Assembly: GCA_965216635.1 (NCBI GenBank) | Contig: OZ244188.1 | Coordinates: 991,058-1,055,057, forward strand | Length of the DNA: 64,000 nucleotides | Direction: 5' to 3' | From: a bacterium | GTDB lineage: Bacteria; SAR324; XYD2-FULL-50-16; G965216635 | In this document: one piece after another, positions 1 to 64,000 of the stretch | Layout of the letters: each line of letters starts with the position of its first letter | Position numbering within the stretch: the first letter of the stretch is position 1 | Position numbers and translations under genes: made by a program | Notes under the pieces: model-generated | Database searches by the model: none | What the model was told of the DNA's origin: nothing | The model's input: the letters and a program-made list of their open reading frames with translations, nothing else

Positions 1-374
1 AAAAAAACAAATCCTGCATAAATACTCACACCTTTTCCTCCTTTAAATCGCAGTTGTGGAGGATAAGAATGCCCTAAAATACAAAAAAAAAAACCAATCA
101 GACTCACTTCCGCTAAACCCAAACCCATATTTGTATCATAGAGAAAAGGCAGCCAATACGGCAACCAGTATAAACAGGCACCTTTAAGAAAATCTATACA
201 AAATATCAACACAAAACCTAGTTTTCCATAGATTCTGCCTACATTTCTAGCCCCAGCTGTTCCTGAATGGACTGTACGAATATCTTTTTTCCCCAACAAC
301 CTCACAAAGTAATAGGAGCTATTCAAAGCACCTAGTAGATAAGAAAATATAAAAAACAAACCTGTAGTTACCAT
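1..374 (-). CDS. plsY: Glycerol-3-phosphate acyltransferase PlsY (runs off window edge)
   Basis: Manual translation from ATG at 374: YLLGA...DIRTVHSGTAGARNVGR...DFLKG...GHSYP...FKGGKGV motifs; not in the ORF track because truncated. Confidence 0.9.
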   Translation of the reverse strand, partial: MVTTGLFFIFSYLLGALNSSYYFVRLLGKKDIRTVHSGTAGARNVGRIYGKLGFVLIFCIDFLKGACLYWLPYWLPFLYDTNMGLGLAEVSLIGFFFCILGHSYPPQLRFKGGKGVSIYAGFVF

Positions 375-384
375 ATATTATTGT

Positions 385-599
385 GAGATCTTTGAATTAG
401 TTGTTGTATTCGTCGTTTAATCTATTGGGGTTATGCAGCGGTGTTTCAAGTTTTTTATTTCTCAAAATACTTGAGACTGTTTCGCAAGACGATATTTTAG
501 TTCTTTTATCACCAGTCTAACCACTGGGGGTAAAAAATTTTTGTGCCTTGTCTAGCTTTCCTAGCCATCTTTGTCCTATTTGGCTAATTCAACAGTCTC
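385..599. mobile_element. Palindromic intergenic element (MITE/RPE-like), copy 1
   Basis: GAGATCTTTGAATTAG ... CTAATTCAACAGTCTC inverted ends; right end contains the stop codon of the mutase gene. Confidence 0.7.
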
Positions 600-2334
600 T
601 TGGGTTTTTTACTTTTAAAGAGTGGATAAGAAAAAGTTGTATTTCTTCTAGTAAAATAGAAAGTTTTTCCTCCCATTTTTTATGTCCTCTCAAATAAAGA
701 GAAGTTTTATCTTCTGTGCCTGAATTTCTAATAAAAACAGCCGCTTGGGTAGATTCTTGTTGTTGAATAGTCCAATAGTGCAAGTCAGGTTGATTCGCAA
801 AATTTTCTTTTTTAATCTTTAAAGACGCAAGGTTTAGTTTTTGAAATTGCTTTATTACAAAATGATGCAACGACAACGAAAATTCCTTATTGTGCAACAT
901 TTTTTTATTGACTTCATATATGGCTAAATTTTTTAAAATTCCAATAGGATATTGATTTTGTAGTTTCTGAAAAAATTCTTTTGTAGGAGTATTGCCACAA
1001 GTTGAAAAAATACTAGGCAGACTTTTTAGAGCAGTCAAAATACCATTCCCTGTAAAAAACAATCGCTTTCTTTTGAAAATAGTAACCTTAGAAGTATTTT
1101 CGCCTCCTTTCCTAATTTTTATATAGGTAGGAAAAATAAAATGGCCCGAGTCCTCGTAGCCCAACTGAAAAGCATCTCCCATTTCGTTCGCTTTTTGCAG
1201 TAGCCATCTATCTCCTATAGGTGAAATGGTTTGTCGCCAACCTTGATTTTCTGCAAAAATTTTTATTTGTAAATCACTTTCTATCGTATTATAAAAATTC
1301 ACTGTTTTCCCTTTTTTTTCTAAATCACACAAAAAGTGAATTGCTAAACTATCGCCTGTTAGTATTTGAATTTTTTTAGCATAAGTATCGTATTCCGCTC
1401 GCATAAATCTATCTCCATCACCATCAAAAATAAATCCTGTAAGAAATAGCTCCCCCTTATCTACTTTTATATTATTCTCTGCTTCTGCAAACATTTTTAT
1501 AAATAACTGATGATTAGCAAAAACTCCCCCTACATTAATATCATTCACTAAAATTTCTTTTCTTCCTTCTAAATCAGTTACTCCGCAGTGATGGTTGATT
1601 CTACCTTTAGTATTTAAAAAAACAATTTTATGAAATTTAAAAAACTTAAAAACTTTTTCTACTGTTTCAGTAACTGCTCCATTTGCACAATCCACCATTA
1701 AAATAGTCTTAGAAAAAATTTTATCTTTTTTCATCTGCTTGCAGAGATTACGAGTAAATTGCCTGATTGCTTTATCTTTCAAACTTTTCTGAGGTTTAGA
1801 AAAAAGTTTTTTTCTGTGAGGCAAATCAGGAAGAGGGTAAGGTAGTTCTTGGAGGAGTTGGCTAAACTTTGCTTCTTGCTCGGGTAGCATTTTCATAGCT
1901 TTTTGTGGTAAAAAAATTTTGATTCCATTTTGATTATCTGGATTGTGCGAAGCAGTAAGCATCAAGGCTCCAGATCTACCTCGTTTCACAAGATAAAAAG
2001 CCAACGCAGGAGTAGGCACTATATCTAAAAATCTCAGGCTCATACCTGCTTTTTGAATACCATTTAAACAGGCTTGAGTATAATAAAAATCTGTATCCCT
2101 TGTATCTCTGCCTACCATAATAAAATCTCCGTATCGGGCTAGCTTTTCTTTCAGAAGATATTTACAAAAACCATAAGCGTAAAGTTCAAAAAATTCTGGT
2201 ATAAGAATATTTTTTTCCAAAAAAATTTTAATCGGGTCCCTTTTTCCTATCTCACCTGCTGAAAGTGGTACTCGTTCAATATAACCTCTAACTCCATCTG
2301 TGCCTTGTAGTATTTTAACCATTCTGTATTTCAT
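589..2334 (-). CDS. glmM: Phosphohexomutase, phosphoglucosamine mutase-like
   Basis: GTDG, TASHNP (phosphoserine), DGDGDR (metal loop), GYEDSGH and RNSGTE motifs; longer than typical GlmM, substrate not certain. Confidence 0.65.
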   Translation of the reverse strand: MKYRMVKILQGTDGVRGYIERVPLSAGEIGKRDPIKIFLEKNILIPEFFELYAYGFCKYLLKEKLARYGDFIMVGRDTRDTDFYYTQACLNGIQKAGMSLRFLDIVPTPALAFYLVKRGRSGALMLTASHNPDNQNGIKIFLPQKAMKMLPEQEAKFSQLLQELPYPLPDLPHRKKLFSKPQKSLKDKAIRQFTRNLCKQMKKDKIFSKTILMVDCANGAVTETVEKVFKFFKFHKIVFLNTKGRINHHCGVTDLEGRKEILVNDINVGGVFANHQLFIKMFAEAENNIKVDKGELFLTGFIFDGDGDRFMRAEYDTYAKKIQILTGDSLAIHFLCDLEKKGKTVNFYNTIESDLQIKIFAENQGWRQTISPIGDRWLLQKANEMGDAFQLGYEDSGHFIFPTYIKIRKGGENTSKVTIFKRKRLFFTGNGILTALKSLPSIFSTCGNTPTKEFFQKLQNQYPIGILKNLAIYEVNKKMLHNKEFSLSLHHFVIKQFQKLNLASLKIKKENFANQPDLHYWTIQQQESTQAAVFIRNSGTEDKTSLYLRGHKKWEEKLSILLEEIQLFLIHSLKVKNPRDC

Positions 2335-2388
2335 AGACTTTTGAATTCGCCTTGTCTAGCCGTCACATCAGCGAAATTCAAAGGTCTA
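2334..2388. mobile_element. Minimal palindromic element (ends plus short core)
   Basis: TAGACTTTTGAATTCG...CAGCGAAATTCAAAGGTCTA; touches the glmM start and thiN stop. Confidence 0.75.
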
Positions 2389-3033
2389 GTCTATTTCATT
2401 TAGTTTATGTTCCAAAAATATAATCAACATCCCTCTCTTCCAATATAACTTAACAGGTGTTTTTTTTACTCTATTAGAAATACTAACACAACCTCCAAAG
2501 TCTAAGTTTTCACCTAATAGCTCGTATTCTAAACCTTCGCTAGACAATTTTTCTACCCTACCAAATAAAGGAAAAAAAGAAATACGACTTCCTGTTTTTG
2601 CTGTTATTACTTTTTCCTTGAACGCTAACTCTATAGATTCACTTGGAGTCCAAAAGCAGATTTTTTGAAAATCTGTATAATATAACTTTAATATACTAAT
2701 ATTAAAAAGTAAATGGTCTACACGCGAGCCTACCAAACCTAAAACGTTCACTTCTTCCACTAATTTTTTTTTAAGATAATTTAAAGTTTTTTGAAAATCT
2801 GTAGTGTCTTGATTGTATTCTTGCACAATCCTATTTTTTTTTATATTCTCTGGAAGTTGCTCTTTATCAAGAGAATCCATATCTCCTATAACGAAATCTG
2901 GAGTGAATCCAGCATCAGAAACAAAATGAAAGCTTCCATCAGTGCAAATGCAAACATCACTTTTATTCCAAAAATAGGCTAGTAACTGACGAGAAACTGG
3001 ATAACCATTTAAAATTACTAGCGCTTTTTTCAT
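2386..3033 (-). CDS. thiN: Thiamine diphosphokinase
   Basis: ILNG...CTDG...GDMDS...QDTTDFQK...GSRVDH...SISN motifs; start moved to ATG 3033. Confidence 0.9.
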   Translation of the reverse strand: MKKALVILNGYPVSRQLLAYFWNKSDVCICTDGSFHFVSDAGFTPDFVIGDMDSLDKEQLPENIKKNRIVQEYNQDTTDFQKTLNYLKKKLVEEVNVLGLVGSRVDHLLFNISILKLYYTDFQKICFWTPSESIELAFKEKVITAKTGSRISFFPLFGRVEKLSSEGLEYELLGENLDFGGCVSISNRVKKTPVKLYWKRGMLIIFLEHKLNEID

Positions 3034-3087
3034 CTTTTTATTATACAAAAATTATTGCATTATGTCTGTTTCAGAGGCAATATTTTA

Positions 3088-3352
3088 TAGACTATCGTAT
3101 TTGCATTCTGTTTAGCCAAAACAAACGTTGAAAAAAATTTTTAACTCTTAAAATATCGTAGTGAAAAATACTACAAAATTTGCATAATCCAAAAAAGAAA
3201 TGTAAAAGAGCCAGTGGCTCTTTTACTATAACCCTTATTTTGTGTTAAGCAGTAAGAGAGCATTCCCGCGAGCTAAAATTTTTTTTCGCAGCTGTTCTAA
3301 CCATTTGGCTAGCCCCAATAATAAAATAAGCATCAGCGAAATTCAAAGGTCT
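3088..3352. mobile_element. Palindromic intergenic element
   Basis: TAGACTATCGTATTTGCATTCTGTTTAGCC ... GCATCAGCGAAATTCAAAGGTCT with internal hairpin GTAAAAGAGCCAGTGGCTCTTTTAC. Confidence 0.75.
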
Positions 3353-3375
3353 TATTGACTATAAACTTACTAAAA

Positions 3376-4470
3376 ATGTACACATATCACCCCCAAAAAA
3401 TAGTCGTAGATAGCGAAGTTTTAGAACTCCCTTTCACAAACAAAGTATTATCAAAATTTCCAAAAATTCAACCCAGAGTTGTTAATCGCCAAGAATACCA
3501 AAAAGAAATATTAAATTCCACACCTACACTGAGTAAAGGGAAAAAAACACTTTACCTCAAAAGATTTTTAGGCAGCCCAGTAAAACTTTGCCCCGGTTTT
3601 TCTATAAATGCTGTTTGTTGTAACTACTACACTTTGGACTTTATAGAAAACTGTCCTTTGGAATGTAGTTATTGTATCCTGCAAGCAATACACAACCAAC
3701 CCAATATTATATTACACGCCAATATAGAAGAAATTTTACAAAATATAGCTCTTGTAATTAGCAAAAGGCCTCAAATGCAATTTTCTATAGGTACAGGAGA
3801 GCATTCCGATAGTTTAGCTCTGGACTCTATCTTTGAATTGAACCCTGTATTAGTAGATTTTTTCTCACAATTTTCTAATGCTCGTCTAGAATTAAAAACA
3901 AAAACCGATGCCATTGAGCCCTTGCTGACTTTAAACCATAAAGGCAACACCGTTGTTTCTTGGTCTCTTAATACAGAATATATCAGCCGCAAAGAAGAAC
4001 ACAAGACAGCAAGCGCAAAAAATAGAATTCTAGCTGCAAAAAAATTAGCAGCAGTGGGTTATCCAGTAGGTTTTCATTTTGACCCTCTTATCTATTATGA
4101 AAATTGGCAAAAAGGCTACAGTCAAATTATAGATTTCTTAGCAGAAAAAATAAACCAAGAAAAAATAGCTTGGATTAGTATCGGTACTTTAAGGTATATT
4201 CCAAAGCTAAAAAAAATTGCCGAAGAAAGATTTCCAAAAATGGATTTGTTTTGTTCTGAATTTGCTCCCACTGCCGATGGAAAAATGAAATATATTCGCC
4301 CCATCCGAGAAACACTCTGTGGATTTGTATCTGACTTGCTGAAACAAAAATTTCCTAAAGTGCCTCGCTATCTTTGTATGGAGCAAGGTCATATTTGGGA
4401 AAAAACAATGGATTATTTACCAAAAAATCCGCACCAGATGGAACAGAAAATTCGTTCGCGTGTTTTTTAG
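3376..4470 (+). CDS. Radical SAM protein, spore photoproduct lyase (SplB)-like
   Basis: CPGF...VCCNY...NCPLECSYC, GTGEHSDSL, ELKTK, SWSLN, HFDP, SIGTLR motifs. Confidence 0.85.
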   Translation: MYTYHPQKIVVDSEVLELPFTNKVLSKFPKIQPRVVNRQEYQKEILNSTPTLSKGKKTLYLKRFLGSPVKLCPGFSINAVCCNYYTLDFIENCPLECSYCILQAIHNQPNIILHANIEEILQNIALVISKRPQMQFSIGTGEHSDSLALDSIFELNPVLVDFFSQFSNARLELKTKTDAIEPLLTLNHKGNTVVSWSLNTEYISRKEEHKTASAKNRILAAKKLAAVGYPVGFHFDPLIYYENWQKGYSQIIDFLAEKINQEKIAWISIGTLRYIPKLKKIAEERFPKMDLFCSEFAPTADGKMKYIRPIRETLCGFVSDLLKQKFPKVPRYLCMEQGHIWEKTMDYLPKNPHQMEQKIRSRVF

Positions 4471-4490
4471 TTATTTCTTTTTTTTGATTT

Positions 4491-4913
4491 ATGCTTTTTA
4501 AAATTTACATAGATGAATCAGGAGATGAACCTCCAGAAATAATTTTTTCTAATAGAAAACAGTTGAAATTAAATAATTTTATAAATTATTTAAATCATTT
4601 AAAAAATTTAGAAAAAAAAAGTTCAATTCAGTGGGATTTTTTAAAAATAGATTCTAATCATATCAATTCAGCATCAGCCAATCAATTGGTGGGATTGCAA
4701 TTTGCAGATTGTTTTGCAACTGCATTTAGAAATTATGGATTTGAGATCAATAGTTTTGGAGCAGTTGAAACTAGCTACGTTCAAATTTTAAAACCGCTTG
4801 TTTATCATCAAAATAATAACTACAAATCTAATGGGCTTAAAATTTTAGGAAATACAACAAAATGTTGCGAAGAAACAAAGAATTTATTGAAATTTTACAA
4901 TATTGAAGTGTAA
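4491..4913 (+). pseudogene. DUF3800-family (RNase H-like) gene with apparent internal deletion
   Basis: YIDESGD at the N-terminus joined directly to IIFSNR...GLQFAD...GLK C-terminal block; only 140 aa. Confidence 0.7.
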
Positions 4914-4929
4914 AGTATAGAGAAAAGAG

Positions 4930-5010
4930 AGGAGGGCTAGTCCCTAGAGTGAGTTTCCTGCCCACTAAAGACAGGCTGCGTCCCTTCAGACGCCACACTT
5001 TAGCCTAGCG
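4930..5010 (+). ncRNA. Candidate structured RNA downstream of DUF3800 gene
   Basis: GC-rich island; stems GGCTA/TAGCC, AGTG/CACT, GCGTC-ccttca-GACGC and possible pseudoknot CCTG/CAGG; DUF3800-associated RNA motifs are known. Confidence 0.55.
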
Positions 5011-5081
5011 CATACTAACCCAGTTAACAATATGGATACTTTTTTATATTTTGTCAAGTTTAGTATTCTAATTTTTTTTTC

Positions 5082-6500
5082 CTAAAAACTCAAGTGCAGG
5101 GAGAGGCTGATGACGAGTGGTGCTTTGAGCTCGGCATCTGTTTCTGTGGTTGTGGTTGTCTGAGTTTTTGATTCTTCTGCTGGAGTTAGGATTTTGTTTA
5201 TATATACAGTTCTGCTGCGGACTTGAGTCACTGGTGTTCTATAATCATTAATGAATACTCCAGAATCATTTACAAAGTATCTTGCGTGAATATATATCCC
5301 TGCAGTAGATATGCCCCTGATACCAAACACTGCTGAATCACCGCTTGCAGTCTGTGTTTCTTGAAAAGAGCGTAACACCATGGGAGTAGTATTAGCATTA
5401 GCAGTAGTAGTATTATTAGTAGTAACACTGTTTTTTAGAGAAACTCCCGAAATATACTTCGTCAAGCCAAAATTAAGCGATAGGTTGGGGGTTAATTTCT
5501 GCTTATAGCCGACTTGAAGCACGGGACTAGTAGCAGAGGCGCTGGTTGAACCGTTGGCAGAATTGGTAAGCTTCATACTCGCTAGACCGCCTCCTACAAA
5601 AAGACCCTTGTTGACAAAATAATCCGCCATAACTAGCGTATTGGCGAGCTCGTTAGCTCCCCCCTTGCCAGTAAAGTGAGTCAAGGAGGCTCTCCATTTT
5701 TCCCACCTAAAGCCGAATTGCAGACCAATACCAGAAAGTTGATCGCTCTTGCTACTAGGGATTGCTGTTGGATCCGCAGGTACAGAAGTTGGAGTTGGAT
5801 CTGAATCTGGAGTCGCAATCTGATATTCTTTAATTTTCATTCTGTCGGAGGAAAGATCTCCGAAAAAGTAAGTGAAACAATAATTAGTGTCTCGTCCATT
5901 ATTTCCTACTCCCGTAGGAAATCTATTGTCTATCGTGGGTCCGTCACCTGTGGTGGTCACAATAGTTCCTTGACCTTTACTCGTGCCTGCATCAAAAGAC
6001 TCCAGATAGAAAGAGGAATACTCATAAGTTATACCATCCGCTGTAACCGATGTGACTCCTGTTTCACAACTCTCTTTAAAAAGAGTTCCTATTCCGTTAT
6101 AATGAAAACTACCACTAATCTGATTATTATAAAAATAGTTATCTACAGATGCTTCTATTCTAGAGTTTGTTGCTCCATAGCCGCTATTGCCACGATCTAC
6201 ATCAATTCTATAGCCTGTAGTAGAGTCTGTGATGGTTGTGCTATTTGTGGTGACAAGTGTTGTGGTATCTACTTTAAAACCATTCAGATAGACAAAACCA
6301 GCGAAAAATCCCTGCTTGCTGCTACCATTCGCCTGTGCTTGCAGCTTGCTGCCTCCAAAAGTAAAGGCGCTTCCTATAAGAAGAGCGGGAACAAGAATAG
6401 CTACCAAAACGAAATGAGCCAAAGTAAAACGAGCCAAAACGAAACGAGCCAGCGAAAAAGCGAAAGTTTTCCTTAAAACTTGGGAATTTATGTTTTTCAT
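5082..6500 (-). CDS. Outer-membrane beta-barrel protein with large Thr/Ser-rich loops (paralogue 1)
   Basis: Long signal peptide, amphipathic strands (GIGLQFGFRW, DYFVNKGLFVGGG, VLQVGY), C-terminal SLSLHLSF; start moved to ATG 6500. Confidence 0.75.
   Translation of the reverse strand: MKNINSQVLRKTFAFSLARFVLARFTLAHFVLVAILVPALLIGSAFTFGGSKLQAQANGSSKQGFFAGFVYLNGFKVDTTTLVTTNSTTITDSTTGYRIDVDRGNSGYGATNSRIEASVDNYFYNNQISGSFHYNGIGTLFKESCETGVTSVTADGITYEYSSFYLESFDAGTSKGQGTIVTTTGDGPTIDNRFPTGVGNNGRDTNYCFTYFFGDLSSDRMKIKEYQIATPDSDPTPTSVPADPTAIPSSKSDQLSGIGLQFGFRWEKWRASLTHFTGKGGANELANTLVMADYFVNKGLFVGGGLASMKLTNSANGSTSASATSPVLQVGYKQKLTPNLSLNFGLTKYISGVSLKNSVTTNNTTTANANTTPMVLRSFQETQTASGDSAVFGIRGISTAGIYIHARYFVNDSGVFINDYRTPVTQVRSRTVYINKILTPAEESKTQTTTTTETDAELKAPLVISLSLHLSF
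6406..6450 (-). repeat. 3x15-bp repeat in OMP1 signal peptide (F-x-L-A-R/H)
   Basis: AAAACGAAATGAGCC / AAAGTAAAACGAGCC / AAAACGAAACGAGCC. Confidence 0.7.
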
Positions 6501-6546
6501 AATCGTGTAAATAATTAAATTTAGGTTAAATAACAAAACTTCATAA

Positions 6547-6660
6547 AGAATTGCAGAAAAAAACAATTTAGTCAATATATTTTTTTGGCTATTGACATCT
6601 TTTTATTTTTACTGCTCATTCTTTATAAAGAAGAATTGCAGAAAAAAAAATTCTTGTCAA
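6547..6660 (-). promoter_or_regulatory. Tandem duplicated promoter-like motif for OMP1
   Basis: TTGACA-17-AATTCT (6660-6632) and TTGACT-17-AATTCT (6575-6547), 85 bp apart, spacers contain T9 and T7 tracts. Confidence 0.5.
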
Positions 6661-6833
6661 TATTCTATTGGCTATTAGCAGTTTTTTTATTTTTTCTGCT
6701 TATTTTTTATAGAAGAATCCTTTTTTGTCAAGCTAGCACTAAGTTTATTTTGGAAAATTATACGCTTTAAAAAACAAACAAAGCTTAAAAACTATATTTT
6801 TCTGTTGAAAAACAAAGCAATTTAAGATAATTT

Positions 6834-6878
6834 GAGAACTTTGCCAACTAAAAATTAGAACGCTAATTCAAAGGTCTA
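6834..6878. mobile_element. Minimal palindromic element
   Basis: GAGAACTTTGCC...GAACGCTAATTCAAAGGTCTA. Confidence 0.65.
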
Positions 6879-6999
6879 CCTAATTCTCTGAGTTTAAAAA
6901 ATTTCTGTTTTTTACCACAGCCTAAAATAAACCTTGAGTTTTATTGTAATTTTTTATAAAGTTGGAGTTTTTAAAGTTCTATAAAGACATAAAGATATA

Positions 7000-7284
7000 A
7001 TGATAAAAAAAATAATCGTGGCGGCAAAATGGGATGCTGAGGCTAGTGTTTGGATTGCCACCAGTAAAGACTTGCCTGAACTAATTACTGAAGCATCAAA
7101 CCCTACTGAATTGGAGAAAAAACTAAAAATTATGATACCAGAAATATTGGAAATGAGAGAAGAAGATGAAAAACTATCTAATCTCACTTGTAATTTTGTG
7201 GCAAATAGGGCTAGAGACGTTAATATTCCTATTGAACTACTTCTACAAAAATCAATCTTCGCAAAAATCACTGCAACAATTTAA
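7000..7284 (+). CDS. DUF1902 / HicB-like antitoxin
   Basis: AKWDAEASVWIATSKDLPELITEA pattern typical of DUF1902. Confidence 0.75.
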   Translation: MIKKIIVAAKWDAEASVWIATSKDLPELITEASNPTELEKKLKIMIPEILEMREEDEKLSNLTCNFVANRARDVNIPIELLLQKSIFAKITATI

Positions 7285-7306
7285 TATCGGAGTTAAAGTA
7301 TAAATA

Positions 7307-7383
7307 ATGGATGGCTACTCCAAAAAATTAAAAAAAATACTGATGATATACTAAAAAGATTTGGAATAAAATATAAATTTTAA
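7307..7383 (+). pseudogene. Internally deleted, frameshifted HicA-like toxin remnant
   Basis: MDGYSKKLKKIL in one frame and DILKRFGIKYKF* in another match the two termini of DUF1902-linked HicA proteins. Confidence 0.55.
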
Positions 7384-7447
7384 CCTATTGAGCTCTCCAC
7401 AAACAAACCTTTTTTCCTTTACTTTAGCGAATTTTTTTTATAAAACT

Positions 7448-8206
7448 ATGGATAATTCTTGGATTTTAGAAGCCAACCGATTACAGCAAGAAAATCACGA
7501 TTTTGTGATTGTAACTATTGCACAAACCAATGGTTCTACTCCTAGAAACGAGGGGAGTAAAATGCTAGTTACAGAAAAAGGGCAGTTTAAATCTATCGGA
7601 GGGGGTAAACTAGAATTAGAAGCTACTAAACTAGCGAGAGAAATGTTACAAACCAAAGACAGTGCGAGTAATCTAAAAACTATCTCGCTAGGGGCTAGCT
7701 TAGGACAATGCTGTGGTGGGCAAATAACCTTATTTTTAGAAAAATGTTCGTCAGAAATCATCCATATAGCTCTTTTCGGTGGAGGACATGTAGGACAAGC
7801 GTTATTACTGATTTTAGAACAACTTCCCTACAAAATAACCCTTGTAGAATCAAGAAAAGAATTTTCTCAAGAAACTTCTAAAAAAAAAACTATTATTTTA
7901 AGCGAACATCCTGCTGACGAAGTAGAAAATTTTTTACCCAAAACCTATTACTTAATTATGACCCATAGCCATGCGCAAGACCTTGCTATTTGTGAAGCCA
8001 TAATAAAAAGAAAAGATTTTGCTTATCTAGGAATTATAGGATCCAAAAAAAAATCCTTGCGCTTCCAAAACCATCTTTTGAAAAAAGGATACCCTGAATC
8101 CTTGATTAAAAAAATTTTTTGTCCTATAGGATTAACTATAAGAAATAACAAACAACCAATGGAAATTGCTGTTTCTATTGCAGCTCAATTGATTGAAACA
8201 ATATAA
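7448..8206 (+). CDS. xdhC: Xanthine dehydrogenase accessory protein XdhC
   Basis: GSTPRNEGSKM, SIGGGKLE, LGASLGQCCGG, FGGGHVG, MTHSHAQD, GIIGS, CPIG motifs. Confidence 0.9.
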   Translation: MDNSWILEANRLQQENHDFVIVTIAQTNGSTPRNEGSKMLVTEKGQFKSIGGGKLELEATKLAREMLQTKDSASNLKTISLGASLGQCCGGQITLFLEKCSSEIIHIALFGGGHVGQALLLILEQLPYKITLVESRKEFSQETSKKKTIILSEHPADEVENFLPKTYYLIMTHSHAQDLAICEAIIKRKDFAYLGIIGSKKKSLRFQNHLLKKGYPESLIKKIFCPIGLTIRNNKQPMEIAVSIAAQLIETI

Positions 8207-8221
8207 AATATCACTCGGCAA

Positions 8222-9283
8222 ATGAAACAAAAAACAGCCCTCATTACTGGAATAACAGGACAAGATGGTTCTTATCTGGCAGATTTTTTATTAACAAAAA
8301 ATTATAAAGTGCACGGTATGATCCGCAGAAGTTCTACCATCAATAATTGGAGAATTGAGCATTTATTTTTAGATAAAAAAATATACAATTCACAATTATT
8401 TTTACACTATGGAGATGTGACCGACGCTATTTCCTTGCAAAATTTAATAAAAAAAACACTCCCTGATGAAATTTACAGCCTAGCAGCGCAAAGCCATGTA
8501 AAAATATCTTTTGAAATCCCAGAAATTACCGCCCAAATTGATGCAATCTCCACTCTGAAAATACTAGAGATTGTCCGTAGTTTAGGATTGAAAACAAAAA
8601 TTTATCAAGCCTCTACTTCTGAACTCTACGGAAAACAAATCACTCAGAAAGCTCAAAGCGAAACAACCGCTTTTCATCCTTACAGTCCTTATGCGATAGC
8701 CAAACTTTATAGCTATTGGATTATTAAAAACTATCGTGAAGCCTACAATTTATTTACTTGCAACGGAATACTTTTCAATCACGAAAGCGAAAGAAGAGGA
8801 TTTAACTTTGTAAGCAGAAAAATCACTATTGGACTTTCCAATATCAAATTGGGTTTGCAAAATTGTTTAGTATTAGGCAACTTAGAAGCCAAGAGAGATT
8901 GGGGCTACGCACCTGAATATGTGGAAGCAATGTGGTTGATGTTGCAACAAGAAAAAGCAGACGATTTTGTAATTGCTACAGGAGAAACTCATACTGTGCG
9001 GGAATTTATTGAAGTTTGCAGCAAAAAGCTAGAGATAGATTTAGAATGGCAGGGAAAAGGCATCCATGAAATCGGAATAGATAAAAAAACAGGAAAAACG
9101 ATTGTCAAGATAGACGCCAAATATTTCCGCCCCACAGAGGTCAATTTTCTTTTAGGAGACCCAAGCAAAGCCGAAAAAGAACTCGGATGGAAAGCAACAA
9201 CTACATTCCATACTTTAGCTAGTAAACTTATACAGCACGACTATAATTTAGCTAAAACGCAACAGGGAAAAATTTTGTATTAA
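8222..9283 (+). CDS. gmd: GDP-mannose 4,6-dehydratase
   Basis: ALITGITGQDGSYLA, LAAQSHV, YQASTSELYG, PYSPYAIAKLY, GILFNHES, FRPTEV. Confidence 0.97.
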   Translation: MKQKTALITGITGQDGSYLADFLLTKNYKVHGMIRRSSTINNWRIEHLFLDKKIYNSQLFLHYGDVTDAISLQNLIKKTLPDEIYSLAAQSHVKISFEIPEITAQIDAISTLKILEIVRSLGLKTKIYQASTSELYGKQITQKAQSETTAFHPYSPYAIAKLYSYWIIKNYREAYNLFTCNGILFNHESERRGFNFVSRKITIGLSNIKLGLQNCLVLGNLEAKRDWGYAPEYVEAMWLMLQQEKADDFVIATGETHTVREFIEVCSKKLEIDLEWQGKGIHEIGIDKKTGKTIVKIDAKYFRPTEVNFLLGDPSKAEKELGWKATTTFHTLASKLIQHDYNLAKTQQGKILY

Positions 9284-9294
9284 AAAATACTTAA

Positions 9295-9316
9295 GAGACT
9301 TTTGAATTAGTCTACG
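9295..9316. mobile_element. Solo end of palindromic element
   Basis: GAGACTTTGAATTAG just after the gmd stop; no matching right end recognised. Confidence 0.45.
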
Positions 9317-9475
9317 GGAATAGTGAAAATTTTCTTTAAAGGTGTTTCTTTAAAAAATAGAAACTTTTCATACGGCATAAAAAATTCTTTATTCCTACAA
9401 AAAACACTAAATTACATGGCTGGAAATATCTGTTATTTCATTTCCATCGGTTAACTTTTTTTCATAGTGTTTGGT

Positions 9476-10216
9476 TTATTTATTTTTTTTCATAAATTTG
9501 GCGATCTGTTTGTTTGCTTCAATACCTTCTTCGGTATCTAGCAACTCTCTTTTAATTATATCATTTTTAATAATTTCACTAATCTCATCTGTTTTAATTT
9601 TCATATTATTTTTTAGTTTATTTAGATGAAATTTTACCACTTTAGCAATCGGTTCAGTTTGTAATAAAGCTCCTATAGTGTAGCGATTCATAAATTTTTT
9701 TATTTCAGCATATTCACTAATAAGGTCTTTGCTAACTCCTTTTCTACACAGTAAAAATAACTCTTCCTGTTCTTCTTTTTTTTTAGGATTTATTGCTTCA
9801 AAATTAAAACTAAAAAGCTCTTTGCTAGTAATTTTGTTTTTTAAAGTAACACAATGAACTTGCCAATCTATTCCGTTAGTTAATACTACCCATTTTATAC
9901 CTTCATCTGCTGCATAATGAATAGCTTGTTTTAAGTGTATATCTTTCAATTGGATTCCTATTGCCTTAACTTCAATGAGATAGTCAATTTTTTTATTTGT
10001 CTTTATGGCAAGATCACAATATGTTCCTTTAATTTCATATTCTCTTGTGATTTCTGAATATTTATCAAATCCAAAGATTTCTTCTAGCATATCAGCAACA
10101 ATAGCTACAGTATCTGCTTCGTTAATATCTGATTCTTTTGCTTTAACTAATATTTTTTGAAATCTTGGCACTTTAGAAATTAATCTTTGTGCAACTGCTG
10201 ATGGAATTTTACTCAT
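9476..10216 (-). CDS. Stand-alone type I restriction HsdR N-terminal-like (PD-(D/E)xK) protein
   Basis: NEADT...EYEI...CDLAI...LIEVKAI...QAIHYA...WVVLTNG pattern. Confidence 0.75.
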   Translation of the reverse strand: MSKIPSAVAQRLISKVPRFQKILVKAKESDINEADTVAIVADMLEEIFGFDKYSEITREYEIKGTYCDLAIKTNKKIDYLIEVKAIGIQLKDIHLKQAIHYAADEGIKWVVLTNGIDWQVHCVTLKNKITSKELFSFNFEAINPKKKEEQEELFLLCRKGVSKDLISEYAEIKKFMNRYTIGALLQTEPIAKVVKFHLNKLKNNMKIKTDEISEIIKNDIIKRELLDTEEGIEANKQIAKFMKKNK

Positions 10217-10321
10217 TTTATTTTTATTGAAAAGTTAGAATTAAAACGATGGATTTTTATAGAAATAGTAGCAAGAATAATAAACCTCAGTCAACAGAGG
10301 ATCAATCTACAGGAAAATAAA

Positions 10322-10352
10322 TTGTAGAGACACCTGTAAGGCATCTCTACAA
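10322..10352 (-). terminator. GTAG-type REP-like hairpin downstream of 16S
   Basis: TTGTAGAGATGCC-ttaca-GGTGTCTCTACAA, 13-bp stem with G:U pairs on the 16S sense strand. Confidence 0.55.
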
Positions 10353-10430
10353 AGGAGCAGGAAATGATTTGTATTTGCGAAACGAAGGTTTTTAGAGCAA
10401 ATTTTTACAAATTCACTCAAAAGTTCCTTT

Positions 10431-11945
<1,515 letters not shown>

Positions 11946-12091
11946 TTTATTTTTTGTGTTCCGCACAAATCATTTCCTGCAATGTCTAAGATCTTCTGTG
12001 ATGCGCTCAAAAGAGCTAGAAGCAGACGAAAATACCCTATTTTTTAGAAAATAAAGATATAGATCCTGAATTCGTCAGTATGAATTTCTAG

Positions 12092-12119
12092 TTTATAACT
12101 ATTTTTGTAAAATAGTCAA
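12092..12119 (-). promoter_or_regulatory. Putative rRNA promoter
   Basis: TTGACT-16-TATAAA with A-rich UP-like sequence upstream. Confidence 0.6.
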
Positions 12120-12186
12120 GTGTTTTTTTTATTTTTTTATAAAAAAAATTTTTTTTTTATAAAATCTCTAAAGAAATATTTATTTT

Positions 12187-13350
12187 TTATAAAGTAATCT
12201 GTCCTGTGAGCCCACAAAAAATCTCTTGTTCGTTAATCACCCCAAGTAACTTTTTGTCGCTGATTACTAAAACGGGAGCATCCGTTTTATAGCGAATTTC
12301 TACTATTTTTTTCATATCTAATTCACTATCTACCATTACAACGTCGCCTTTCTGCAATTTTTGGTTTTGAAACAAGACTAACTTCGCAGTAGAAGAACTT
12401 TCCACTTTTTTAGGAAATTTATATTCGTCTAAGAACAGTTTCCAATTTTTTCTTGAATCTAAAGTAATACTACCATTTTTCGGCAGAGAGGAAAAAGATT
12501 TCATCAAAATACTAGCATAAAGAGCATTGACGGCGTTGATATTATTTACAAAACTTTTAACATAAGAATTTTCAGGAGTAAAAATAATTTCTTGAGCTGT
12601 GCCTGCTTGCACAATTTCTCCCATATTCATAATCACAATTTTATCCCCTATCCGCACAGCTTCGTCTAGGTCGTGGCTAACAAAGACAATTGTTTTTTTA
12701 AGTTTTTTTTGTAGGTTGTTCAATTCTCCTTGTAGATTGTGCCTAATCAGAGGATCCAATGCCGAAAAAGGTTCGTCCATCAACAAAATTTTTGCTTCTG
12801 TTGCCAAAGCTCTTGCTAAACCAACCCTTTGCTGCATCCCTCCAGATAGTTCTTGGATTCTTTTTTCACCCCAATCACCTAATCCCACTAGTTTCAATTT
12901 TTCTTGCACAGTTTGAGTGATAAAACTCTTTTTTTTTTTTTGTAAGTCTAACCCAAAAGCAACATTATCTTGAACGTTAAGCCATTTTAGAAGAGCAAAA
13001 CTCTGAAAAACAAAAGAAATACTATTCATTCTTAAATTAGTTAGCTGCTTTTTGGTGCAGGAGGTAATATCTACCCATTCTTGCTTTTCAAAAATCTCTA
13101 TAGTTCCAGCAGTGGGTTTATTCAATCCATTGAGGCAACGCAGCAAGGTAGATTTTCCAGAACCTGATAATCCCATTACAACACATGTTTTTCCTTCTTC
13201 AAAATTTATGGAAATATCACGCAAGCCGACATTATTGTTATATTTATTTCTAATTTCTTCGTTAGATACTCCTTTTCTAAGTAACGGAATAATGCTTTGA
13301 GGTTTTTTTCCAAATACTAAATCCAAATTTTTTGCTTTAATAATATCCAT
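12187..13350 (-). CDS. choV: Choline/betaine ABC transporter ATP-binding subunit
   Basis: GLSGSGKS, LSGGMQQRVGLARA, MDEPFSALDPLIR; ProV/ChoV layout. Confidence 0.85.
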   Translation of the reverse strand: MDIIKAKNLDLVFGKKPQSIIPLLRKGVSNEEIRNKYNNNVGLRDISINFEEGKTCVVMGLSGSGKSTLLRCLNGLNKPTAGTIEIFEKQEWVDITSCTKKQLTNLRMNSISFVFQSFALLKWLNVQDNVAFGLDLQKKKKSFITQTVQEKLKLVGLGDWGEKRIQELSGGMQQRVGLARALATEAKILLMDEPFSALDPLIRHNLQGELNNLQKKLKKTIVFVSHDLDEAVRIGDKIVIMNMGEIVQAGTAQEIIFTPENSYVKSFVNNINAVNALYASILMKSFSSLPKNGSITLDSRKNWKLFLDEYKFPKKVESSSTAKLVLFQNQKLQKGDVVMVDSELDMKKIVEIRYKTDAPVLVISDKKLLGVINEQEIFCGLTGQITL

Positions 13351-14177
13351 TAATTTTGTTCTGGTTGGTGTTTCAGAAATCTATCTAATAAAATGGCGAG
13401 CAATACAATAGAAAATCCTGCTTCAAATCCTTGCTCAATATTTACTGAGTTTAAGGCACGCACAACAGGTTTTCCAAGCCCATCTGCTCCTACCAAAGCA
13501 GAAATTACAACCATAGATAAGGAAAGCAAAATAGTTTGAGTAATCCCTAAAAGAATGGAAGGCATAGCGTAGGGGATTTCAATTTTGCGAAGTAACTCCC
13601 AACGATTAGCACCAAAACTTTCTCCTGCATCTACAAGTTCTTTGGGAACATTATGAACGCCTAAGTAGGTCAAACGAACTATCGCTGGAATTGCAAAAAT
13701 TACAGTAGAAACCAAACCAGGCACAACACCTAGTCCGAATAAAATCAAAGCGGGTATCAGATAAACAAAGGTGGGAATAGTCTGCATCATATCCATAATG
13801 GGTCTGATCACACTATAGAATATAGTTTTTTTAGCAGCTAAAATTCCTATCGGAGTCCCAAAAAAAACACAGGTTACAGTGGAAACTATTACTAGTGCAA
13901 GTGTTTCCATCGCTTCTTCCCAATAACCTTGATTGAGAATCAAAAAAAGACAAGAGGCAGCCAGTAGTGTTACTTTTATATTTCTATGAACAAAATAAAA
14001 CAGAGCAGATACAAACAAAATCAGTAGATATGGAGATGGGAAATTGAGTAAAAACACAAATCCCAAAATTAAACTCTCCATACTAATAGAGAATATATCA
14101 AATAACCACCCTACTTTATCATTTAAAAAATCAACAAAGATGTTGCACCATTTGCCGAGTGGTATTTTATAACTCAC
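13350..14177 (-). CDS. choW: Choline/betaine ABC transporter permease
   Basis: MQTIPTFVYLIP, GVVPG, EAA-like loop, SLSMVVISALVGADGLG. Confidence 0.85.
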   Translation of the reverse strand: MSYKIPLGKWCNIFVDFLNDKVGWLFDIFSISMESLILGFVFLLNFPSPYLLILFVSALFYFVHRNIKVTLLAASCLFLILNQGYWEEAMETLALVIVSTVTCVFFGTPIGILAAKKTIFYSVIRPIMDMMQTIPTFVYLIPALILFGLGVVPGLVSTVIFAIPAIVRLTYLGVHNVPKELVDAGESFGANRWELLRKIEIPYAMPSILLGITQTILLSLSMVVISALVGADGLGKPVVRALNSVNIEQGFEAGFSIVLLAILLDRFLKHQPEQN

Positions 14178-14193
14178 AGTTTATCTAATTATT

Positions 14194-14377
14194 TAGTCCT
14201 TTGAATTTGCCAAATAGCACAAAACTAGCTGTGACGAGCTAGCCAAATGGTTAGAACAGGTGCGAAAATTTTTTTTAGCTCGCTGGAATGCTGAAGAGCA
14301 TTTCTTCACAAATGGCAAGAGTTAAAAAAAATTTTCACCTCTGCATAGGCTAAACAGAATGCAAATTCAAAAGTCTA
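14194..14377. mobile_element. Palindromic intergenic element
   Basis: TAGTCCTTTGAATTTGCC ... GGCTAAACAGAATGCAAATTCAAAAGTCTA. Confidence 0.8.
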
Positions 14378-15313
14378 TTATCTTTTTTTAATGTAGGTGG
14401 TAACAGCTTTCAAACCGTCTTTTCCTTTGACTGTTTTGACTCCTTTCAACCACTGTTTCAAGACAGATAAATTGCCCTTGAGATACTCCACAGCCGCTGC
14501 TTCAGGGTCTGCTTTCTGGTTGATAATTTTATCCATTACTATACCTTCCATATCTAAAGTGAAAACAAGATTTTTAAGCAATTTACCTACATTGGGACAT
14601 TTTTTTGTATAGCCTGTAGAAACATTGGTATGCACTGTAGCTGCACCAAAATCTGCTCCAAAATGATCGTCACCATCTTTTAAATAGGTTATATTGTATT
14701 TTACATTCATTGGGTGAGGTGCCCAAGCTAAAAAAACAATATCTTTTTTTTTTTTAGAAAACCTACTTACTTGTGCTAGCATACCCTGTTCGCTAGATTC
14801 CTTGACTTTAAACCCTTTCAAAGCGAAATTATCGTTTTTAATCATATCCAAAATAATACGATTACCATCATTACCCGGTTCAATTCCATAGATATTCCCG
14901 TTTAAACTTTTTTTGAATTTGGAAATATCCTTAAAAGAATTCAAGCCTTTTTTGAAAGTATAATTCAAAGTAGCTAGGGTATATTTCGCACCAGTCAGGT
15001 TTGTTTTTATACTTTCCACTGTTTTGTTATTCAAATAAGGTCTAATATCATTTTCCATCGTAGGCATCCAATTGCCTAAAAACACATCAATATCCTTATT
15101 AGACAGGGAAGTGTAGGTCACTGGAACTGAAAGTAATTTTACATCTGTCTCGTAACCTAATCCTTTTAACACAACAGTAGATAAAGCAGTGGTAGCTGTA
15201 ATATCCGTCCACCCAACATCCGAAAATCTTACTTTACTGCATGTTTTTGCATAAAGTAAGGAAGTTTGACTTAACAAAAAAAGCAAAATCAAACCTTTGA
15301 TTATTTTTTTCAT
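14378..15313 (-). CDS. choX: Choline ABC transporter substrate-binding protein
   Basis: VRFSDVGWTDI, DVFLGNWMP, GIEPGNDGN, SSEQGML, WAPHPMN; ORF-track upstream extension comes from the repeat element. Confidence 0.9.
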   Translation of the reverse strand: MKKIIKGLILLFLLSQTSLLYAKTCSKVRFSDVGWTDITATTALSTVVLKGLGYETDVKLLSVPVTYTSLSNKDIDVFLGNWMPTMENDIRPYLNNKTVESIKTNLTGAKYTLATLNYTFKKGLNSFKDISKFKKSLNGNIYGIEPGNDGNRIILDMIKNDNFALKGFKVKESSEQGMLAQVSRFSKKKKDIVFLAWAPHPMNVKYNITYLKDGDDHFGADFGAATVHTNVSTGYTKKCPNVGKLLKNLVFTLDMEGIVMDKIINQKADPEAAAVEYLKGNLSVLKQWLKGVKTVKGKDGLKAVTTYIKKR

Positions 15314-15323
15314 ATTTATTTTA

Positions 15324-15878
15324 TAGATCTTTGAATTTGCCAAATAGCACAAAACTAGCTGTGACTGCTAGCCAAATGGCTAGAACAGGTGCGAAAAAAT
15401 TTTTTAGCTCGTAGGAATACTGAAGTATTTCAAGAGTTAAAAAATTTTTTCAACGCTGCATAGGCTAAACAGAATGCAAATTCAAAATTCTATTTTATTA
15501 AAATTAAGAAGACCATTGAATTAGTGTTATGCGATAGCTAGCCAAATGGTTATAAAAGTGCAAAAAAAAAATTAGCTCGCTGAAATATCGTAGTGCCACA
15601 ATAACGAGACAGGGACACTACAAAATTTGCATAATTTCCAAAAAGAAATGTAAAAGAGCCAAAAGGCACTTTTACTATAGCCCTTATGAAATAGATCGCA
15701 ACAAGAGAGAGCATTTCTTCACAAATTGCAAGAGTTAAAAAAAATTTTTAACTCTTGCTTTGGCTAAACAGAACGTTAATTCAAAGGTCTCTAAGATTTT
15801 TGAATGAATGCGAAGTCTAGCAAAGCAAAAAATTTTTAAACGATGCCTAGACTAAATTGCTTTACATTCAAAAGTCTC
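15324..15878. mobile_element. Three abutting palindromic elements (about 15324-15492, 15510-15791, 15794-15878)
   Basis: Three pairs of AGA(T/C)(C/T)(T/A)TTGAAT ... ATTCAAA(G/A)(G/T)TCT ends sharing internal modules. Confidence 0.8.
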
Positions 15879-15886
15879 ATGGTTAA

Positions 15887-16720
15887 TTACCACAAGGAAC
15901 CAGCAGAGATGGTTAAATCTTGCATAGTTACACCTATAGCATTTTTACGACATAAAAAAAGCGTCATTTCTGCAATTTCTTCAGGTTCTATCAAACGTTT
16001 TTGAGGATTGCTCTGTTTGGCATCTTCAATATATTCTTGACCTTGCCTTTTTTCTTGTTTTTCTGCAATATCTGTCATCCAATCACGACCAAAATTCGTA
16101 TTCGTCCAACCTGGGCTAATAGAATTACAAGATACATTATGCAAAGCACCTTCTAACGCTACACATCGGGACAACCCCACTACTCCTGCCTTAGAAGCAC
16201 AGTAGACACCTGAAGTTTCTGCACCTACAGAAGCTGCTGTAGAAGCAATATTGATAATCCTACCCCATTTTTGCTCTATCATCCAAGGTAAAATTCTTTT
16301 GATGGTTCGGTAGCAACCATTCAAATTGACATCTATAACTTTATTCCAAAGGGCATCGCTGTGGTCTACAATTTTGGATTCTGCGGTAATTCCTGCAGCA
16401 TTAGCTAGAATATGCACCGTGCCAAATCTATCTTTCGCAGCCTGACAAAAATTTTCCACTGAATCATTGTCTGTTACATCTAGATTCATAGCTAAGCATT
16501 CTACTCCCAAATTTTCAATAGATTTTTGAACCTGCTCTTTTTCTTTTTCTGTAGGCAGATAAGAAACTTCTCCTTCAGTTTTTTTCACTCCCGTGCTCAT
16601 CAAGGAACCAATAGTGATATTAGCTCCTGCCTTTGCTAGTTTGGTAGCTATTGCTCTACCCATTCCAGAAAAACCACCTGTAATTACAGCAATTTTTCCT
16701 TGCAAAAATTTTTCACTCAT
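15887..16720 (-). CDS. Short-chain dehydrogenase/reductase
   Basis: TGGFSGMG nucleotide motif, NAAG, YCASK catalytic motif. Confidence 0.9.
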   Translation of the reverse strand: MSEKFLQGKIAVITGGFSGMGRAIATKLAKAGANITIGSLMSTGVKKTEGEVSYLPTEKEKEQVQKSIENLGVECLAMNLDVTDNDSVENFCQAAKDRFGTVHILANAAGITAESKIVDHSDALWNKVIDVNLNGCYRTIKRILPWMIEQKWGRIINIASTAASVGAETSGVYCASKAGVVGLSRCVALEGALHNVSCNSISPGWTNTNFGRDWMTDIAEKQEKRQGQEYIEDAKQSNPQKRLIEPEEIAEMTLFLCRKNAIGVTMQDLTISAGSLW

Positions 16721-16742
16721 ATTTCTATTTTTTGTTTAATTT

Positions 16743-18209
16743 TTATTTATAGGGGCAATCTACATCGCCCATTTCTACATACACGCTTTTTAGCTGTGTA
16801 TAATGCTGGACGGCTACCAAAGAATTTTCTCTACCCAATCCAGAATGTTTTACACCTCCAAAAGGCATTTCAATTGGAGTTAAATTGTAGTTATTGATCC
16901 AACAAACACCTGCTTCTAACCCTGCAGAGATCCTGTGGGCTCTCTGAATATTTTTAGTAAAAATTCCTGAAGATAGACCATACGGAGTATTATTGGCTCT
17001 TTTTAAAACGCCTTGCTCATCCTCATCGTCAAATTCTAGCACCGACATCACAGGTCCAAAAATTTCTTCTTTAGTAATTACAAAATCGTCTTTACAATCG
17101 GAAAAAACAGTTGGTTCTACAAAAAAACCTTTTTCGCAGTTTTGAGGAAAAACTCTTTTTCCTCCAATTAGCAAGTTAGCTCCTTCTTTTTTGCCTTGCT
17201 CTATATAAGATAATACTTTTTCTAAATGCTCCTCTGAAATCAAAGCACCTACCTGTGTGTCCGGGTGCATAGGATCCCCAATTTTCATTCTAGCAGTTCG
17301 TTCTAACAGGGCAGCAATAAATTTTTCCTTGATAGATTTTGCTACAAACACCCTTGTAGCATTAGAGCAGACCTCTCCCTGGGTATAAAAATTTGCCATC
17401 ATCGCCCCAGAAACTGCGTTGTTTAAATCTGCATCAGCAAAAATCATCAAGGGCGATTTTCCACCTAACTCCATTGTAGTATGCTTCATAGTATCGGCAA
17501 TATCTGCTAAAATTTTCTTGCCAGTTTCTACTTCTCCGGTAAAAGAAACTTTTTGAATTCCCTCGTGCTTGGTTATTAGCCTGCCTGTAGTTTCATCTCC
17601 CTGCACCAAATTAAAAACACCTTTGGGAACTCCCGCTTCACAGTAAATTTCAGCAAGTTTATAAGTAGTAAGAGGCGTTAATTCCGAAGGTTTGAAAATC
17701 ATAGTATTACCACAAGCCAAAGCAGGAGCGGATTTCCAACAAGCAATTTGAATAGGGTAATTCCAAGCACCAATTCCAGCACAAACTCCTAATGGTTCTC
17801 TTCTTGTATAGACAAAAGAATCACCCAAATCAAAGTGATCTCCATGAATAGTAGGCGCAATTCCTGCAAAATAATCTATTGCATCAGCACCAGATAATAC
17901 ATCAACGGCTGCGGCTTCTTGGATAGGTTTTCCTGTATCCAATACCTCCAAATTGGCAATTTCTCGGTTTTGCCGACGCAAAAGTTGGGCTGCTTTTTTG
18001 AGGATAACTGCTCTTTCTGTGCCTGTCATTTTAGACCAAACTGCAAAACCCTGCCTAGCAGAATCTACCGCCAAATCTATATCTTCTTTGCCTGCCACTT
18101 GCACATTACAAATTACTTCATTTTTAGCAGGATTGATTGTAGTAAAAACCCTTTCTTTATGATATGCGTCTTTGTTTTCTCCGTGTATAAACAGTTTTTT
18201 TTCATCCAT
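16743..18209 (-). CDS. betB: Betaine aldehyde dehydrogenase
   Basis: GIGAWNYPIQIACWKSAPALACGN, MELGGKSP, QGEVCSNATR, EEIFGPV, YTQLKSVYVE. Confidence 0.92.
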   Translation of the reverse strand: MDEKKLFIHGENKDAYHKERVFTTINPAKNEVICNVQVAGKEDIDLAVDSARQGFAVWSKMTGTERAVILKKAAQLLRRQNREIANLEVLDTGKPIQEAAAVDVLSGADAIDYFAGIAPTIHGDHFDLGDSFVYTRREPLGVCAGIGAWNYPIQIACWKSAPALACGNTMIFKPSELTPLTTYKLAEIYCEAGVPKGVFNLVQGDETTGRLITKHEGIQKVSFTGEVETGKKILADIADTMKHTTMELGGKSPLMIFADADLNNAVSGAMMANFYTQGEVCSNATRVFVAKSIKEKFIAALLERTARMKIGDPMHPDTQVGALISEEHLEKVLSYIEQGKKEGANLLIGGKRVFPQNCEKGFFVEPTVFSDCKDDFVITKEEIFGPVMSVLEFDDEDEQGVLKRANNTPYGLSSGIFTKNIQRAHRISAGLEAGVCWINNYNLTPIEMPFGGVKHSGLGRENSLVAVQHYTQLKSVYVEMGDVDCPYK

Positions 18210-18389
18210 TGTTCTTGCTTTTAAAAATCAACCCCAATTCCTTTAAAACCTGCACATTATCTCATAAAGCTATAGTTTAAACTTATAGTAGTCAAGAGTT
18301 TTTTTATTTTCCTATGAAAAAAAAATTATTGACAAATTATTACTTTTAATTTAGATAATTACTATTATCTATCTACTCAAAATAAAAAA

Positions 18390-18848
18390 ATGAAGAAAAA
18401 AACTAAAATATGGATAGCTTCCGTAGTTGGTGTGGGTTTAATTTTAGTTATTGTGCTTGCAATAGCTCCTCTCTTTTTTGGCAAAACTCTCAACGAAGGT
18501 TTCAGTGCTGGTGATAGTTCTTTGAAATTTTCCGGCAAGTTTGAAAAAATAGACTATAATGTGGAAGGGAGTTTTAAAGTTTATAATCAAAACGGAAAAA
18601 AAATTTTAAGGATTGAAAATTTAGATATTGCCAATGGACCTGATGTATACTTGGTTTTATCTAACAAAAAACCTTCCTTTGGCAATAGCGAATACGAAAT
18701 TGTTGAAAAACTAAAAGCAAATAAAGGAAGTTTTAATGTAGAGCTAAACGAAAATATTGATTTTTCTCAGTATAAATATTTGCTGATTCATTGCAAAGCC
18801 TTTTCTCACACTTTCGCTGGAGCAGAAATAGCTACTATCTCTCTCTAA
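18390..18848 (+). CDS. DM13 domain protein with N-terminal anchor
   Basis: NGPDVYLVLS...LKANKG...IHCKAFSHTF pattern. Confidence 0.8.
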   Translation: MKKKTKIWIASVVGVGLILVIVLAIAPLFFGKTLNEGFSAGDSSLKFSGKFEKIDYNVEGSFKVYNQNGKKILRIENLDIANGPDVYLVLSNKKPSFGNSEYEIVEKLKANKGSFNVELNENIDFSQYKYLLIHCKAFSHTFAGAEIATISL

Positions 18849-18977
18849 ATCGCATTAAAATTTGCTATAGCTTTCCTAAGCTATTTGTATTGTTTATAAA
18901 TTCTTAAACTTTTTACAATAAGCTATAAAAAACTATTGGGAATTGTTTTAAATACTAAAACTGTAATCAAAAAAAAC

Positions 18978-19307
18978 ATGGCACTAATAAATATTAAAAC
19001 AGATTTTTCTGCTGTACCTATTGGAAGGTACCCAGTAGATAGTGATGTTAGCGGAGAAAAATTCAGAAAAGAACTCCTTAAACCTAAATTAAACAAATTA
19101 GGTGATGGAGAAAAATTACGTATAGATCTTAATGGTGTGGCTGGATATGGTTCTTCTTTTCTGGAAGAAGCTTTTGGAGGTCTTGTCCGTGCTGAAGGTT
19201 TCAGTGGTCAAGATTTACACGACAAACTGGAAATTTTAGCTGATGAAGTTTATGAAATGTATTCAGAGTTAATTTGGGAATACATAGATGATGCTGATGC
19301 TGCTTAA
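18978..19307 (+). CDS. STAS-like (DUF4325) protein
   Basis: PIGRY...SGEKFR...IDLNGVAGYGSSFLEEAFGGL motif. Confidence 0.8.
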   Translation: MALINIKTDFSAVPIGRYPVDSDVSGEKFRKELLKPKLNKLGDGEKLRIDLNGVAGYGSSFLEEAFGGLVRAEGFSGQDLHDKLEILADEVYEMYSELIWEYIDDADAA

Positions 19308-19342
19308 TTTAATATTGTCTATATTAATTAAATATTTTAAAT

Positions 19343-19783
19343 ATGCCATTATTTTCTATACTACTCCCTATAATTATCTCTGCTCTAGTTTCATACTTTT
19401 TCAATCATCGTCTAAATCATATTTTCACCAAAAAGCACAACCAACAAAAAGACGCCGATTACTTTATTAAACAATTAGAAGAATTAAACTCTTTTTGTTA
19501 TGAATACTGGTATGAAAGCCAGTCCAAACATAAAAATTTGCTCGCTTATAGAATAATTTTTAGAATTCTACTTCTTAAAATTTTATTGGAAGATTTTAAC
19601 AGAAAATATAAGCTCAAAAAATCTAATAAAGAAAGTTACCAAAAAATCCGAGAGCAAATACTCAATTTACAAAAAATAGCTTCTAGCAGAAATTTTAAAA
19701 ATGATAAAAAAGATGTAAAGAATTATTTTGATATATTAGCAAATATTAATTATCTGCATAAAAAAATACTAGAATCCTTTTAG
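19343..19783 (+). CDS. Hypothetical protein with N-terminal TM helix, coupled to the STAS gene
   Basis: Hydrophobic N-terminus, then YW motif; very AT-rich. Confidence 0.6.
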   Translation: MPLFSILLPIIISALVSYFFNHRLNHIFTKKHNQQKDADYFIKQLEELNSFCYEYWYESQSKHKNLLAYRIIFRILLLKILLEDFNRKYKLKKSNKESYQKIREQILNLQKIASSRNFKNDKKDVKNYFDILANINYLHKKILESF

Positions 19784-19802
19784 TAGCATTATAAGTGGCA
19801 TA

Positions 19803-21266
19803 TCAAAGTTTGCTATAACTTCGCCAGAAGTTAGGAACAAATAAAATAATCACAGTAAAAAGTTCTAGTCTTCCCATAAGCATATTTATAGATAAAATTA
19901 TTTTAGAAAAAGTGCTTAAATCGGCAAAGGTATTTGAGGGTCCTACTTCTCCAAAACCTGGTCCTACGTTGCTGATACAAGAAAGCACACTAGTTATAGT
20001 AGTTACAAAGTCTTCAGTTTCAAGAGATACCAAAAAAATAGAAGCTGTGAGTATTAAAAGATGAATAAACAAAAAAGAAATTACTTTAGAAATAATTTCT
20101 TCGTCTAAATGTTGTTTGTTTATTTTGATATTCATCACAAGTCTAGGATGCACCAAACGAGCAAGTTCTCGATAGATATATTTTACTAAGACAAAAATCC
20201 GAATTGCTTTCACGCCTCCACTCGTGCTCGCAGAACAACCTCCCATAATTATCAAAAACATTAAAAATAATTGCGGGGAGAGGGGCCATAATCCATAATC
20301 TGTGACAGTAAAACCTGAAGTGGTTATTAAGGATACAATACTAAAAATGGCACTGCGAAAAGTAAATCCTTGTTGATCTTCTTGACTAAAAGTTAAAAAA
20401 ATGAAAATTGTGAATACAATAAAAATAATAAAAAAAAATAATAATTCACTGTCTAGGTAAGGTTTTAAAGATTTTCTAGTGAGTACATTGTAGTGAAGTG
20501 TGTAGTTTATACTAGAAAAAAGCATAAAAAAAATCATTATTCCTTCAATCAATGAGCTATTAAAAAAAGCAATGCTGTTATTTTTTGTGCTAAAACCAGC
20601 AGTGGATATAGTCGTAAAAGCGTGATTGAGACTATCAAACCAATCCATTCCTGCAAAAAATAAAGCAATAAAAAGTAGTAGCGTTAAAACTAAGTAAAAA
20701 CTCCACAAAAATTTTGAGGTCTGGCGAATAGTAGGAGTCAGCTTTTGTGCGGAAAGTCCGGGAGATTCTGCTTGATAAATATTGAGGCTGGTATTTGTAA
20801 AATGGAGATAGGGAATGATAGCGACAACTAAAACTATAATTCCCATGCCGCCAACCCACTGTGTAGTGCTTCTCCAAAGTAAAATGGCAGGAGGCAATGA
20901 TTCAATATCTTTAAAAATTGTAGCTCCAGTGGTCGTAAAGCCGCTGGTAGATTCAAAAAATGCATCTATAAAATCTATAGGTAAAGCAATAAAATAAGGT
21001 AAAGATCCAAAAAAGGCACAGAGCAACCAACTTAAAGTAACTAAAATACAACCATCAAAAAAACTTATTCTTTTTTGATAATTCGGGAAAAAAAATAAAC
21101 CCAATCCAGCAAGGAAGGAAGAAAAAATAGCCACGCCGAAGGCTTCAATATCTAAAATGGAAGGTAGTGTTTTGAATAGGCTGAGTAGAAAGGAAAAAAG
21201 CATAGCACCTGAAAGCACCATCAATATAAATCCTAATGGTTTAATTAAGGCTGAAAATTTTTTCAT
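19803..21266 (-). CDS. trkH: Trk potassium uptake membrane subunit
   Basis: FFESTSGFTTTGAT, QWVGGMGII, TAGFS, GGCSASTSGGVK, SNVGPGFG, MGRLE. Confidence 0.95.
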   Translation of the reverse strand: MKKFSALIKPLGFILMVLSGAMLFSFLLSLFKTLPSILDIEAFGVAIFSSFLAGLGLFFFPNYQKRISFFDGCILVTLSWLLCAFFGSLPYFIALPIDFIDAFFESTSGFTTTGATIFKDIESLPPAILLWRSTTQWVGGMGIIVLVVAIIPYLHFTNTSLNIYQAESPGLSAQKLTPTIRQTSKFLWSFYLVLTLLLFIALFFAGMDWFDSLNHAFTTISTAGFSTKNNSIAFFNSSLIEGIMIFFMLFSSINYTLHYNVLTRKSLKPYLDSELLFFFIIFIVFTIFIFLTFSQEDQQGFTFRSAIFSIVSLITTSGFTVTDYGLWPLSPQLFLMFLIIMGGCSASTSGGVKAIRIFVLVKYIYRELARLVHPRLVMNIKINKQHLDEEIISKVISFLFIHLLILTASIFLVSLETEDFVTTITSVLSCISNVGPGFGEVGPSNTFADLSTFSKIILSINMLMGRLELFTVIILFVPNFWRSYSKL

Positions 21267-22640
21267 CTATAAATTGGGTTTTATTTTCTGTAATACCTTG
21301 TTTCTATCTTTTTTATTAACACTAACAATAATTTTATCTCTCAAATGGAATTTGTAAGCACTGGTATTAAAAATTATTTTTTTATTTCTATAAACTGCTT
21401 CTAAAACAATACTATCTTCATCAAGATTTAGGCTACCTATAACTTCTTTGAAAGGATAACCTTGTAGACCGGGGTAATCTATAACCAATTCTAACATTTC
21501 CATAGAAGTGTTCTGAATATTATAATATTTTAAAATTTTTTTGCTATAAATAAAATGTCCCAAAAAACGAGCGGTCAATACATGCGAGCATACAGAGCGA
21601 ATATCTTTTTCAGAAAAAAAATTCAGTATAGCTTGATAAGATGGTTCTTCTACCAAACAAATCAACTGTTTTAAGGGCTGATCGTAAACCAAAAAACAAG
21701 AACTAACATTACTAGCGACATCTTTATTGACCGCAACAAAAATATCAGCGTGTTCTATATTTTCATCTAATAATCCTTGTTTGTCTAAAGAAGAGAGATT
21801 GAGAACCATAATATCATCAAATTTTTCTGCTAGCCAACGACATCTTTCTATATCAGGTTCCACAATTTTCACATGAAAATTAAAACTAGAGTCATTTAAA
21901 ATTTTCGCTAAGTTATACCCGTCTTCGCCTCCACCAGCAATTACAATATTGCTTTTTTCATCTCTATAATACCCCAATATTTTTCTTAGCTGCCTTAAAT
22001 TTCTTTTAGAACAGAAAAAATACACAACATCTCCTTTTTGCAAAATATCCGTAGTTTTAACTCTGCAAAACTGACCTTCTCTTTGGATGCCAACGGGAAC
22101 AATAGAGTTTTCTCGGAGTTTTTTAGAAATAGAATTGATTGATTGGTTGCAAATTTTACAAAAATCAAGAATATTAAACCCTATCATACTTAAACTGTTA
22201 TCAAAAAACCAAAATTGTTCTATAGAATTAGGAGTTTCTATATGTCTTGTGATTTCTCTTGCAAGTAGTTCAGATGGATTAACAATAAAATATTTGCCTA
22301 ATTCTGTTTCTAGACTTTCCTGAGCTTCTTCTAGTTTTAAGTGTTGGTTGCGACAAACAATATGGGGTACCTTGTATTCTGAAACGGTTTTACAAGCAAT
22401 AAGATTGGTTTCATCAGAGGCTGTGACTGCAAAAAAAAGTTCTGTATTTTTAAAAAAAGATTGATTGAATAATTCAGAGTGGTTAAAATCCTCTTGAATC
22501 GTTGTAATCAATTGTTTGTTTTTAAAAAGCTCCAAAGCCTGCGCAGATTTATCAATTAGGGTGACTTTGAGACATTCTCTTTCACAAAACTCCATAAAAT
22601 GAGAGCCCACATTACCAGCTCCTAAAACTACAATTTTCAT
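21267..22640 (-). CDS. trkA: Trk potassium uptake regulatory subunit
   Basis: Two RCK_N domains (GAGNVG, AGGGEDG) with RCK_C domains. Confidence 0.9.
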   Translation of the reverse strand: MKIVVLGAGNVGSHFMEFCERECLKVTLIDKSAQALELFKNKQLITTIQEDFNHSELFNQSFFKNTELFFAVTASDETNLIACKTVSEYKVPHIVCRNQHLKLEEAQESLETELGKYFIVNPSELLAREITRHIETPNSIEQFWFFDNSLSMIGFNILDFCKICNQSINSISKKLRENSIVPVGIQREGQFCRVKTTDILQKGDVVYFFCSKRNLRQLRKILGYYRDEKSNIVIAGGGEDGYNLAKILNDSSFNFHVKIVEPDIERCRWLAEKFDDIMVLNLSSLDKQGLLDENIEHADIFVAVNKDVASNVSSCFLVYDQPLKQLICLVEEPSYQAILNFFSEKDIRSVCSHVLTARFLGHFIYSKKILKYYNIQNTSMEMLELVIDYPGLQGYPFKEVIGSLNLDEDSIVLEAVYRNKKIIFNTSAYKFHLRDKIIVSVNKKDRNKVLQKIKPNL

Positions 22641-22793
22641 AGTTATTCTATTTTTTGAGAATTAAATTGAACCAGTTTTTATTTGAGTTGCCATTCTTTT
22701 ATTTTTTTTTCCATAGAAATTATAAACTACTACTTTTTTTAAAAAATAAAAAATCAAAAAAGATTGGGGGTAAGTAAAACGAGAATTTTAGAT

Positions 22794-22808
22794 GAAACCT
22801 TTGAATTA
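22794..22808. mobile_element. Solo element end overlapping ferredoxin stop
   Basis: GAAACCTTTGAATTA. Confidence 0.45.
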
Positions 22809-23036
22809 GGCTGCATCGTTGCCAATGGCTTCTACAGGACAAGACTCGTAGGCTTCTTGGCAAGCATTTTCTTCTTCTAGGTTGGTAGGTTGTTTGTAGA
22901 CAATATCGTGGTCTTGGGCAAGACTATGGCAAAAATTTTGAGGAGAAATTTCGGAGCACAAACCACAATCTATACAGTCATGATCCACATAGTATTTTCC
23001 AGCAACATTATCTTCGTAGCGGTTTTGGTTTGACAT
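22806..23036 (-). CDS. Ferredoxin (single cluster)
   Basis: CIDCGLC ... CPVEAI. Confidence 0.9.
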   Translation of the reverse strand: MSNQNRYEDNVAGKYYVDHDCIDCGLCSEISPQNFCHSLAQDHDIVYKQPTNLEEENACQEAYESCPVEAIGNDAA

Positions 23037-23048
23037 AATTCAAACTCC

Positions 23049-23453
23049 TTATTGTTTGATATTTACTAATTGCTGGCGAGTTTGTGAACGGTGAATTTTA
23101 TTTTTTAATTTTTCTTGGATTACGATTTCAACTTTTTCTGTTTCTATAGCTACCATTTTTTTCAATGCGTTTTTTTCTGCCAATTTAGCTCTTTCTAAAT
23201 CTACTTTTTCTTCGCAAAGTTTTACAGCAATGGAAACTTTATCCGATTTTACTTGAACAAATCCATGATGCACCGCAAAACAACTTTTTTCTCCTTGATT
23301 TTGAATACAAAGTACTCCAGAGCGGATAATACTTAAAAGATTAGCATGCCCTGTAAGTATACCTATTTCTCCAGCTAGTGTGGAAATAACTACTTCCTCT
23401 GCCTCTTTTTTGAGTAGTTTTTTCTGTGGAGTTATTAATTCTACTTTTAACAT
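23049..23453 (-). CDS. atpC: ATP synthase epsilon subunit
   Basis: ELITPQK...GEIGILTGH...VHHGFVQV. Confidence 0.9.
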   Translation of the reverse strand: MLKVELITPQKKLLKKEAEEVVISTLAGEIGILTGHANLLSIIRSGVLCIQNQGEKSCFAVHHGFVQVKSDKVSIAVKLCEEKVDLERAKLAEKNALKKMVAIETEKVEIVIQEKLKNKIHRSQTRQQLVNIKQ

Positions 23454-23498
23454 ACGCTATATTATTTTTTGGATAATTTTTTTTTCATTTTTCTGTCA

Positions 23499-23972
23499 TT
23501 ACTCTAATCCTATTCTCCCTAGATAATTACAAAATCTTTGAGATAATAATTCACGATGCAAAGTAACTAGGGTCGCAACATATCTTTGAGCTTGATCTAA
23601 AATAAAATTTTTTTCAAATGTATAATAACGTTTAAAATCAATTACTAATGCTTTTAATTTTAAATTTTCTCCAAAGTAATGAAATCTAGCAAGTTCATTA
23701 TCTTTTAATAATTTTTTTTTTGTATTCCCTTGAATAGGACTCATGGTATTTCCCTCTATATAACTTCCGTCTATAACGAATTCACATTCATACATAGGCA
23801 ATAACATAATACTTGGTAAATTAAAATTATTTAAGGAATGCTCAATATCACACGATTGTGAAATAATAATAGATTTTGACAGAGTTAATCTTTTTTCATC
23901 AGATAAGTCTATTTCTAATTCTTTCAATATTGTTCCTTGTGTTATTTTTTTATTTACATCATATTCATACAT
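23499..23972 (-). CDS. Hypothetical protein (QG..IIISQSCD..RELLSQRFCNYLGRIG), third gene of TIGR04255-like triad
   Basis: SQxCD and C-terminal RxG motifs recall proteins found beside TIGR04255 genes; PemK-like strand pattern. Confidence 0.65.
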   Translation of the reverse strand: MYEYDVNKKITQGTILKELEIDLSDEKRLTLSKSIIISQSCDIEHSLNNFNLPSIMLLPMYECEFVIDGSYIEGNTMSPIQGNTKKKLLKDNELARFHYFGENLKLKALVIDFKRYYTFEKNFILDQAQRYVATLVTLHRELLSQRFCNYLGRIGLE

Positions 23973-23983
23973 AATAAATATAA

Positions 23984-24220
23984 TTATCCCATTTTTCTAT
24001 CGTATTTAGATTTTGGAAGTATAGTAGGATTTGTTGGAAAAAATGTAGCAAAAATTTCATTTCTACAATTAGTCGTGGTTTTATCAATAAAATAAATAAA
24101 ATTATAACGCTCTATTTCCTCTTTTTTTGCCTCTACAGGCTCTCTTCTTATATTATACCTGTTATACTCATTCTCGTTAAGTCTCCAAAGGTCTAAATCT
24201 TTACCTACTAATTTATTCAT
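23984..24220 (-). CDS. Small hypothetical protein, middle gene of triad
   Basis: 78 aa ORF with 11-12 nt gaps to both neighbours. Confidence 0.55.
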   Translation of the reverse strand: MNKLVGKDLDLWRLNENEYNRYNIRREPVEAKKEEIERYNFIYFIDKTTTNCRNEIFATFFPTNPTILPKSKYDRKMG

Positions 24221-24232
24221 ATTTTTTTATTT

Positions 24233-24973
24233 TTAAGTTTGCAATTCTTTCTTTAAAGAACTTGTAATGCTTTTAAAGAAAAGTGATTCAATTATCTCAT
24301 GCATAGCATCTAATTTCTTATCAACTTCATTTTCATTCACATTCAAACAAACAGCATCATAATCTAAAAGAAAATTTTCTTTTTCTAGTGGTGATGGATA
24401 ATTTTCATTATAATTTCCAAATAAAAAAGTAGTATCAATACTATTATCATCATTTCGATAACTGAGTCTATTTAAGTTTATAGATTTTTGAAACATTGAA
24501 GATTTACGATTTTTTGATATAAAATCAAAAAACTTATTATTAGATAGTAAATATTCGTGGACACATTTTTTCAAATTGCCTTTTAGTATATTTATATATC
24601 TAAAGCCTATTCTACTAACATACTTGAATGAAGGTTCTTTTTTTAAAATTTTTAATGCTTCTAAAAACCGTGTTTTTAAGTTTTCATACCCTATATACTT
24701 CTTAAATTCAAAAAAACAAAACACATCACTAACACCAAAATTATTATTTTTATTATCAAAATATTTATAAACAGGAAAATTTCTTTGGTCAAGTATTCTC
24801 CTATTATTCAAAAAAACTTCCTTAGTCTCTGTGTTTTGTTCTACTATGTTTTTTTCTGGGTATTTTTTATGAAAAGTCTCTTCAAATTCTTTATGAGTAA
24901 ATCTCTTAATCTGCTCAAAATCAATTTTTAAAATAACTGAATCTAAATAATGTTGGTTAGTAGATAAATTCAC
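24233..24973 (-). CDS. TIGR04255-family-like protein
   Basis: LDSVILKIDF...YKY...SRIGFRYIN...FLLDYD...HEIIESLF pattern. Confidence 0.75.
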   Translation of the reverse strand: MNLSTNQHYLDSVILKIDFEQIKRFTHKEFEETFHKKYPEKNIVEQNTETKEVFLNNRRILDQRNFPVYKYFDNKNNNFGVSDVFCFFEFKKYIGYENLKTRFLEALKILKKEPSFKYVSRIGFRYINILKGNLKKCVHEYLLSNNKFFDFISKNRKSSMFQKSINLNRLSYRNDDNSIDTTFLFGNYNENYPSPLEKENFLLDYDAVCLNVNENEVDKKLDAMHEIIESLFFKSITSSLKKELQT

Positions 24974-25007
24974 TGTGGTTTATATTTTTTAAGTTAATTT
25001 TATTAGT

Positions 25008-26603
<1,596 letters not shown>

Positions 26604-26611
26604 TTATATGA

Positions 26612-27577
26612 TTAATTCGCTTTAACAGTGTCAATCAAAAACTTATAAAATTCTTCTGCTTTATCGTAATACTCTTTTTGAAGAAATGAAAATGGAAAAC
26701 TTTTATTTTCTACAACATCAGGACTTACAGTAGGGCTGTAATTCTCACTTGTTACTTTTGTGGCTTCTCTTTTCATTTCTAGTTTGGCTAAAATACTTGC
26801 CATTTCTTCTCTATCTTTTTTTTCTAAAGCAGATATTTTTTTTCCAAATTCACTTTTAACATAAATTTCTCCATCCGTGTCGGGACTAATAGCTTTTAAT
26901 TCATTTAGCAGATTTTCTAATTTTTTTAATTTTTTGTTGTATTCAATAGAATAGTCTCTTAAAAAAACTTTTAATACCATCAAAATTTCACTGAAGCTCA
27001 GACTCTCTTGAAAGGCTACCTGTTTGATTTTAATGAGTTCTTTTTGCTCTAGTGTTTTTATAAAATTTTCTTGCAGTATATGATAAAAAGCATCCTGTTG
27101 TATATCGTAATCATTGGTATAAGGAAATCTCATATAGTTTATTAATTTCTTTTTATTATTTTCAAAAACAACATCCGCTTGAATTTTTTTTGAAATTTTT
27201 TCACCCTCATCGGATAACTGCAAAGGTGATTGGGATTTTAACAAACCTTTTTCTTTAAGAACAACTACTAGAGAAGTCAATTCTCTCGCTATTTCAGAGA
27301 TTGTCGTAATGGTCGCTTCAAATTTTTCATTTATTCTATCAAATTTTCTATCTACAGCATCAAATTTTCTATTAAAGGTAGCATTGTTCTCTTCAAATTT
27401 TCTATTAAAGGTAGCATTGTTCTCTTCAAATTTTCTATTAAAGGTAGCATTGTTCTCTTCAAATTTTTTATAAAACATTAGTTTTATAGAAAGTAGCAAG
27501 ATAATAGCTAAAAGTATAAAAATAACACTATCCCCTGTTATACCTGTAATCTGCAAAAAGTTAATTATGTTTTGCAT
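26612..27577 (-). CDS. Membrane-anchored coiled-coil protein with 3x11-aa repeat
   Basis: N-terminal TM, (KFEENNATFNR)x3. Confidence 0.7.
   Translation of the reverse strand: MQNIINFLQITGITGDSVIFILLAIILLLSIKLMFYKKFEENNATFNRKFEENNATFNRKFEENNATFNRKFDAVDRKFDRINEKFEATITTISEIARELTSLVVVLKEKGLLKSQSPLQLSDEGEKISKKIQADVVFENNKKKLINYMRFPYTNDYDIQQDAFYHILQENFIKTLEQKELIKIKQVAFQESLSFSEILMVLKVFLRDYSIEYNKKLKKLENLLNELKAISPDTDGEIYVKSEFGKKISALEKKDREEMASILAKLEMKREATKVTSENYSPTVSPDVVENKSFPFSFLQKEYYDKAEEFYKFLIDTVKAN
27362..27466 (-). repeat. 3x33-bp perfect coding tandem repeat
   Basis: AAATTTTCTATTAAAGGTAGCATTGTTCTCTTC at 27362, 27395 and 27428. Confidence 0.95.
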
Positions 27578-27590
27578 ATTTTAAAAATTC

Positions 27591-28514
27591 CTAATTGATA
27601 GATTCTGCTCCAGAAATAATTTCTGTTAGCTCTGTTGTAATGTTTGCTTGTCTCGCTCTGTTGTATTGGATTTGCAATTTGCTAATTAAATCATTAGCGT
27701 TATTCGTGGCAGAATCCATAACCCGCATCCTAGAAGCATGCTCGCAAGCAAAATTATCCAAAAGACAAAGATAGCAAAGGTTTTCAAGGTAGGTCGGGAT
27801 GAGCTGTTCACAGACTTCTTTAGTGGAGGGTTCAAAAATAAAATCTGCTAATTCTGTGTTTTCGTCCTTCTTTTTATTTACAATTTGCTCTGACTCTGTT
27901 CTTTCTGTATTTGGTTTTTCTGGTTCTGTTGGGAGTGCTAAAGGTAGCAATTTTTGAATACAAGGCTCTTGTGTAATAGCAGATTTGAAATAATTAAAAG
28001 CAAGGTAAATTGCTTTGTATTCTCCGTTTAAAAAATCTCTGATCAGACTTTGGGCTGATTTTGGCACCTCTTGTTTGAGAATATTTTCTTTTAATCTATA
28101 ATGCCCGTTTTGAATAGAAAAATCTTTGCTCTGAAAAAAATCTTTCCCTTTTTTTCCGATGATGAATAATTCCGGGTTAAGCTGTTTTTCGCTCATAAAA
28201 CTCTCCAATTTTTTGCACAAACTAGAATTTAAAGCACCGCAAAGTCCTCTATCCGAAGTATAGAGTAAAATTGCTACTTTTTGATCCGCTTGTTCTGTTT
28301 CTTCCTTTTCTAAAAAGACCTCTAAATGCTCAACTGCTTTTTGTTGTAAAGATAAAACCATTTCTTTAAGGGCTTGGTTATAATACCTACTATTTTCTAT
28401 GTCTAGTCTAGCACGGTGCAATTTAGACGCAGAAATCATAGTCATAGCTCTCGTGATCTTCTGTGTGTTTTGAACGGAAACTATTCTTTTACGAATTTCT
28501 TTAAGGTTTGCCAT
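27591..28514 (-). CDS. atpG: ATP synthase gamma subunit
   Basis: MANLKEIRKRI, SDRGLCG, RQANITTELTEIISGA; start moved to 28514. Confidence 0.97.
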   Translation of the reverse strand: MANLKEIRKRIVSVQNTQKITRAMTMISASKLHRARLDIENSRYYNQALKEMVLSLQQKAVEHLEVFLEKEETEQADQKVAILLYTSDRGLCGALNSSLCKKLESFMSEKQLNPELFIIGKKGKDFFQSKDFSIQNGHYRLKENILKQEVPKSAQSLIRDFLNGEYKAIYLAFNYFKSAITQEPCIQKLLPLALPTEPEKPNTERTESEQIVNKKKDENTELADFIFEPSTKEVCEQLIPTYLENLCYLCLLDNFACEHASRMRVMDSATNNANDLISKLQIQYNRARQANITTELTEIISGAESIN

Positions 28515-28533
28515 TGTTAGTTTTTTACTGTAT

Positions 28534-28923
28534 TTATCCCCAAAGCCGTTTGATCTGCAGCCGAATAGATTTGTCTGCAATTCTAGTAAATCTATACCTT
28601 TGTTTATAAAGAATAGGTACAGCTACATTGTTAATAGTTACTCTAATACCTAATGTGTTTGTACTGTAACTAAATTTTTTTTTATCAGCACTAGTAAAGT
28701 CTTTATTCATAATAGTAATATCCTGCGGTGTTGCCTCTGCTCTTCCAATATGTTTAATTTGATAACCATCCGCTATAGCAATCAAATCTCCTTCTTGGAC
28801 ACTACTAAAGTTTCTTGTACTTCTATAAGCAAAAACAATTTCATACTTTAAAAAAACATCCATAATAGAAAACTTTTTGTTTCCTTGAGAATGCCAATTT
28901 GAACCTACTTTCCAAATTTCCAT
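28534..28923 (-). CDS. Hypothetical protein, possible EVE/PUA-like domain
   Basis: IWKVGSNW...QEGDLIAIADG...IG pattern; tightly spaced to atpG. Confidence 0.55.
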   Translation of the reverse strand: MEIWKVGSNWHSQGNKKFSIMDVFLKYEIVFAYRSTRNFSSVQEGDLIAIADGYQIKHIGRAEATPQDITIMNKDFTSADKKKFSYSTNTLGIRVTINNVAVPILYKQRYRFTRIADKSIRLQIKRLWG

Positions 28924-28956
28924 AGTTTTTATATTAAATTAAGCTATTGAACTGGT

Positions 28957-28987
28957 TAAAATCTTTTTAGGAAAAACTAAAGCTATT
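28957..28987. repeat. 31-bp direct repeat, copy duplicated from menA 3' end
   Basis: TAAAATCTTTTTAGGAAAAACTAAAGCTATT identical at 28957-28987 and 29669-29699. Confidence 0.9.
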
Positions 28988-28990
28988 TCC

Positions 28991-29131
28991 TCATTCAAAG
29001 GTAATAAAAGCTACAATGCCAATAATAGTAGCCCAAGTATGAATCCAACCTATGTTTCTATTTTTGGTAGAATTTAATAATTTTTTATCACTTTTACCTA
29101 TTTTTATTTTTTTTAGGTGTGGAGGATTCAT
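28991..29131 (-). CDS. 46-aa small ORF with C-terminal hydrophobic helix
   Basis: Manual translation MNPPHLKKIKIGKSDKKLLNSTKNRNIGWIHTWATIIGIVAFITFE; ATG directly follows the Panacea stop. Confidence 0.5.
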   Translation of the reverse strand: MNPPHLKKIKIGKSDKKLLNSTKNRNIGWIHTWATIIGIVAFITFE

Positions 29132-29623
29132 TTAAGCCAATACTTCCTTTTTAAAATATTCTTTTATTACTTCAGCATCAATTTCAATATTTATTTTTCC
29201 TTCTTCATAGAATTTATCCCAAGGAGTGCCCGTATCGTGTGTTCTATCTATTAACTCTCCCGTAGGCATATCACCATATTCTTCCTTGATAACCTTTAGA
29301 GTTTCAAATGCTTCTTCATCGTCCTCATCTATCATAGGATAAATGAGCTTATCTTTGACTGGGTTATGAATATAAGAAAGCTCTTTAATTTTGCCGTAGC
29401 TATATTTTTTAAACTCGTGGTAGATAGAAGGAATCACGGGACCCAAACGCCAAGCCTGTATAGGCTCTTTAAACAAAATTCTATTGTAATAAGCGTAAGC
29501 CACTCCAAAAGCAAGATAGACAAATTTATTGAGTCTAATATTATCTACATAATCTAAATTATCTATAAAGTAATTCGCCAGATGTGCTGGAGTATAATAT
29601 TTGTTTTCTTTTTTTTTAGTCAT
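29132..29623 (-). CDS. Panacea-domain (DUF4065, SocA/GepA-like) antitoxin
   Basis: RLNKFVY...LFKEPIQAWRLGPVIPSIY...THDTGTPW. Confidence 0.85.
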   Translation of the reverse strand: MTKKKENKYYTPAHLANYFIDNLDYVDNIRLNKFVYLAFGVAYAYYNRILFKEPIQAWRLGPVIPSIYHEFKKYSYGKIKELSYIHNPVKDKLIYPMIDEDDEEAFETLKVIKEEYGDMPTGELIDRTHDTGTPWDKFYEEGKINIEIDAEVIKEYFKKEVLA

Positions 29624-29650
29624 TTTTCAAAATTTAAGTTTCTCCATAAT

Positions 29651-30613
29651 TTAAGAAATTATTAAAGGTAAAATCTTTTTAGGAAAAACTAAAGCTATTC
29701 CATAAGATAAGGCAATAAAAAACACAAAGAAACAATGTTTAGTATGAAATACATTATATTTTTTTTTAATTCTGCCGAGAGAAAAATTTATTTTAATAAG
29801 TGGTAAATAACATATTAGAAAAAGCCACTGATACCAATATAAAAATCTATAACTACTAGCCAAAATAAAAAAAGCTAAACTAACAAGAATAATTATTTTT
29901 TGATATAATTTTGCTTTTTTTTCTCCTAATCTAATAGCAATAGTTTTTCGTCCTCCTTTCTTATCAGACTTTATATCGCGAATATTGTTTAAATTGATTG
30001 CTGAGACAGCTAAAGTTCCTATAGCGATAGATTCTAAAAATAAAAAGTGATTGTAATTTAAGGTCAATAAAAAATAGCTTCCAATCACACCAACGGGTCC
30101 CTCAAAAATAAATATAGAAATATCTCCCAATCCAGTTTTACTATGAGGAGTTATTCCTAAACTATATTTTAGAGCTGCCCATAAGCAAAGCAATCCAATC
30201 AAAAACCATAGCCAGAAATAAAAAGATGTTATACTCTTAAAAGAAAAAAATAAAAGGACTACGCTTAGAAATATACAAAAAATTACTGCTGCAATGATTA
30301 TAGTTTTTATTGCTTTAGCAGAAATTTTTCCTGATCCAAATATTCTTTCAGGTCCTATTCTATTTTTACCATCTATTCCTCTTATACCATCTCCGTAATC
30401 ATTCGCCACAGATGCTACAAATTCTAAACAGGCGGCTGTTAGCAAAAGCAAAATACTCAGTTTCCAAGAAAAAAATCCATCCTCAAGGGCTAAAAAAATG
30501 CCTATTACAATAGAAGAAATAATTGTTAATATAAATTGAACTCTAATTAACTTCAAATAAACTAATTTTTTACTTAAGTTAATAATTTTAAATTTTTTTA
30601 TTTCTAAAAACAC
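29651..30613 (-). CDS. menA: 1,4-dihydroxy-2-naphthoate prenyltransferase (UbiA family)
   Basis: ANDYGDGIRGIDG..RIGPER and NNIRDIKSDKKGGRKTIAIRLG motifs. Confidence 0.85.
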   Translation of the reverse strand: MFLEIKKFKIINLSKKLVYLKLIRVQFILTIISSIVIGIFLALEDGFFSWKLSILLLLTAACLEFVASVANDYGDGIRGIDGKNRIGPERIFGSGKISAKAIKTIIIAAVIFCIFLSVVLLFFSFKSITSFYFWLWFLIGLLCLWAALKYSLGITPHSKTGLGDISIFIFEGPVGVIGSYFLLTLNYNHFLFLESIAIGTLAVSAINLNNIRDIKSDKKGGRKTIAIRLGEKKAKLYQKIIILVSLAFFILASSYRFLYWYQWLFLICYLPLIKINFSLGRIKKKYNVFHTKHCFFVFFIALSYGIALVFPKKILPLIIS

Positions 30614-30646
30614 ACAATTTAGCTGGCTTTTTTTTGCTGGTTTTAC

Positions 30647-32738
<2,092 letters not shown>

Positions 32739-32742
<4 letters not shown>

Positions 32743-33335
32743 AACCAGTTTTTTTGTTTTAGACTACCTAAAAAACTAGAAAAATACTTATCTTCGTTCA
32801 CTCCAATCGTCTTATCTTTGAGCTGTGTTTCAAATTTTTTTAAGGATAAATCTAAAATTTTCTTATAGAGTATATTTTTAGCATCTCTATATTCTTGGAG
32901 CATAACTATTTCGTTATTTTCCTCTAGTTTTTTAATAAGTTTTTTTGTATCTAAAAACATATTGTCTTTTTCTTGCTCTACTTCTTTGTAGTATTTTTTT
33001 TGTCTTATTTCCAGTTTTTCCTCCGTCTGCTGTAGTTTTTGTTTTAATTCTGTTAATTCTTGACTAATTTTTTTCTTTTCATCCAAAGTAGAAAAAAATG
33101 ATTTATACTCTCCTTGAGCTATAGCTTTCAGAGCTGCTACAATTTTTTTTTTGAAAAAAAACCAAAGAAGCCCAAAAAAAATGAAAAAGTTGATGGATTT
33201 GAGTAATAAATCCGTCCAGTTCGCCCCTTCTGCTCCATGTGCGCTTTCTGCAGCAAAAACAGAAAAACTAGTAATAGAAAAAACTAGCAATAGAAAAAAC
33301 AAACTGCTTAATAGTAGTGAAAATATTCGTTTCAT
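32739..33335 (-). CDS. atpF: ATP synthase b subunit
   Basis: Extended N-terminus, KSINFFIFFGLLWFF, coiled coil; position before atpH. Confidence 0.8.
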
Positions 33336-33353
33336 TATATTATCTTTATATTA

Positions 33354-33508
33354 TAGACCTTTTGAATTTGCGTTATGTGACGGCTAGCCAAATGGTTAGG
33401 CAGGTGCGAAAATTTGTAAAACAGCGGAGCATACACGCTAGTATGTGAGCATTTTTTACAAATTTTCAACGCTGCATAGGCTAAACAGAATGCAAATTCA
33501 AAGGTCTA
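33354..33508. mobile_element. Palindromic element between atpF' and atpF
   Basis: TAGACCTTTTGAATTTGC ... GCAAATTCAAAGGTCTA; core GCGGAGCATACACGCTAGTATGTGAGC; overlaps atpF' stop. Confidence 0.85.
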
Positions 33509-33952
33509 TGCTATTTTATTTTTTAAATCTTCCACCATACCATCCACTAAACTCTCTGTATTTTCTTCTATATTACGAAGATCTGCTTGGTATTCTTGGC
33601 GGGTTATTTTATTTTTTTCTTCTAGTTTTTGTTTGCTCTCATTTATCATCTCGTCTAGCTCCTGTTTCTTGTTTCTTAACTGATGAGCTCGGTGAGCAGA
33701 CAATTCTTGAACCGATTCTTCTTGAATCCTCCAAATAGTTGAATCTACCTTATCTTTTTCATTTTTAAGCTGAACTATTTCTGCTTCAAAACTTCCTTTG
33801 TTATTTTCTCTATTAATAATAGTGCGTAAGACTGGCTTAAATAGTAAAAAATGTAGTGAAATCACCAATAGAGAAAAGACTACTAAGACAAAAAGAGCAT
33901 TTGTCCACTCCAAGTGGAGCAAGCCAAAATTAAATATTGTATATTTTTCCAT
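33506..33952 (-). CDS. atpF2: ATP synthase b' subunit
   Basis: TM helix then LHFLLFKPVLRTI and coiled coil. Confidence 0.75.
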   Translation of the reverse strand: MEKYTIFNFGLLHLEWTNALFVLVVFSLLVISLHFLLFKPVLRTIINRENNKGSFEAEIVQLKNEKDKVDSTIWRIQEESVQELSAHRAHQLRNKKQELDEMINESKQKLEEKNKITRQEYQADLRNIEENTESLVDGMVEDLKNKIA

Positions 33953-34004
33953 TTATAAATTTTTTAATTAGAAGTGTTCTTTGTCATAATTCATACAGGA
34001 ATTT

Positions 34005-35273
34005 CTATTTAAAGCGAAGCACGAAGCGGATATAAATAGCATTCGTGGATTTCACCTTGATTACACGATTCTCTGTATTGGTGGTTGTGCTTCGCACATT
34101 GGCTCTTCTAGTTTCCGTTATTGTTTGGGTTCGGGTAACCTCTATCCTATTGTCTGGTTGATTATCCCCAGTAAGGCGGCTATCTGGGTTGTTGATTCCA
34201 ACTACCAAAGAATCTTCTCTCTTTGTATCAGTATTCGTAGCTTCATCAGATACTATTTCATAGGTTGGTGTTGGTGTTGAGACTACAACATTTTTTTCTA
34301 CTGAAAGAGAGCTTCCAGACCAAAGAGCACCTGCTTGCACGGAAAGGTTTTTGGTTATGGAGTAGTCGTAACCAAACTGTACCGCTGGAGCTGTTTTGGA
34401 CGCTGAACCTAAGTCAGTATCCAAAGTCAAATTAGCCAAACCAGCGCCTACAGAAAACCCGTAGGGCAGAAAATAATTCGCAACCGCAATTACAGAGTTG
34501 AGCCTGTTGTTTCCTTCTGTTAAAGCGTAGTACTGCAAAGAGACTCCCCATTTTTCCAAGTTGTAACCAAACAGGATTCCGTAACCACCTAGCGAATCAG
34601 TCCGAGAAATATTGGGACTAGAACTAGTAGAACCAGCAACAGGTTTAGTGCTAGTGGAGTCTAATATGTCACCAATACTACCAAAATCTAGCTCAGTAAA
34701 TCTGTTTTTACATAAATTATTTCTTTCTACTGTAGAAATGCCATTAAACGAACTTAATGTTCCACGAGTTGCATCTAAAGACAAGAATGTTACAGCTCCA
34801 CCCTCACCCACACTTTGCTCGCAGGCGGTTTTAGCAGCTGTAATTCCCTCATTCTGTAACGCTTCGCCTCTCCCATTTGGGGTACTTGTCCAATTTTCCT
34901 GTCCCTCAACAGGAATGTAATTTTGAAAATTAGAAATACCATCTAGCGTAGTATCAAATATTGCACCTGTATAGCTATTGCTCACTGCTGTGATTTCAAG
35001 ATCTGCAGATACCTCCATTTTTGTTGTTGTTCTCCTAATATTGCTAGTTTCTGTCGTTATCTCAAAACCCGAAACAAAAGGACTAACCCCCACAAACCAA
35101 CCCAGCTGTCTTGCTTGTTTTCCTTCTTGGGCTTTTAAACTACCCACCCCTGCATAGAAAAATAAAAATGCCGCTGTAAATATAAGGGGCAAAACAACCG
35201 ATTTCAATACAACCAATCTCAATACAAACGACTTCAAAACAAACAGGTTCAATTTAATATTTATAGATTTCAT
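34005..35273 (-). CDS. Outer-membrane beta-barrel protein with large loops (paralogue 2)
   Basis: Signal peptide, GWFVGVS..SGFEITT, YGILFGYNLEKW, ANYFLPYGFSVGAG, VQFGYDY, terminal IRFVLRFK; collinear with 5082-6500. Confidence 0.75.
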   Translation of the reverse strand: MKSINIKLNLFVLKSFVLRLVVLKSVVLPLIFTAAFLFFYAGVGSLKAQEGKQARQLGWFVGVSPFVSGFEITTETSNIRRTTTKMEVSADLEITAVSNSYTGAIFDTTLDGISNFQNYIPVEGQENWTSTPNGRGEALQNEGITAAKTACEQSVGEGGAVTFLSLDATRGTLSSFNGISTVERNNLCKNRFTELDFGSIGDILDSTSTKPVAGSTSSSPNISRTDSLGGYGILFGYNLEKWGVSLQYYALTEGNNRLNSVIAVANYFLPYGFSVGAGLANLTLDTDLGSASKTAPAVQFGYDYSITKNLSVQAGALWSGSSLSVEKNVVVSTPTPTYEIVSDEATNTDTKREDSLVVGINNPDSRLTGDNQPDNRIEVTRTQTITETRRANVRSTTTNTENRVIKVKSTNAIYIRFVLRFK

Positions 35274-35368
35274 AATATAATTTATTATTTTAAGATTAAA
35301 AAACAAAACTTTATAAAGGATAGCTAAAAACAAATAAAAAAACAAATAAAAAAACCAAATGCATTGCT

Positions 35369-35508
35369 GGGGACATTTTTTTTGCTCCAAATGGTTGACT
35401 AAGCAACCATTTTGGGTGAAAATGTGTCCCCGAAAAAACCCCTTCTTCTTTAAGAACGGGGACACATTTTTTGCCCAAAATGGTTGAATAAGCAAAAAAA
35501 ATGTCCCC
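35369..35508. repeat. Alternative inverted repeats (GGGGACA...AAATGGTTG)
   Basis: 35404-35431 is complementary to both 35369-35397 and 35458-35487. Confidence 0.7.
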
Positions 35509-35706
35509 TGCAGGTTTGGAAAAAAAAACATCCCCTGCAGGTTTGGAAAAAAAAACATCTCCTACAGGTTTGGAAAAAAAAACATCCCCTGCAGGTTTGG
35601 AAAAAAAAATGTCCCCTGCAGGTTTGGAAAAAAAAACATCCCCTACAGGTTTGGAAAAAAAAACATCCCCTGCAGGTTTGGAAAAAAAGAACATCTCCTA
35701 CAGGTT
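35501..35706. repeat. 27-bp VNTR, 7 full copies plus a partial
   Basis: A(C/T)(A/G)TC(C/T)CCT(G/A)CAGGTTTGGAAAAAAAA units. Confidence 0.95.
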
Positions 35707-35712
35707 TTTTAA

Positions 35713-36993
35713 TTATTGTCCAACCTTAATCAAGTAATAATCTTTTTTTCCTTTCCTTATAAAAATAAAATTTTCAGAAATTTTATCTTCTGGTGATATT
35801 TTTTTTTCTACAGTATCTATTCTTTTATTGTTGACATAAATTCCTCCTGATTCTATCAATTTCCGAGCCCTGCCTTTAGATTCTACAGCTTGAATTTCTA
35901 CTAAAGCCTCTACAATGCACCAGCCAAGTTTTAATTTATCCGAAGAAATTTCAAACGAAGCAACATCTTCAAAAATCTCGGAAACCATTTCGTCGCTTAA
36001 CCTGCCAGTAGTAGAACCAGCAGCTTTTCCATAAAAAATTTTACTTGCTTTTTTTACTTTTTCTAACTCTTCTTTACCGTGCAAAGCTAAAACTACATTT
36101 TCTGCGAGTATTTGCTGGGCTTCTCGGTGGTGGGGGTTTTCACTGTGAGATTTTTCTAAATCTTGAATTTTTTCTAAAGGGTAATCACTCAGCTTTTTCA
36201 ATAAAGAAATAACTTCTTTGTCTTCACTACGGATGAGATATTGATACATTTGAAAAGGAGAAGTTTTTTTAGCATCTAACCACAGGGCTCCTTTCTCGCT
36301 CTTGCCAATTTTACTACCATCACTTTTTAGCAATAAAGGCATAGTCAAGCCGTAAGCCTGTTTAGAAAGAATTCTACGAATAAGATCAATCCCCGCTACA
36401 ATGTTGCCCCATTGATCCGAACCTCCTATTTGTAAGGAGCAACCATAATTTTTAAAAAGATAGTAAAAATCATAAGCCTGTAGCAACATATAGCTAAATT
36501 CTGTATAGGTAATCCCTTCACCTGTTAATCTTCTTTTTATGGATTCCTTAGCAAGCATGTTGCTGACAGCAAAAAATTTTCCGTAATCCCTTAAAAAATT
36601 GAGATAACTAAAATTTTTCATCCAATCAAAATTATTGACGATTTGGGCTTTATTTTTAGATTGAAAATCTAAGAAAATTTCTAACTGGGGTTTGGTTTTG
36701 GAAATATTAAATTCTAATTCTTCTGTGCTTAACAGCTTTCGTTCTTTATCTTTCCCAGATGGATCTCCTATGCTTCCTGTAGAACCTCCAATCACAGCTA
36801 GCGGAGAATGCCCTGCTTTTTGTAGCAAAGCCATCAACCTAAAAACAGCCAGTTGTCCTAAATGAAAGCTATCCGAAGAAGGATCAAAGCCTACATAAAA
36901 ACAAATTTGCTTTTCGTTTAAGATGGTTTCTAGCTGAGGGTGAGTTGTAGCATCTAGATAGCCTCTAGCACTAATTTCCGAAAATGGATTCAT
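35713..36993 (-). CDS. tyrS: Tyrosine--tRNA ligase
   Basis: YVGFDPS..HLG, QIGGSDQWGNI, KIGKS, S4 domain. Confidence 0.97.
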   Translation of the reverse strand: MNPFSEISARGYLDATTHPQLETILNEKQICFYVGFDPSSDSFHLGQLAVFRLMALLQKAGHSPLAVIGGSTGSIGDPSGKDKERKLLSTEELEFNISKTKPQLEIFLDFQSKNKAQIVNNFDWMKNFSYLNFLRDYGKFFAVSNMLAKESIKRRLTGEGITYTEFSYMLLQAYDFYYLFKNYGCSLQIGGSDQWGNIVAGIDLIRRILSKQAYGLTMPLLLKSDGSKIGKSEKGALWLDAKKTSPFQMYQYLIRSEDKEVISLLKKLSDYPLEKIQDLEKSHSENPHHREAQQILAENVVLALHGKEELEKVKKASKIFYGKAAGSTTGRLSDEMVSEIFEDVASFEISSDKLKLGWCIVEALVEIQAVESKGRARKLIESGGIYVNNKRIDTVEKKISPEDKISENFIFIRKGKKDYYLIKVGQ

Positions 36994-37724
36994 TGAGTTT
37001 CTAAAACAATAATTTGAAAAACCTTGTTGTTTTTAAAGACAATTTTCCTATCTTCATAATTCCACTCTGTGATATCATTCGCAGAGTTTTTCTCTGCTGG
37101 CTCTTCTAATACTAATATTACATGTTCGGGACTGTAGCCGATTTCCACCACACCTGCTAGAATTTTATCTCGTATTTGACGCGGAACTTGAGGGGTATCT
37201 ACAATTTGCTGATTCTTTGCATCTAGCCATTTTAAAGATTTATTCGCTCTATAAACAATTCTACTACGAGGTGCCCATATTTTCTCTGGAAAATCTATAT
37301 TATAATTGACTTCGTACCAATTAAGAAAAGGAACGTCTTGTGCTGGAAAGAACTTCCCCGTGGCTTTTAAAAACTCAACAGATACTTCGTGATAGCCCAA
37401 AAAATCCTCTTGTTTTACAGGGATTTTTTTAAAAAATTTTACTTTTTTTTCTGCTGTATTTTCTAAATCAACATAAACAAAACCAGTCCCTGTTTCTTTT
37501 TTACGAATAGTATTTTTTTCTACTAAAAAAAATATACGGTTGTTGGAATCTATAAAAATATCTAAAACCTTAAAACTACTATAGGTTGGAACATAGTATT
37601 TTTTGCTTTGCAAGTCTGGAGACGCATAAAAATAGCTATTTCTGGTAGTAATTACAGAGCCCAGAGCAAAAATAGATCCAATAGATAAAAAAAATAAAAG
37701 AGCACTAAAAAGAAGTTTTTTCAT
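36990..37724 (-). CDS. Exported hypothetical protein, BamE/SmpA-like C-terminal pattern
   Basis: Signal peptide; IGYSPEHV..VLEEP...EWNY...VFKNNKV. Confidence 0.55.
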   Translation of the reverse strand: MKKLLFSALLFFLSIGSIFALGSVITTRNSYFYASPDLQSKKYYVPTYSSFKVLDIFIDSNNRIFFLVEKNTIRKKETGTGFVYVDLENTAEKKVKFFKKIPVKQEDFLGYHEVSVEFLKATGKFFPAQDVPFLNWYEVNYNIDFPEKIWAPRSRIVYRANKSLKWLDAKNQQIVDTPQVPRQIRDKILAGVVEIGYSPEHVILVLEEPAEKNSANDITEWNYEDRKIVFKNNKVFQIIVLETQ

Positions 37725-37805
37725 AGTAAAATAGATCAAAATTTATATCCACTATAACCGAATAATAACAATAAAACAAGTACTTTATTTGCTGAGATTT
37801 TAATT

Positions 37806-38360
37806 TTATGTTAACTTTAAAAAGTGTAAATAAATTTTTCCGTATTTCTTCAAGCAAATAGGAGTGATATTTTTATGTGTGAATAGGCAGTTTAAGTCTT
37901 TATCTTTTTCTATCACTAAAAAGCTCGGGTAGGCTTTTTCTTTTTGGAGTCTATCTAACCAGACCTGTTCTAAATCCATAAGAAAAGGAGCGTCTATAAA
38001 AAAAACTTTGGGAGTTTTTTTTTTGTTTAGATTGAATTTTTGAAAGGAGGAAAAATTATCTCCAAAATAAAGTTCAAAATCCAATGTTTCGGGTAATCGT
38101 GTTAGTTTTTTTTTTAAACTAGAAAATACGGCTGGATTGCTTTCAAAAAAAAAACTTTTTTTAAAGCCACGATTTAAAGCCTCTATACCTACAGCCCCTG
38201 TTCCAGCGAAAAGGTCAAAAAAACTATAGTCAGCAAAAGAAATCCTAGAATACAAAACATCAAAGATACTATTTCTAATACGGCTTTTTGTGGGACGCAG
38301 TCCTTTTTCTTGGATTACTTTGAATTTGAAATTTCTTAAAATACCTGCATCAATTTTCAT
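37806..38360 (-). CDS. rsmD: 16S rRNA m2G966 methyltransferase
   Basis: LRPTKSRIR, FDLFAGTGAVGIEALNRG, FIDAPF. Confidence 0.85.
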   Translation of the reverse strand: MKIDAGILRNFKFKVIQEKGLRPTKSRIRNSIFDVLYSRISFADYSFFDLFAGTGAVGIEALNRGFKKSFFFESNPAVFSSLKKKLTRLPETLDFELYFGDNFSSFQKFNLNKKKTPKVFFIDAPFLMDLEQVWLDRLQKEKAYPSFLVIEKDKDLNCLFTHKNITPICLKKYGKIYLHFLKLT

Positions 38361-39363
38361 TTCTTAACAAAGGATATTTCCGATCAATTTCTGCTTTGAT
38401 TTCGTCCCAAGTAGGACTATAAGTGCCAAGTTTTTTAATCGCAACAGCAGCTGCCAGATTAGCCAAATTACCAGTCATTTCTATAGACTGCTTTCCTCCT
38501 AAAATTATGGCAACAATGGAAGTAACCAAATCTCCTGCACCTGTAACATCAAAAACACTTTCTTGCTGAACTGAAAAAAATTGATATTCTTTCGGATTTT
38601 GATAAATTAACAGTCCTTCTTTATCCAAACTTAACACAATGGTATCTATTGCAGTTTTCTTTTGGATGAAAGCTGCTGCTTTGAGGTAATCTGTCTGTGA
38701 TCGCAATTTAGCTTTACAAAAAATTTCTGCTTCTACTCTATTGGGTTTGATGCAGTGTGCTCTTTTATAGATAGAAAAATCTACAGTTTTTGCAGGATCT
38801 ACAACCACGAACAAATTATTTTTCCTTGCTTCGGCAATCAATTTAGTAACTAGTGTCGGGTTACAACTACCTTTTAGATAATCAGAGATTATCAATATCT
38901 GAAAATTTTTAAGGTTTAAGTTAGCCCAAAAATGAGCCGATTTTTTTTTGTCTAGGACAAATCTTTTTTCATAATCCAGTCTTAAAAGCTGTTGTCTTCT
39001 TGTTGAAATTCTGCATTTGACAACTGTTTGATAGTTTTCTAAAGCATGAAAATTAGAGATATTTACTTTTTGCTGTTTTAAAATACCAAGTAGTTTTTCT
39101 CCTGCTTCATCTTTACCATAAATTCCCATAGGAGTAGCTTGACAGCCTAGTCTTAGTAAATTCATAAGACAACAACCTGCACCGCCCAGCTGGAATTGTT
39201 CTTCTTCTGTTTGTAAAATAGGAATAGGCGCTTCGGGTGAAATTCTTGTCACGTTGCCCCAAATATAATGGTCCAACATAAAATCTCCGAAAACTAAAAC
39301 TTTAAAAGGTTTGAAATTTTCGATAAATTGCCGAAGTATTAATCTGCAGTCTTTTTTATTCAT
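38350..39363 (-). CDS. rfaE1: D-glycero-beta-D-manno-heptose-7-phosphate kinase (stand-alone kinase domain)
   Basis: GDFMLDHY.WG.VTRISPEAPIP, ISDYLKG, VDP, KPNR.EA, DVTGAGD. Confidence 0.9.
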   Translation of the reverse strand: MNKKDCRLILRQFIENFKPFKVLVFGDFMLDHYIWGNVTRISPEAPIPILQTEEEQFQLGGAGCCLMNLLRLGCQATPMGIYGKDEAGEKLLGILKQQKVNISNFHALENYQTVVKCRISTRRQQLLRLDYEKRFVLDKKKSAHFWANLNLKNFQILIISDYLKGSCNPTLVTKLIAEARKNNLFVVVDPAKTVDFSIYKRAHCIKPNRVEAEIFCKAKLRSQTDYLKAAAFIQKKTAIDTIVLSLDKEGLLIYQNPKEYQFFSVQQESVFDVTGAGDLVTSIVAIILGGKQSIEMTGNLANLAAAVAIKKLGTYSPTWDEIKAEIDRKYPLLRNEN

Positions 39364-39371
39364 TTTTTGAT

Positions 39372-39980
39372 TTACGGAAAAAGAAGGTTCTTCACCCACA
39401 ATCCTTTTTTTTTAATAAAACGAACTCTATCGTGTAGCCTAAAATTCTCTGCCTGCCAAAATTCTATCATACTAGGAACGATGCTAATACCTCTCCAATC
39501 TTTTGGTAAAGGAATTTTTTTTAGTTGTGAAAATTTTTTCTCATAGTAATTATAATTTTCTAATAGTCCTTCTCGGGTTTTCAATTCTTTGCTTTGCTGA
39601 GATGCCCAAGCACCTATTTGGCTTTCTTTAGCTCTAGTAGAAAAATAAATTTCTGTTTGTTTTCGGGACAAAAAACTGCGCCTACCTTCTATTCTAATTT
39701 GTCTGTTCAATTTATCCCAATAGACAAGTATAGCGGCGTAAGGGTTTTTTTTGAGTTGTTTTCCTTTAAGACTTTGTAAATTGGTATAAAAAACAAATCC
39801 TTCTTTTTTGCTGAATTTTTTTAAAAGTACTACTCTTGAAGAAACCTTTCCTTTCTCATCAGCAGTAGAAAGACTTACCGCATTGTAATCATTCAAACCG
39901 CACTTTTGCGCGTCTGAAAACCACTTTTTTACTCCTAGCCAAGGATCTTGAATAGTTTCTAATATTTTTGATGATTTCAT
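39372..39980 (-). CDS. pdxH: Pyridoxamine 5'-phosphate oxidase
   Basis: SRVVLLK, FYTN..S.KG, RQIRIEG, SQIGAWASQQS, EFWQ..RLHDR. Confidence 0.95.
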   Translation of the reverse strand: MKSSKILETIQDPWLGVKKWFSDAQKCGLNDYNAVSLSTADEKGKVSSRVVLLKKFSKKEGFVFYTNLQSLKGKQLKKNPYAAILVYWDKLNRQIRIEGRRSFLSRKQTEIYFSTRAKESQIGAWASQQSKELKTREGLLENYNYYEKKFSQLKKIPLPKDWRGISIVPSMIEFWQAENFRLHDRVRFIKKKGLWVKNLLFP

Positions 39981-39997
39981 CTATTTCCAATTTTTTA

Positions 39998-40044
39998 GAG
40001 ACCTTTTGAATTAGACATTATACCTTGTTTAATTCAAAGATCTC
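39998..40044. mobile_element. Minimal palindromic element
   Basis: GAGACCTTTTGAATTAG...AATTCAAAGATCTC; supplies RDL-stop of the adjacent gene. Confidence 0.75.
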
Positions 40045-40360
40045 TTTGTAATTGTAATTTTATCAATCTTAATTCCATTTCCAATTTTTTTAAATTTCGT
40101 TTAATAATTTCCAAGTCTTTTACATTTTTTTCTCTATCTGTATTTAAATCATCTATTTGCTGGCTAAGTAACAAAAGACTTCTTTTGAGTTGTTTAGAAA
40201 GATTTTCTATTTGTTTGTTTTGTTTTTCTTGAATCTCTAATTTTATTACTCTTTTTTCTAGAGCTCTAATTCTACCTATTTGAGATTCAGCAGAAGCACA
40301 AGAAAGTAGAGATAGCGGAAGTAGTAAGATAAAAAGATTTTTATTGCTAAAAAATTTCAT
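40034..40360 (-). CDS. Coiled-coil lipoprotein
   Basis: Lipobox LLSC, heptad pattern. Confidence 0.65.
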   Translation of the reverse strand: MKFFSNKNLFILLLPLSLLSCASAESQIGRIRALEKRVIKLEIQEKQNKQIENLSKQLKRSLLLLSQQIDDLNTDREKNVKDLEIIKRNLKKLEMELRLIKLQLQRDL

Positions 40361-40385
40361 TTTTTTTAAGGGACGATATATTTTA

Positions 40386-40769
40386 TAGACCTTTGAATTT
40401 GCCAAATAGCACAAAACTAGCTGTGACGGCTAGCCAAATAGTTAGAAAACTGTAAAAAAAAAATTTAGCTCGCAGGAATATCGTAGTGCCACAATAATGG
40501 AACCAGGGCACTACAAAACTTGCATAATTCTCAAAAAGAAATTCAAAAGTGCCAACTTTTTTGGTGTAGATTTATTGTTGTCTACCAGCAAGAGTGCCAC
40601 TGGCACTCTTGCACAAAAACCTTATTATATTTCAATTTTTCATACATTTGGTTGTTTTGAACTTTTACTATAGCCCTTATGAAATAGATAGCAAAAGAAA
40701 AGTATTTCAAGAGTTAAATTTTTTTTAAAACACTGCATAGGCTGAACAGAATGTAAATTTAAAGGTCTA
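40386..40769. mobile_element. Longest palindromic element copy
   Basis: TAGACCTTTGAATTTGCC ... GTAAATTTAAAGGTCTA; internal hairpin AAGAGTGCCACTGGCACTCTT. Confidence 0.8.
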
Positions 40770-42107
40770 TTTTAGATATTTCCATTGAAAATTATAAGCC
40801 CAATCAGGATTAGTTTCTTTAAGTCCTTTTGGCGAAGAAGTCAAACGTCTTGCGTATTCTCCATCTACTGTCATCACATAAAGTTTCGCTTCTCCGCTGA
40901 TTTTAGAACTAAAAACAATCAACCTATCGTCTGGTGACCAGCTAGGTTCTTCTGAAGATTTTTTACTAAACGTCAGTTGCCTTAAAACTTCTCCTTGAAT
41001 ATTCATTAAAAAAATTTGAAAAACACCACTTTTTAAACCTGCGTAGACAATATAATTCCCGTCGTTACTCCATTTGGGATCTGTATTATATTTCCCCATA
41101 AAAGATAACCTTTTTTGTTCTCCTGTTTTTAAATTCATATAATAAATTTGAACCGTTCCTGAACGGTTAGAAACAAACAGTAAATCTTCTCCGTTGGGAG
41201 CTAAAGAAGGACTTGTATCTATGGAAGAAAAATTGGTTAATCTTTGCTTAATATTGCCTTTTACAGAAAAAAGATAAATGTCGGAGTTTCCTCTTTTAGA
41301 AAAAGTAGCAACCAAATCACCGTTTTTTTTATTCCAACTGCCTCCTGTAGCAATACCTTCATTAGAAGAAATTAAAGTCTTCAACTGTTTTTTTATCAAA
41401 TCTAAAAAAAATATCCTAGTCCCTACAGAGCCGCTAGCTGTATAGATAAAACCTCTTTCATTAGGCGTCCAACGAGGTAAAACATTATATTCTAAATTGG
41501 AAATAATAATTTTTTTTCGTATATGGTGAGTATCTGTAATAATAATTCTTTTAGGATGATTACTCTTTTGTTCTGAATAAATAATTGCGCTCCCTAATGT
41601 CCCTTTTTTTTGCGAAATTTTATAGATAATACGCTGCACAAAATCAATAATATTATTTTCTAACTTTTCATTACTACGGCTATTTTTAAAGAAACCTTGC
41701 AATAAAAGCTTATCATCTTGTGTGAAAATTTTAACTACAATAGCATCTTGGGTTTGGTTATTTGGGGTTTGGTTATTTGGGGCTTGGTTATTTTGGGGTG
41801 GGTTATTTTGGGCTTGGTTATTTTGGGCTTGATTATCAAAAGCAATTTTTTTTGCTATAATAAATTTAAGACTAGCTTGTTTCTCTTTTTTTTTAGACGA
41901 AAAAACTCCGCTCCATTCTAAATTTTTTTTTAAAGTAGCAAGCACAAGTCTAGTATTGTAGATAGCCGTGCCTTCCCACTTAGAATGAATCTGTATTCTC
42001 TGATATAAAGATCCTTTGATATCTATGTAATCATTTTTTTCTTGTGCTAAAAGTGATCCTACACAAAAAAAACTGCCTATAAAAAATTGTAGTATTTTTT
42101 TACTCAT
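40767..42107 (-). CDS. tolB: TolB
   Basis: PD40 repeats (PRWTP, PSLAPNG, PKWSNDG, PSWSPDD). Confidence 0.9.
   Translation of the reverse strand: MSKKILQFFIGSFFCVGSLLAQEKNDYIDIKGSLYQRIQIHSKWEGTAIYNTRLVLATLKKNLEWSGVFSSKKKEKQASLKFIIAKKIAFDNQAQNNQAQNNPPQNNQAPNNQTPNNQTQDAIVVKIFTQDDKLLLQGFFKNSRSNEKLENNIIDFVQRIIYKISQKKGTLGSAIIYSEQKSNHPKRIIITDTHHIRKKIIISNLEYNVLPRWTPNERGFIYTASGSVGTRIFFLDLIKKQLKTLISSNEGIATGGSWNKKNGDLVATFSKRGNSDIYLFSVKGNIKQRLTNFSSIDTSPSLAPNGEDLLFVSNRSGTVQIYYMNLKTGEQKRLSFMGKYNTDPKWSNDGNYIVYAGLKSGVFQIFLMNIQGEVLRQLTFSKKSSEEPSWSPDDRLIVFSSKISGEAKLYVMTVDGEYARRLTSSPKGLKETNPDWAYNFQWKYLK
41748..41837 (-). repeat. 6x15-bp coding repeat in tolB (NNQAQ-type)
   Basis: NNQAQ NNQAQ NNPPQ NNQAP NNQTP NNQTQ. 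Confidence 0.85.
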
Positions 42108-42109
42108 TG

Positions 42110-42844
42110 TCATAGTATCCGCCCTCCTTGAAAACGAAAAACAAAAACAAATTCTTTCACCCTATACTCATTCGGAATTACAGGAAACGGGTGGGAATTT
42201 TTGATAGCTTCTAGAGCCGACAAATCAAAGGCAGACAACCGAGAATTTCGCACAATTTTGACATCATCCAATGCACCCGTTTTGAGTATTTTAGCTTGAA
42301 TAATTACTTGCAGTTTTTTATCGCTAAAAGAGCTTTTCCAGTTATTTTGAATGATAGCTTCAATCAATTTTTTATACTCATTATTTTGTTGAGTAGAATC
42401 TACTGCTGAGGCTTCTGTCTTAACAGTTAGATTTTGGGTTGTAGTTTTTTTATTATTATTTGTAATGTTAGGCGAGCTCGGTTGATTGAGCTGGATGTTT
42501 TTTAAATCAGGTTCTTGAACAACATCCAACCCTTCTTGAACTTCCCTCAATAAATCTTCGTCTGCTTCAAGGTTAAGTTGTTTCAGACTCCTTGCCAAAT
42601 TATTATCAAAATTGCTTGTAGAAGACGACTTAGAAGACGACTGCAGAGTTTTTTGTTTTGATTTTGTCTGATTTGATTTTGCATTGCTCGTTTGAGTTTT
42701 TGAGGATTTTTGAAAATAAACTTTGGTCTTAATAGGCTGAACGGGAATATAGGAAGTAGAATAATAAAGTGATATTGCCAATGCAAGCAATAGATGGCAG
42801 GTAAAGGATGCGAATAGAAATCTAGAAAATTTTAAATTATTCAT
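42110..42844 (-). CDS. tolA: TolA/TonB-family protein
   Basis: N-terminal TM with SxxxH, low-complexity linker, TonB_C-like end (FDLSALEAI...FP). Confidence 0.75.
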   Translation of the reverse strand: MNNLKFSRFLFASFTCHLLLALAISLYYSTSYIPVQPIKTKVYFQKSSKTQTSNAKSNQTKSKQKTLQSSSKSSSTSNFDNNLARSLKQLNLEADEDLLREVQEGLDVVQEPDLKNIQLNQPSSPNITNNNKKTTTQNLTVKTEASAVDSTQQNNEYKKLIEAIIQNNWKSSFSDKKLQVIIQAKILKTGALDDVKIVRNSRLSAFDLSALEAIKNSHPFPVIPNEYRVKEFVFVFRFQGGRIL

Positions 42845-42957
42845 CTTATTATTTAAAACAGAGAATATTGAATTAGAAAGACTTTTGAAGTTTAGCACTC
42901 TAGGAATGCTAGACAAGGCAAAAAATAGAGCCGAACTAGAATACCTAATTCAACATT

Positions 42958-43215
42958 GAAACCTTTGAATTAGTGTTATGTGACGGCTAGGCAAGGCGTA
43001 AATTTGTAAAAAAGCGGAGCATACACGCTAGTATGTGAGTATTTTTTACAAATTTTTAATGGCGTAGTGCCACAATAATGTGATCAGGGCACTACAAAAC
43101 CTAAAGCTAACACAATATAGACTGCAAAAGCTCCAGTGGAGCTTTTGCTAAAGCCTGTATAGGGTGAAAGCAATAAGCTTGCTTTGGCTAAACAGAACGC
43201 TAATTCAAAGGTCTC
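42958..43215. mobile_element. Palindromic intergenic element
   Basis: GAAACCTTTGAATTAG ... CTAATTCAAAGGTCTC; hairpin GCAAAAGCTCCAGTGGAGCTTTTGC. Confidence 0.8.
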
Positions 43216-43223
43216 ACAGTCTC

Positions 43224-43634
43224 TTAGAGTTCTTCTACCAATAGCCCTATATCTTGGAAACCTAAATTTCGGATTTGTGCCATTAACTTAACCACTGCAC
43301 CATAACTTAGTCTGCGATCTGCTTGAATAAAAACCTGCTTGCCGCCCTTTTTTTGGTATTTTATCAGCTCAGCCTTGAGAAAAGTAAAATTTTTTCTTTG
43401 CTTGAGGTAATAAATTCTGTTCTGAGAATCTAAGCTCACAATAAATTCTCGTTTTGGAGTGGTAACCGTTTTTTGAAACTTTTCTTTGGGTAAAGAAATC
43501 TGTATATCCTTAGTGATTACTGGGGCTGTAATCATAAAAATAATGAGTAAAATTAATAAAACATCTACAAAAGGAGTGACATTGATGTCACCTATATCTT
43601 TATCTATATCTATTTTTTGAGAAATAAATTTCAT
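43224..43634 (-). CDS. tolR: TolR/ExbD
   Basis: INVTPFVDVLLILLIIFMITAP, ADRRLSYG. Confidence 0.9.
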   Translation of the reverse strand: MKFISQKIDIDKDIGDINVTPFVDVLLILLIIFMITAPVITKDIQISLPKEKFQKTVTTPKREFIVSLDSQNRIYYLKQRKNFTFLKAELIKYQKKGGKQVFIQADRRLSYGAVVKLMAQIRNLGFQDIGLLVEEL

Positions 43635-44296
43635 TTATTTGTTTTTAAAATATTTACTATCTCAAGGGTTATTATTTCTAAATCTTCTACTAAATTGCGC
43701 AATTTGCTATTGTAGTAATTATAAAAAATTAAGGCGGGAATAGCGACAAAAATACCCAAAGCAGTAGCGATTAGCGCTTCGGAGAGTCCTGGAGCGACTA
43801 CGGCAAGACTGGTAGCTTTTTGAAGAGATATTTCTCTGAAAGTATTGGTGACTCCTACCACAGTGCCTAGCAAACCTATAAAAGGAGCAGCAGAACTGCA
43901 AATTGCTAAAAAAGAAAGTCCTATTCTGTATTTTTTTTGAATCTGAACTAGCTGTATAGACGCAATTCTTTGAAAAATCCCCAATTCTTCCTCTCCTAAG
44001 CTTTGGAAAGTTCTTTGTTTGTGATTATCAAACTCCAACAGGCAACGACTAAGCAAGGGAAAATAAATTTTTTTTTCGCTTATTTCTAATATCTGGTGAA
44101 GTTGTGAAATATCTTTTTTTTTTTGTAGGAATTTCTTAAAAGAAGCTACTTGATAACCAACTCCAATGTATTGGAAAAATTTGAGCAGTATTACGCTCCA
44201 AGAAAAAACAGAAAGAAAAAAAAGGAGGATAAAAATAAATCGAGCAAAAATTCCCGCTTGTGCAAAGAGAGGTAAGAAAAAAAGTATATCGGACAT
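43631..44296 (-). CDS. tolQ: TolQ/ExbB
   Basis: APFIGLLGTV.G, VVAPGLSEALIATALG.FVAIPA. Confidence 0.92.
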   Translation of the reverse strand: MSDILFFLPLFAQAGIFARFIFILLFFLSVFSWSVILLKFFQYIGVGYQVASFKKFLQKKKDISQLHQILEISEKKIYFPLLSRCLLEFDNHKQRTFQSLGEEELGIFQRIASIQLVQIQKKYRIGLSFLAICSSAAPFIGLLGTVVGVTNTFREISLQKATSLAVVAPGLSEALIATALGIFVAIPALIFYNYYNSKLRNLVEDLEIITLEIVNILKTNK

Positions 44297-44311
44297 AAAG
44301 TCAAAAGTCTC

Positions 44312-44452
44312 GAGATCTTTGCATTAATGCAATTTGGCAGCTAGGCAAGGCGCAAAAGTTTTTTATTTTGCTACGAATACTGAAGTATTTTGAGAAATAA
44401 AAAACTTGAATAACGACGCATAGGCTAAATAGAACACTAATGCAAAGGTTTC
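44312..44452. mobile_element. Palindromic intergenic element
   Basis: GAGATCTTTGCATTA ... TAATGCAAAGGTTTC, preceded by a second end remnant TCAAAAGTCTC. Confidence 0.75.
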
Positions 44453-44539
44453 GTCTCGTTTTGCTAAAAATTTTTGGGTATAAAATACAGAAAAAGCACT
44501 AGCTTCTGTAGTCAAAACAGAAGCTAATGCAATAAATCC

Positions 44540-44610
44540 CTGATATTTTAAATCTGGTATTTTAAATCTGGTATTTTAAATCTGGTATTTTGAATTCTGA
44601 TATTTTGAAT
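44540..44610. repeat. Degenerate 13-15-bp tandem repeat (AAATCTGGTATTTT)
   Basis: Three near-perfect copies at 44551-44591 with degenerate flanking copies. Confidence 0.75.
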
Positions 44611-44662
44611 CAGGCATTATATTTGTGTCTATACCTGATTCAAAAAATCTCTCTCCAAATTA

Positions 44663-45478
44663 CTACTGACCTGCTTGAGTCTCTGCTCTACGATTTTTAC
44701 TCCAACAGGATTCTCTAGATTGATTACAAGCAGGTCTTTCTTCTCCATAAGAAAGAGTTCTTATATTTTGACTAGGAACGCCTTGCAGAATTAAATAATT
44801 CTTTACCACTAAGGCTCTTCTTTCTCCTAGTGCTAGGTTATATTCATTAGAACCTCTCTCATCTGCATGTCCCGCTATAACAACTTTTATAGAAGATAGA
44901 TCGTCAGTAGAATTAACAAAGTTATCTAAAACGGCTTTGTCTTCTTCTTTTAAAATTGCTTTATCATAATCAAAAAGCGCATTTTTAAGAGATATTGTTT
45001 CCGCTAATTCTTCTACTTCTTCTACTTCTTCTACTACTTCTTCTTCCTCTTCTTCTTCAATAGAATCTACAACAGATAAACTAACACCGCTATAAACTTC
45101 ATTAGTTCCTTCTGTTACAGCTGAATTTCTAAGGAATAAAAACAACCTTTCTTCTCCTGTGAATTCTGTCTCTTCTAAAGAGGCAATAGAACCCGATTCA
45201 AATCCTTCAGTAGAAGTAGAACCCACTGAATCTCTATCACTTTCAGCATCCTTTCCATAATAGACTACTAAATCTGTCACATTGCTAATAGAATCCTCAA
45301 GATTTAGATTTACTTCTCCTGCTACTTTTCCTTTATCAGGATCTTTATCAGAGAAGGTAAAACCATTTTGAACATCTTCTAGGATTTTACCTGTTAGAGG
45401 TGTAGGAATTTGAGCCCCACAACTCGCAAACAAAAGTAAAATCGCTACAAGAGTCAAAAGTACGATATTTTTTTGCAT
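44663..45478 (-). CDS. pal: Pal/OmpA-family lipoprotein with extended N-terminal domain
   Basis: Lipobox FASC; FDYDK, GHADERGSNEYNLALGERRA, SYGEERP, NRRAE. Confidence 0.85.
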   Translation of the reverse strand: MQKNIVLLTLVAILLLFASCGAQIPTPLTGKILEDVQNGFTFSDKDPDKGKVAGEVNLNLEDSISNVTDLVVYYGKDAESDRDSVGSTSTEGFESGSIASLEETEFTGEERLFLFLRNSAVTEGTNEVYSGVSLSVVDSIEEEEEEEVVEEVEEVEELAETISLKNALFDYDKAILKEEDKAVLDNFVNSTDDLSSIKVVIAGHADERGSNEYNLALGERRALVVKNYLILQGVPSQNIRTLSYGEERPACNQSRESCWSKNRRAETQAGQ

Positions 45479-45547
45479 ATAGTTTTTAGAAACCACCGTA
45501 TTGGCTAATCATTTCAATGAAACTGTTTCTCCTTCCAAAGTGTCATA

Positions 45548-45770
45548 TAGAACTTTGAATTTGCCAAATAGGACAAAACTAGCTGTTTAGCCAAACCAAG
45601 CTTATTACTTAACGTTTTTTATAGGCTATTTGTAAAAGAGCCAGTGGCTCAATAACTATAACCCTTATTTTGTGTTAAGCAGTAAGGGAGTATTCCAGCG
45701 AGCTAAAAAATTTTTAGCACCTGTTCTAACCATTTGGCTAGCCGTCACATAATACAAATTCAAAGTTCTA
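45548..45770. mobile_element. Palindromic intergenic element
   Basis: TAGAACTTTGAATTTG ... CAAATTCAAAGTTCTA. Confidence 0.8.
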
Positions 45771-45927
45771 TCAGTAAATAACACTACAAAACTTTTTCCA
45801 ATTGCCATGCAAAGCCAATACAGTGATTTTCTAATTGGTTAAAAAAAACAAAAACTTATTTAAGTCTAAACAAAAAATATTAAAAAAACAATAAAATATT
45901 ATTTTTTTTTTTTGCAATAAAAAATTC

Positions 45928-45956
45928 TTGACAAATAATTAGATAAAATTTATAAT
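45928..45956 (+). promoter_or_regulatory. Consensus sigma70 promoter
   Basis: TTGACA-17-TATAAT perfect match. Confidence 0.75.
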
Positions 45957-45984
45957 AAATTCAAAATCTTAATTACATAATACC

Positions 45985-46149
45985 ATGTTATCCTTTTTTT
46001 TCAGACTCATTACCAAGATGATTTTTTATAGTTTTATGACTATCTGCTCTATTTTTTTACCTCTTTATTACTTAGAGAAAAAAAACGAGCAAAAAACCCT
46101 AAAAAACTTGAAAAAAGTAGGAAAGAAAGAAGAGAAAGAAATATCCTAG
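45985..46149 (+). CDS. 54-aa small membrane protein (below ORF-track cutoff)
   Basis: Manual translation MLSFFFRLITKMIFYSFMTICSIFLPLYYLEKKNEQKTLKNLKKVGKKEEKEIS; sits directly behind the consensus promoter. Confidence 0.55.
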   Translation: MLSFFFRLITKMIFYSFMTICSIFLPLYYLEKKNEQKTLKNLKKVGKKEEKEIS

Positions 46150-46191
46150 GTTACAATCTCTCTATTATTGTATGATTTCGAGATATTTGAA

Positions 46192-47313
46192 TCACAAAAT
46201 AGGATAATATTTTCCTCCCGCTTCTTCACGCAACGCTCCTTTCAATTCTAAAGATGTAATATGCTGCATTGTTTCTTGTAGTGAAATTTTCAAAAAAGTA
46301 TTGATTTCTTCTGTAGAGGCTGGTTGTTTGTTGAGAAATTCCAATATTTCCAGTTCCTTTCCTTCAAAAATTTCTTTTTTCTTATAAATTTTAGAAGTTG
46401 TAGATGTTAAAATATCAGGCAGAAATTTTTGCAGGGCAAAGTTTTCTAAAATATCCTCTGCAGAGCTAAGCAATCTAGCTCCTTGCTTGATTAAGCTATT
46501 ACAGCCTTGATAAGAAACTGAATCTACAGTGCCTGGTAGAGCAAAAACTTCTCTGTTTTCCTTTATTGCAGAATGGGCTGTGATTAAAGCTCCACTCTTT
46601 AAAGCGGCTTCCATCACCACAACGGCAGAAGATAAACCACTAATAATTCTATTTCTTTGGGGAAAATGATACGGTTTTGGCTCTGCTAAACTCGTGAATT
46701 CAGAAATTATAGCTCCTCCTTGAGCAATAATTTTTTGCGCTAAATCAGTATGAGCTTTAGGATAAATATTCCCCAAACCAGAACCTAAAACAGCTATGGT
46801 CTTTAAACCAAAATCTAAAGCAGATTGATGAGCAATAGCATCTATTCCATAAGCTAGACCACTAACAATAACTATTTTATTATATCTTTCGCTTAAAGCC
46901 CGAATAATTTTTCTTGTTTGATTTTTCCCGTAATTAGAAAATTTACGAGAACCTACAAAAGCCACAAAAAAACACTCATCATCTGGAATTTCTCCGTGAT
47001 AAAAAAGCAGCGATGGCGGACTATAGATTTCTTTGAGAAGTAATGGATAATGACTCTGGAATACGGAAATAAGCTGAATATTGCGCTTTTCTATCTGTTG
47101 AATTTCTTTTTCTAAGAGATCTTGAATGGCTTTATCTTTTAAATTGCTAATGCTCTCTTTATTCAATCCTAAATCGTAAAATATTTCATCTTTGTAAGAT
47201 TCAATTTTTTCTAAATTTAAGCCTCTTTTTAAGATAGCAGCTATTTTTTTCTCGCCTAAACCTGATACTAGACAAAGTTTCAGTAGATTGTAGTTTTGAT
47301 TTTTTTCTACCAC
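46192..47313 (-). CDS. dprA: DNA processing protein DprA
   Basis: VGSRK.S.YG, SGLAYGIDAIAH, FPQRNRIISGLS, SGALITA, C-terminal wHTH. Confidence 0.95.
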   Translation of the reverse strand: MVEKNQNYNLLKLCLVSGLGEKKIAAILKRGLNLEKIESYKDEIFYDLGLNKESISNLKDKAIQDLLEKEIQQIEKRNIQLISVFQSHYPLLLKEIYSPPSLLFYHGEIPDDECFFVAFVGSRKFSNYGKNQTRKIIRALSERYNKIVIVSGLAYGIDAIAHQSALDFGLKTIAVLGSGLGNIYPKAHTDLAQKIIAQGGAIISEFTSLAEPKPYHFPQRNRIISGLSSAVVVMEAALKSGALITAHSAIKENREVFALPGTVDSVSYQGCNSLIKQGARLLSSAEDILENFALQKFLPDILTSTTSKIYKKKEIFEGKELEILEFLNKQPASTEEINTFLKISLQETMQHITSLELKGALREEAGGKYYPIL

Positions 47314-47334
47314 TAGATTCAGAGAGACTATAGA

Positions 47335-48207
47335 TTAAAGACGACGAAGTAAATTTTGCGCTTGTTTGGCAGCTTGAGAATCTGGATAGTATCTAATAAC
47401 CAACTGATAATAACCTTTACTATAGCTAGGATTTTTTTTCTCTTGAATTTTCCCTAATCTCAATAGAGCATCAGCAGTTTTTCCTCCTTTTTCAGTGCTT
47501 AAAAAACTATAATTTTGAAGTAAATAGGCTAAATACTGTTGTGCTTTATCTTCTTTTTTTGTTCTCAAATAAGACATAGCAATCCAAAAAACAGCATTAT
47601 CTGCCTCGTTGGCATTGGGGTAAAATGCTATAAATTTACTAAATTCTCTAATGGCTTGGTCGTATTTTCCTTGTGAATATAAAAGATAAGTAGTTTTGTA
47701 TTTTTTCTTTGCTACAGAGATCTGTTTGGAGCGGATAGGGTCTACAGGTGAGCTATAAAACAAGCTAGGTTTTATTTTTTGAACGTCAAGCAGTTTTATA
47801 TTGTTTTCTAAAAAATCACTCTTTGCATTATTATTAGAAGAACGGAGTTTTAAATCTTCGTCTTTTTTATTTTTGCCTATCTGAAAAGGAAGGTCTTGAT
47901 TTTTCAAACGGAATTCTTTTTCTAGCTCTCTATTGAGAGATTGAATAATAATTTTTTCTTCTCTCTGTGTTTGTTTTGTTTTTTGATTAGATTGATAGAT
48001 TTGTTGTAAAGCAATAATTTTTTCTTCTTTTGCTTCCAATGATTTTTCCAGTTCTTTTATTCTTTGCTCTAAAAAGCGAATATGCTCATTCGCTACTACT
48101 TGCTCAAATGCAGGATCTACGGGGACACTTGGGACAGAATTATTTCCTGAAGTAGCTATAGAACAGCTCCCAATAGTAATAACAAATATAAAAAAAAAAT
48201 ATTTCAT
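47335..48207 (-). CDS. cpoB: CpoB/YbgF-like coiled-coil plus TPR lipoprotein
   Basis: Lipobox GSC, coiled coil, YPNANEADNAVFWIA...DALLRLG...YPDSQAA. Confidence 0.7.
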   Translation of the reverse strand: MKYFFFIFVITIGSCSIATSGNNSVPSVPVDPAFEQVVANEHIRFLEQRIKELEKSLEAKEEKIIALQQIYQSNQKTKQTQREEKIIIQSLNRELEKEFRLKNQDLPFQIGKNKKDEDLKLRSSNNNAKSDFLENNIKLLDVQKIKPSLFYSSPVDPIRSKQISVAKKKYKTTYLLYSQGKYDQAIREFSKFIAFYPNANEADNAVFWIAMSYLRTKKEDKAQQYLAYLLQNYSFLSTEKGGKTADALLRLGKIQEKKNPSYSKGYYQLVIRYYPDSQAAKQAQNLLRRL

Positions 48208-48211
48208 TATT

Positions 48212-48919
48212 TTAAATATTTTCTAGTTCTTCTACTTTAGCAGTTAAGTTGAATATTTTATAGATAAGAATCAGTTTTTCTATAGCTTTTTCTTTTTCAG
48301 AAAAATCAGTAAAATTTTTTAGTAAATACTCATACCTTAAAATAGCAGAGAAATAAAGTTTCCTATCATAATACCACTCCGCTACTTGATATTCGTGTTC
48401 TGCAAGTAAATTATGTGCTATTTTATAAAATTCTGTAGCATCTTTTAGATAGACACTATTATTGTGAAGTAATAACAAACGATAGTAATCGTCTACAATA
48501 TCATTCAAAAAAGAATGGGCTTTGTCTGATTGAGCTTTATCTTTAAAAAAATTTTTCTCATTTTTTCTTAAAGCAACAATCATCAAACGAATCAAAGCAT
48601 AAGGAACATAGTATCCTCCTTCTTGCTGAATATAATAATCGTAATAGATAGAACTTTGGTTTAAACCACTAGTAGATCCTATATCTAAGTGAGAATCTGC
48701 TAAAGCAAGATTGCTCAAAGGAACATATTTTGAGTTAGAAAAATCTTTATTGATTCTTTGAAAATTCAAGATGGCTTTTTGTTTTTTTTCATCGTAATAA
48801 GCAACCATTCCTTCTTGATAAACACCTACATGACTGGTATAAACTACCGTTTGGGTGCAACCAAAAAAGGAAAAAAAAAGTAGCGTAAAAACAAGGGTAT
48901 AAATTATTATCCGAAACAT
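48212..48919 (-). CDS. bamD: Outer membrane assembly lipoprotein BamD
   Basis: Lipobox FGC, TPRs, LAEHEYQVAEWYY...SAILRY. Confidence 0.8.
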   Translation of the reverse strand: MFRIIIYTLVFTLLFFSFFGCTQTVVYTSHVGVYQEGMVAYYDEKKQKAILNFQRINKDFSNSKYVPLSNLALADSHLDIGSTSGLNQSSIYYDYYIQQEGGYYVPYALIRLMIVALRKNEKNFFKDKAQSDKAHSFLNDIVDDYYRLLLLHNNSVYLKDATEFYKIAHNLLAEHEYQVAEWYYDRKLYFSAILRYEYLLKNFTDFSEKEKAIEKLILIYKIFNLTAKVEELENI

Positions 48920-48975
48920 TGTAATTAAAGTGTTTAAATATCTTTGATTTCAGGCATTCTAGCCCAGTAGTAATA

Positions 48976-49209
48976 TAGACTTTTTAATTTGCATTCTGTT
49001 TAGCCCATGCAGCGTTGAAAAAAAAATTTTTAGCTCGCAGGAATATCAATGAAAAACACTGTAAAGCCCAAGTAAATTTGTAAGTAAATTTGTAAGACTA
49101 AACAGTGTCACCATAATAAAACATATTTCCAGAAATCTCAACCAACGAGGAATAAAAAAAATTTAACGATTGCTTTGGCTAAACTTTGGTAAGCAAATTC
49201 AAAGGTCTC
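48976..49209. mobile_element. Palindromic intergenic element
   Basis: TAGACTTTTTAATTTGC ... GCAAATTCAAAGGTCTC. Confidence 0.75.
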
Positions 49210-49277
49210 ATATTATTGAAGTAGCCCTTACCAATTCAACGGTCTCATATTATTGAAGTAGTCCTTACCAATTCAAC
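49204..49277. repeat. 2x37-bp tandem duplication at element end / MFS stop
   Basis: GGTCTCATATTATTGAAGTAG(C/T)CCTTACCAATTCAAC twice. Confidence 0.9.
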
Positions 49278-50457
49278 GGGGTGGATTTTCAAACTTTCTC
49301 AAAAGTAGTAAAAAAAACATCCCGTAGGCAAGCAAAAAAAAATAAACAAAAAAAATATTATAATTTAGCAAAAAGCCACTGCCAAGAGCCCCTACAAAAT
49401 GTCCAAAAAATTGGAATGTTTGAAAAAAACCACTAGCCGTTCCCTTATTTTCTTTACTACTTAAACGGGTAACTAAAGAAGGAAAAATAGGTTCAAAGAT
49501 ACTAAACCCAATAAAAAAAAGCACTAGCCCTGCTACAATAAACCAAAAATTAAGCTGGTAAATGCCAAAAATTGCCAAAATAAAAGAAGACATCAAAAAA
49601 CCCACCCCTAATAAAATACCTCTATCAAATTTATTTTTACTCTCTACATAAAAAGTAACAGGAAACATAAATAAAAAACTCATTGCCAACATCAAAAGAT
49701 AAATTTTCCATAATTCTTCTTTAGGAAAACCTAGATAGTTAAATAAAAAAATTTGACTAATAAACAGAACACTAGAAAGCCCCATTCCACTAAAAAAAGA
49801 GCCGAAGTAGATAATTCTTAATTGCCTGTTTTTTAAACAACTTTGTAAAGAAGTCTTAAAAGCTATATTTTTTTTAGGACGAGTATTTGTATCTTGGATA
49901 AACAAAATCACTACTCCTAAAGAAATAAAACTTAAAACAGCAATTAGCTGAAAAAAATGATGAATATTCCACCAAATAGAAAGAATCGGAGCTAAAACAA
50001 AAGCTAAACAAAAAGCAATACCAATACTCATCCCTAAGAAAGCACTAGCTCTAGCCCTCACAGAATCTCTTGTTTTATCCGCAAGCAGCGCAAAAATGAC
50101 TGATGCCATTGCACCCATTCCTTGAATAAAACGCGCAAGAATAATCCAATAAATGTTATTCGCATAGCTGGCAAGCAGACTACCTAAAAAAAATAAAATT
50201 AATGCCCCAACAAGAACTTTTTTTCTGCCCCAAACATCCGAAAAATAGCCTGCTGGAAGCTGACATAATCCTTGCGTTAGACCATAAATTCCAAAAGCTA
50301 AGGCTACTAAAAAAAAATTCGCATAATCTACCTCCTGCGCCAATATATTAAAGACTGGAAGGATAAAAAAAATAGAAAACATCCTGAAAAACAAAACCAG
50401 ACCCAGCAAACAAACTGCGATTATTTCAGTTTTTTGTAAAGCAATAAACTTTTTCAT
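49273..50457 (-). CDS. MFS transporter, YajR-like
   Basis: RMFSIFFILPV, GIYGLTQ...SDVWGRK, ARFIQGMGA. Confidence 0.85.
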   Translation of the reverse strand: MKKFIALQKTEIIAVCLLGLVLFFRMFSIFFILPVFNILAQEVDYANFFLVALAFGIYGLTQGLCQLPAGYFSDVWGRKKVLVGALILFFLGSLLASYANNIYWIILARFIQGMGAMASVIFALLADKTRDSVRARASAFLGMSIGIAFCLAFVLAPILSIWWNIHHFFQLIAVLSFISLGVVILFIQDTNTRPKKNIAFKTSLQSCLKNRQLRIIYFGSFFSGMGLSSVLFISQIFLFNYLGFPKEELWKIYLLMLAMSFLFMFPVTFYVESKNKFDRGILLGVGFLMSSFILAIFGIYQLNFWFIVAGLVLFFIGFSIFEPIFPSLVTRLSSKENKGTASGFFQTFQFFGHFVGALGSGFLLNYNIFFVYFFLLAYGMFFLLLLRKFENPPR

Positions 50458-50479
50458 AAAAAAATTTTAAAACCTCAAG

Positions 50480-50860
50480 TTATTTTCTAGTAATCCAGTG
50501 TGAAAAAACGCTAATAAGAATAAAAAAGCTGGTGTAAAAATGGATAGGATTCCAAATATCTACATAATCGGCGTCGTAAAAAAAAAGTACTGCTCCACTG
50601 ATTAAAACAACCCCTATTAAGAATAAATGAATCAAACCACTGTAGGCTGTTTTTTTTTGATTTTTTTTAGCAAAACTCTCTTTATGAATTTTGAGATGCT
50701 CTATACTATACAAAATAAAAAATACAGCAGCAAAAAAACCTAATACAGTATGAAAAATTTTTACAAAATAGCCCCATTCTAAAAAATAGCTTCCCCAAAA
50801 ATACAGTGCACTCCCGCTCACAAGCAGAAGTAAGAAAATAGCTTGCAATAAAAAATACAT
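50480..50860 (-). CDS. Small 4-TM protein, cytochrome b-like (His in helices)
   Basis: Four hydrophobic segments with His residues (HTVLG, EHLKIH, HLFL, IHF, SHW). Confidence 0.55.
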   Translation of the reverse strand: MYFLLQAIFLLLLVSGSALYFWGSYFLEWGYFVKIFHTVLGFFAAVFFILYSIEHLKIHKESFAKKNQKKTAYSGLIHLFLIGVVLISGAVLFFYDADYVDIWNPIHFYTSFFILISVFSHWITRK

Positions 50861-50981
50861 GAGACTTTTGAATTTGCATTCTGTTTAGCCAAAACAAACG
50901 TTGAAAATGCAGCGTTGAAAAAAATTTTAACGGTTGCTTTGGCTGAACAGAACGCTAAATTTCACTACTAGCAAAGGTCTC
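50861..50981. mobile_element. Palindromic intergenic element
   Basis: GAGACTTTTGAATTTGC ... GCAAAGGTCTC; abuts ATG of 50860 gene. Confidence 0.75.
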
Positions 50982-50983
50982 TT

Positions 50984-52153
50984 TTAATCTAACAGAGATA
51001 AAGAGTGAATTTTTACTCCCCAACAGGCAAGTCTATCTAGCCATTGTACTGCTTTTTGGGGGTTGCTTGTAGCTAGTTGAACTCCAGCGGCGGTTTCATT
51101 TTTAAGAATACTACAAACAGAACAAGCCACAGTTCCCGATACTGTTTTTGCCATAGCGCTCTCTTTGTTATCACCTAATAAATCTAAAAGGTATGCCTTA
51201 TGCCAAACTTTCTGTTCCTTTTCAAAGGCAGCCAAAGAGACATAAAGCAATACCCTGTCGTAGTCTTTTTCTTGGTCGCCAGTTTGGTAGGAATATTGAG
51301 TAGCCAATTTATTCGCCAATTTTTCTAAATTTTCTTCAGAGCCTTTTTCTAATGTTTGAAATACTTCTCGCCAAGCGGTTTTCCAACCTTTTAGACGCAA
51401 AGTTCCACGTACGAATTTTTCTATCTGCCAGTGTTTTGGAAATTGATAAATATCTACATAAGGTAGACTATCTCTATTCGGGTAGCATTCTAGCTCTTCC
51501 TCTTTGATCTTATAATTTTTTACTGCCAACCAAGGGGCTGGAGTTTTTACAATTTTGCTGTCCTCTATATGCTGAGCTGGAGACTTTAAAGCTCGCAAAA
51601 CCCCTGCAGGTGCCCAGCTAAATTTATAACAAAAATCATTCGGCACTGCTGGAAAGCCCCCGCAAAAAGATTCAAATTTTACAGATATATTTGCTGCTTC
51701 CGTTTCTCGCAAACAATTTTTTACTAAAATATGTGAAAAAAGATGGTCTATACCAGGGTCTAACCCTGTTTCTAGTTGCACCACTAAACCTTTTTTTGCA
51801 GCAGAGTAAGCCGCTTGGCTCGTTTCAGGGTTTAAATAACTACTGCTTACAAAATGGGCTTCTTTTAAATTACAAATTTCCGCTCCTTCTGCTTGGTAAT
51901 GGCTAGGTATCATAGACACCAGAATATCTCCTCGCTTCAGAGATTGTTTTAAATTTTCAGAAGTATATTGACGAATCTCTACTCTATTTTGTAATCCTAA
52001 TTTTACAAGCAATTTTTCTGCACTTTCTAGATTTCTATTCCAAAAAATACATTCCTTGCTTCTTTTGACTATATCGTTCAAACCACTTCCAGTAGATAAA
52101 CCAGCCCCAATCCAATGGACTGTGCCGTTTGCGGGGATAAGATTTTGTTTCAT
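50984..52153 (-). CDS. Saccharopine dehydrogenase (L-glutamate-forming, Lys9/SDH-like)
   Basis: IGAGLS, ETGLDPGIDH, SFCGG.P, YKFSWAP.GV, YPNRDS, RGTLR. Confidence 0.88.
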   Translation of the reverse strand: MKQNLIPANGTVHWIGAGLSTGSGLNDIVKRSKECIFWNRNLESAEKLLVKLGLQNRVEIRQYTSENLKQSLKRGDILVSMIPSHYQAEGAEICNLKEAHFVSSSYLNPETSQAAYSAAKKGLVVQLETGLDPGIDHLFSHILVKNCLRETEAANISVKFESFCGGFPAVPNDFCYKFSWAPAGVLRALKSPAQHIEDSKIVKTPAPWLAVKNYKIKEEELECYPNRDSLPYVDIYQFPKHWQIEKFVRGTLRLKGWKTAWREVFQTLEKGSEENLEKLANKLATQYSYQTGDQEKDYDRVLLYVSLAAFEKEQKVWHKAYLLDLLGDNKESAMAKTVSGTVACSVCSILKNETAAGVQLATSNPQKAVQWLDRLACWGVKIHSLSLLD

Positions 52154-53277
52154 AGATTATTTAAAAAATGGGATTTACATCTCTGCCAAATTTTACCTTC
52201 TAATTTTAAAATCAAAGGAGTCAAGTTTTGAGAAAAATCTAAACTGGATTCCTTAGGTAGTAATGAAGGCAAATTATCTAATGCAATGAGTTCTAATTTA
52301 TCTTTAACAGAAAAAAGAGGTTTTTGCCAAGTCGTCAATGTTTTATAAATTGGTAGTAAATTATTAGTAGAGCCCACATCACAGGTAACATCACAAATAA
52401 GATTTAAGTTTTTAGGTGTTTCCAAATCTGCCAGAGTTAAAAAAGGCTCGCTGCTCTGTTCGTGGGGATGCCCTACACAAACACAATGAATAAGTATATC
52501 TTGTTCTAAAATTTTCTTTTTGTGCAAAACTTGGGTTTCTTCTTTATCCCATAAAAGCAGTTCTGAAGAAATATTTTTAAGAGCATCCTTTGCTCCCCTA
52601 CCAGACCTACCTTTAGCGCCTGTAATCAAAATTCTAGGTTTTACTGTGGGCTCTAATACCAGTGATGCTAATTCTTGAATTTGTTTTTGAATAGTCTCTT
52701 TGTTGGTAGGATGAAGATTTCTTGTTTCAAGTTTGCTTGTTTCAAGTTTGCTGTGGCTAGGTATCTTTGCTTGGAGACGCAACCAATGTATCAAAGCAAG
52801 AGTAGCTCCTGCATAACCAGCCCAGTAACCAAAAGCAACCAAACGAATCCCGTTTTCAGAGGTTAAATATTCCAAATCAAAAAGACTGCCCTTACCTCTT
52901 TTAAACCGTGAGAGTAAATTTTGTGAACCTTTTTGTCCTTTGAAACAATGAGCGAAAAATATATGCTGTCCTGTAAGCTCAGTAGGCTCTGTTGGTAATT
53001 CTTTTAATCCTAAAATCCAAGTATTTTTAGAGGGAGACAAATGAATCCATTCGGCTGCTTTTGTCAATTCGCAACCTACAACTTTGTAAGCTTCGTCTTT
53101 AAAACAACGGTTAGAAGAACTCTCTACCAAAACCTGATAACCAGCCTCTAATAATTTTTTTGCATCTTCTGGAACAAGCGGAGTGCGGTATTCATCTGCT
53201 TTTGTCTCTGCTCGTAAATAAATTGTCTTCTGGTAAATTGTTTTTGGGGGCAAGTGGTTGTTTTTGGTATCTCCCAT
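52150..53277 (-). CDS. Saccharopine dehydrogenase (L-lysine-forming) / lysine-ketoglutarate reductase, Lys1-like
   Basis: LRAETK..E.RTPLVP, GLKELP, FAHCFKGQ, LFDLEYL, FGYWAG, DVTCD, DNLPSLLPKESS.DFS. Confidence 0.9.
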   Translation of the reverse strand: MGDTKNNHLPPKTIYQKTIYLRAETKADEYRTPLVPEDAKKLLEAGYQVLVESSSNRCFKDEAYKVVGCELTKAAEWIHLSPSKNTWILGLKELPTEPTELTGQHIFFAHCFKGQKGSQNLLSRFKRGKGSLFDLEYLTSENGIRLVAFGYWAGYAGATLALIHWLRLQAKIPSHSKLETSKLETRNLHPTNKETIQKQIQELASLVLEPTVKPRILITGAKGRSGRGAKDALKNISSELLLWDKEETQVLHKKKILEQDILIHCVCVGHPHEQSSEPFLTLADLETPKNLNLICDVTCDVGSTNNLLPIYKTLTTWQKPLFSVKDKLELIALDNLPSLLPKESSLDFSQNLTPLILKLEGKIWQRCKSHFLNNL

Positions 53278-53395
53278 TAGTTTTAGCGCTCAAGAATAGG
53301 CTGAAATTTAGCAGAAAAAAAAGCTATCGTTTCTAGTAAAACTAAAAACAATAGCTTGTGTTTCTTTTGAGAAATGGAAAAACAGTCTTTATTTT

Positions 53396-53467
53396 GATCT
53401 TTTGCTAAACTTGTATTTAAAGCAATAAGCCTGTTTTTCCGAACTAGAACGCTAATTCAGAGGTCTC
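53396..53467. mobile_element. Short palindromic element
   Basis: GATCTTTGCTAAAC ... CGCTAATTCAGAGGTCTC. Confidence 0.6.
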
Positions 53468-53480
53468 TTTCTTATTTTAA

Positions 53481-54155
53481 TCAACTCCTTCTACCACCTA
53501 AAATAATAAGCAGGTGAATAAATAATTGTAAGATATCTATATAAAGCGAAAGAGCTCCCGCTATGTATTCGTCTGTATTATATCTCCTTATGATATTGGA
53601 GGTATCGTAAAGTATAAATCCAGAGAATAAGAAAACTCCAATCCAAGCCATAAAGTATTGCAAATCAAAACTTTTGAAAAGAAATACATTCAACAGACCA
53701 CCCACAATCATTAGAACAAGGCCTACCCATAAAATTCCTCCCAAAAAAGAAAAGTCTTTTTTAGAAATAAAAACATAAGCCGTTAAACCGCAAAAAGCAA
53801 CACCAGTCAATAATGCCGCTTGAGCAGCTACTGGTTTATAAACATAGATTAGTGGAGATACCGTAATGCCCGACAAAATAGTAAAAGTAAAAAGCAGTAT
53901 CAAACCTAATGTCGCTGCTTTTCTTTTCCAAAGACACAAAATAAGTACCCCTAATTCAGCAATATAGAAAACCCAATAGTTCTGAGACACTGTGATTAAA
54001 AAACCCTCGTTGCTCAGAGTATAAACAGAGGCTAATATTCCTGACAGCAAACTCAAACCCAATAGGCCATAAACCTTTTTAATAAACGCCATCCTATCCG
54101 AAACTTCTGCCTGAACTACTGGGATAGCTAGGCTTTTTTTAGTCAATGTACTCAT
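53481..54155 (-). CDS. Bax inhibitor-1/YccA family membrane protein
   Basis: FIKKVY, KKDFSFLG, LFSGFILYDTS, ALSLYIDILQLF. Confidence 0.9.
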   Translation of the reverse strand: MSTLTKKSLAIPVVQAEVSDRMAFIKKVYGLLGLSLLSGILASVYTLSNEGFLITVSQNYWVFYIAELGVLILCLWKRKAATLGLILLFTFTILSGITVSPLIYVYKPVAAQAALLTGVAFCGLTAYVFISKKDFSFLGGILWVGLVLMIVGGLLNVFLFKSFDLQYFMAWIGVFLFSGFILYDTSNIIRRYNTDEYIAGALSLYIDILQLFIHLLIILGGRRS

Positions 54156-54248
54156 AATTTTTTTAGAAAAGTTAAGAATTGTTGCTTTAAAGCAACAATT
54201 CATTGGTTATAAAAACTATAGTTTAATATAAAAACAAATAATTAACAA

Positions 54249-55682
54249 CTATAAGTTGGTGCGAAAACTTAGCATATACCTTCCCAACTTAAAAGCCGTT
54301 CCATTCCTGATTCTTTTCTTTCTTATATTTCCTCCTCCAAGACCTTCAAGGTTTCTTAAAGAAGAAGTATGGATTCTAACTCTTGTTTTAAATTTCTTGC
54401 CTTTTTTGATTAAAATCAGTTCGTCGTAGGTAGAGAGATTGGGTAAAACCAAAAAAGCATCTGGCCTAGCAGAAATAACATACTTACCCGGTAACAGATT
54501 GCTTAGTTCCATCTTGCTTTTTTCTGTTTTTCCAGTAGATTCCTCCAATCTAGAATTATCATACCAGTAAGTCAATTCTATAAGGGGTTTGAATAGTTGA
54601 TACCTAATACACCTGTATAATATAAAAATTACTATGGCTAATCCAATAAACAAAAGCACAAAATAGACAATAGGTAATTGAGCGAACTTTTCAAAAAAGG
54701 TAAGGGCTATCACATTGACTTGTATATCTTTAGAAAACAATGGACTCCCCGCATCCTGTGGTAGGGCTAAAGAAAATACAACATCATAGATTTTACCTGC
54801 TTCTGTTTCGGGAATAAAGTAGGGCACTACAAAACTATTGGCTCCTTCTTGCAATTGGACATTGAACTTTGCGCTACTTTCTAATTGGAAATTCTTTTTC
54901 TTTTTTTCATCAATCTGTTGTTTGAATATAGGATTGTCTGCTTCTGCTTTAAAAACAAATTTTTTGCCTGCTAATCTATCATTTGCTGAAATTTGCACTT
55001 TAAAAGACTCATTCTTACGGTCTGCAATAAATTTAAAATCTAGAGGAAGTTGTAACGCTACTCCTTTGAGTGTAAAATCATCGTCCAGTAAAGCCAAACT
55101 TTTCTGAACAATGAGGGGATTGTTAATATCTACAATTTTTACACTAACTTGAGGAAATACCTGTTTGATAAGTGTTTCTTGTGCTGTATTTTCTGTTAAA
55201 GCACGGATGTAAAAAACACGTGCTGCGCCTTGGAATCTATCTAGATCAATAGGCGTTTTTGTTGGGGGGTCGTCTAACCCGTCGGATAAGATAAATATAT
55301 GTCGTGCGTAAGATTCTTCTCTGCTAATCTCTTGCACTAATTTTTTTAGCATTGCAGCAGTAAAGGTCCACCCTCCAGAAGAACGATAGCTTTTTACTTT
55401 TTCAAATAGCCCTTCAATATCTTCTTGACTCCTGTCTACTCTTTTTAAAACTCTTGTACTGAAAGTAAGTATACTTACAATATCATCTGCTTTTTTTCGG
55501 CTCAACACTTCTTTGGCTATGGCTTGTATAGGCTCTACCATCTGGTTTTCAGCAACACTGCCACTGGTATCCAATAACAAGATGATGTGCTTGGGTTTTC
55601 CAGAATTTTGCGCTAGGGCTGGTAAAAATCCACCTAAAAATAATACAAGGCAAAGTGATACGATAAATTTATTGAGTTTCAT
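54249..55682 (-). CDS. Secreted/anchored vWA-domain protein
   Basis: Signal peptide, DTSGS MIDAS, LSDGLDD, TM near aa 335-360. Confidence 0.8.
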   Translation of the reverse strand: MKLNKFIVSLCLVLFLGGFLPALAQNSGKPKHIILLLDTSGSVAENQMVEPIQAIAKEVLSRKKADDIVSILTFSTRVLKRVDRSQEDIEGLFEKVKSYRSSGGWTFTAAMLKKLVQEISREESYARHIFILSDGLDDPPTKTPIDLDRFQGAARVFYIRALTENTAQETLIKQVFPQVSVKIVDINNPLIVQKSLALLDDDFTLKGVALQLPLDFKFIADRKNESFKVQISANDRLAGKKFVFKAEADNPIFKQQIDEKKKKNFQLESSAKFNVQLQEGANSFVVPYFIPETEAGKIYDVVFSLALPQDAGSPLFSKDIQVNVIALTFFEKFAQLPIVYFVLLFIGLAIVIFILYRCIRYQLFKPLIELTYWYDNSRLEESTGKTEKSKMELSNLLPGKYVISARPDAFLVLPNLSTYDELILIKKGKKFKTRVRIHTSSLRNLEGLGGGNIRKKRIRNGTAFKLGRYMLSFRTNL

Positions 55683-55726
55683 AGTTATTTAAATAGTTAA
55701 TAGTTAATAGGAATAACACAAGGTTT

Positions 55727-55840
55727 AAGTTTTTTTACACTTTTTAAAAAATTTTTGCAAGTTTTTTTACACTTTTTAAAAAGTTTTTATAACTTTTTTT
55801 ACACTTTTAAAAAAATTTTACACTTTTTAAAAAATTTTTA
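55727..55840. repeat. AT-rich tandem repeat, about 32-bp period
   Basis: TTACACTTTT(T)AAAAA cores at 55736, 55768, 55800 and 55819. Confidence 0.75.
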
Positions 55841-57442
55841 CAACTTTTTCTTATTTTTTTGTCTAAAATTCTCTTTATTTACAGAAATATATTTTTCAAA
55901 AAATTTTTGCAATGCTTTTTTTTGCTCTTCGTTCATATACTCAAAATTTATTCCCCTATCAGTTACTTCCCAAAATTTTTTGTTTTTCACTCCTAAAAGT
56001 TGATTTTTCAACCCTGTAATAGAATGATAGGTTTCTTGTTCTTCAAAAACTTGGACTATCTTCTGTATTAAATTGGTATCCGCCTTATGAGAAAACAGAT
56101 AAGCCGCAAGAATCAACTGCGCTTTTCTGACTCCAGCCTTTGCTATAGGGTGGCTTTGGTTGCTAAAAACATCGTCAAAATTTAAAAACATTTCTAGCAA
56201 TTTTTCAAAATTTTTTACTTTCCTTTCAAAAGGTTTCTTGAGCAGAAATCCAATATCATAAGCAGAAATCATCAATATAAACCAAATTCCACTATCATAA
56301 GCAATTTTACCGTAATATTTAAAGTAAAAAATAATCCTTTCTGCTAAATCTTCCTTGTGATTATCAAAAAGCGCTTCCGCTACTAGACGATATTGATAAA
56401 ACAGATTGAAAATAACTCTTTGATTTTTTTCGTTTAAGGCAAGCCGCAAAAAAGTATTGAAATACTCTATTGTTAAATGAATGCTTTCTTCCTGCTTATT
56501 TATTATAGAGGCTACTCCTATTTTCCGTGTGTTGTAGGTTATAGCGCTGGTTGTATCCGCCATAGTGCGGAAAGAGGTTTTAAAAATCCCCTCCATATTC
56601 ATAAAAATCATACTATCCAGCCAAATCTTTTTTTCTAAAATTTCATTATAGAATTCTTCTGATATATTGATGAAAAAATCAGCAGGAACTACAAACCAAC
56701 TCGGGGGCAGTTCGGATTTAATACTTTGGTAGTTAATTAAAAGGTCGCGTAGTCTATTCACAGAGATTAGGGACATATTTCTATCTTCTTGGCTAGTGGA
56801 GTTTAACGCAGTATCCGAAAGTTGTTCTATAACATTTACCATTTCATTTTGTTTTTTTTCAATATAGGTTTGTTTAGATTTTTTGTGGACTTGACGAAAT
56901 ATTTTCACGGATTTTTTCTGTATTCCAGCCATAATGTTTTCTGGAGATAAAAAATTAAAAACATAACTAAAGTAGGGTAATAATAATCCTATTTGAATAG
57001 AGGTAGAAAAAACTGCAAAAAATGCAGCATAAATGGGAACAAATTGATTCTTGATAGAATAAGTAATAAATATAGTAAAAAGGAGATTAAAAACCATAAA
57101 GAAAAAAAAGAGGCGATTCACATGATTTTCTAAAAACAAATCCGCTAGTTTAGGGGTATATTTTTGGGCTGCTAGCTGAACAACGATCGCGACCACTGTC
57201 AAAACTATACCTAAAATAGCAACATTCAATTCAATAAAATTAGAAATGGAGTTGTAGATATTGTGGGAATCTGTGAAGAAAGTTGCCTTAAAGCTAAAAC
57301 CAGCAGAAAAAAGGCTCAATACCAAATAAATAAGATAACTCCCCAAAACCAATAAAATCAGCGGAAGTATCCAACCTTGGAATAAGTGTTTTATGAGACT
57401 CATTTGATTAGAGCCTTTCCATTTTTTTAGATTTTTTATCAT
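55838..57442 (-). CDS. DUF2254-like membrane protein
   Basis: VVAIVVQLAAQKYTPKL motif, 4 TM helices then helical domain. Confidence 0.7.
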   Translation of the reverse strand: MIKNLKKWKGSNQMSLIKHLFQGWILPLILLVLGSYLIYLVLSLFSAGFSFKATFFTDSHNIYNSISNFIELNVAILGIVLTVVAIVVQLAAQKYTPKLADLFLENHVNRLFFFFMVFNLLFTIFITYSIKNQFVPIYAAFFAVFSTSIQIGLLLPYFSYVFNFLSPENIMAGIQKKSVKIFRQVHKKSKQTYIEKKQNEMVNVIEQLSDTALNSTSQEDRNMSLISVNRLRDLLINYQSIKSELPPSWFVVPADFFINISEEFYNEILEKKIWLDSMIFMNMEGIFKTSFRTMADTTSAITYNTRKIGVASIINKQEESIHLTIEYFNTFLRLALNEKNQRVIFNLFYQYRLVAEALFDNHKEDLAERIIFYFKYYGKIAYDSGIWFILMISAYDIGFLLKKPFERKVKNFEKLLEMFLNFDDVFSNQSHPIAKAGVRKAQLILAAYLFSHKADTNLIQKIVQVFEEQETYHSITGLKNQLLGVKNKKFWEVTDRGINFEYMNEEQKKALQKFFEKYISVNKENFRQKNKKKL

Positions 57443-58002
57443 TTTTTAGTTCCTATTTTTTTCATCAAATTTTGCCTTTCCATTTCTTCGTGGACATATT
57501 TTTTAATTTTTTTATCATCAAATATTTCTGCCAATAGTCTTTGCCTTTTTCTAATATCTAGCAATCTTTGATCGACATGGGTTTGATGTTGGGTTGTTAA
57601 GTTTTCTGCTTGATCTTGGATTATCTGCTCTAATAGCTCATTTTCCATAATTAAAGAATACAAAATATCGCTCCTTTTTTTAGATTCTCCAAAATTTAAA
57701 AGCCCCATTCCTGATAGTTTTCTTCTGTAATCTTCTAATCTTTTTTCGTTTCTCTTGGAGTTATCCTCTAAATTTTGATTTTTCTGTAATAGAGAGTTTT
57801 TATCTTCGTCCCACATTTTTTTGTTTTCTCTTTGGAAGATATTTTTCTCTTTCTCTAGCTCTTTGAATTGTTTTTTTGCTTTTTTTCTAGTAAAACTAGA
57901 ACCTAGTCCCCAACCTAGTCTCAAGGAAACTAACAATACTAGGACAAAAAAACTATAAAAAACAGCCTTATTTTCTACTAATTTTATAATAAAGTCGTGC
58001 AT
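57439..58002 (-). CDS. Membrane-anchored coiled-coil hypothetical protein
   Basis: N-terminal TM, charged heptads; 4-bp overlap with next gene. Confidence 0.65.
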   Translation of the reverse strand: MHDFIIKLVENKAVFYSFFVLVLLVSLRLGWGLGSSFTRKKAKKQFKELEKEKNIFQRENKKMWDEDKNSLLQKNQNLEDNSKRNEKRLEDYRRKLSGMGLLNFGESKKRSDILYSLIMENELLEQIIQDQAENLTTQHQTHVDQRLLDIRKRQRLLAEIFDDKKIKKYVHEEMERQNLMKKIGTKK

Positions 58003-58028
58003 AGTTAAGTGAATTTAAATAAAAAACA

Positions 58029-58192
58029 GAGACCTTTGCTAAACATTCTAAGACTATTGAACTTTAGCATTATAGGAAAGCTAGACAAGGCGCGAAAATT
58101 TTTTACCCAAGAGGAATACTGAAGTATTTTGAGTGATAAAAAATTTGAGCAACGCAGTATAGCTGAACTAGAATGTCTAATTCAATAGTCTC
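58029..58192. mobile_element. Palindromic element with nested second left end
   Basis: GAGACCTTTGCTAAAC then AGACTATTGAAC ... CTAATTCAATAGTCTC. Confidence 0.75.
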
Positions 58193-58263
58193 ATTTTAGT
58201 TTGAAAATCTCGTGTTTTAGATTAAAAAAAGAGTACTACCCGATTATATAAAAAATAGCAAAA

Positions 58264-59235
58264 ATGTTCAAACTTCACTCATATATTTTTAAATTTTTTT
58301 TCACCATTTTTTTAGCAGCGCTTTTTTCCATTATTACTCTAGTCGCTCTTTCTGATTTTATTTTTAATTATAAACCTTCCGTCCATAGTTTTAGCTGGTT
58401 AATAGAAAATATTATCCGCTCCAGTATTTTTTCTCTGGAACTCAGTATTCCTCTATCTTTTATAGCTGCTTTTTGTTTTTTTAGCATCAAATTTAGTAAA
58501 AGTTTTGAATTAAATGCTGCTAGAGTTTTAGGTATTAGTCGCCAGAAGTTAATCCGACCCATCTTTTATTTTAGTGTTTTTTGTGGATTTTTGCTTTATT
58601 GCAATCAAAGTTTTTTTGCTCCTCTATGGAATGCTGATCTACTAAAAAACTATTACAATTTCACTCAAAATTGGTTAATTAGTGGAGATAAAATTATCTA
58701 CTCCAAAACCCAGCCACAAAAAGACATTTTTATTTTTTCTCAAAAAAAAAAAGAACTCAAAATAGAAAAATACAACAGCCAAAAACTAGAAAAAACCTAT
58801 CTCATCCAAGGAGATTCTATTCAAAGCCATCCCAGTTCTCCAGAAACGCAAACAACAGTACCCCAATTCAATTTTAGCAACGAAAATAACTTTTTTTATT
58901 TGAATTTTTCAGAATTATCGCCCCTAGCTTTTGGTAAGCAAAAAAACCCTGTTTTCCAATATATTTTTTTTCAAAAAATAGCTGACATACTTTCTATTTT
59001 TTTTATTTTATTGATTTTATTAGGCAAGCAACCGCACCCTAGAAATCTCAATTTAGAATTAAATACTGTCACCCAAGCCTGTATTGCAGTTTTATTTTTA
59101 TTTACAAATCAGCTAGGTTTTTTTATGTTTGAAGCAGGGGTAGCTAGTGCATTTTTTGCTGCTTTTGGTAATTATTTTTTTTGGACTATTTTTTTAATCG
59201 CTCGTAGTACGAGCTATCAACTTCGTCGCACATGA
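58264..59235 (+). CDS. LptF/LptG-family permease (divergent)
   Basis: ELSIP...FSKSFELNAARVLGIS...LIRP motif; 3+3 TM layout. Confidence 0.7.
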   Translation: MFKLHSYIFKFFFTIFLAALFSIITLVALSDFIFNYKPSVHSFSWLIENIIRSSIFSLELSIPLSFIAAFCFFSIKFSKSFELNAARVLGISRQKLIRPIFYFSVFCGFLLYCNQSFFAPLWNADLLKNYYNFTQNWLISGDKIIYSKTQPQKDIFIFSQKKKELKIEKYNSQKLEKTYLIQGDSIQSHPSSPETQTTVPQFNFSNENNFFYLNFSELSPLAFGKQKNPVFQYIFFQKIADILSIFFILLILLGKQPHPRNLNLELNTVTQACIAVLFLFTNQLGFFMFEAGVASAFFAAFGNYFFWTIFLIARSTSYQLRRT

Positions 59236-59657
59236 ACTTTAAAAAAACAAATTCTAGAATAGCAGCTATCAAAATATACTATCAAAAACAAAGACTAGGC
59301 AATTCTCAGCTAGGAGAGACAATTATAAACCAAAAAATGATAAAAAATCTCACTCAAGAAGAACAAACATACACACAAGAAATGCTTACTTTTCAACAAG
59401 AAAATAAAAACTATATAGACAAACTTATTCAAAAACACTTAAAACACTGGAAACAAAATCGCCTACTCACAGTTATCAATAGTATTTTAAGTTTAGCCAT
59501 TACAGAAAAATTGCTACACCCCAAACTTGCAAAAAATATTATTATCAACGAATTTCTGGAAATTACTAGAACACTGAGCGAAGAAAAATCAGTCGCTTTT
59601 TGTAATGGAATTTTAAGTAGTGTATTTGCTGAAATAGAAACCAATAGAAACCAATAG
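59232..59657 (+). CDS. nusB: Transcription antitermination factor NusB
   Basis: SRIAAI..YQ, HWKQNRL, IIINEFLEI, FCNGIL. Confidence 0.8.
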   Translation: MNFKKTNSRIAAIKIYYQKQRLGNSQLGETIINQKMIKNLTQEEQTYTQEMLTFQQENKNYIDKLIQKHLKHWKQNRLLTVINSILSLAITEKLLHPKLAKNIIINEFLEITRTLSEEKSVAFCNGILSSVFAEIETNRNQ

Positions 59658-59720
59658 AAACCAATAGAAACCAATAGAAACCAATAGAAACCAATAGAAA
59701 CCAATAGAAACCAATAAAAA
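59641..59720. repeat. 10-bp tandem repeat CCAATAGAAA x7 plus variant
   Basis: Direct reading. Confidence 0.97.
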
Positions 59721-59729
59721 AAAATAAAA

Positions 59730-60494
59730 GTGGCTCTATCTTATCTACTATCCATAGCCCCCATGGCAGGCTACACCAACAGCCAATACCGTCAGAAGCT
59801 GAGACTAATCACAAAAAAAACACTACTTTTCACTGAAATGGTAACAAGTCACGCTATTCTTAGGGGAGACATGCATAGATTTTTGAATTTTCAGCAATGC
59901 GAAAAACCAGTAGTTTTTCAAATCGCCGGCAACGAACCACAAGCACTCACAGAATGCGCCAGCGCTATTGAAGATTACGGCTACGACGGCATCAACCTCA
60001 ATATAGGCTGCCCTAGTCCCAAAGTACTAAAAGGAGATTTTGGAGTTTGTTTGATGGGAAAGCCAGAACTCGTTGCCGAATCTATCTATCAAATGAAAAA
60101 AAAAACTTCCCTTCCCATCAGCGTAAAAACAAGATTAGGTTTTGATAATAATGATTCCCCTGAATTTTTAGAAAAATTTATTCGCCACTGTGCAGCTGCA
60201 GGTTGCGGAGTTTTTTTTATTCACGCAAGAAAAGCTTTACTCAACCTCAAACCACGCCAAAACAGAAGCATACCTCCTTTGCAATACGACAGTGCTAAAG
60301 AAGTAAAAAAAAAATTCCCCAAGTTAAAAATTATTATCAACGGAGGCATAACCTCTTTAGAACAAGCAAAAACTCTTTTACAAGATTTTGATGGAGCTAT
60401 GATTGGAAGAACTGCTTGTAAAAACCCATCCCTATTCCAAACAGCCGATAGTTACTTTTTCCAAGAAAAAGACCCCTCACCAACCCAGCAATAA
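59730..60494 (+). CDS. dusA: tRNA dihydrouridine synthase A (apparently C-terminally short)
   Basis: APMAG, TEMV, INLNIGCPS, SVKTRLG, HARKA..L.P.QNR.IPPL, INGGI. Confidence 0.85.
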   Translation: MALSYLLSIAPMAGYTNSQYRQKLRLITKKTLLFTEMVTSHAILRGDMHRFLNFQQCEKPVVFQIAGNEPQALTECASAIEDYGYDGINLNIGCPSPKVLKGDFGVCLMGKPELVAESIYQMKKKTSLPISVKTRLGFDNNDSPEFLEKFIRHCAAAGCGVFFIHARKALLNLKPRQNRSIPPLQYDSAKEVKKKFPKLKIIINGGITSLEQAKTLLQDFDGAMIGRTACKNPSLFQTADSYFFQEKDPSPTQQ

Positions 60495-60559
60495 ACCTTT
60501 GAATATAAAAACTTATGGTGCAATCTTTACAGAAAGTTTTATTAAAGAACTTGGTGAAC

Positions 60560-60900
60560 TATAAAAATTTTAGACCTTTGAATTTCGCTGATGCTTATTT
60601 AACTATGGGGCTAAGCAAGGAGAGTTATAAAAATTTTAGACCTTTGAATTTCGCTGATGCTTATTTAACTATGGGGCTAAGCAAGGGAAGTTATAAAAAT
60701 TTTAGACCTTTGAATTCCGCTGCTGCTTATTTAACTATGGGGATAAGCAAGGGGAATTATAAAAATTTTAGACCTTTGAATTTCGCTGATGCTTATTTAA
60801 CTATGGGGATAAGCAAGGGGAATTATAAAAATTTTAGACCTTTGAATTTCGCTGATGCTTATTTAACTATGGGGATAAGCAAGGGGAATTATAAAAATTT
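60560..60900. repeat. 5x66-bp tandem array, each unit carrying one element end
   Basis: Units start at 60560, 60626, 60692, 60758 and 60824; each has TAGACCTTTGAATT(T/C)CGCTG(A/C)TGC. Confidence 0.95.
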
Positions 60901-61410
60901 GATTAAAGCTAGAAGTAACCCCGATACTACTAAATAAGTTACTGTTATCCACTTAATCAAACTATTTTTGTTTTTTTCTGCTTCTGTGCGAAGTTTTTCT
61001 ATTTTCAGGTTGGTAGTGTTTTGATTTTCCGATATAATTGTTTCTAGGTCTCTTTTAATGACTAACTCCAAAATCTTTAAATCTTTTTTTGTAGCCTCTT
61101 TAATGCCTAATTCCAAAATCTTTAAATCTTTTTTTGTAGCCTCTTTAATGACTAACTCCAAAATCTTTAAATCTTTTTTTGTAGCCTCTTTAATGCCTAA
61201 CTCCAAAATCTTTAAATCTTTTTTTGTAGCTGCATCATTGGGATTGTTTAAATCTAGAGTATTCTCAGTCGCAAAATCTAAAGTATGAATAAACTTTTTC
61301 TCAAAAATTTCTGTAATCTCCTCTGCTTTTTTTTGATTCGCACCTAGACTGAGGAAAAAATCCATTATTTTAGCATAGGTTTCTGTGTGCTTTTTATTTG
61401 AAGATAACAT
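60889..61410 (-). CDS. DUF1640/CCDC90-like coiled-coil protein with C-terminal TM
   Basis: (ATKKDLKILEL[G/V]IK[E/R])x4, LIKW + TM end. Confidence 0.75.
   Translation of the reverse strand: MLSSNKKHTETYAKIMDFFLSLGANQKKAEEITEIFEKKFIHTLDFATENTLDLNNPNDAATKKDLKILELGIKEATKKDLKILELVIKEATKKDLKILELGIKEATKKDLKILELVIKRDLETIISENQNTTNLKIEKLRTEAEKNKNSLIKWITVTYLVVSGLLLALIKFL
61052..61230 (-). repeat. 4x45-bp coding repeat (alternating 90-bp dimer)
   Basis: Direct reading. Confidence 0.92.
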
Positions 61411-61552
61411 TCTATTTTATAGACAAAGTAGTAATACTATGAAATTAAAGAAAATCTATTCCTTTTTTCTTATAAAGTCAATTTCTAAAGATGCTACCCT
61501 GATTTTTGAAAAAATGAGACCTTAAAAGTTAAAAAACACATATTCGCATCGT

Positions 61553-61581
61553 TTCACTTTTTCTTGACTGGGTGTTATAAT
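61553..61581 (+). promoter_or_regulatory. Putative mod promoter
   Basis: TTCACT-17-TATAAT with extended -10 TG. Confidence 0.6.
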
Positions 61582-61609
61582 AAAAACATTCTTAAACTAA
61601 AAAAATCAA

Positions 61610-63637
61610 ATGAAAAAACAACCCCCAGTAGAACCAATAGTAAAACCCCCAGTAGAACCAATAGTAGAACCCCCAGTAAAGCCAATAGTAGAGCCAATAA
61701 TAAAGCAAAAGAGCAAACAGGATAAGCTAATAGAAGTCTTTCAAAAACACTTTCCGCAAGCATTGCAAGAAACCGAAAACGGTTATTTGGTAGATAAAGA
61801 GCAGCTGCAAAGAGCATTAGAGCCAAAAAACTGCAAAGTAACAGACGAGGCATTGGAGTTACGCTGGGTAGGAAAAAAAGAGGCTTACCATTCTGGTTAT
61901 AGTCTTGGCGCTAAAATAATCCAGCCCCTAAAAAACCAAAGCAAAGATTTTGAAAACACGGGCAATGTTTTAATCAAAGGAGATAATTTAGACGCCTTAA
62001 AACTGCTACAAAATAATTATTTTGAGCGAGTGAAAATGATCTATATTGACCCACCCTACAATACCCAAAACGACGGTTTTATCTACCGCGATAATTTTAG
62101 CCAAACCCAAGAGCAAATTTTGGAAGAGCTAGGCTACAGCAAAGAGGACAAAGAATACATCAAAAACATAGCGGGAGCAAAAACCCATAGCGGTTGGCTC
62201 AGTTTTATCTATCCGCGTCTGCTTTTGGCAAGAGAGTTACTTCGGGACGATGGAGTGATTTTTATTAGCATAGACGACAACGAGCAAGCAAACCTAAAAC
62301 TACTCTGCGACGAAGTTTTTGGAGAAATGAATTTTGTTGCTTTAATTATTGTAAAGTCAAACCCTGGAGGTAGAGATTATGGCGGAATAGCTGTTACTCA
62401 CGAATATGTTCTTGTTTATAGAAAAACTGATATTACAGAATTAAATTTGATTGAAGATAAGAATAAAAAATTTGATTTTCAAGACAATATAAGTCCTTTT
62501 GTTGTTAGAGAATTAAGAAATCGGAATGTCAAATTCAATATAGATAACAGACCAAATTTACATTATCCATTTTATGTAAATCTCAATAAACAGGACAAGA
62601 ACGGATTATTTGAAATTTCATTAGAAAAACAAAAAGATTGGGTAGAAGTATTCCCTTTAGAATCTCAAGGAATTAAAACTGTTTGGAGATGGGGTAAAGA
62701 AAAAGTATTAAAAAATATTAATATAGAAGTTAAAGCAAAAAAGAAACAAGATGGAAAATTTCAAATTGTAGAAAAATATAGAAGCAATTTTAAAAGAGAA
62801 AGGTCTATTTTTGATGAAAAAAATGTTAGAAATGAAGCGGGTACTTTATCTATAAAAGAGATTTTTGTAGAAAAAAACCCTTTTGGCTACCCTAAAAGTA
62901 TTTTTTTGATTCAAAGATTGATAAATCTAGGTGCTGATAAAAACGATATTATCCTAGATTTTTTTGCTGGTAGCGGAACGACTGGAGACGCAGTGATGCG
63001 GCTCAACGCCGAAGACGGAGGCAATCGCAGGTTTGTTTTAGTGCAACAAGCAGAAGCCATAGACAAAAAGAAAAATAAAGAAGCTTATGAATTTGTGCAA
63101 AACGAACTCAAAAAAGAGCCGACTATTTTTGAAATTGCAGCCGAAAGACTCCGCAGAGCTGGAGCTAAAATTGAAAAAGAACAAAAAGAAAAACCACCAG
63201 AACTACAACAAAACAACCCCCAAAAACTAGATACAGGTTTTAGAATATTTGAACTAACAGAAGACAGCAAAAATAAAATTTACCCCGTAAAAAAATCCAC
63301 ACAAACCCAACTAATAGGTAATTTGCCGAAAAATACTATCTGTAGCGATGAGACAATACTTTACAATATGCTACTAGGAGCTGGCTTTTCCTTAGACCAG
63401 AAAATAAATTGCCTCATCAAAGACGCCTGCTACCTAGTCAAAGAGCATCTTTTTATTTTGCAAGAATTTGACTTGGATAAAAAGAACGAAAAAAGCAAAA
63501 AAAACGAAGCCATCCTTGAAAAAGCTGAAGCAGAATACGCCCACATTTACAACTGCAATATTACCGACGACGAATTTACCTACAACCTCACAAAATTCAT
63601 CAAAAGAGAAAAAATCACACTAAAAGAGCCCCTATGA
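61610..63637 (+). CDS. mod: Type III R-M adenine methyltransferase (Mod)
   Basis: IKGDNL, IYIDPPYN, WLSFIYPRL, FISIDDNE, DFFAGSGTT; N-terminal (PPVEPIV[K/E])x3. Confidence 0.92.
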   Translation: MKKQPPVEPIVKPPVEPIVEPPVKPIVEPIIKQKSKQDKLIEVFQKHFPQALQETENGYLVDKEQLQRALEPKNCKVTDEALELRWVGKKEAYHSGYSLGAKIIQPLKNQSKDFENTGNVLIKGDNLDALKLLQNNYFERVKMIYIDPPYNTQNDGFIYRDNFSQTQEQILEELGYSKEDKEYIKNIAGAKTHSGWLSFIYPRLLLARELLRDDGVIFISIDDNEQANLKLLCDEVFGEMNFVALIIVKSNPGGRDYGGIAVTHEYVLVYRKTDITELNLIEDKNKKFDFQDNISPFVVRELRNRNVKFNIDNRPNLHYPFYVNLNKQDKNGLFEISLEKQKDWVEVFPLESQGIKTVWRWGKEKVLKNINIEVKAKKKQDGKFQIVEKYRSNFKRERSIFDEKNVRNEAGTLSIKEIFVEKNPFGYPKSIFLIQRLINLGADKNDIILDFFAGSGTTGDAVMRLNAEDGGNRRFVLVQQAEAIDKKKNKEAYEFVQNELKKEPTIFEIAAERLRRAGAKIEKEQKEKPPELQQNNPQKLDTGFRIFELTEDSKNKIYPVKKSTQTQLIGNLPKNTICSDETILYNMLLGAGFSLDQKINCLIKDACYLVKEHLFILQEFDLDKKNEKSKKNEAILEKAEAEYAHIYNCNITDDEFTYNLTKFIKREKITLKEPL

Positions 63638-64000
63638 AAAAAGAAATATTAAACTGCTGTCAAAAAATCAAAAAAAGGTTTTTTAAACATAGATTTTGGA
63701 CATTAGTAATCAGTGGAATTTTAGGAATAATATTTTTTTTCTTATTTTTATGGGCTTATGATTATCTTTCTTGTTATTTTATTGCATTAGAAAATATAAG
63801 CAATTTAAGAATTAGAGCAAATTTATCAATAGTATTTTTAGCACTTTTTGTTTCTCTTGTTTTATGGTTTTTTAGAACTCACGATACAAAAGAACAGCTA
63901 GACAAGACACAAACGAATATAGAACAGCAAGATTTCCACGATGCTTTGAGTATGTTAGCCGATGACAAACTTATCTCCCAAGAAATAGCCGTGCAAAGAC
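63634..64000 (+). CDS. Membrane protein (2 TM), partial; resembles N-termini of pentapeptide-repeat proteins
   Basis: Manual translation open to window edge: ...LVLWFFRTHDTKEQ...FHDALSMLADD...; ATGA overlap with mod. Confidence 0.6.
   Translation, partial: MKKEILNCCQKIKKRFFKHRFWTLVISGILGIIFFFLFLWAYDYLSCYFIALENISNLRIRANLSIVFLALFVSLVLWFFRTHDTKEQLDKTQTNIEQQDFHDALSMLADDKLISQEIAVQR

Follow-up and report, generated by a model that had tools for sequence, protein, structure and literature searches.

What are the palindromic repeats that fill the spacers of this small bacterial genome, and how did they get there? In the window, the whole stretch of 64,000 nucleotides analysed here, the first-pass annotation had described about 20 copies of 45-385 bp, lying in most intergenic gaps over 50 bp. 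Reading of every intergenic gap, combined with a BLAST mask made with copies from outside the window and a list of termini, yielded about 22 loci of the family, located from 385 to 61122 and measuring 48 bp to 384 bp, in agreement with that count. Gaps do hold such elements, but "most" is somewhat generous, since roughly half of the about 39 window gaps of at least 40 bp are occupied (one gap contains the 16S gene). The inverted ends have the form (T/G)AGACYTTTGAATT…AATTCAAARGTCT(A/C), and logos of 268 end pairs display (T/G)AGACYTTTGAATT at both ends. With at most one mismatch, the end motif AGAYYTTTGMATT occurs 42 times in the window compared to 4.4 ± 2.1 times in shuffled sequence (100 shuffles, maximum 10), and 529 exact AGAYYTTTGAATT sites are found genome-wide compared to 0-1 for a reversed control pattern. 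The window features are the following (strand given where assigned, evidence in brackets).

385..599: G-type element of 215 bp, GAGATCTTTGAATTAG … CTAATTCAACAGTCTC, interior atypical (gap reading, BLAST mask, termini list)
2334..2388: mini element of 55 bp, interior deleted, both ends intact (gap reading, termini list)
3086..3353, reverse strand: element about 268 bp long, a single inner unit, left end degraded (TAGACTATCGTATTTGC) (gap reading, BLAST mask)
6857..6878: solo right end (…CTAATTCAAAGGTCTA) (BLAST mask, termini list)
9295..9330: solo G-type left end (GAGACTTTTGAATTAG…) (motif scan, termini list)
14194..14377, forward strand: 184-bp element between opuAC and a permease gene (gap empty, 6-9 bp, in three related genomes)
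15324..15492, forward strand: 169-bp element with perfect TSD TTTTA/TTTTA, first of three in one spacer (spacer of 25-41 bp in relatives)
15509..15791, forward strand: 283-bp element with one inner unit (empty site in relatives)
15793..15878: small, diverged element of 86 bp (empty site in relatives)
22794..22815: solo G-type left end (GAAACCTTTGAATTAGG) (motif scan, termini list)
25006..25178: G-type element of about 173 bp, right end degraded (gap reading, BLAST mask)
33354..33508, forward strand: 155-bp element with GCGGAGCATACACGCTAGTATGTGAGC centre, between two atpF-like genes (genes overlap gaplessly in the sister species)
39997..40044: mini element of 48 bp (site empty in L060-L062)
40386..40769, forward strand: largest window element at 384 bp, perfect TSD reading TTTTA on the forward strand and TAAAA on that of the gene (site unoccupied in L061 and L062)
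42878..42957: portion of an older copy of G type, its end split by the 42958-43215 insertion, remainder at 43216-43225
42958..43215, forward strand: 258-bp element that contains an inner unit and has inserted into the older copy's end, TSD ACATT/ACAGT
44297..44311: solo right end (AAAGTCAAAAGTCTC), adjoining the next element (termini list)
44312..44452, forward strand: diverged canonical element of 141 bp with perfect TSD GTCTC/GTCTC, whose insertion point is the tip of the adjacent end
45548..45770: 223-bp element, both ends of A-type sequence, one inner unit (gap reading, termini list)
48976..49209, reverse strand: 234-bp element (termini list), its right end and 23 bp of flank tandemly duplicated (49196-49279, 37 bp × 2.3)
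50861..50983: 123-bp element, B-type arms to left and right (gap reading, termini list)
53398..53467: right half of an element (BLAST mask, termini list)
58051..58192, forward strand: canonical G-type element of 142 bp (BLAST mask)
60556..60900, forward strand: tandem array of 5.2 units of 66 bp, the unit being a T-type left end with about 20 bp of flank (gap reading)

The tolB stop codon is the terminal TAG of the element at 40386..40769, and a TGA within the end of the 48-bp mini element at 39997..40044 terminates an upstream ORF of 126 aa.

In the 2.39-Mb genome, 549 family loci of 48-400 bp (median 136 bp) were counted, which make up 3.4% of the sequence and 22% of the intergenic DNA, a MITE burden (about 550 loci, a fifth of the intergenic DNA) among the heaviest known to us in bacteria. 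Outside ORF calls lie 95% of the repeat bases; the copies are non-coding, with a single dubious 99-aa ORF spanning one of them, and no in-frame insertion of a copy within a real gene was found.

The flanks of the elements carry a target duplication of exactly 5 bp, with consensus TWWWA. The two 5-bp flanks were identical for 106 of the 268 end pairs compared to 5.7 by shuffling, and per-position matches reach 0.67-0.74 at exactly five positions, the adjacent ones being at expectation. A search for empty sites in relatives, suggested by the first-pass annotation, was successful for at least nine window copies, at whose sites the syntenic contigs of related species have no element. Such filled and empty sites include the tolB 3' end, the x/pnpOx junction and the exbD/tonB gap, which holds the element at 42958..43215 here and measures 6 bp in L060. 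The junction of the two atpF-like genes is element-free in the sister species, the adh_short/opuAC gap is 534 bp long here and 25-41 bp in relatives, and the opuAC/permease gap 200 bp and 6-9 bp, respectively. It is the family insertions that account for spacers of 200-530 bp here compared to 6-40 bp in relatives. Copies with 97-98.6% identity occupy sites whose flanks are unrelated, and every one of them is bordered by a perfect duplication of its own; the shared flanks predicted if spread had occurred solely by recombination or segmental duplication were not seen. Empty sites in relatives, together with near-identical copies at unrelated sites with duplications of their own, indicate that the elements transposed. 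A perfect duplication is retained in 40% of the copies only and solo termini number about 300, so that much of the family must be old. The proposed lineage-specific, non-autonomous MITE-like element is thus supported by the 5-bp duplication, the empty sites, the dispersed near-identical copies and the presence in one of the 88 genomes of the phylum, the other 87 being without it. The family is new and unusually mosaic; as MITEs, its members belong to a well-known kind of element and constitute no new kind of system.

Which enzyme might have moved them is hinted at by the ends, for which an IS5/IS1106-type resemblance had been noted. The family ends GAGACCTTTGAA, GAGACTGTTGAA and GAGACTATTGAA were compared with the published IS5-family ends of ISNme1 (GAGACCTTTGCAAAA), ISPg1 (GAGACCATTGCA/TTCAAAGGTCTC) and ISPg4 (GAGACTGTTGCA), and matches to all three bear out the resemblance: 11 of 12 positions agree between the family end and ISNme1, and GAGACTGTTG of the family is identical to the ISPg4 end (PMC4596501 Table 2). 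No transposase gene was found in the window, just as the first-pass annotation had stated. Most IS5 subgroups duplicate 2-4 or 9 bp, compared to 5 bp in the family; IS1126/ISPg1 reportedly makes a 5-bp duplication. The suggested genome scan for an IS with the same ends came back empty: neither an autonomous element with the family's ends nor a transposase ORF between long-range end pairs was detected in the genome. MITEs usually have such a partner IS, although it is no requirement. The genome-wide transposase search was based on Pfam PF01609, PF00665, PF01797, PF01526 and PF13586, which an unusual or degraded transposase could escape, and its sole find was an IS5-family IS (NF033578) in two copies, at genome positions 1838148-1839635 and 2068847-2070334. 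With no matching-end transposase left in the genome, the family would now be immobile or cross-mobilised.

Cross-mobilisation by this resident IS, which would keep the MITEs mobile despite its different ends, appears unlikely. Its transposase is a clear IS5-family member (417 bits, cut-off 275), both ORFs are intact with an open frame of 445 aa and no stops, the two IS copies are 99.4% identical, and the MITEs themselves have IS5-like ends and some nearly identical copies at separate sites. However, the ends of the resident IS (CCCTTAAAAAGTC) share nothing with (T/G)AGACYTTTGAATT, a MITE-like motif is absent in or near both copies, and no 5-bp duplication was seen at either. Palindromic, intergenic, high-copy elements also call to mind REP/REPIN repeats, which a RAYT (Y1) transposase disperses, or hairpin elements of the IS200/IS605 type. 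This origin has a negligible probability and is refuted by the absence of a Y1_Tnp (PF01797) match from the genome and by the fixed 5-bp target duplication, which, like the long inverted ends, is not made by Y1 elements.

Most probably, the elements owe both their origin and their movement to an IS5-family DDE transposase provided in trans. Acting by cut-and-paste chemistry, such an enzyme would recognise the 14-17-bp terminal inverted repeat (T/G)AGACYTTTGAATT(T/A)GC, excise the element and insert it at AT-rich TWWWA sites via a 5-bp staggered cut, whose repair would leave the 5-bp duplication. Surviving insertions lie almost only between genes, often right at stop codons, so that a terminal TAG or an internal TGA can serve as the gene's stop.

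The canonical copy is an imperfect foldback of 138 bp, and in longer copies (152-400 bp) about five fixed slots are filled by alternative cassettes. All the modules named in the first-pass annotation recur genome-wide, namely CTGTTTAGCC/GGCTAAACAG, GCTAGCCAAATGGTTAG, GGAATACTGAAGTATT, GTAGTG..CACTAC, GCGGAGCATACACGCTAGTATGTGAG and three alternative hairpins. They are truly reassorted: 163 full-length copies display 113 architectures, and neighbouring slots are the most strongly associated (Cramér's V 0.53 and 0.41), slots far apart the least (0.13-0.17), mosaic statistics that fit the recombination of modules proposed earlier. On a scaffold of the 138-bp foldback, some five cassette slots and an optional two-hairpin unit of about 110 bp, the huge number of combinations probably arose by recombination or gene conversion among the copies, together with internal deletions and a few nested insertions. 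The arms had also been likened to a Russian doll. True nesting is rare, with about six clear nested insertions genome-wide, and the inner unit of about 110 bp was never found on its own or outside the family; the appearance is mostly due to the foldback with its optional internal cassettes.

The arms of the foldback co-vary. Among its cells, 96.3% are paired, double changes occur in 20 pairs compared to 6.5 ± 1.5 after shuffling, a value reached in none of 500 shuffles, and the AnTm tracts of the two arms shift together, with 57 of 162 exactly complementary compared to 14.9 by shuffling. At least three stem alleles of the inner hairpin occur, all with perfect pairing and with A and T runs to either side. 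Since the two arms co-vary, the long hairpin has been kept in the scaffold, which could mean that it is selected for a host function outside the transposition explanation. Taken further, the family would be mainly a host-selected structural module similar to ERIC or BIME, whose long hairpin and terminator-like inner hairpins would act on transcripts (termination, RNase processing, stability) or bind nucleoid proteins, and function rather than transposition would explain abundance and conservation. The compensatory changes, the stem alleles and the element ends that supply the stop codons of tolB and other genes speak for this improbable reading. The covariation could stem from common ancestry of the copies or from template-switch correction of quasi-palindromes, the family was not seen in the about 50 kb compared of relatives with genomes of 1.46-1.6 Mb, nor in the species-set genome G001, and the genomic context speaks against it as well. 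Orientation relative to transcription is unbiased (79 compared to 73 copies), copies are under-represented at convergent gene ends (7.6% of copies compared to 11% of gaps) and over-represented in divergent promoter gaps, promoter-like sites are not enriched in the elements and terminator-like hits inside them are few. Without an orientation bias or an excess at convergent gene ends, a role in shaping mRNA ends is unsupported. It is a rather doubtful idea that copies are portable gene-boundary modules, providing stop codons, two-way terminators and RNA-processing or nucleoid-protein binding sites, with arms and A/T-flanked inner hairpins kept by selection; if true, recombination among about 550 copies would be a source of regulatory diversity in a genome whose spacers are otherwise very short.

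The MITE family has close parallels. The Neisseria ATR elements and further MITEs whose ends are of the ISNme1/IS1106 type (IS5 family) are likewise small, AT-rich, non-coding and intergenic, and the ISNme1 end GAGACCTTTGCAAAA is nearly the same as GAGACCTTTGAA… (PMC4596501 Table 2), but 19 ATR copies per genome face about 550 loci here (PMC4596501). Their internal sequence is unrelated to that of the family, which also differs in its 5-bp TWWWA duplication and in the absence of a parent IS from the genome. BrickBuilt/MITEPgRS (MITE464) and MITE700 of Porphyromonas gingivalis have IS5-type ends (GAGACC/GAGACT…) and a highly variable interior built of repeated modules in common with the family (PMC4596501, PMC2575886). 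The P. gingivalis elements number in the tens, contain tandem internal minisatellites and share their genome with the parent ISs (ISPg1, ISPg4), whereas the family here, a foldback with alternative cassettes, runs to hundreds of copies and lacks a parent IS.

Like ERIC/IRU of Enterobacteriaceae, the copies are imperfect intergenic palindromes (about 127-140 bp), and both have longer variants in which insertions occupy set internal positions. The sequences are unrelated: a blastn search of 5,426 E. coli genomes, in which the ERIC consensus is present, gave no match. ERIC is not known to have clear inverted ends with a duplication, nor to transpose. Correia elements (CREE/NEMIS) of Neisseria are intergenic, about 100-160 bp long and present in hundreds of copies, with subtypes generated by end variants and internal deletion and with effects on neighbouring genes; we know of no transposase for them. 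They have TATAGTGGATTAA… ends and a TA duplication, in contrast to the 5-bp duplication here, where architectures are also far more numerous. Rickettsia palindromic elements (RPE) are similarly lineage-specific palindromes that occupy a few percent of a small AT-rich genome, but they typically sit in frame inside protein genes, unlike the largely intergenic copies described above. The suggested search of Rfam for an already described family gave no element match at the gathering score: across the whole window, covariance models pass for 16S rRNA and the DUF3800-VII RNA only, and a chance U4 hit, well below threshold, is the only one on an element.

The family offers a clean natural case of orphan MITEs with no cognate transposase, and one of extensive mosaicism via exchange between copies and co-evolution of foldback arms. 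Annotation is affected as well, since element ends have created several of the genome's ORF starts and stops, either as artefacts or as true fusions. The host, a relative of the SAR324 group, is undescribed and has a small genome; its more streamlined relatives are without the family, and the copies can serve directly as markers to type strains and date divergence within the lineage. Diverged members were found in contigs of two related species.

The family occupies about 22 loci of the window (385-61122), listed by inspection of all intergenic gaps, by masking with family copies that lie outside the window and by a listing of ends together with their flanks; the smallest members are 48-bp mini elements. 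With at most one mismatch, the end motif AGAYYTTTGMATT occurs 42 times in the window versus 4.4 ± 2.1 in shuffles. The genome (G000) is a single contig, C1, of 2,394,643 bp (33.8% G+C), of which the window covers 991058-1055057; exact AGAYYTTTGAATT is found in it at 529 sites and a reversed control pattern at 0-1. Genome-wide, the family comprises 549 loci and 82.4 kb, corresponding to 3.4% of the genome and to 22% of the DNA not covered by crude ORF calls, and 95% of the repeat bases are intergenic. The modules named in the first-pass annotation are all real and recur throughout the genome. Family ends also seem to act as seeds of local tandem duplication, as in two arrays of the window.

Selected members and derived arrays in the window
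40386-40769, longest copy in the window, 384 bp
exbD-tonB gap, element of 258 bp inserted into an older end
60556-60900, tandem array, 66 bp × 5.2, unit composed of an element end and about 20 bp of adjacent flank
49196-49279, tandem array, 37 bp × 2.3, unit of the same composition

The canonical copy of 138 bp (140 bp with the two terminal bases), TAGACCTTTGAATTTGCGTTATGTGACGGCTAGGCAAGGCGAAAAAAATTTTTAGCTCGCAGGAATACTGAAGTATTTCAAGAGTTAAAAATTTTTTTCAACGCTGCATAGGCTAAACAGAATGCAAATTCAAAAGTCTA, is an imperfect foldback with a single-stranded DNA folding energy of -36 kcal/mol (z = -9.5). Two types of ends can be distinguished, T-type ends TAGACYTTTGAATTTGC… (167 pairs) and diverged G-type ends GAGAC(T/C)NTTGAATTAG… (45 pairs), and the first and last base are coupled, either T…A or G…C. 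The size classes (138, 152, 167, 181, about 250-312 and 340-400 bp) are set by which alternative cassettes fill about five slots: the two subterminal regions, the CCAAATGGTTAGAACAGGT insert of the A arm, the centre and the B arm. An optional inner unit of about 110 bp consists of two hairpins, GTAGTGCC…GGCACTAC and AAAAGAGCC-AGT-GGCTCTTTT, and is placed centrally, in the B arm or at both positions. All 119 of its 119 copies lie within family elements, which makes the inner unit an optional part of the family and excludes an origin as a separate mobile element or as a terminator captured from the host.

Three lines of evidence, a target duplication, empty sites in relatives and recent copies, establish that the elements have transposed. 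When each element was bounded as (T/G)AGAC…GTCT(A/C) and the five bases outside each end were compared in 268 pairs, the flanking 5-mers were identical in 106 (shuffling expectation 5.7). Compared base by base, exactly five positions match at 0.67-0.74, where 0.35-0.49 is expected, and the positions on either side lie at the level of expectation. The target duplication is therefore 5 bp long, with the consensus T-W-W-W-A. Insertion into hairpin targets was ruled out, as the flanks, apart from the T…A of the target, are non-palindromic.

Empty sites, for which the first-pass annotation had suggested looking in relatives, were found there. Homologues of TolB (73-81% identity) led to the syntenic contigs L060, L061 and L062/L063, which represent three related species; in them the exbD-tonB gap measures 6 bp versus 307 bp in the window. 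From tolB to the next gene there are 1-57 bp in these contigs, and the window carries a 384-bp element at this position; the following gene pair overlaps in the relatives and carries a 48-bp mini element in the window. At the 3' end of tolB the window reads …TATC TAAAA [TAGACC…GGTCTA] TAAAA TATAT… and L062 reads …TACT TAAAA TAAACG…, so that the tolB stop codon in the window is a TAG supplied by the element. A second region was reached with OpuAC homologues (79-83% identity), which led to L065-L067; two of these lie on contigs of 1.46 and 1.60 Mb. Here, adh_short and opuAC are spaced by 25-41 bp in the relatives, and in the window three elements occupy a gap of 534 bp; opuAC and the permease gene are spaced by 6-9 bp versus 200 bp with one element. 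Finally, the element at 33354-33508 between two atpF-like genes is missing in the sister species, where both genes overlap. Recent activity is indicated by several copy pairs of 97-98.6% identity whose flanks are unrelated (identity about 0.3) and whose members each carry a perfect duplication of their own (TTTTA, TAATA, TGTTA, TATAT, ACTGT, TAGGA). Where copies are 99.6-100% identical and their flanks are similar too, they were carried along by segmental duplications.

The left ends of the family, GAGACCTTTGAA, GAGACTGTTGAA and GAGACTATTGAA, match published ends of the IS5 family: the left ends of ISNme1 (GAGACCTTTGCAAAA) and ISPg4 (GAGACTGTTGCA) and both ends of ISPg1 (GAGACCATTGCA left, TTCAAAGGTCTC right) (PMC4596501 Table 2). 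The IS5/IS1106-type source proposed from the window was sought by scanning the genome for an IS with the same ends, and none emerged, since every forward/reverse pair of ends spaced by 600-4000 bp encloses ordinary genes. Clustering of multi-copy ORFs did not reveal a transposase either and returned only outer-membrane-protein and coiled-coil families. Pfam scans of the genome for rve, Y1_Tnp, Tn3 and DDE_Tnp_1_2 gave no matches, and the sole DDE_Tnp_1 matches belong to a two-copy IS unrelated to the repeats.

G000:C1:1838148-1839635 and 2068847-2070334 (C1, contig of the window's genome, G000), 1,489-bp IS5-family IS, two copies, 99.4% identical; no other transposase genes were found in the genome

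This resident IS encodes an intact 440-aa DUF772 + DDE_Tnp_1 protein, assigned by NCBIfam as "IS5 family transposase", and its ends are CCCTTAAAAAGTC. No MITE-like motif was found in or near its copies; cross-mobilisation of the family by this IS is possible and finds no support in the sequence. As no IS carries the family ends and the only transposase found is associated with other ends, the family is an orphan in this genome. Orphan status is common to several classic bacterial MITE families.

The closest named relatives by AtpA are "Deltaproteobacteria bacterium TL4" (75%) and SAR324 MAGs (70%). In the phylum, 88 species-level genomes were compared, and the window's is the only one that contains the element; it was not found in the species-set genome G001, and end motifs remain at chance level (at most 15) in each of 40 relatives. 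Two genomes of 7-8 Mb from the same order show a weak excess of end motifs, which was dismissed because the matches are heterogeneous and scattered and no repeated IS is associated with them. A scan of JGI metagenomes for the two-ended gap pattern gave 0 matches, and the single match to the 20-mer GGCTAGCCAAATGGTTAGAA lies inside a coding region and was attributed to chance. Diverged members that can still be recognised, among them a canonical copy of 141 bp, occur in two uncultured related species reached via their proteins (L061, L062), and the sister species (L060, L068, L071) has mini or diverged fragments only. These remnants, together with the single positive genome among 88, indicate that the family is old in the clade and massively expanded in the window's lineage. 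No member was detected in the 50 kb compared from the L065-L067 species; two of these, L066 and L067 (contigs of 1,601,439 and 1,461,652 bp), are apparently complete genomes and show none in the 20-kb stretches compared. The MITE load may track genome size in the clade (about 550 loci at 2.39 Mb versus none seen at 1.46-1.6 Mb). Four further contigs of the sister species are collinear with L071 and 99.5-99.8% identical to it, and are uninformative on strain polymorphism.

Classification of 163 full-length copies at six slots revealed 113 distinct architectures. By Cramér's V, slots next to each other are the most strongly associated (the two left slots 0.53, the inner unit and the B-arm junction 0.41) and slots far apart the least (0.13-0.17); some copies have A-type or B-type sequence at both ends. 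Because adjacent slots associate strongly and distant ones weakly, the pattern is that expected for exchange between copies and not for a few clonal subfamilies, in line with the earlier suggestion that the element recombines modules. The "Russian doll" nesting described at the same time holds in part. A few insertions are truly nested, for example a G-type end split at 42878-43225 and an insertion into the tip of another end (44311/44312, TSD GTCTC). Such cases are rare (6 clear ffrr clusters of 568), and the nested look comes mainly from the foldback itself.

Pairing of the two arms is maintained. In 20 canonical copies analysed over a 52-pair consensus fold with 500 shuffles, 96.3% of the cells are paired versus 91.1 ± 0.4% in shuffles, and 20 pairs show changes on both sides versus 6.5 ± 1.5, a value matched by 0 of 500 shuffles; slid controls yield 2-6 such pairs. 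Most strikingly, each arm contains an AnTm tract (n + m = 12-13) whose A/T switch point varies from A3 to A10 and is mirrored by the partner arm, with exact complementarity in 57 of 162 cases (shuffling 14.9, maximum 27). The stem alleles of the inner hairpin, GAGCC, GTGCC and GCTCC, pair perfectly in all cases. This covariation could stem from shared ancestry, from a requirement of transposition, from host selection or from a known mutational process, the template-switch correction of quasi-palindromes.

Regarding effects on genes, an orientation bias of about 8 to 1 in the window vanished genome-wide, where orientation relative to transcription is random (79 versus 73). Copies are over-represented in divergent and under-represented in convergent gaps, in the way that gap length alone would predict. 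Promoter-like sites occur at shuffle level and terminator-like matches inside elements are few. Elements do remodel gene termini, as 14 ORFs end at the terminal TAG and others extend a few codons into an end. Two mechanical ORF calls of the window run into elements.

42110-42916, tonB ORF call, 268 aa versus 222-234 aa in relatives
40034-40414 (-), ORF call of 126 aa versus 110-117 aa in relatives

Gene starts and stops annotated beside elements in this genome call for caution.

No Rfam family matches the elements, no similarity to E. coli genomes and hence to ERIC was found, the genome lacks a RAYT gene, no RPE-like in-frame insertion was detected, and a literature search for MITEs in SAR324 returned nothing. 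The nearest known elements are IS5-type MITEs, namely Neisseria ATR (with ISNme1 ends) and P. gingivalis BrickBuilt/MITEPgRS, and the behaviour resembles that of Correia and ERIC elements. The family is new and its kind is known; it stands out by its density, its orphan status, the 5-bp TWWWA duplication, extreme mosaicism and clear arm covariation.

A second, unrelated high-copy repeat of about 75 copies, containing TTTTAATAAACGTTCTAAATTTATGAGACGCCCATATAGGACGTCTCTACAGACCTACAT and the palindrome GAGACGCCCATATAGGACGTCTC, occurs in the contig and is absent from the window. The 16S rRNA gene (10431-11944, -) is solitary; it is followed by a protein ORF (9476-10216) and not by a 23S gene, so that the rRNA genes are unlinked. 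A match to the Rfam DUF3800-VII RNA (4930-5020, -; 51.6 bits versus a gathering score of 36.2) lies immediately behind the 4491-4913 gene. A 517-aa outer-membrane-barrel-like gene (34005-35712), preceded by a 27-bp × 7.9 tandem repeat (35494-35707), separates tyrS from the first atpF-like gene; as the interval between these two genes measures only 74 bp in the sister species (L069), the whole gene represents an insertion in the window's lineage. Intergenic or gene-edge minisatellites at 59633-59720, 55727-55848, 44540-44611 and 61054-61230, with periods of 10, about 21-32, 14 and 45 bp, are unrelated to the MITE family.

What the first reader, a model, noticed from the sequence alone, without database searches (positions are those of the whole stretch)
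23499..24973. TIGR04255-like / 78-aa / SQSCD-motif triad: candidate tripartite toxin-antitoxin-chaperone or defence system
Seen: three tightly spaced genes (11-12 nt gaps). The last has IIISQSCD...IMLLP, resembling the PemK/MazF strand pattern, and a C-terminal RELLSQRFCNYLGRIG. Known: TIGR04255 is a sporadically distributed family of unknown function. Inference: chaperone-like TIGR04255, a short antitoxin and a nuclease-like toxin. All three look intact, unlike other modules here.
Basis: partly seen in the sequence, partly recalled or inferred. Interest (0 to 1): 0.72.

Follow-up and report, generated by a model that had tools for sequence, protein, structure and literature searches.

The report
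TIGR04255-led three-gene toxin-antitoxin-like cassette
Three tightly packed foreign genes wedged between two ATP-synthase genes are one copy of a widespread, unstudied cassette found in bacteria, archaea and phages; its last gene has the shape of the MazF RNA-cutting toxin, so it is probably a new three-part toxin-antitoxin or anti-phage module.

Summary
Three co-oriented, intact ORFs lie at 24233-24973 (A, 246 aa), 23984-24220 (B, 78 aa) and 23499-23972 (C, 157 aa), with 12- and 11-nt gaps. A is a true TIGR04255 protein (66.6 bits, cut-off 30).

C matches no Pfam, NCBIfam or PADLOC model. Its AlphaFold model (pLDDT 94.6) hits only MazF/PemK toxins in the PDB and in BFVD. C belongs to an unnamed family of about 2,700 clusters.

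The A - small ORF - C order recurs in 37 trios from bacteria and archaea, and A lies directly upstream of C on 3 viral contigs. Every junction in the 37 overlaps or is 13 nt or shorter.

A's model (pLDDT 90.1) has a TBP-like beta-alpha-beta4-alpha x2 topology, not a SecB fold. In a sample from another phylum, TIGR04255 heads 28 trios. Their second and third genes fall into 11 and 10 clusters that track each other, and one third gene is a canonical PemK; a trio in the window's own phylum ends in a PIN.

Relatives have atpD abutting atpC, so this is a 1.7-kb insertion.

Best reading (about 0.55): C is the toxin, B a disordered cognate antitoxin or adaptor, and A a conserved hub. No function was tested.

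The parts
24233..24973 (-). Gene A: TIGR04255-family protein, 246 aa, first gene of the cassette. It is the conserved 'hub'.
   Evidence: NCBIfam TIGR04255 scores 66.6 bits against a cut-off of 30. The AlphaFold model has pLDDT 90.1 and a beta-alpha-beta4-alpha x2 topology. The best Foldseek hits are TBP with low TM-scores, and no SecB appears. All family-invariant residues are present: R125, G186, D204, D206.
23984..24220 (-). Gene B: 78-aa hydrophilic, fast-evolving small protein. It is the candidate antitoxin or adaptor.
   Evidence: B matches no family. A 52-83 aa ORF occupies this position in all 37 trios. It is the least conserved of the three genes, with mean pairwise identity 0.24. GRAVY is -0.99. 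It is fused to C in L130, P0097 and P0137. The closest B (L126) is 37% identical with the same C-terminus.
23499..23972 (-). Gene C: 157-aa MazF/PemK-fold protein of an unnamed family. It is the candidate toxin or effector.
   Evidence: The model has pLDDT 94.6. Foldseek PDB top 50 are all MazF or close homologues, best E 1.2e-4 and TM 0.57-0.68 normalised by target. BFVD top hits are PemK-like. There is no Pfam, NCBIfam or PADLOC match. The family has 341 representatives at 50% clustering and 2,699 clusters at 90%. Conserved columns are QG, SQxCD, LP, GxH, RxH, DFK and RExLSQRFxNYLxRIGLP.
24974..25172 (.). Spacer between the atpD stop and the A start. It carries a roughly 115-nt dispersed repeat (core about 25008-25125).
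   Evidence: At least 43 matches at 73-95% identity are scattered over the 2.39-Mb genome. The repeat is not part of the conserved cassette in other organisms.
23049..23453 (-). atpC (F1 epsilon), the downstream flank of the insertion.
   Evidence: In five relatives atpC starts about 10-25 nt after atpD. Here the two genes are 1,719 nt apart.
25173..26576 (-). atpD (F1 beta), the upstream flank of the insertion.
   Evidence: It is 75-87% identical to atpD of relatives, where atpC follows directly.

Best explanation
The triad is a horizontally acquired, self-contained three-gene cassette of the toxin-antitoxin type, inserted between atpD and atpC and probably co-transcribed with them.

Shown: A is a TIGR04255 protein with a TBP-like two-repeat alpha/beta topology. 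C is a MazF-fold protein from a large unnamed family. A small hydrophilic ORF always lies between them. All junctions are overlapping or 13 nt or shorter. The cassette occurs sporadically across bacterial and archaeal phyla and on phage contigs, in unrelated neighbourhoods.

Also shown: TIGR04255 genes elsewhere head analogous trios whose second and third genes co-vary as cognate pairs. One of those third genes is a canonical PemK toxin and one is a PIN.

Inferred: C is the growth-arresting effector. It is most likely a metal-independent endoribonuclease that uses its own conserved set (H71, R96, H98, K114, plus C41/D42) rather than the MazF Arg/Thr pair. B is an intrinsically disordered cognate antitoxin or adaptor that binds C directly; fused B-C proteins exist. 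A is a conserved hub that stabilises, positions or releases B. That role is analogous to, but not homologous with, the SecB-like chaperone of TAC systems, and A may double as the trigger sensor in phage defence.

The window copy is intact but carries Tyr at the 92%-conserved His71 of C.
For: Identity and fold.

Conserved order: 34 of 39 genome loci have A directly upstream of C on the same strand. The exceptions are two contig edges, two C fragments and one locus without A. Each of the 34 has a 52-83 aa ORF between A and C. Both junctions overlap or are 13 nt or shorter in 37 of 37 trios.

Mobility: only 1 of 40 relatives carries C, and the window genome has one copy. Neighbours are heterogeneous with no fourth conserved gene; they include 4 integrases and 2-3 type I R-M methyltransferases. 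Some copies sit next to IS1595 transposases or phage tail genes, and 3 are on IMG/VR contigs. GC is low, and the site is empty in five relatives.

Hub logic: TIGR04255 occurs in 11 of 88 and 32 of 401 genomes of two phyla. Twenty-eight of the 30 loci fetched from the second phylum form trios, with 10 third-gene and 11 second-gene clusters that track each other. Third genes include PemK_toxin (E 1.1e-18) and, in the window's own phylum, PIN (32.6 bits).

B-C contact: fusions occur in L130, P0097 and P0137.

Conservation order is C > A > B (0.38, 0.30, 0.24), as is usual for a toxin compared with its antitoxin.
Against: C is not detectably homologous to PemK by sequence or by profile (hhalign probability 1.5%). 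Foldseek TM-scores are moderate (0.45-0.53 normalised by the query). The MazF catalytic residues do not appear conserved, so RNase activity is an extrapolation.

B has no DNA-binding or known antitoxin domain. It is often basic rather than acidic.

A keeps invariant R, D-x-D, Y and N residues, which look more like an enzyme than a passive chaperone.

One locus has B and C without A. No PADLOC model matches any component. Defence-island enrichment around the cassette is weak.

The H71Y change could mean the window copy is attenuated.
Confidence: 0.55

Rival explanations
1. This is a type II TA pair (B-C) plus a dedicated transcriptional regulator (A), like omega-epsilon-zeta or paaR2-paaA2-parE2. 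A's TBP-like saddle binds the operator, because neither B nor C has a DNA-binding domain.
For: A's best Foldseek hits are DNA-binding TBPs. A is the first gene. B and C lack any DNA-binding domain. B and C occur without A in L023.
Against: TM-scores to TBP are only 0.26-0.33. A is 250 aa with invariant R, DxD, Y and N residues that are atypical of a repressor. One constant regulator serving at least 10 unrelated second/third gene pairs in hosts from bacteria to archaea is hard to reconcile with operator specificity.
Confidence: 0.12
2. A is an enzyme that chemically modifies B or C, as in type VII TA logic (for example HepT/MntA or TglT/TakA), or that produces or senses a small molecule. B acts as an adaptor that presents the toxin.
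For: Invariant polar residues in A (R125, D204, D206; nearly invariant Y93, Y126, N128, N189) are conserved across bacteria and archaea. A stays constant while the partner pairs swap.
Against: A resembles no known enzyme by sequence or by fold. No nucleotide-binding motif is recognisable.
Confidence: 0.13
3. This is not a TA module. C is a Cys/His hydrolase built on a MazF-like barrel, with C41 at a helix N-terminus, H98 and D112 on adjacent strands and Q39 as an oxyanion helper. It processes the variable small protein B, with A as a scaffold, as a peptide-maturation or signalling cassette.
For: Q39, C41, D42, H98 and D112 are invariant or nearly so. C41 lies at the start of predicted helix 40-45, and H98 and D112 lie on strands. 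B is small and hypervariable with a recurrent C-terminal motif.
Against: Foldseek returns only MazF/PemK RNases, no peptidases. In other TIGR04255 trios the third position holds PemK and PIN RNases. There are no export or modification genes nearby.
Confidence: 0.07
4. In this genome the cassette is an inert, decaying passenger. It has intact reading frames but an inactivated toxin (H71Y), fixed only because it sits inside an essential operon.
For: C has Tyr at a position that is His in 92% of the family and in all six closest homologues. Canonical PemK genes elsewhere in the genome are fragments of 54-84 aa. The genome shows many wedge-like insertions.
Against: All three frames are intact. C deviates at only 3 of 26 conserved columns, within the family's normal range: 17-21% of members deviate as much. 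A keeps all invariants. B is full length relative to its nearest relative.
Confidence: 0.13

Closest known systems
Toxin-antitoxin-chaperone (TAC) systems: M. tuberculosis HigBA-SecB(TA) and CmdTAC/HigBAC (PMC6377645, PMC11618068, bioRxiv 10.1101/2024.02.24.581848)
   Same: Both are three co-transcribed genes. One conserved accessory protein serves many unrelated toxin-antitoxin pairs. The antitoxin is a labile, partly disordered protein. Both are sporadic, mobile and sometimes phage-borne.
   Different: The accessory protein here is TIGR04255, with a TBP-like two-repeat topology, not a SecB homologue. It is encoded first, not last. No ChAD element is recognisable in B. No experimental evidence exists.
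MazEF / PemIK (Kid/Kis) type II TA systems (Pfam PF02452)
   Same: C has a MazF/PemK-like fold, and all top structural hits are MazF or close homologues. A small upstream partner gene is translationally coupled to it. A canonical PemK occupies the same third position in another TIGR04255 trio.
   Different: C shows no sequence or profile similarity to PemK. It has an insertion of about 35 residues with two helices between strands 3 and 4. Its conserved residues differ (C41, D42, H71, R96, H98, D112, K114) and its C-terminal helix RExLSQRFxNYLxRIGLP is almost invariant. B lacks the AbrB or RHH DNA-binding domain of MazE/PemI. There is an obligatory third gene.
Three-gene type II operons with a separate first gene (omega-epsilon-zeta; paaR2-paaA2-parE2)
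   Same: The gene order is accessory - antitoxin - toxin, and the antitoxin has no DNA-binding domain of its own.
   Different: In those systems the first gene is a small RHH or HTH repressor specific to one system. A is a 250-aa protein shared by many different pairs.
Panacea (DUF4065) hyperpromiscuous antitoxin domain, PanAT (PMC8832971)
   Same: The concept is the same: one conserved protein or domain is partnered with many unrelated toxins.
   Different: Panacea is itself the antitoxin in two-gene systems. Here a separate variable middle gene co-varies with the toxin, and A is a distinct third component.

Membership tests
TIGR04255 (NCBIfam 'sporadTIGR04255') | HMM score above the curated cut-off (30 bits) over the full model | tested here: met
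   A scores 66.6 bits, E 2.9e-18, covering model positions 4-251 of 252. The A genes of L001, L002 and L004 score 85-110 bits.
PemK/MazF toxin family (Pfam PF02452) | Pfam HMM match at or above the gathering score | tested here: not met
   There is no hit for C even at E <= 1. None of 82 family members hits any Pfam model at E <= 0.01.
PemK/MazF toxin family (Pfam PF02452) | Detectable remote homology by profile-profile comparison | tested here: not met
   hhalign of the 127-sequence C profile against a 30-sequence PemK profile gives probability 1.5% and E 0.034.
CcdB/MazF fold superfamily | SH3-like barrel with a C-terminal helix (MazF topology) | tested here: met
   The model has pLDDT 94.6. 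All 50 top PDB hits are MazF or close homologues, with probability 0.97-1.00, E down to 1.2e-4 and TM 0.56-0.68 by target. The top BFVD hits are PemK-like.
PemK/MazF toxin family | Catalytic Arg (beta1-beta2 region) and Thr/Ser (end of beta3) of MazF | tested here: inconclusive
   Neither a superposition nor model coordinates were available. By motif inspection the equivalent positions (consensus xPYxVVLSQ and LPAY) carry no conserved Arg or Thr. This is inference only.
PemK/MazF toxin family | Sequence-specific endoribonuclease activity and growth arrest | not testable with these tools
   This needs expression and in vitro cleavage assays.
TAC (toxin-antitoxin-chaperone) systems | Third component is a SecB-like chaperone | tested here: not met
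   A has no SecB Pfam hit. Its fold topology is beta-alpha-beta4-alpha x2. The best Foldseek hits are TBP and other TBP-like-fold domains, and no SecB is among the 50 listed hits.
TAC (toxin-antitoxin-chaperone) systems | One conserved accessory protein serves diverse cognate TA pairs | tested here: met
   In 28 TIGR04255 trios from one phylum, the second and third genes form 11 and 10 clusters that track each other. Third genes include PemK and, in a separate trio from the window's own phylum, PIN.
TAC (toxin-antitoxin-chaperone) systems | Antitoxin carries a chaperone-addiction segment bound by the accessory protein | not testable with these tools
   No motif shared across B clusters was seen by eye. 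No multimer prediction tool was available.
Type II toxin-antitoxin module | Tightly coupled cognate gene pair, with the toxin more conserved than the antitoxin | tested here: met
   Junctions overlap or are 13 nt or shorter in 37 of 37 trios. Mean pairwise identity is 0.38 for C against 0.24 for B.
Type II toxin-antitoxin module | Antitoxin with a DNA-binding domain that autoregulates the operon | tested here: not met
   None of the 40 B proteins has a Pfam domain.
Known or candidate anti-phage defence systems (PADLOC-DB v2.0.0) | Match to any model of the database | tested here: not met
   A, B and C of the window have no hit at E <= 1. Of 82 C proteins, only three give singleton hits at E 0.003-0.009. 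None of 39 A proteins has a hit.

The most novel reading that the evidence does not exclude
TIGR04255 proteins are the common hub of a large, unrecognised class of three-component toxin-antitoxin or abortive-infection modules in bacteria, archaea and their viruses. A TBP-like two-repeat protein, unrelated to SecB, controls many unrelated adaptor-toxin pairs, acting as chaperone, sensor or enzyme. The subtype found here carries a new MazF-fold effector family of about 2,700 clusters with its own catalytic constellation and an almost invariant C-terminal helix. That helix may contact the hub or a universally conserved target such as the ribosome.
Probability: 0.4. Interest if true: 0.82.

Novelty: new variant of a known kind. 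Interest (0 to 1): 0.64.

Why it matters
If confirmed, this would give a function to TIGR04255. That family is curated as 'sporadically distributed, function unknown', and the searched literature holds no paper mentioning it.

It would also add a second, non-SecB solution to the problem of one helper protein serving many toxin-antitoxin pairs. And it would define a new MazF-fold effector family that spans bacteria, archaea and phages.

The cassette is small (1.5 kb), self-contained and directly testable in laboratory E. coli.

Locally, it shows a selfish module lodged between atpD and atpC. There, loss by deletion risks an essential operon, and atpC expression probably depends on transcription through the cassette.

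Tried and rejected
1. SecB-like fold for A: rejected.
2. Sequence-level PemK membership of C: rejected by Pfam and by hhalign.
3. Solved-structure relatives by sequence for A and C: nothing below E 0.01.
4. Internal sequence repeat between the two halves of A: hhalign probability 0.9%. The duplication shows only in the secondary-structure topology.
5. Target-site duplication or terminal repeats around the insertion: only short AT-rich chance repeats. The ancestral atpD-atpC gap is too short (about 10-25 nt) to locate the borders.
6. A fourth conserved neighbour or a defence-island signature: neighbours are heterogeneous.
7. A motif shared by B proteins of different TIGR04255 trio types, as a possible A-binding site: none seen by eye.
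8. A recurrent C-terminal aromatic-Lys-basic-strand motif in B: found in 24 of 39, against 6.6 +/- 2.2 in shuffles. The pattern was defined after looking at the data, and the window's own B lacks it.
9. Literature: no paper contains TIGR04255, CHP04255 or IPR026349. Gerdes 2024 (PMC10865869) and the 2026 NAR domain-centric screen (PMC13069673) describe other systems.
11. Promoter and terminator scan: no minus-strand terminator between atpD and atpC, and promoter-like sites are not above shuffled expectation.
Full report
**Observation.** The minus strand carries three intact ORFs. A is 24233-24973 (246 aa, GTG start), B is 23984-24220 (78 aa) and C is 23499-23972 (157 aa). They are separated by 12 and 11 nt. 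B and C match nothing in Pfam, NCBIfam or PADLOC, even at E <= 1.

**Setting.** The triad lies inside the ATP synthase operon, co-oriented with it, between atpD (25173-26576) and atpC (23049-23453). Its GC content is 21-27%, against 33-44% for the flanking atp genes.
- In five relatives (same family and same order) atpC begins about 10-25 nt after atpD. The 1,719 nt between the two genes here is therefore a lineage-specific insertion.
- The 199-nt spacer between atpD and A holds a roughly 115-nt dispersed repeat with at least 43 copies in this 2.39-Mb genome. That repeat is a feature of the host genome, not of the cassette.
- No flanking direct repeats were found.
- No terminator-like site lies on the minus strand between atpD and atpC. 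atpC is probably transcribed through the cassette, but this is inference.
- The genome has a single copy of A and of C. Only one of 40 relatives has C.

**C is a MazF-fold protein of a large unnamed family.** A word-based search found six homologues. The exhaustive search found 341 representatives at 50% clustering. A profile search found 2,699 clusters at 90% identity; every source name given among the 120 listed is 'hypothetical' or 'uncharacterised', and none has a Pfam domain.
- Conserved columns are Q12-G13, S38-Q39-x-C41-D42, P59, G69-x-H71, N92, R96-x-H98, D112-F113-K114, and an almost invariant C-terminal helix R-E-x-L-S-Q-R-F-x-N-Y-L-x-R-I-G-L-P.
- With an 82-sequence alignment, AlphaFold2 gave pLDDT 94.6 and pTM 0.88.
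- Foldseek against the PDB returned only MazF toxins and close homologues (YdcE, MoxT and similar) in the top 50. The best E was 1.2e-4, probability 0.97-1.00, TM 0.56-0.68 normalised by target and 0.41-0.53 by query.
- The viral library likewise returned PemK-like proteins at the top.
- At sequence level there is no link. None of 82 members hits Pfam, and hhalign against a PemK profile built from 30 genomic PemK genes gave probability 1.5%.
- So C shares the MazF fold but is not a PF02452 member. It has an insertion of about 35 residues with two helices that carry G69/H71/N92. By motif inspection the MazF catalytic Arg/Thr are not kept; this is inference.
- The window's C keeps 23 of 26 conserved columns, an ordinary score for the family. 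It has Tyr at His71, which is His in 92% of members and in all its close relatives.

**The gene order is conserved across domains of life.**
- Metagenomic contigs encoding three homologues all show A (249-250 aa, TIGR04255 at 85-110 bits), a 66-75 aa ORF, then C.
- A scan of species-representative genomes returned 39 loci. They come from Patescibacteria, Proteobacteria, Clostridia, Bacilli, Bacteroidota, Spirochaetota and Acidobacteriota, and from archaea (Methanosarcinaceae, Methanoperedens, Methanothrix, Methanobrevibacter, Argoarchaeum).
- In 34 of these an A homologue lies directly upstream on the same strand. Two exceptions are contig edges, two are C fragments, and one (L023) has B and C but no A.
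- Each of the 34 has a 52-83 aa ORF in between.
- In 37 trios both junctions overlap or are 13 nt or shorter.
- Three IMG/VR viral contigs carry A directly upstream of C. One metagenomic copy abuts phage tail genes.
- The closest relatives sit beside IS1595 transposase genes.
- The 123 nearest neighbouring genes are heterogeneous. There are 4 integrases, 2-3 type I R-M methyltransferases and 2 Fic proteins; the rest are mostly housekeeping genes. No fourth gene is conserved.

**B.** B is the least conserved component, with mean pairwise identity 0.24 against 0.30 for A and 0.38 for C.
- It is strongly hydrophilic: GRAVY is -0.89 on average and -0.99 here.
- None of 40 B proteins has a Pfam domain.
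- Most B proteins end in an aromatic-x-x-(S/T)-K-(P)-basic-beta-like motif.
- The window's subclade (window, L126, L001, L004) instead shares PKSKYD-x-K-(I/M)-G. The window's B ends exactly where its nearest relative's does, so it is not truncated.
- B-like segments are fused to the N-terminus of C in a viral contig (L130, one 243-aa ORF directly after A) and in P0097 and P0137. This argues for direct B-C interaction.

**A.** With a 39-sequence alignment the model reached pLDDT 90.1.
- The order of secondary-structure elements is beta-alpha-beta4-alpha twice over.
- Foldseek's best hits are TATA-binding proteins (E 1.6e-3, probability 0.98) but with TM only 0.26-0.33.
- Lower hits are other TBP-like-fold domains: the phosphoglucomutase C-terminal domain, and Bet v 1 or START proteins. 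Assigning these hits to the TBP-like fold class rests on my own knowledge of SCOP, not on a tool result.
- No SecB appears among the 50 listed hits. No sequence repeat between the two halves is detectable. No PDB relative is found by sequence.
- R125, G186, D204 and D206 are invariant, and Y93, G123, Y126, N128, N189 and P193 nearly so. All are present in the window's A.
- A is therefore not SecB-like, and its biochemical role is open.

**TIGR04255 as a hub.** Earlier AI notes from this scan suggested this idea, and I tested it here independently.
- TIGR04255 occurs in 11 of 88 genomes of the window's phylum and in 32 of 401 genomes of the phylum of G088.
- Among the loci from the window's phylum, one trio ends in a PIN-domain protein (32.6 bits) and one in DUF7689.
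- In 28 of the 30 loci fetched from the other phylum, A is followed by two tightly coupled same-strand genes.
- The 28 second genes form 11 BLAST clusters and the third genes form 10. Cluster membership tracks almost one-to-one between the two positions.
- Of the 27 third genes scanned against Pfam, one (L103) is a canonical PemK_toxin (E 1.1e-18) and the other 26 have no hit.
- Only one of the 30 loci belongs to the MazF-fold family seen here.
- So a constant first gene precedes interchangeable cognate pairs. Where the last member can be recognised as a toxin, it is a classical TA RNase.

**Mechanism proposed.** C is the effector, probably an RNase with its own active site. B is its cognate, disordered neutraliser. 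A is a conserved hub acting on B: as a stabiliser, a sensor, or possibly an enzyme.
- Shown: fold, synteny, coupling, co-variation, fusions and mobility.
- Inferred: toxicity, neutralisation, RNase chemistry, the role of A, and any role in phage defence.
- Confidence is about 0.55.
- The rivals are: A as a regulator; A as a modifying enzyme; C as a Cys/His hydrolase acting on B; and an inert copy in this genome.

**Comparison with known systems.** By architecture the closest are TAC systems (PMC6377645, PMC11618068). The difference is that the helper is unrelated to SecB and is encoded first. By fold the closest are MazEF and PemIK, but C fails sequence membership and B lacks MazE's DNA-binding domain. 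PADLOC v2 contains none of the three components, and no paper in the searched library mentions TIGR04255. I rate it a new variant of a known kind: a tripartite TA-like module.

**Limits.** No multimer prediction was available.

Noticed in passing
window 26612-27577 and 28534-30613: The ATP synthase operon carries further low-GC inserts. One is a 321-aa ORF between atpG and atpD that contains the tandem peptide repeat KFEENNATFNR three times. The others are three ORFs between atpA and atpG.
   Followed up: partly
window 25008-25125 (within the spacer 24974-25172): A dispersed repeat of about 115 nt has at least 43 copies at 73-95% identity across the 2.39-Mb genome (323 first-look candidates). 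It looks like a MITE/REP-like element, and it sits just upstream of gene A.
   Followed up: partly
G000:C1:447045-447263, 1759499-1759693 and 1759665-1759811 (outside the window): The canonical PemK/MazF genes in this genome are fragments of 84, 67 and 54 aa, one with an internal stop. The MazF-fold gene of the triad, in contrast, is intact.
   Followed up: no
L130:3866-5453 (IMG/VR viral contig): This is a two-gene version of the cassette. A (287 aa) is followed by one 243-aa ORF whose N-terminal 70 or so residues look like B and are fused to the C domain. P0097 and P0137 have similar N-terminal extensions.
   Followed up: partly
L023:5823-6540: This Spirochaetales locus has B (57 aa) and C (189 aa) but no TIGR04255 gene. 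An oppositely oriented ABC-ATPase-like ORF lies where A would be.
   Followed up: partly
L001:3104-3904 and L126:50-283: In the window cassette's closest relatives, IS1595-family transposase genes or fragments lie immediately upstream of A. This is a possible vehicle for the subclade.
   Followed up: no
L083 (G050:C1:1239869-1240582 region): This TIGR04255 trio has a DUF7689 protein as its third gene (134.5 bits). DUF7689 may therefore be an unrecognised toxin or effector family.
   Followed up: no

Follow-up and report, generated by a model that had tools for sequence, protein, structure and literature searches.

A probably decaying PanAT module in a polymorphic atpA-atpG slot, and a 31-bp direct repeat that is probably a scar of recombination between slot alleles

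A Panacea-domain gene lies between two identical 31-mers in the window, by which we mean the whole 64,000-nt stretch of bacterial DNA that was analysed. It probably belongs to a decaying PanAT toxin-antitoxin module in a polymorphic slot between the ATP synthase genes atpA and atpG, with the 31-bp repeat being a scar of recombination between two alleles of that slot, A and B, and not an att site. Judged by its alignments to relatives, the window's slot is allele B on its left and allele A on its right, and the repeat belongs to this stacked form and not to the Panacea unit. On the same kind of comparison, the 46-aa ORF next to the antitoxin gene is the N-terminal stump of a PanT toxin and not a new toxin class.

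The slot between atpA and atpG

The genome is a single contig of 2,394,643 bp with 33.8% G+C. The genes discussed here all lie on the minus strand, in the order atpA, menA2, PanA, 46-aa ORF, second 31-mer, ORF129 and atpG. The upstream border of the slot is atpA (ATP synthase alpha; 30647..32197, minus strand), a 516-aa ORF that aligns with the atpA of G001, the sole family-level relative compared, and with the atpA ends of three metagenomic contigs, L042, L046 and L050. The downstream border is atpG (ATP synthase gamma; 27591..28514, minus strand; PF00231, 1.2e-90), whose start, MANLKEIRKR, is common to the window and the same four relatives. In G001 the genes are contiguous (atpF'-F-H-A-G-D-C) and atpG begins 4 nt after atpA, so that everything the window carries between atpA and atpG has been inserted, menA included. 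The original prediction had the Panacea cassette integrated at the 3' end of menA. This is misleading, the atpA|atpG slot being the target and menA2 optional cargo in it; L050 and G001 have no menA2 at this position.

The menA2 gene itself (29651..30613, minus strand) is a second copy of the gene for 1,4-dihydroxy-2-naphthoate polyprenyltransferase. It is apparently intact, matches TIGR00751 (5.2e-53; 180.3 bits against a cut-off of 102.15) and PF01040 (1.6e-23), and has an omega of 0.18 against the menA2 of the relatives; from its sequence, it looks functional. A syntenic menA, 55% identical to menA2, is found at C1:516547, and its upstream neighbour is common with that of the G001 menA. Going by this synteny, the copy at C1:516547 is the ancestral menA and the one in the window is a second, inserted copy. 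We found no terminator-like site between atpA and atpG, and promoter-like matches in the region were no more frequent than in shuffled sequence. The slot inserts are probably co-transcribed with the atp genes by read-through.

Relatives of the locus were obtained from metagenomes by a menA2 protein search (79-83% identity), and contigs of PanA relatives were also recovered. Allele A, seen in L042 and with the same junction in L041, reads atpA, menA2, 12 nt, ORF157 and atpG, with no Panacea gene and a single menA2 tail (ILPLIT, then stop). Allele B, seen in L046, reads atpA, menA2, 75 nt, PanA (165 aa), PanT (96 aa), 6 nt and atpG; it has no ORF157 and, again, one menA2 tail. In allele D (L050) the order is atpA, PanA, a PanT variant and atpG, and menA2 is absent. 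The 31-mer motif is accordingly counted once in A, once in B and not at all in D. Although L042, L046 and L050 have pairwise atpG identities of 97.5-99.7%, they carry three different slot contents, which makes the slot polymorphic within one species-level population.

The window shares about 84-85% DNA identity with this population in atpA, menA2, PanA and atpG. Among the relatives recovered, we found neither an A-type nor a B-type parent from the window's own species, and the parental alleles are therefore inferred from another species-level population. The contigs L041 and L046 are partly palindromic chimeras, and the frameshifts of L050 may be sequencing errors. The original prediction had named a comparison of menA ends in relatives as its check, and the lack of any empty-site allele as a result that would count against it; an allele without the cassette and with a single menA2 tail does exist (allele A).

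On the atpG side of the slot lies ORF129 (28534..28923, minus strand), an orphan gene of the A-type allele. It starts 15 nt after the stop of the distal menA2 tail and is homologous to ORF157 of L042 (35% aa identity, omega 0.70); neither of the two has a significant family in Pfam, NCBIfam, PADLOC or PHROGs. It might have been the actual toxin under Panacea control, but we rejected this candidate: in L042 the homologous ORF157 directly follows menA2, so that it occurs in allele A without PanA, and ORF129 is therefore not the Panacea partner.

PanA and the adjoining 46-aa ORF

The Panacea gene that had been placed between the repeats is real. PanA (29132..29623, minus strand; 163 aa, intact) starts 27 nt past the menA2 stop and matches PF13274 (SocA_Panacea) over residues 31-135 with an E-value of 1.9e-16 and 61.4 bits, above the gathering score of 25.7. 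Against NF047745 (SocA) it reaches 74.6 bits over residues 12-160, which is far below the equivalog cut-off of 190, and the window PanA is therefore not a SocA equivalog. It is of the same Panacea fold family as SocA of the Caulobacter SocAB system, but its partner is a membrane peptide and not SocB. Compared with the PanA in the same slot of L046, it has 78% aa and 81% nt identity and an omega of 0.135, a sign of purifying selection that mostly reflects the time before the truncation of the toxin gene and says little on present function.

In the whole genome, 26 Panacea genes score above the Pfam cut-off; the paralogues closest to the window PanA are those at C1:961358 and C1:440515. Behind fifteen of the 26 comes an ORF of 76-135 aa that abuts or overlaps the Panacea gene and has a charged N-terminal region and hydrophobic segments. 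These 15 partner ORFs have a G/A/S-xxx-G motif near the C-terminus, and one of them is split into two ORFs by an apparent frameshift. The next gene is a YafQ-family toxin in two of the 26 cases. PanAT pairs with a small membrane-disrupting PanT have been described in clusters T3 and T12, for instance from E. coli STEC O31 and Bartonella apis (Kurata et al. 2022, PMC8832971). The same arrangement, an antitoxin gene upstream and an abutting or overlapping toxin ORF, recurs in the L046 orthologue and 15 other loci of this genome. The full-length PanTs profiled here also resemble the validated membrane-depolarising PanTs of that study (PMC8832971) in having a charged N-terminus and two hydrophobic segments, a likeness of architecture.

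At the window locus, the ATG of the 46-aa ORF (28991..29131, minus strand) directly abuts the PanA stop codon, and the ORF ends 3 nt before the distal repeat. It corresponds to the first 46 codons of a membrane toxin gene of about 96 codons: BLASTP against the 96-aa PanT of L046 gives 2e-6 with the common motif RN(I/T)GW(I/L)HTW(A/V)T, and a global alignment gives 49% identity over 45 codons with an omega of 0.67. Neither the stump nor the 96-aa PanT has a significant family in Pfam, NCBIfam, PADLOC or PHROGs. We compared hydropathy profiles for eight proteins, namely the stump, the L046 PanT and six membrane partners from the same genome. All seven full-length PanT proteins profiled have two hydrophobic segments. 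The stump has one, which is weaker: a stretch of 19 residues, with a Kyte-Doolittle value of 1.71 for this first helix against 3.17 in the L046 PanT.

The original description of an ORF that abuts the Panacea gene and has a basic N-terminus is accurate; the charge is +7 over 27 residues, and one weak hydrophobic segment is the membrane part. Two identities had been offered for the peptide, a new small membrane toxin or a toxin stump. The second agrees with its alignment, which covers the N-terminal 46 or so residues of the PanT of L046. The first is unlikely because the stump is without the second hydrophobic segment, and without the small-xxx-small motif within it, that the listed full-length paralogues carry.

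For the same peptide to be a working single-helix membrane toxin, type I-like and held by PanA in a functional minimal toxin-antitoxin module, seems to us unlikely as well. Single-helix toxins of fewer than 50 aa exist. Such a reading also gains from HokB having served as comparator in the PanT study (PMC8832971). The ORF is intact, its ATG abuts the stop codon of an intact PanA, its N-terminus is basic, its hydrophobic stretch is 19 residues long, and the GW(I/L)HTW motif is retained. However, the missing second segment with its G/A/S-xxx-G motif, the much lower hydrophobicity of the helix that remains, the omega of 0.67 and the coincidence of the truncation with the recombination joint all argue against it. 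We infer from the sequence that the stump would have lost its toxicity.

PanA antitoxins neutralise their toxins by complex formation or direct binding (PMC8832971), and by analogy with other PanAT pairs the window PanA would have bound its own toxin directly. With its cognate toxin truncated, PanA has probably become an orphan; since the toxin gene is cut after codon 46, the PanA-PanT pair as a whole is probably defunct. This cut, and the position of the module inside the atp operon and not on a prophage or plasmid, set it apart from the membrane-toxin PanAT systems of that study (PMC8832971). The stump retains the most conserved PanT motif and PanA has been under purifying selection, and some residual function may persist.

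Origin of the 31-bp repeat

The two 31-mers (TAAAATCTTTTTAGGAAAAACTAAAGCTATT) are exact copies at 28957-28987 and 29669-29699, with a start-to-start distance of 712 nt, as had been reported, and they are the only copies on both strands of the whole genome. Allowing up to three mismatches, the window contains two matches to the 31-mer and 100 dinucleotide-preserving shuffles contain none; a chance origin of the duplication is not expected. A flanking repeat is by itself uninformative in this genome, because 13% of random positions have one of at least 31 nt within 2.5 kb on either side; a unique repeat is still informative. When the whole genome is scanned for short direct repeats at distances of 200-6000 nt, its large paralogous families and dispersed elements swamp the result. 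The exact 31-mer had zero matches in JGI metagenome contigs and GTDB genome contigs. A degenerate 31-mer pattern gave five matches, which we regard as chance because none of them encodes menA2, PanA, ORF129 or atpG.

The proximal repeat (29669..29699, no strand assigned) encodes IALVFPKKIL in the working menA2 tail, which ends with IALVFPKKILPLIIS and the stop codon. The sequence that follows it (CCTTTAATAATTTCTTAA) is a B-type tail as in L046, where it reads CCTTTAATAGTTTTTTAA. The distal repeat, together with a displaced A-type menA2 tail, occupies 28939..28987 (no strand assigned; repeat 28957-28987, tail and stop 28939-28956). It reads on as IALVFPKKILTSSIA and a stop codon (ILTSSIA, then stop), and this second tail is out of frame with the 46-aa stump. 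The 18 nt just past the distal repeat are strongly unlike the proximal tail; beyond the 31-mer, downstream of the stop codons, a weak similarity is found (53 nt at 81%).

Alignment to the relatives divides the window's slot in two. The left part, from menA2 and its tail through PanA to about codon 46 of PanT, aligns with L046, and the similarity ends there. The right part, comprising the distal 31-mer, the tail, the intergenic TTTAATATAAAAACT, the start of ORF129/157 (ATGGAAATTTGG) and atpG, aligns with L042; the junction TTTAATATAAAAA(C/T)TATGGAAATTTGGAAAGTAG of the window and L042 is also present, nearly the same, in L041. The distal repeat is thus the displaced menA end that the original prediction suspected. 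This repeat, the 15 nt behind it and the beginning of ORF129 are colinear with the stretch in which the menA2 tail passes into ORF157 in relatives that have no Panacea gene. It follows from the colinearity with B on the left and A on the right that the 31-mer is a stretch of the menA2 tail present in both parental forms.

Over the 31 positions, the A and B tails of the relatives' population show three differences, but the two copies of the window are identical, which calls for very similar parents or for later gene conversion. The age of the joint can be judged from the same identity. The distal copy is non-coding and shows no change at any of its 31 positions against the proximal one; dS to the relatives is 0.5-0.9, and even a divergence of 0.1 per site would leave a chance of about 0.045 for zero change in 31 nt. 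Measured against the split from the relatives, the joint is therefore young.

We propose that the population held at least two slot alleles, A (menA2-ORF129/157-atpG) and B (menA2-PanA-PanT-atpG). A segment of B, running from the menA2 tail through PanA to the first 46 codons of PanT, would have been joined illegitimately to an A allele where its menA2 tail begins, and a homologous flank would have supplied the second crossover. The inner (upstream) edge of the 31-mer would then be the joint that cuts PanT, and its outer (downstream) edge the point at which the A and B tails diverge. The joint has little or no discernible microhomology. Three routes may be envisaged: double-strand-break repair that copies from the other allele and is completed by end joining, homology-facilitated illegitimate recombination, or a Campbell-type entry of a circularised fragment through the 31 nt of homology.

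A more general process might be at work, in which the Panacea unit is one still-excisable member of a recombinase-independent stacking of cassettes at fixed slots in this lineage; we think this improbable. Toxin-antitoxin, restriction-modification and DUF262 cassettes would accumulate at set positions within essential genes or next to them, with 30-130 bp from the end of the flanking gene duplicated at each event. Through these repeats, units would be able to leave as circles and then use short-homology recombination to enter other alleles. If true, such a process would explain the spread of the 26 PanA loci through the 2.4-Mb genome. 

In favour of the proposed joining of slot alleles, similar signatures recur at other loci of the genome. 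The genes comM and thyA are 24 nt apart in G001 and have three cassettes between them here: a three-gene unit with a DNA methyltransferase-like gene, a 567-aa protein that is DUF262-like by eye, and a PanA-YafQ pair. The thyA 5' end, present in three copies of 98-133 nt, separates them, and two of these copies have the same joint of thyA codon 33 to the end of comM. At C1:243-247 kb, a PanAT pair and a four-gene cassette are bounded by three copies of the first 12 or so codons of another gene. Each slot has repeats of its own sequence and length, which argues for recombination scars and not for one site-specific system.

It is quite unlikely that the stacked order menA2-tail-PanA-PanT-tail-ORF129-atpG is ancestral, and that it gave rise to allele A when the stretch between the repeats was deleted, to allele B when ORF157 was lost, and to the window form through an internal deletion in PanT. 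This history is consistent with the similar dS of PanA, ORF129/157 and atpG to the relatives (0.84-0.94), as if the cargo were as old as the split, and a deletion between the 31-bp repeats would yield an exact A-type site. However, an old repeat should have diverged, and here the non-coding distal copy is unchanged while the next 18 nt differ strongly. L046 contains no remnant of a second tail or of ORF157, and an internal deletion that ends exactly at the edge of the repeat would be a coincidence.

Integrase-less elements with flanking att sites exist, and the Panacea unit could in principle be a mobile cassette that inserts site-specifically at the menA 3' end, with the 31-mer as att-like core and excision as a circle by a recombinase encoded elsewhere. 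The unit is small and flanked by an exact, unique direct repeat of 31 bp, and an allele with the single-copy site exists in relatives. We nevertheless consider this very unlikely, and the att-like site and self-mobility of the original prediction are unsupported. The PanA-PanT of the same slot has one menA2 tail in L046 and no menA2 in L050, and at the joint the cassette's own toxin gene is cut. The 31-mer is confined to this locus, the repeats of other PanA loci being local in sequence and 31 to 133 nt long. The ORFs that we scanned between about 19.8 and 37 kb of the window gave no match to a recombinase family of Pfam; the families matched were trkH, trkA, atp subunits, menA2, PanA and tyrS, several ORFs had no match, and one had a weak, sub-threshold match to an OMP beta-barrel family.

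An assembly artefact, in which a chimeric path joined two strain variants through the common 31-mer, is highly improbable even though the repeat is exactly 31 nt, a common k-mer length, and the slot is polymorphic in related populations: a k-mer chimera needs a common word at each joint, the joint of truncated PanT to the 31-mer has no counterpart in the A or B allele, so that real molecules must carry it, and the genome is a single 2.39-Mb contig.

Relation to known systems

Recombination between slot alleles A and B, the reading that we prefer, can be set beside the class called 'insertion with long target duplication', in which restriction-modification units without mobility genes are flanked by long, variable target duplications of more than 30 bp (Furuta et al. 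2010, PMC2853133). To belong to that class, an insert must measure less than 20 kb, carry no mobility genes and lie between direct repeats of more than 30 bp that correspond to one copy in an insert-less genome (Furuta et al. 2010). Our locus fits this definition, with a repeat of 31 bp, a spacing of 712 bp and single-copy sites in L042 and L041, the comparison genomes being about 85% identical and not of the same species. It resembles the class as a small selfish unit with no mobility gene, bounded by genome-unique repeats of more than 30 bp that are single copy in the insert-less allele. It differs in that the cargo is a toxin-antitoxin module and not a restriction-modification unit, and in that the donor is identifiable as an alternative allele of the slot. 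This identifiable donor, together with an insert whose far end truncates its own gene, points to illegitimate recombination from allele to allele and not to a property of the enzymes carried as cargo.

Homology-facilitated illegitimate recombination, reportedly described by de Vries and Wackernagel in 2002, is said to occur in naturally transformable bacteria and to have an insertion with deletion of recipient DNA as its classical outcome. The window locus would resemble it in having one end in a homologous flank (menA2 or atpG) and the other as an illegitimate joint in non-homologous DNA. Unlike that classical outcome, the result here is a duplication, and the mechanism is proposed by analogy.

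The toxin type of PanT and the type of scar are already known, and the module is a fairly ordinary decayed toxin-antitoxin pair with an instructive history. Its value is that of a clean, dated example in which such cargo would have been shuffled and then decayed inside an essential operon, with four slot alleles visible and a joint that can be read base by base. The locus would add a PanAT module to the restriction-modification units for which 'insertion with long target duplication' was described, and it suggests that events of this class may originate by illegitimate recombination between alternative alleles of one slot. Annotators should label the 46-aa ORF a PanT fragment and PanA a probable orphan. 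The 26 Panacea loci of this genome, whose partners are in most cases two-helix membrane proteins from an unnamed family, form a useful set for the study of PanA-PanT specificity.

Cargo of the atp slot and neighboring genes

In the genome containing the window (a single contig, C1), menA occurs twice: as the ancestral copy, which is syntenic (C1:516547-517452, 294 aa), and as menA2, a second copy that is optional cargo within the atp operon (window 29651-30613). The latter is under purifying selection and was found in only some alleles of the atp slot, the variable site between atpA and atpG.

The same slot holds an orphan gene, ORF129 in the window (28534-28923) and ORF157 in L042, a metagenomic contig of a relative (1109-1582). 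The two proteins share 35% identity, against 87% for the atpG proteins of the same relatives, with an omega of 0.70, and an EGDLIAI(A/S)DG motif is conserved between them. Neither gave a significant family match in four libraries.

Between atpG and atpD lies the gene for a repeat-rich protein of 321 aa in the window (26612-27577) and 350 aa in L042 (2471-3523). The metagenomic relatives also have this gene, whereas G001, the only family-level relative compared, lacks it. Its repeat block varies in length, with NATFNRKFEEN in the window and NKFDAID in the relatives.

Two further contigs of relatives, L041 and L046 (ENA, sample ERZ26869290), are partly palindromic: menA2, atpA or atpG recurs in them in inverted orientation. 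In L046 this concerns positions 2914-3394, while for L041 the contig as a whole is affected. This palindromy looks like assembly or amplification chimerism, and comparisons were restricted to the non-inverted parts of both contigs.

Panacea genes and their partners

Across the whole 2.39-Mb genome, we found 26 genes with a Panacea domain (PanA antitoxins). Fifteen of them abut the gene of a partner, a small membrane protein whose family has no name and which occurs in two subtypes distinguished by their ending, either ...(I/L)Gx(I/V)(I/V)G... or TTTxx(I/L)xGxWxxxGxxLF. The YafQ toxin is the partner at another 2 of the 26, while several have a partner of another kind or none obvious.

We also found a tandemly duplicated pair of PanA and its toxin, PanT (C1:1757762-1759375, unit of approximately 1053-1117 nt). 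In the second copy, only a stump of 25 aa is left of PanT, a further case of a membrane PanT in decay.

Stacked cassettes and dispersed repeats

Three cassettes are stacked between comM and thyA (C1:257817-266860), genes spaced by 24 nt in G001. One consists of three genes, including a methyltransferase-like one; another encodes a DUF262-like protein of 567 aa, and the remaining one is a PanA-YafQ pair. Three copies (98-133 nt) of the thyA 5' end separate them, two of which share an identical joint between thyA codon 33 and the comM end. The same stacking signature is found at C1:243111-246832, where one gene's 5' end occurs in three copies that bracket a pair of PanA and PanT along with a cassette of four genes. 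The repeated segment comprises the first ~12 codons and upstream sequence of a gene for a 448-aa membrane protein (start MLTYAQIDKD).

A dispersed element, whose core TTTGAATTTGCCAAATAGGACAAAACCAGCTGTT occurs 94 times, lies near many PanA loci (e.g., C1:693573, 767597, 984000 and 2347801) and gives rise there to pseudo-ORFs such as MNLRYAYPTLGLAKWLEQ... Finally, in a CRISPR-like array at C1:2300464-2305900, a 36-nt repeat, GTCACCAATCTACAAAATTCGTCCTCTATACACAAC, occurs about 49 times with a period of ~66 nt.
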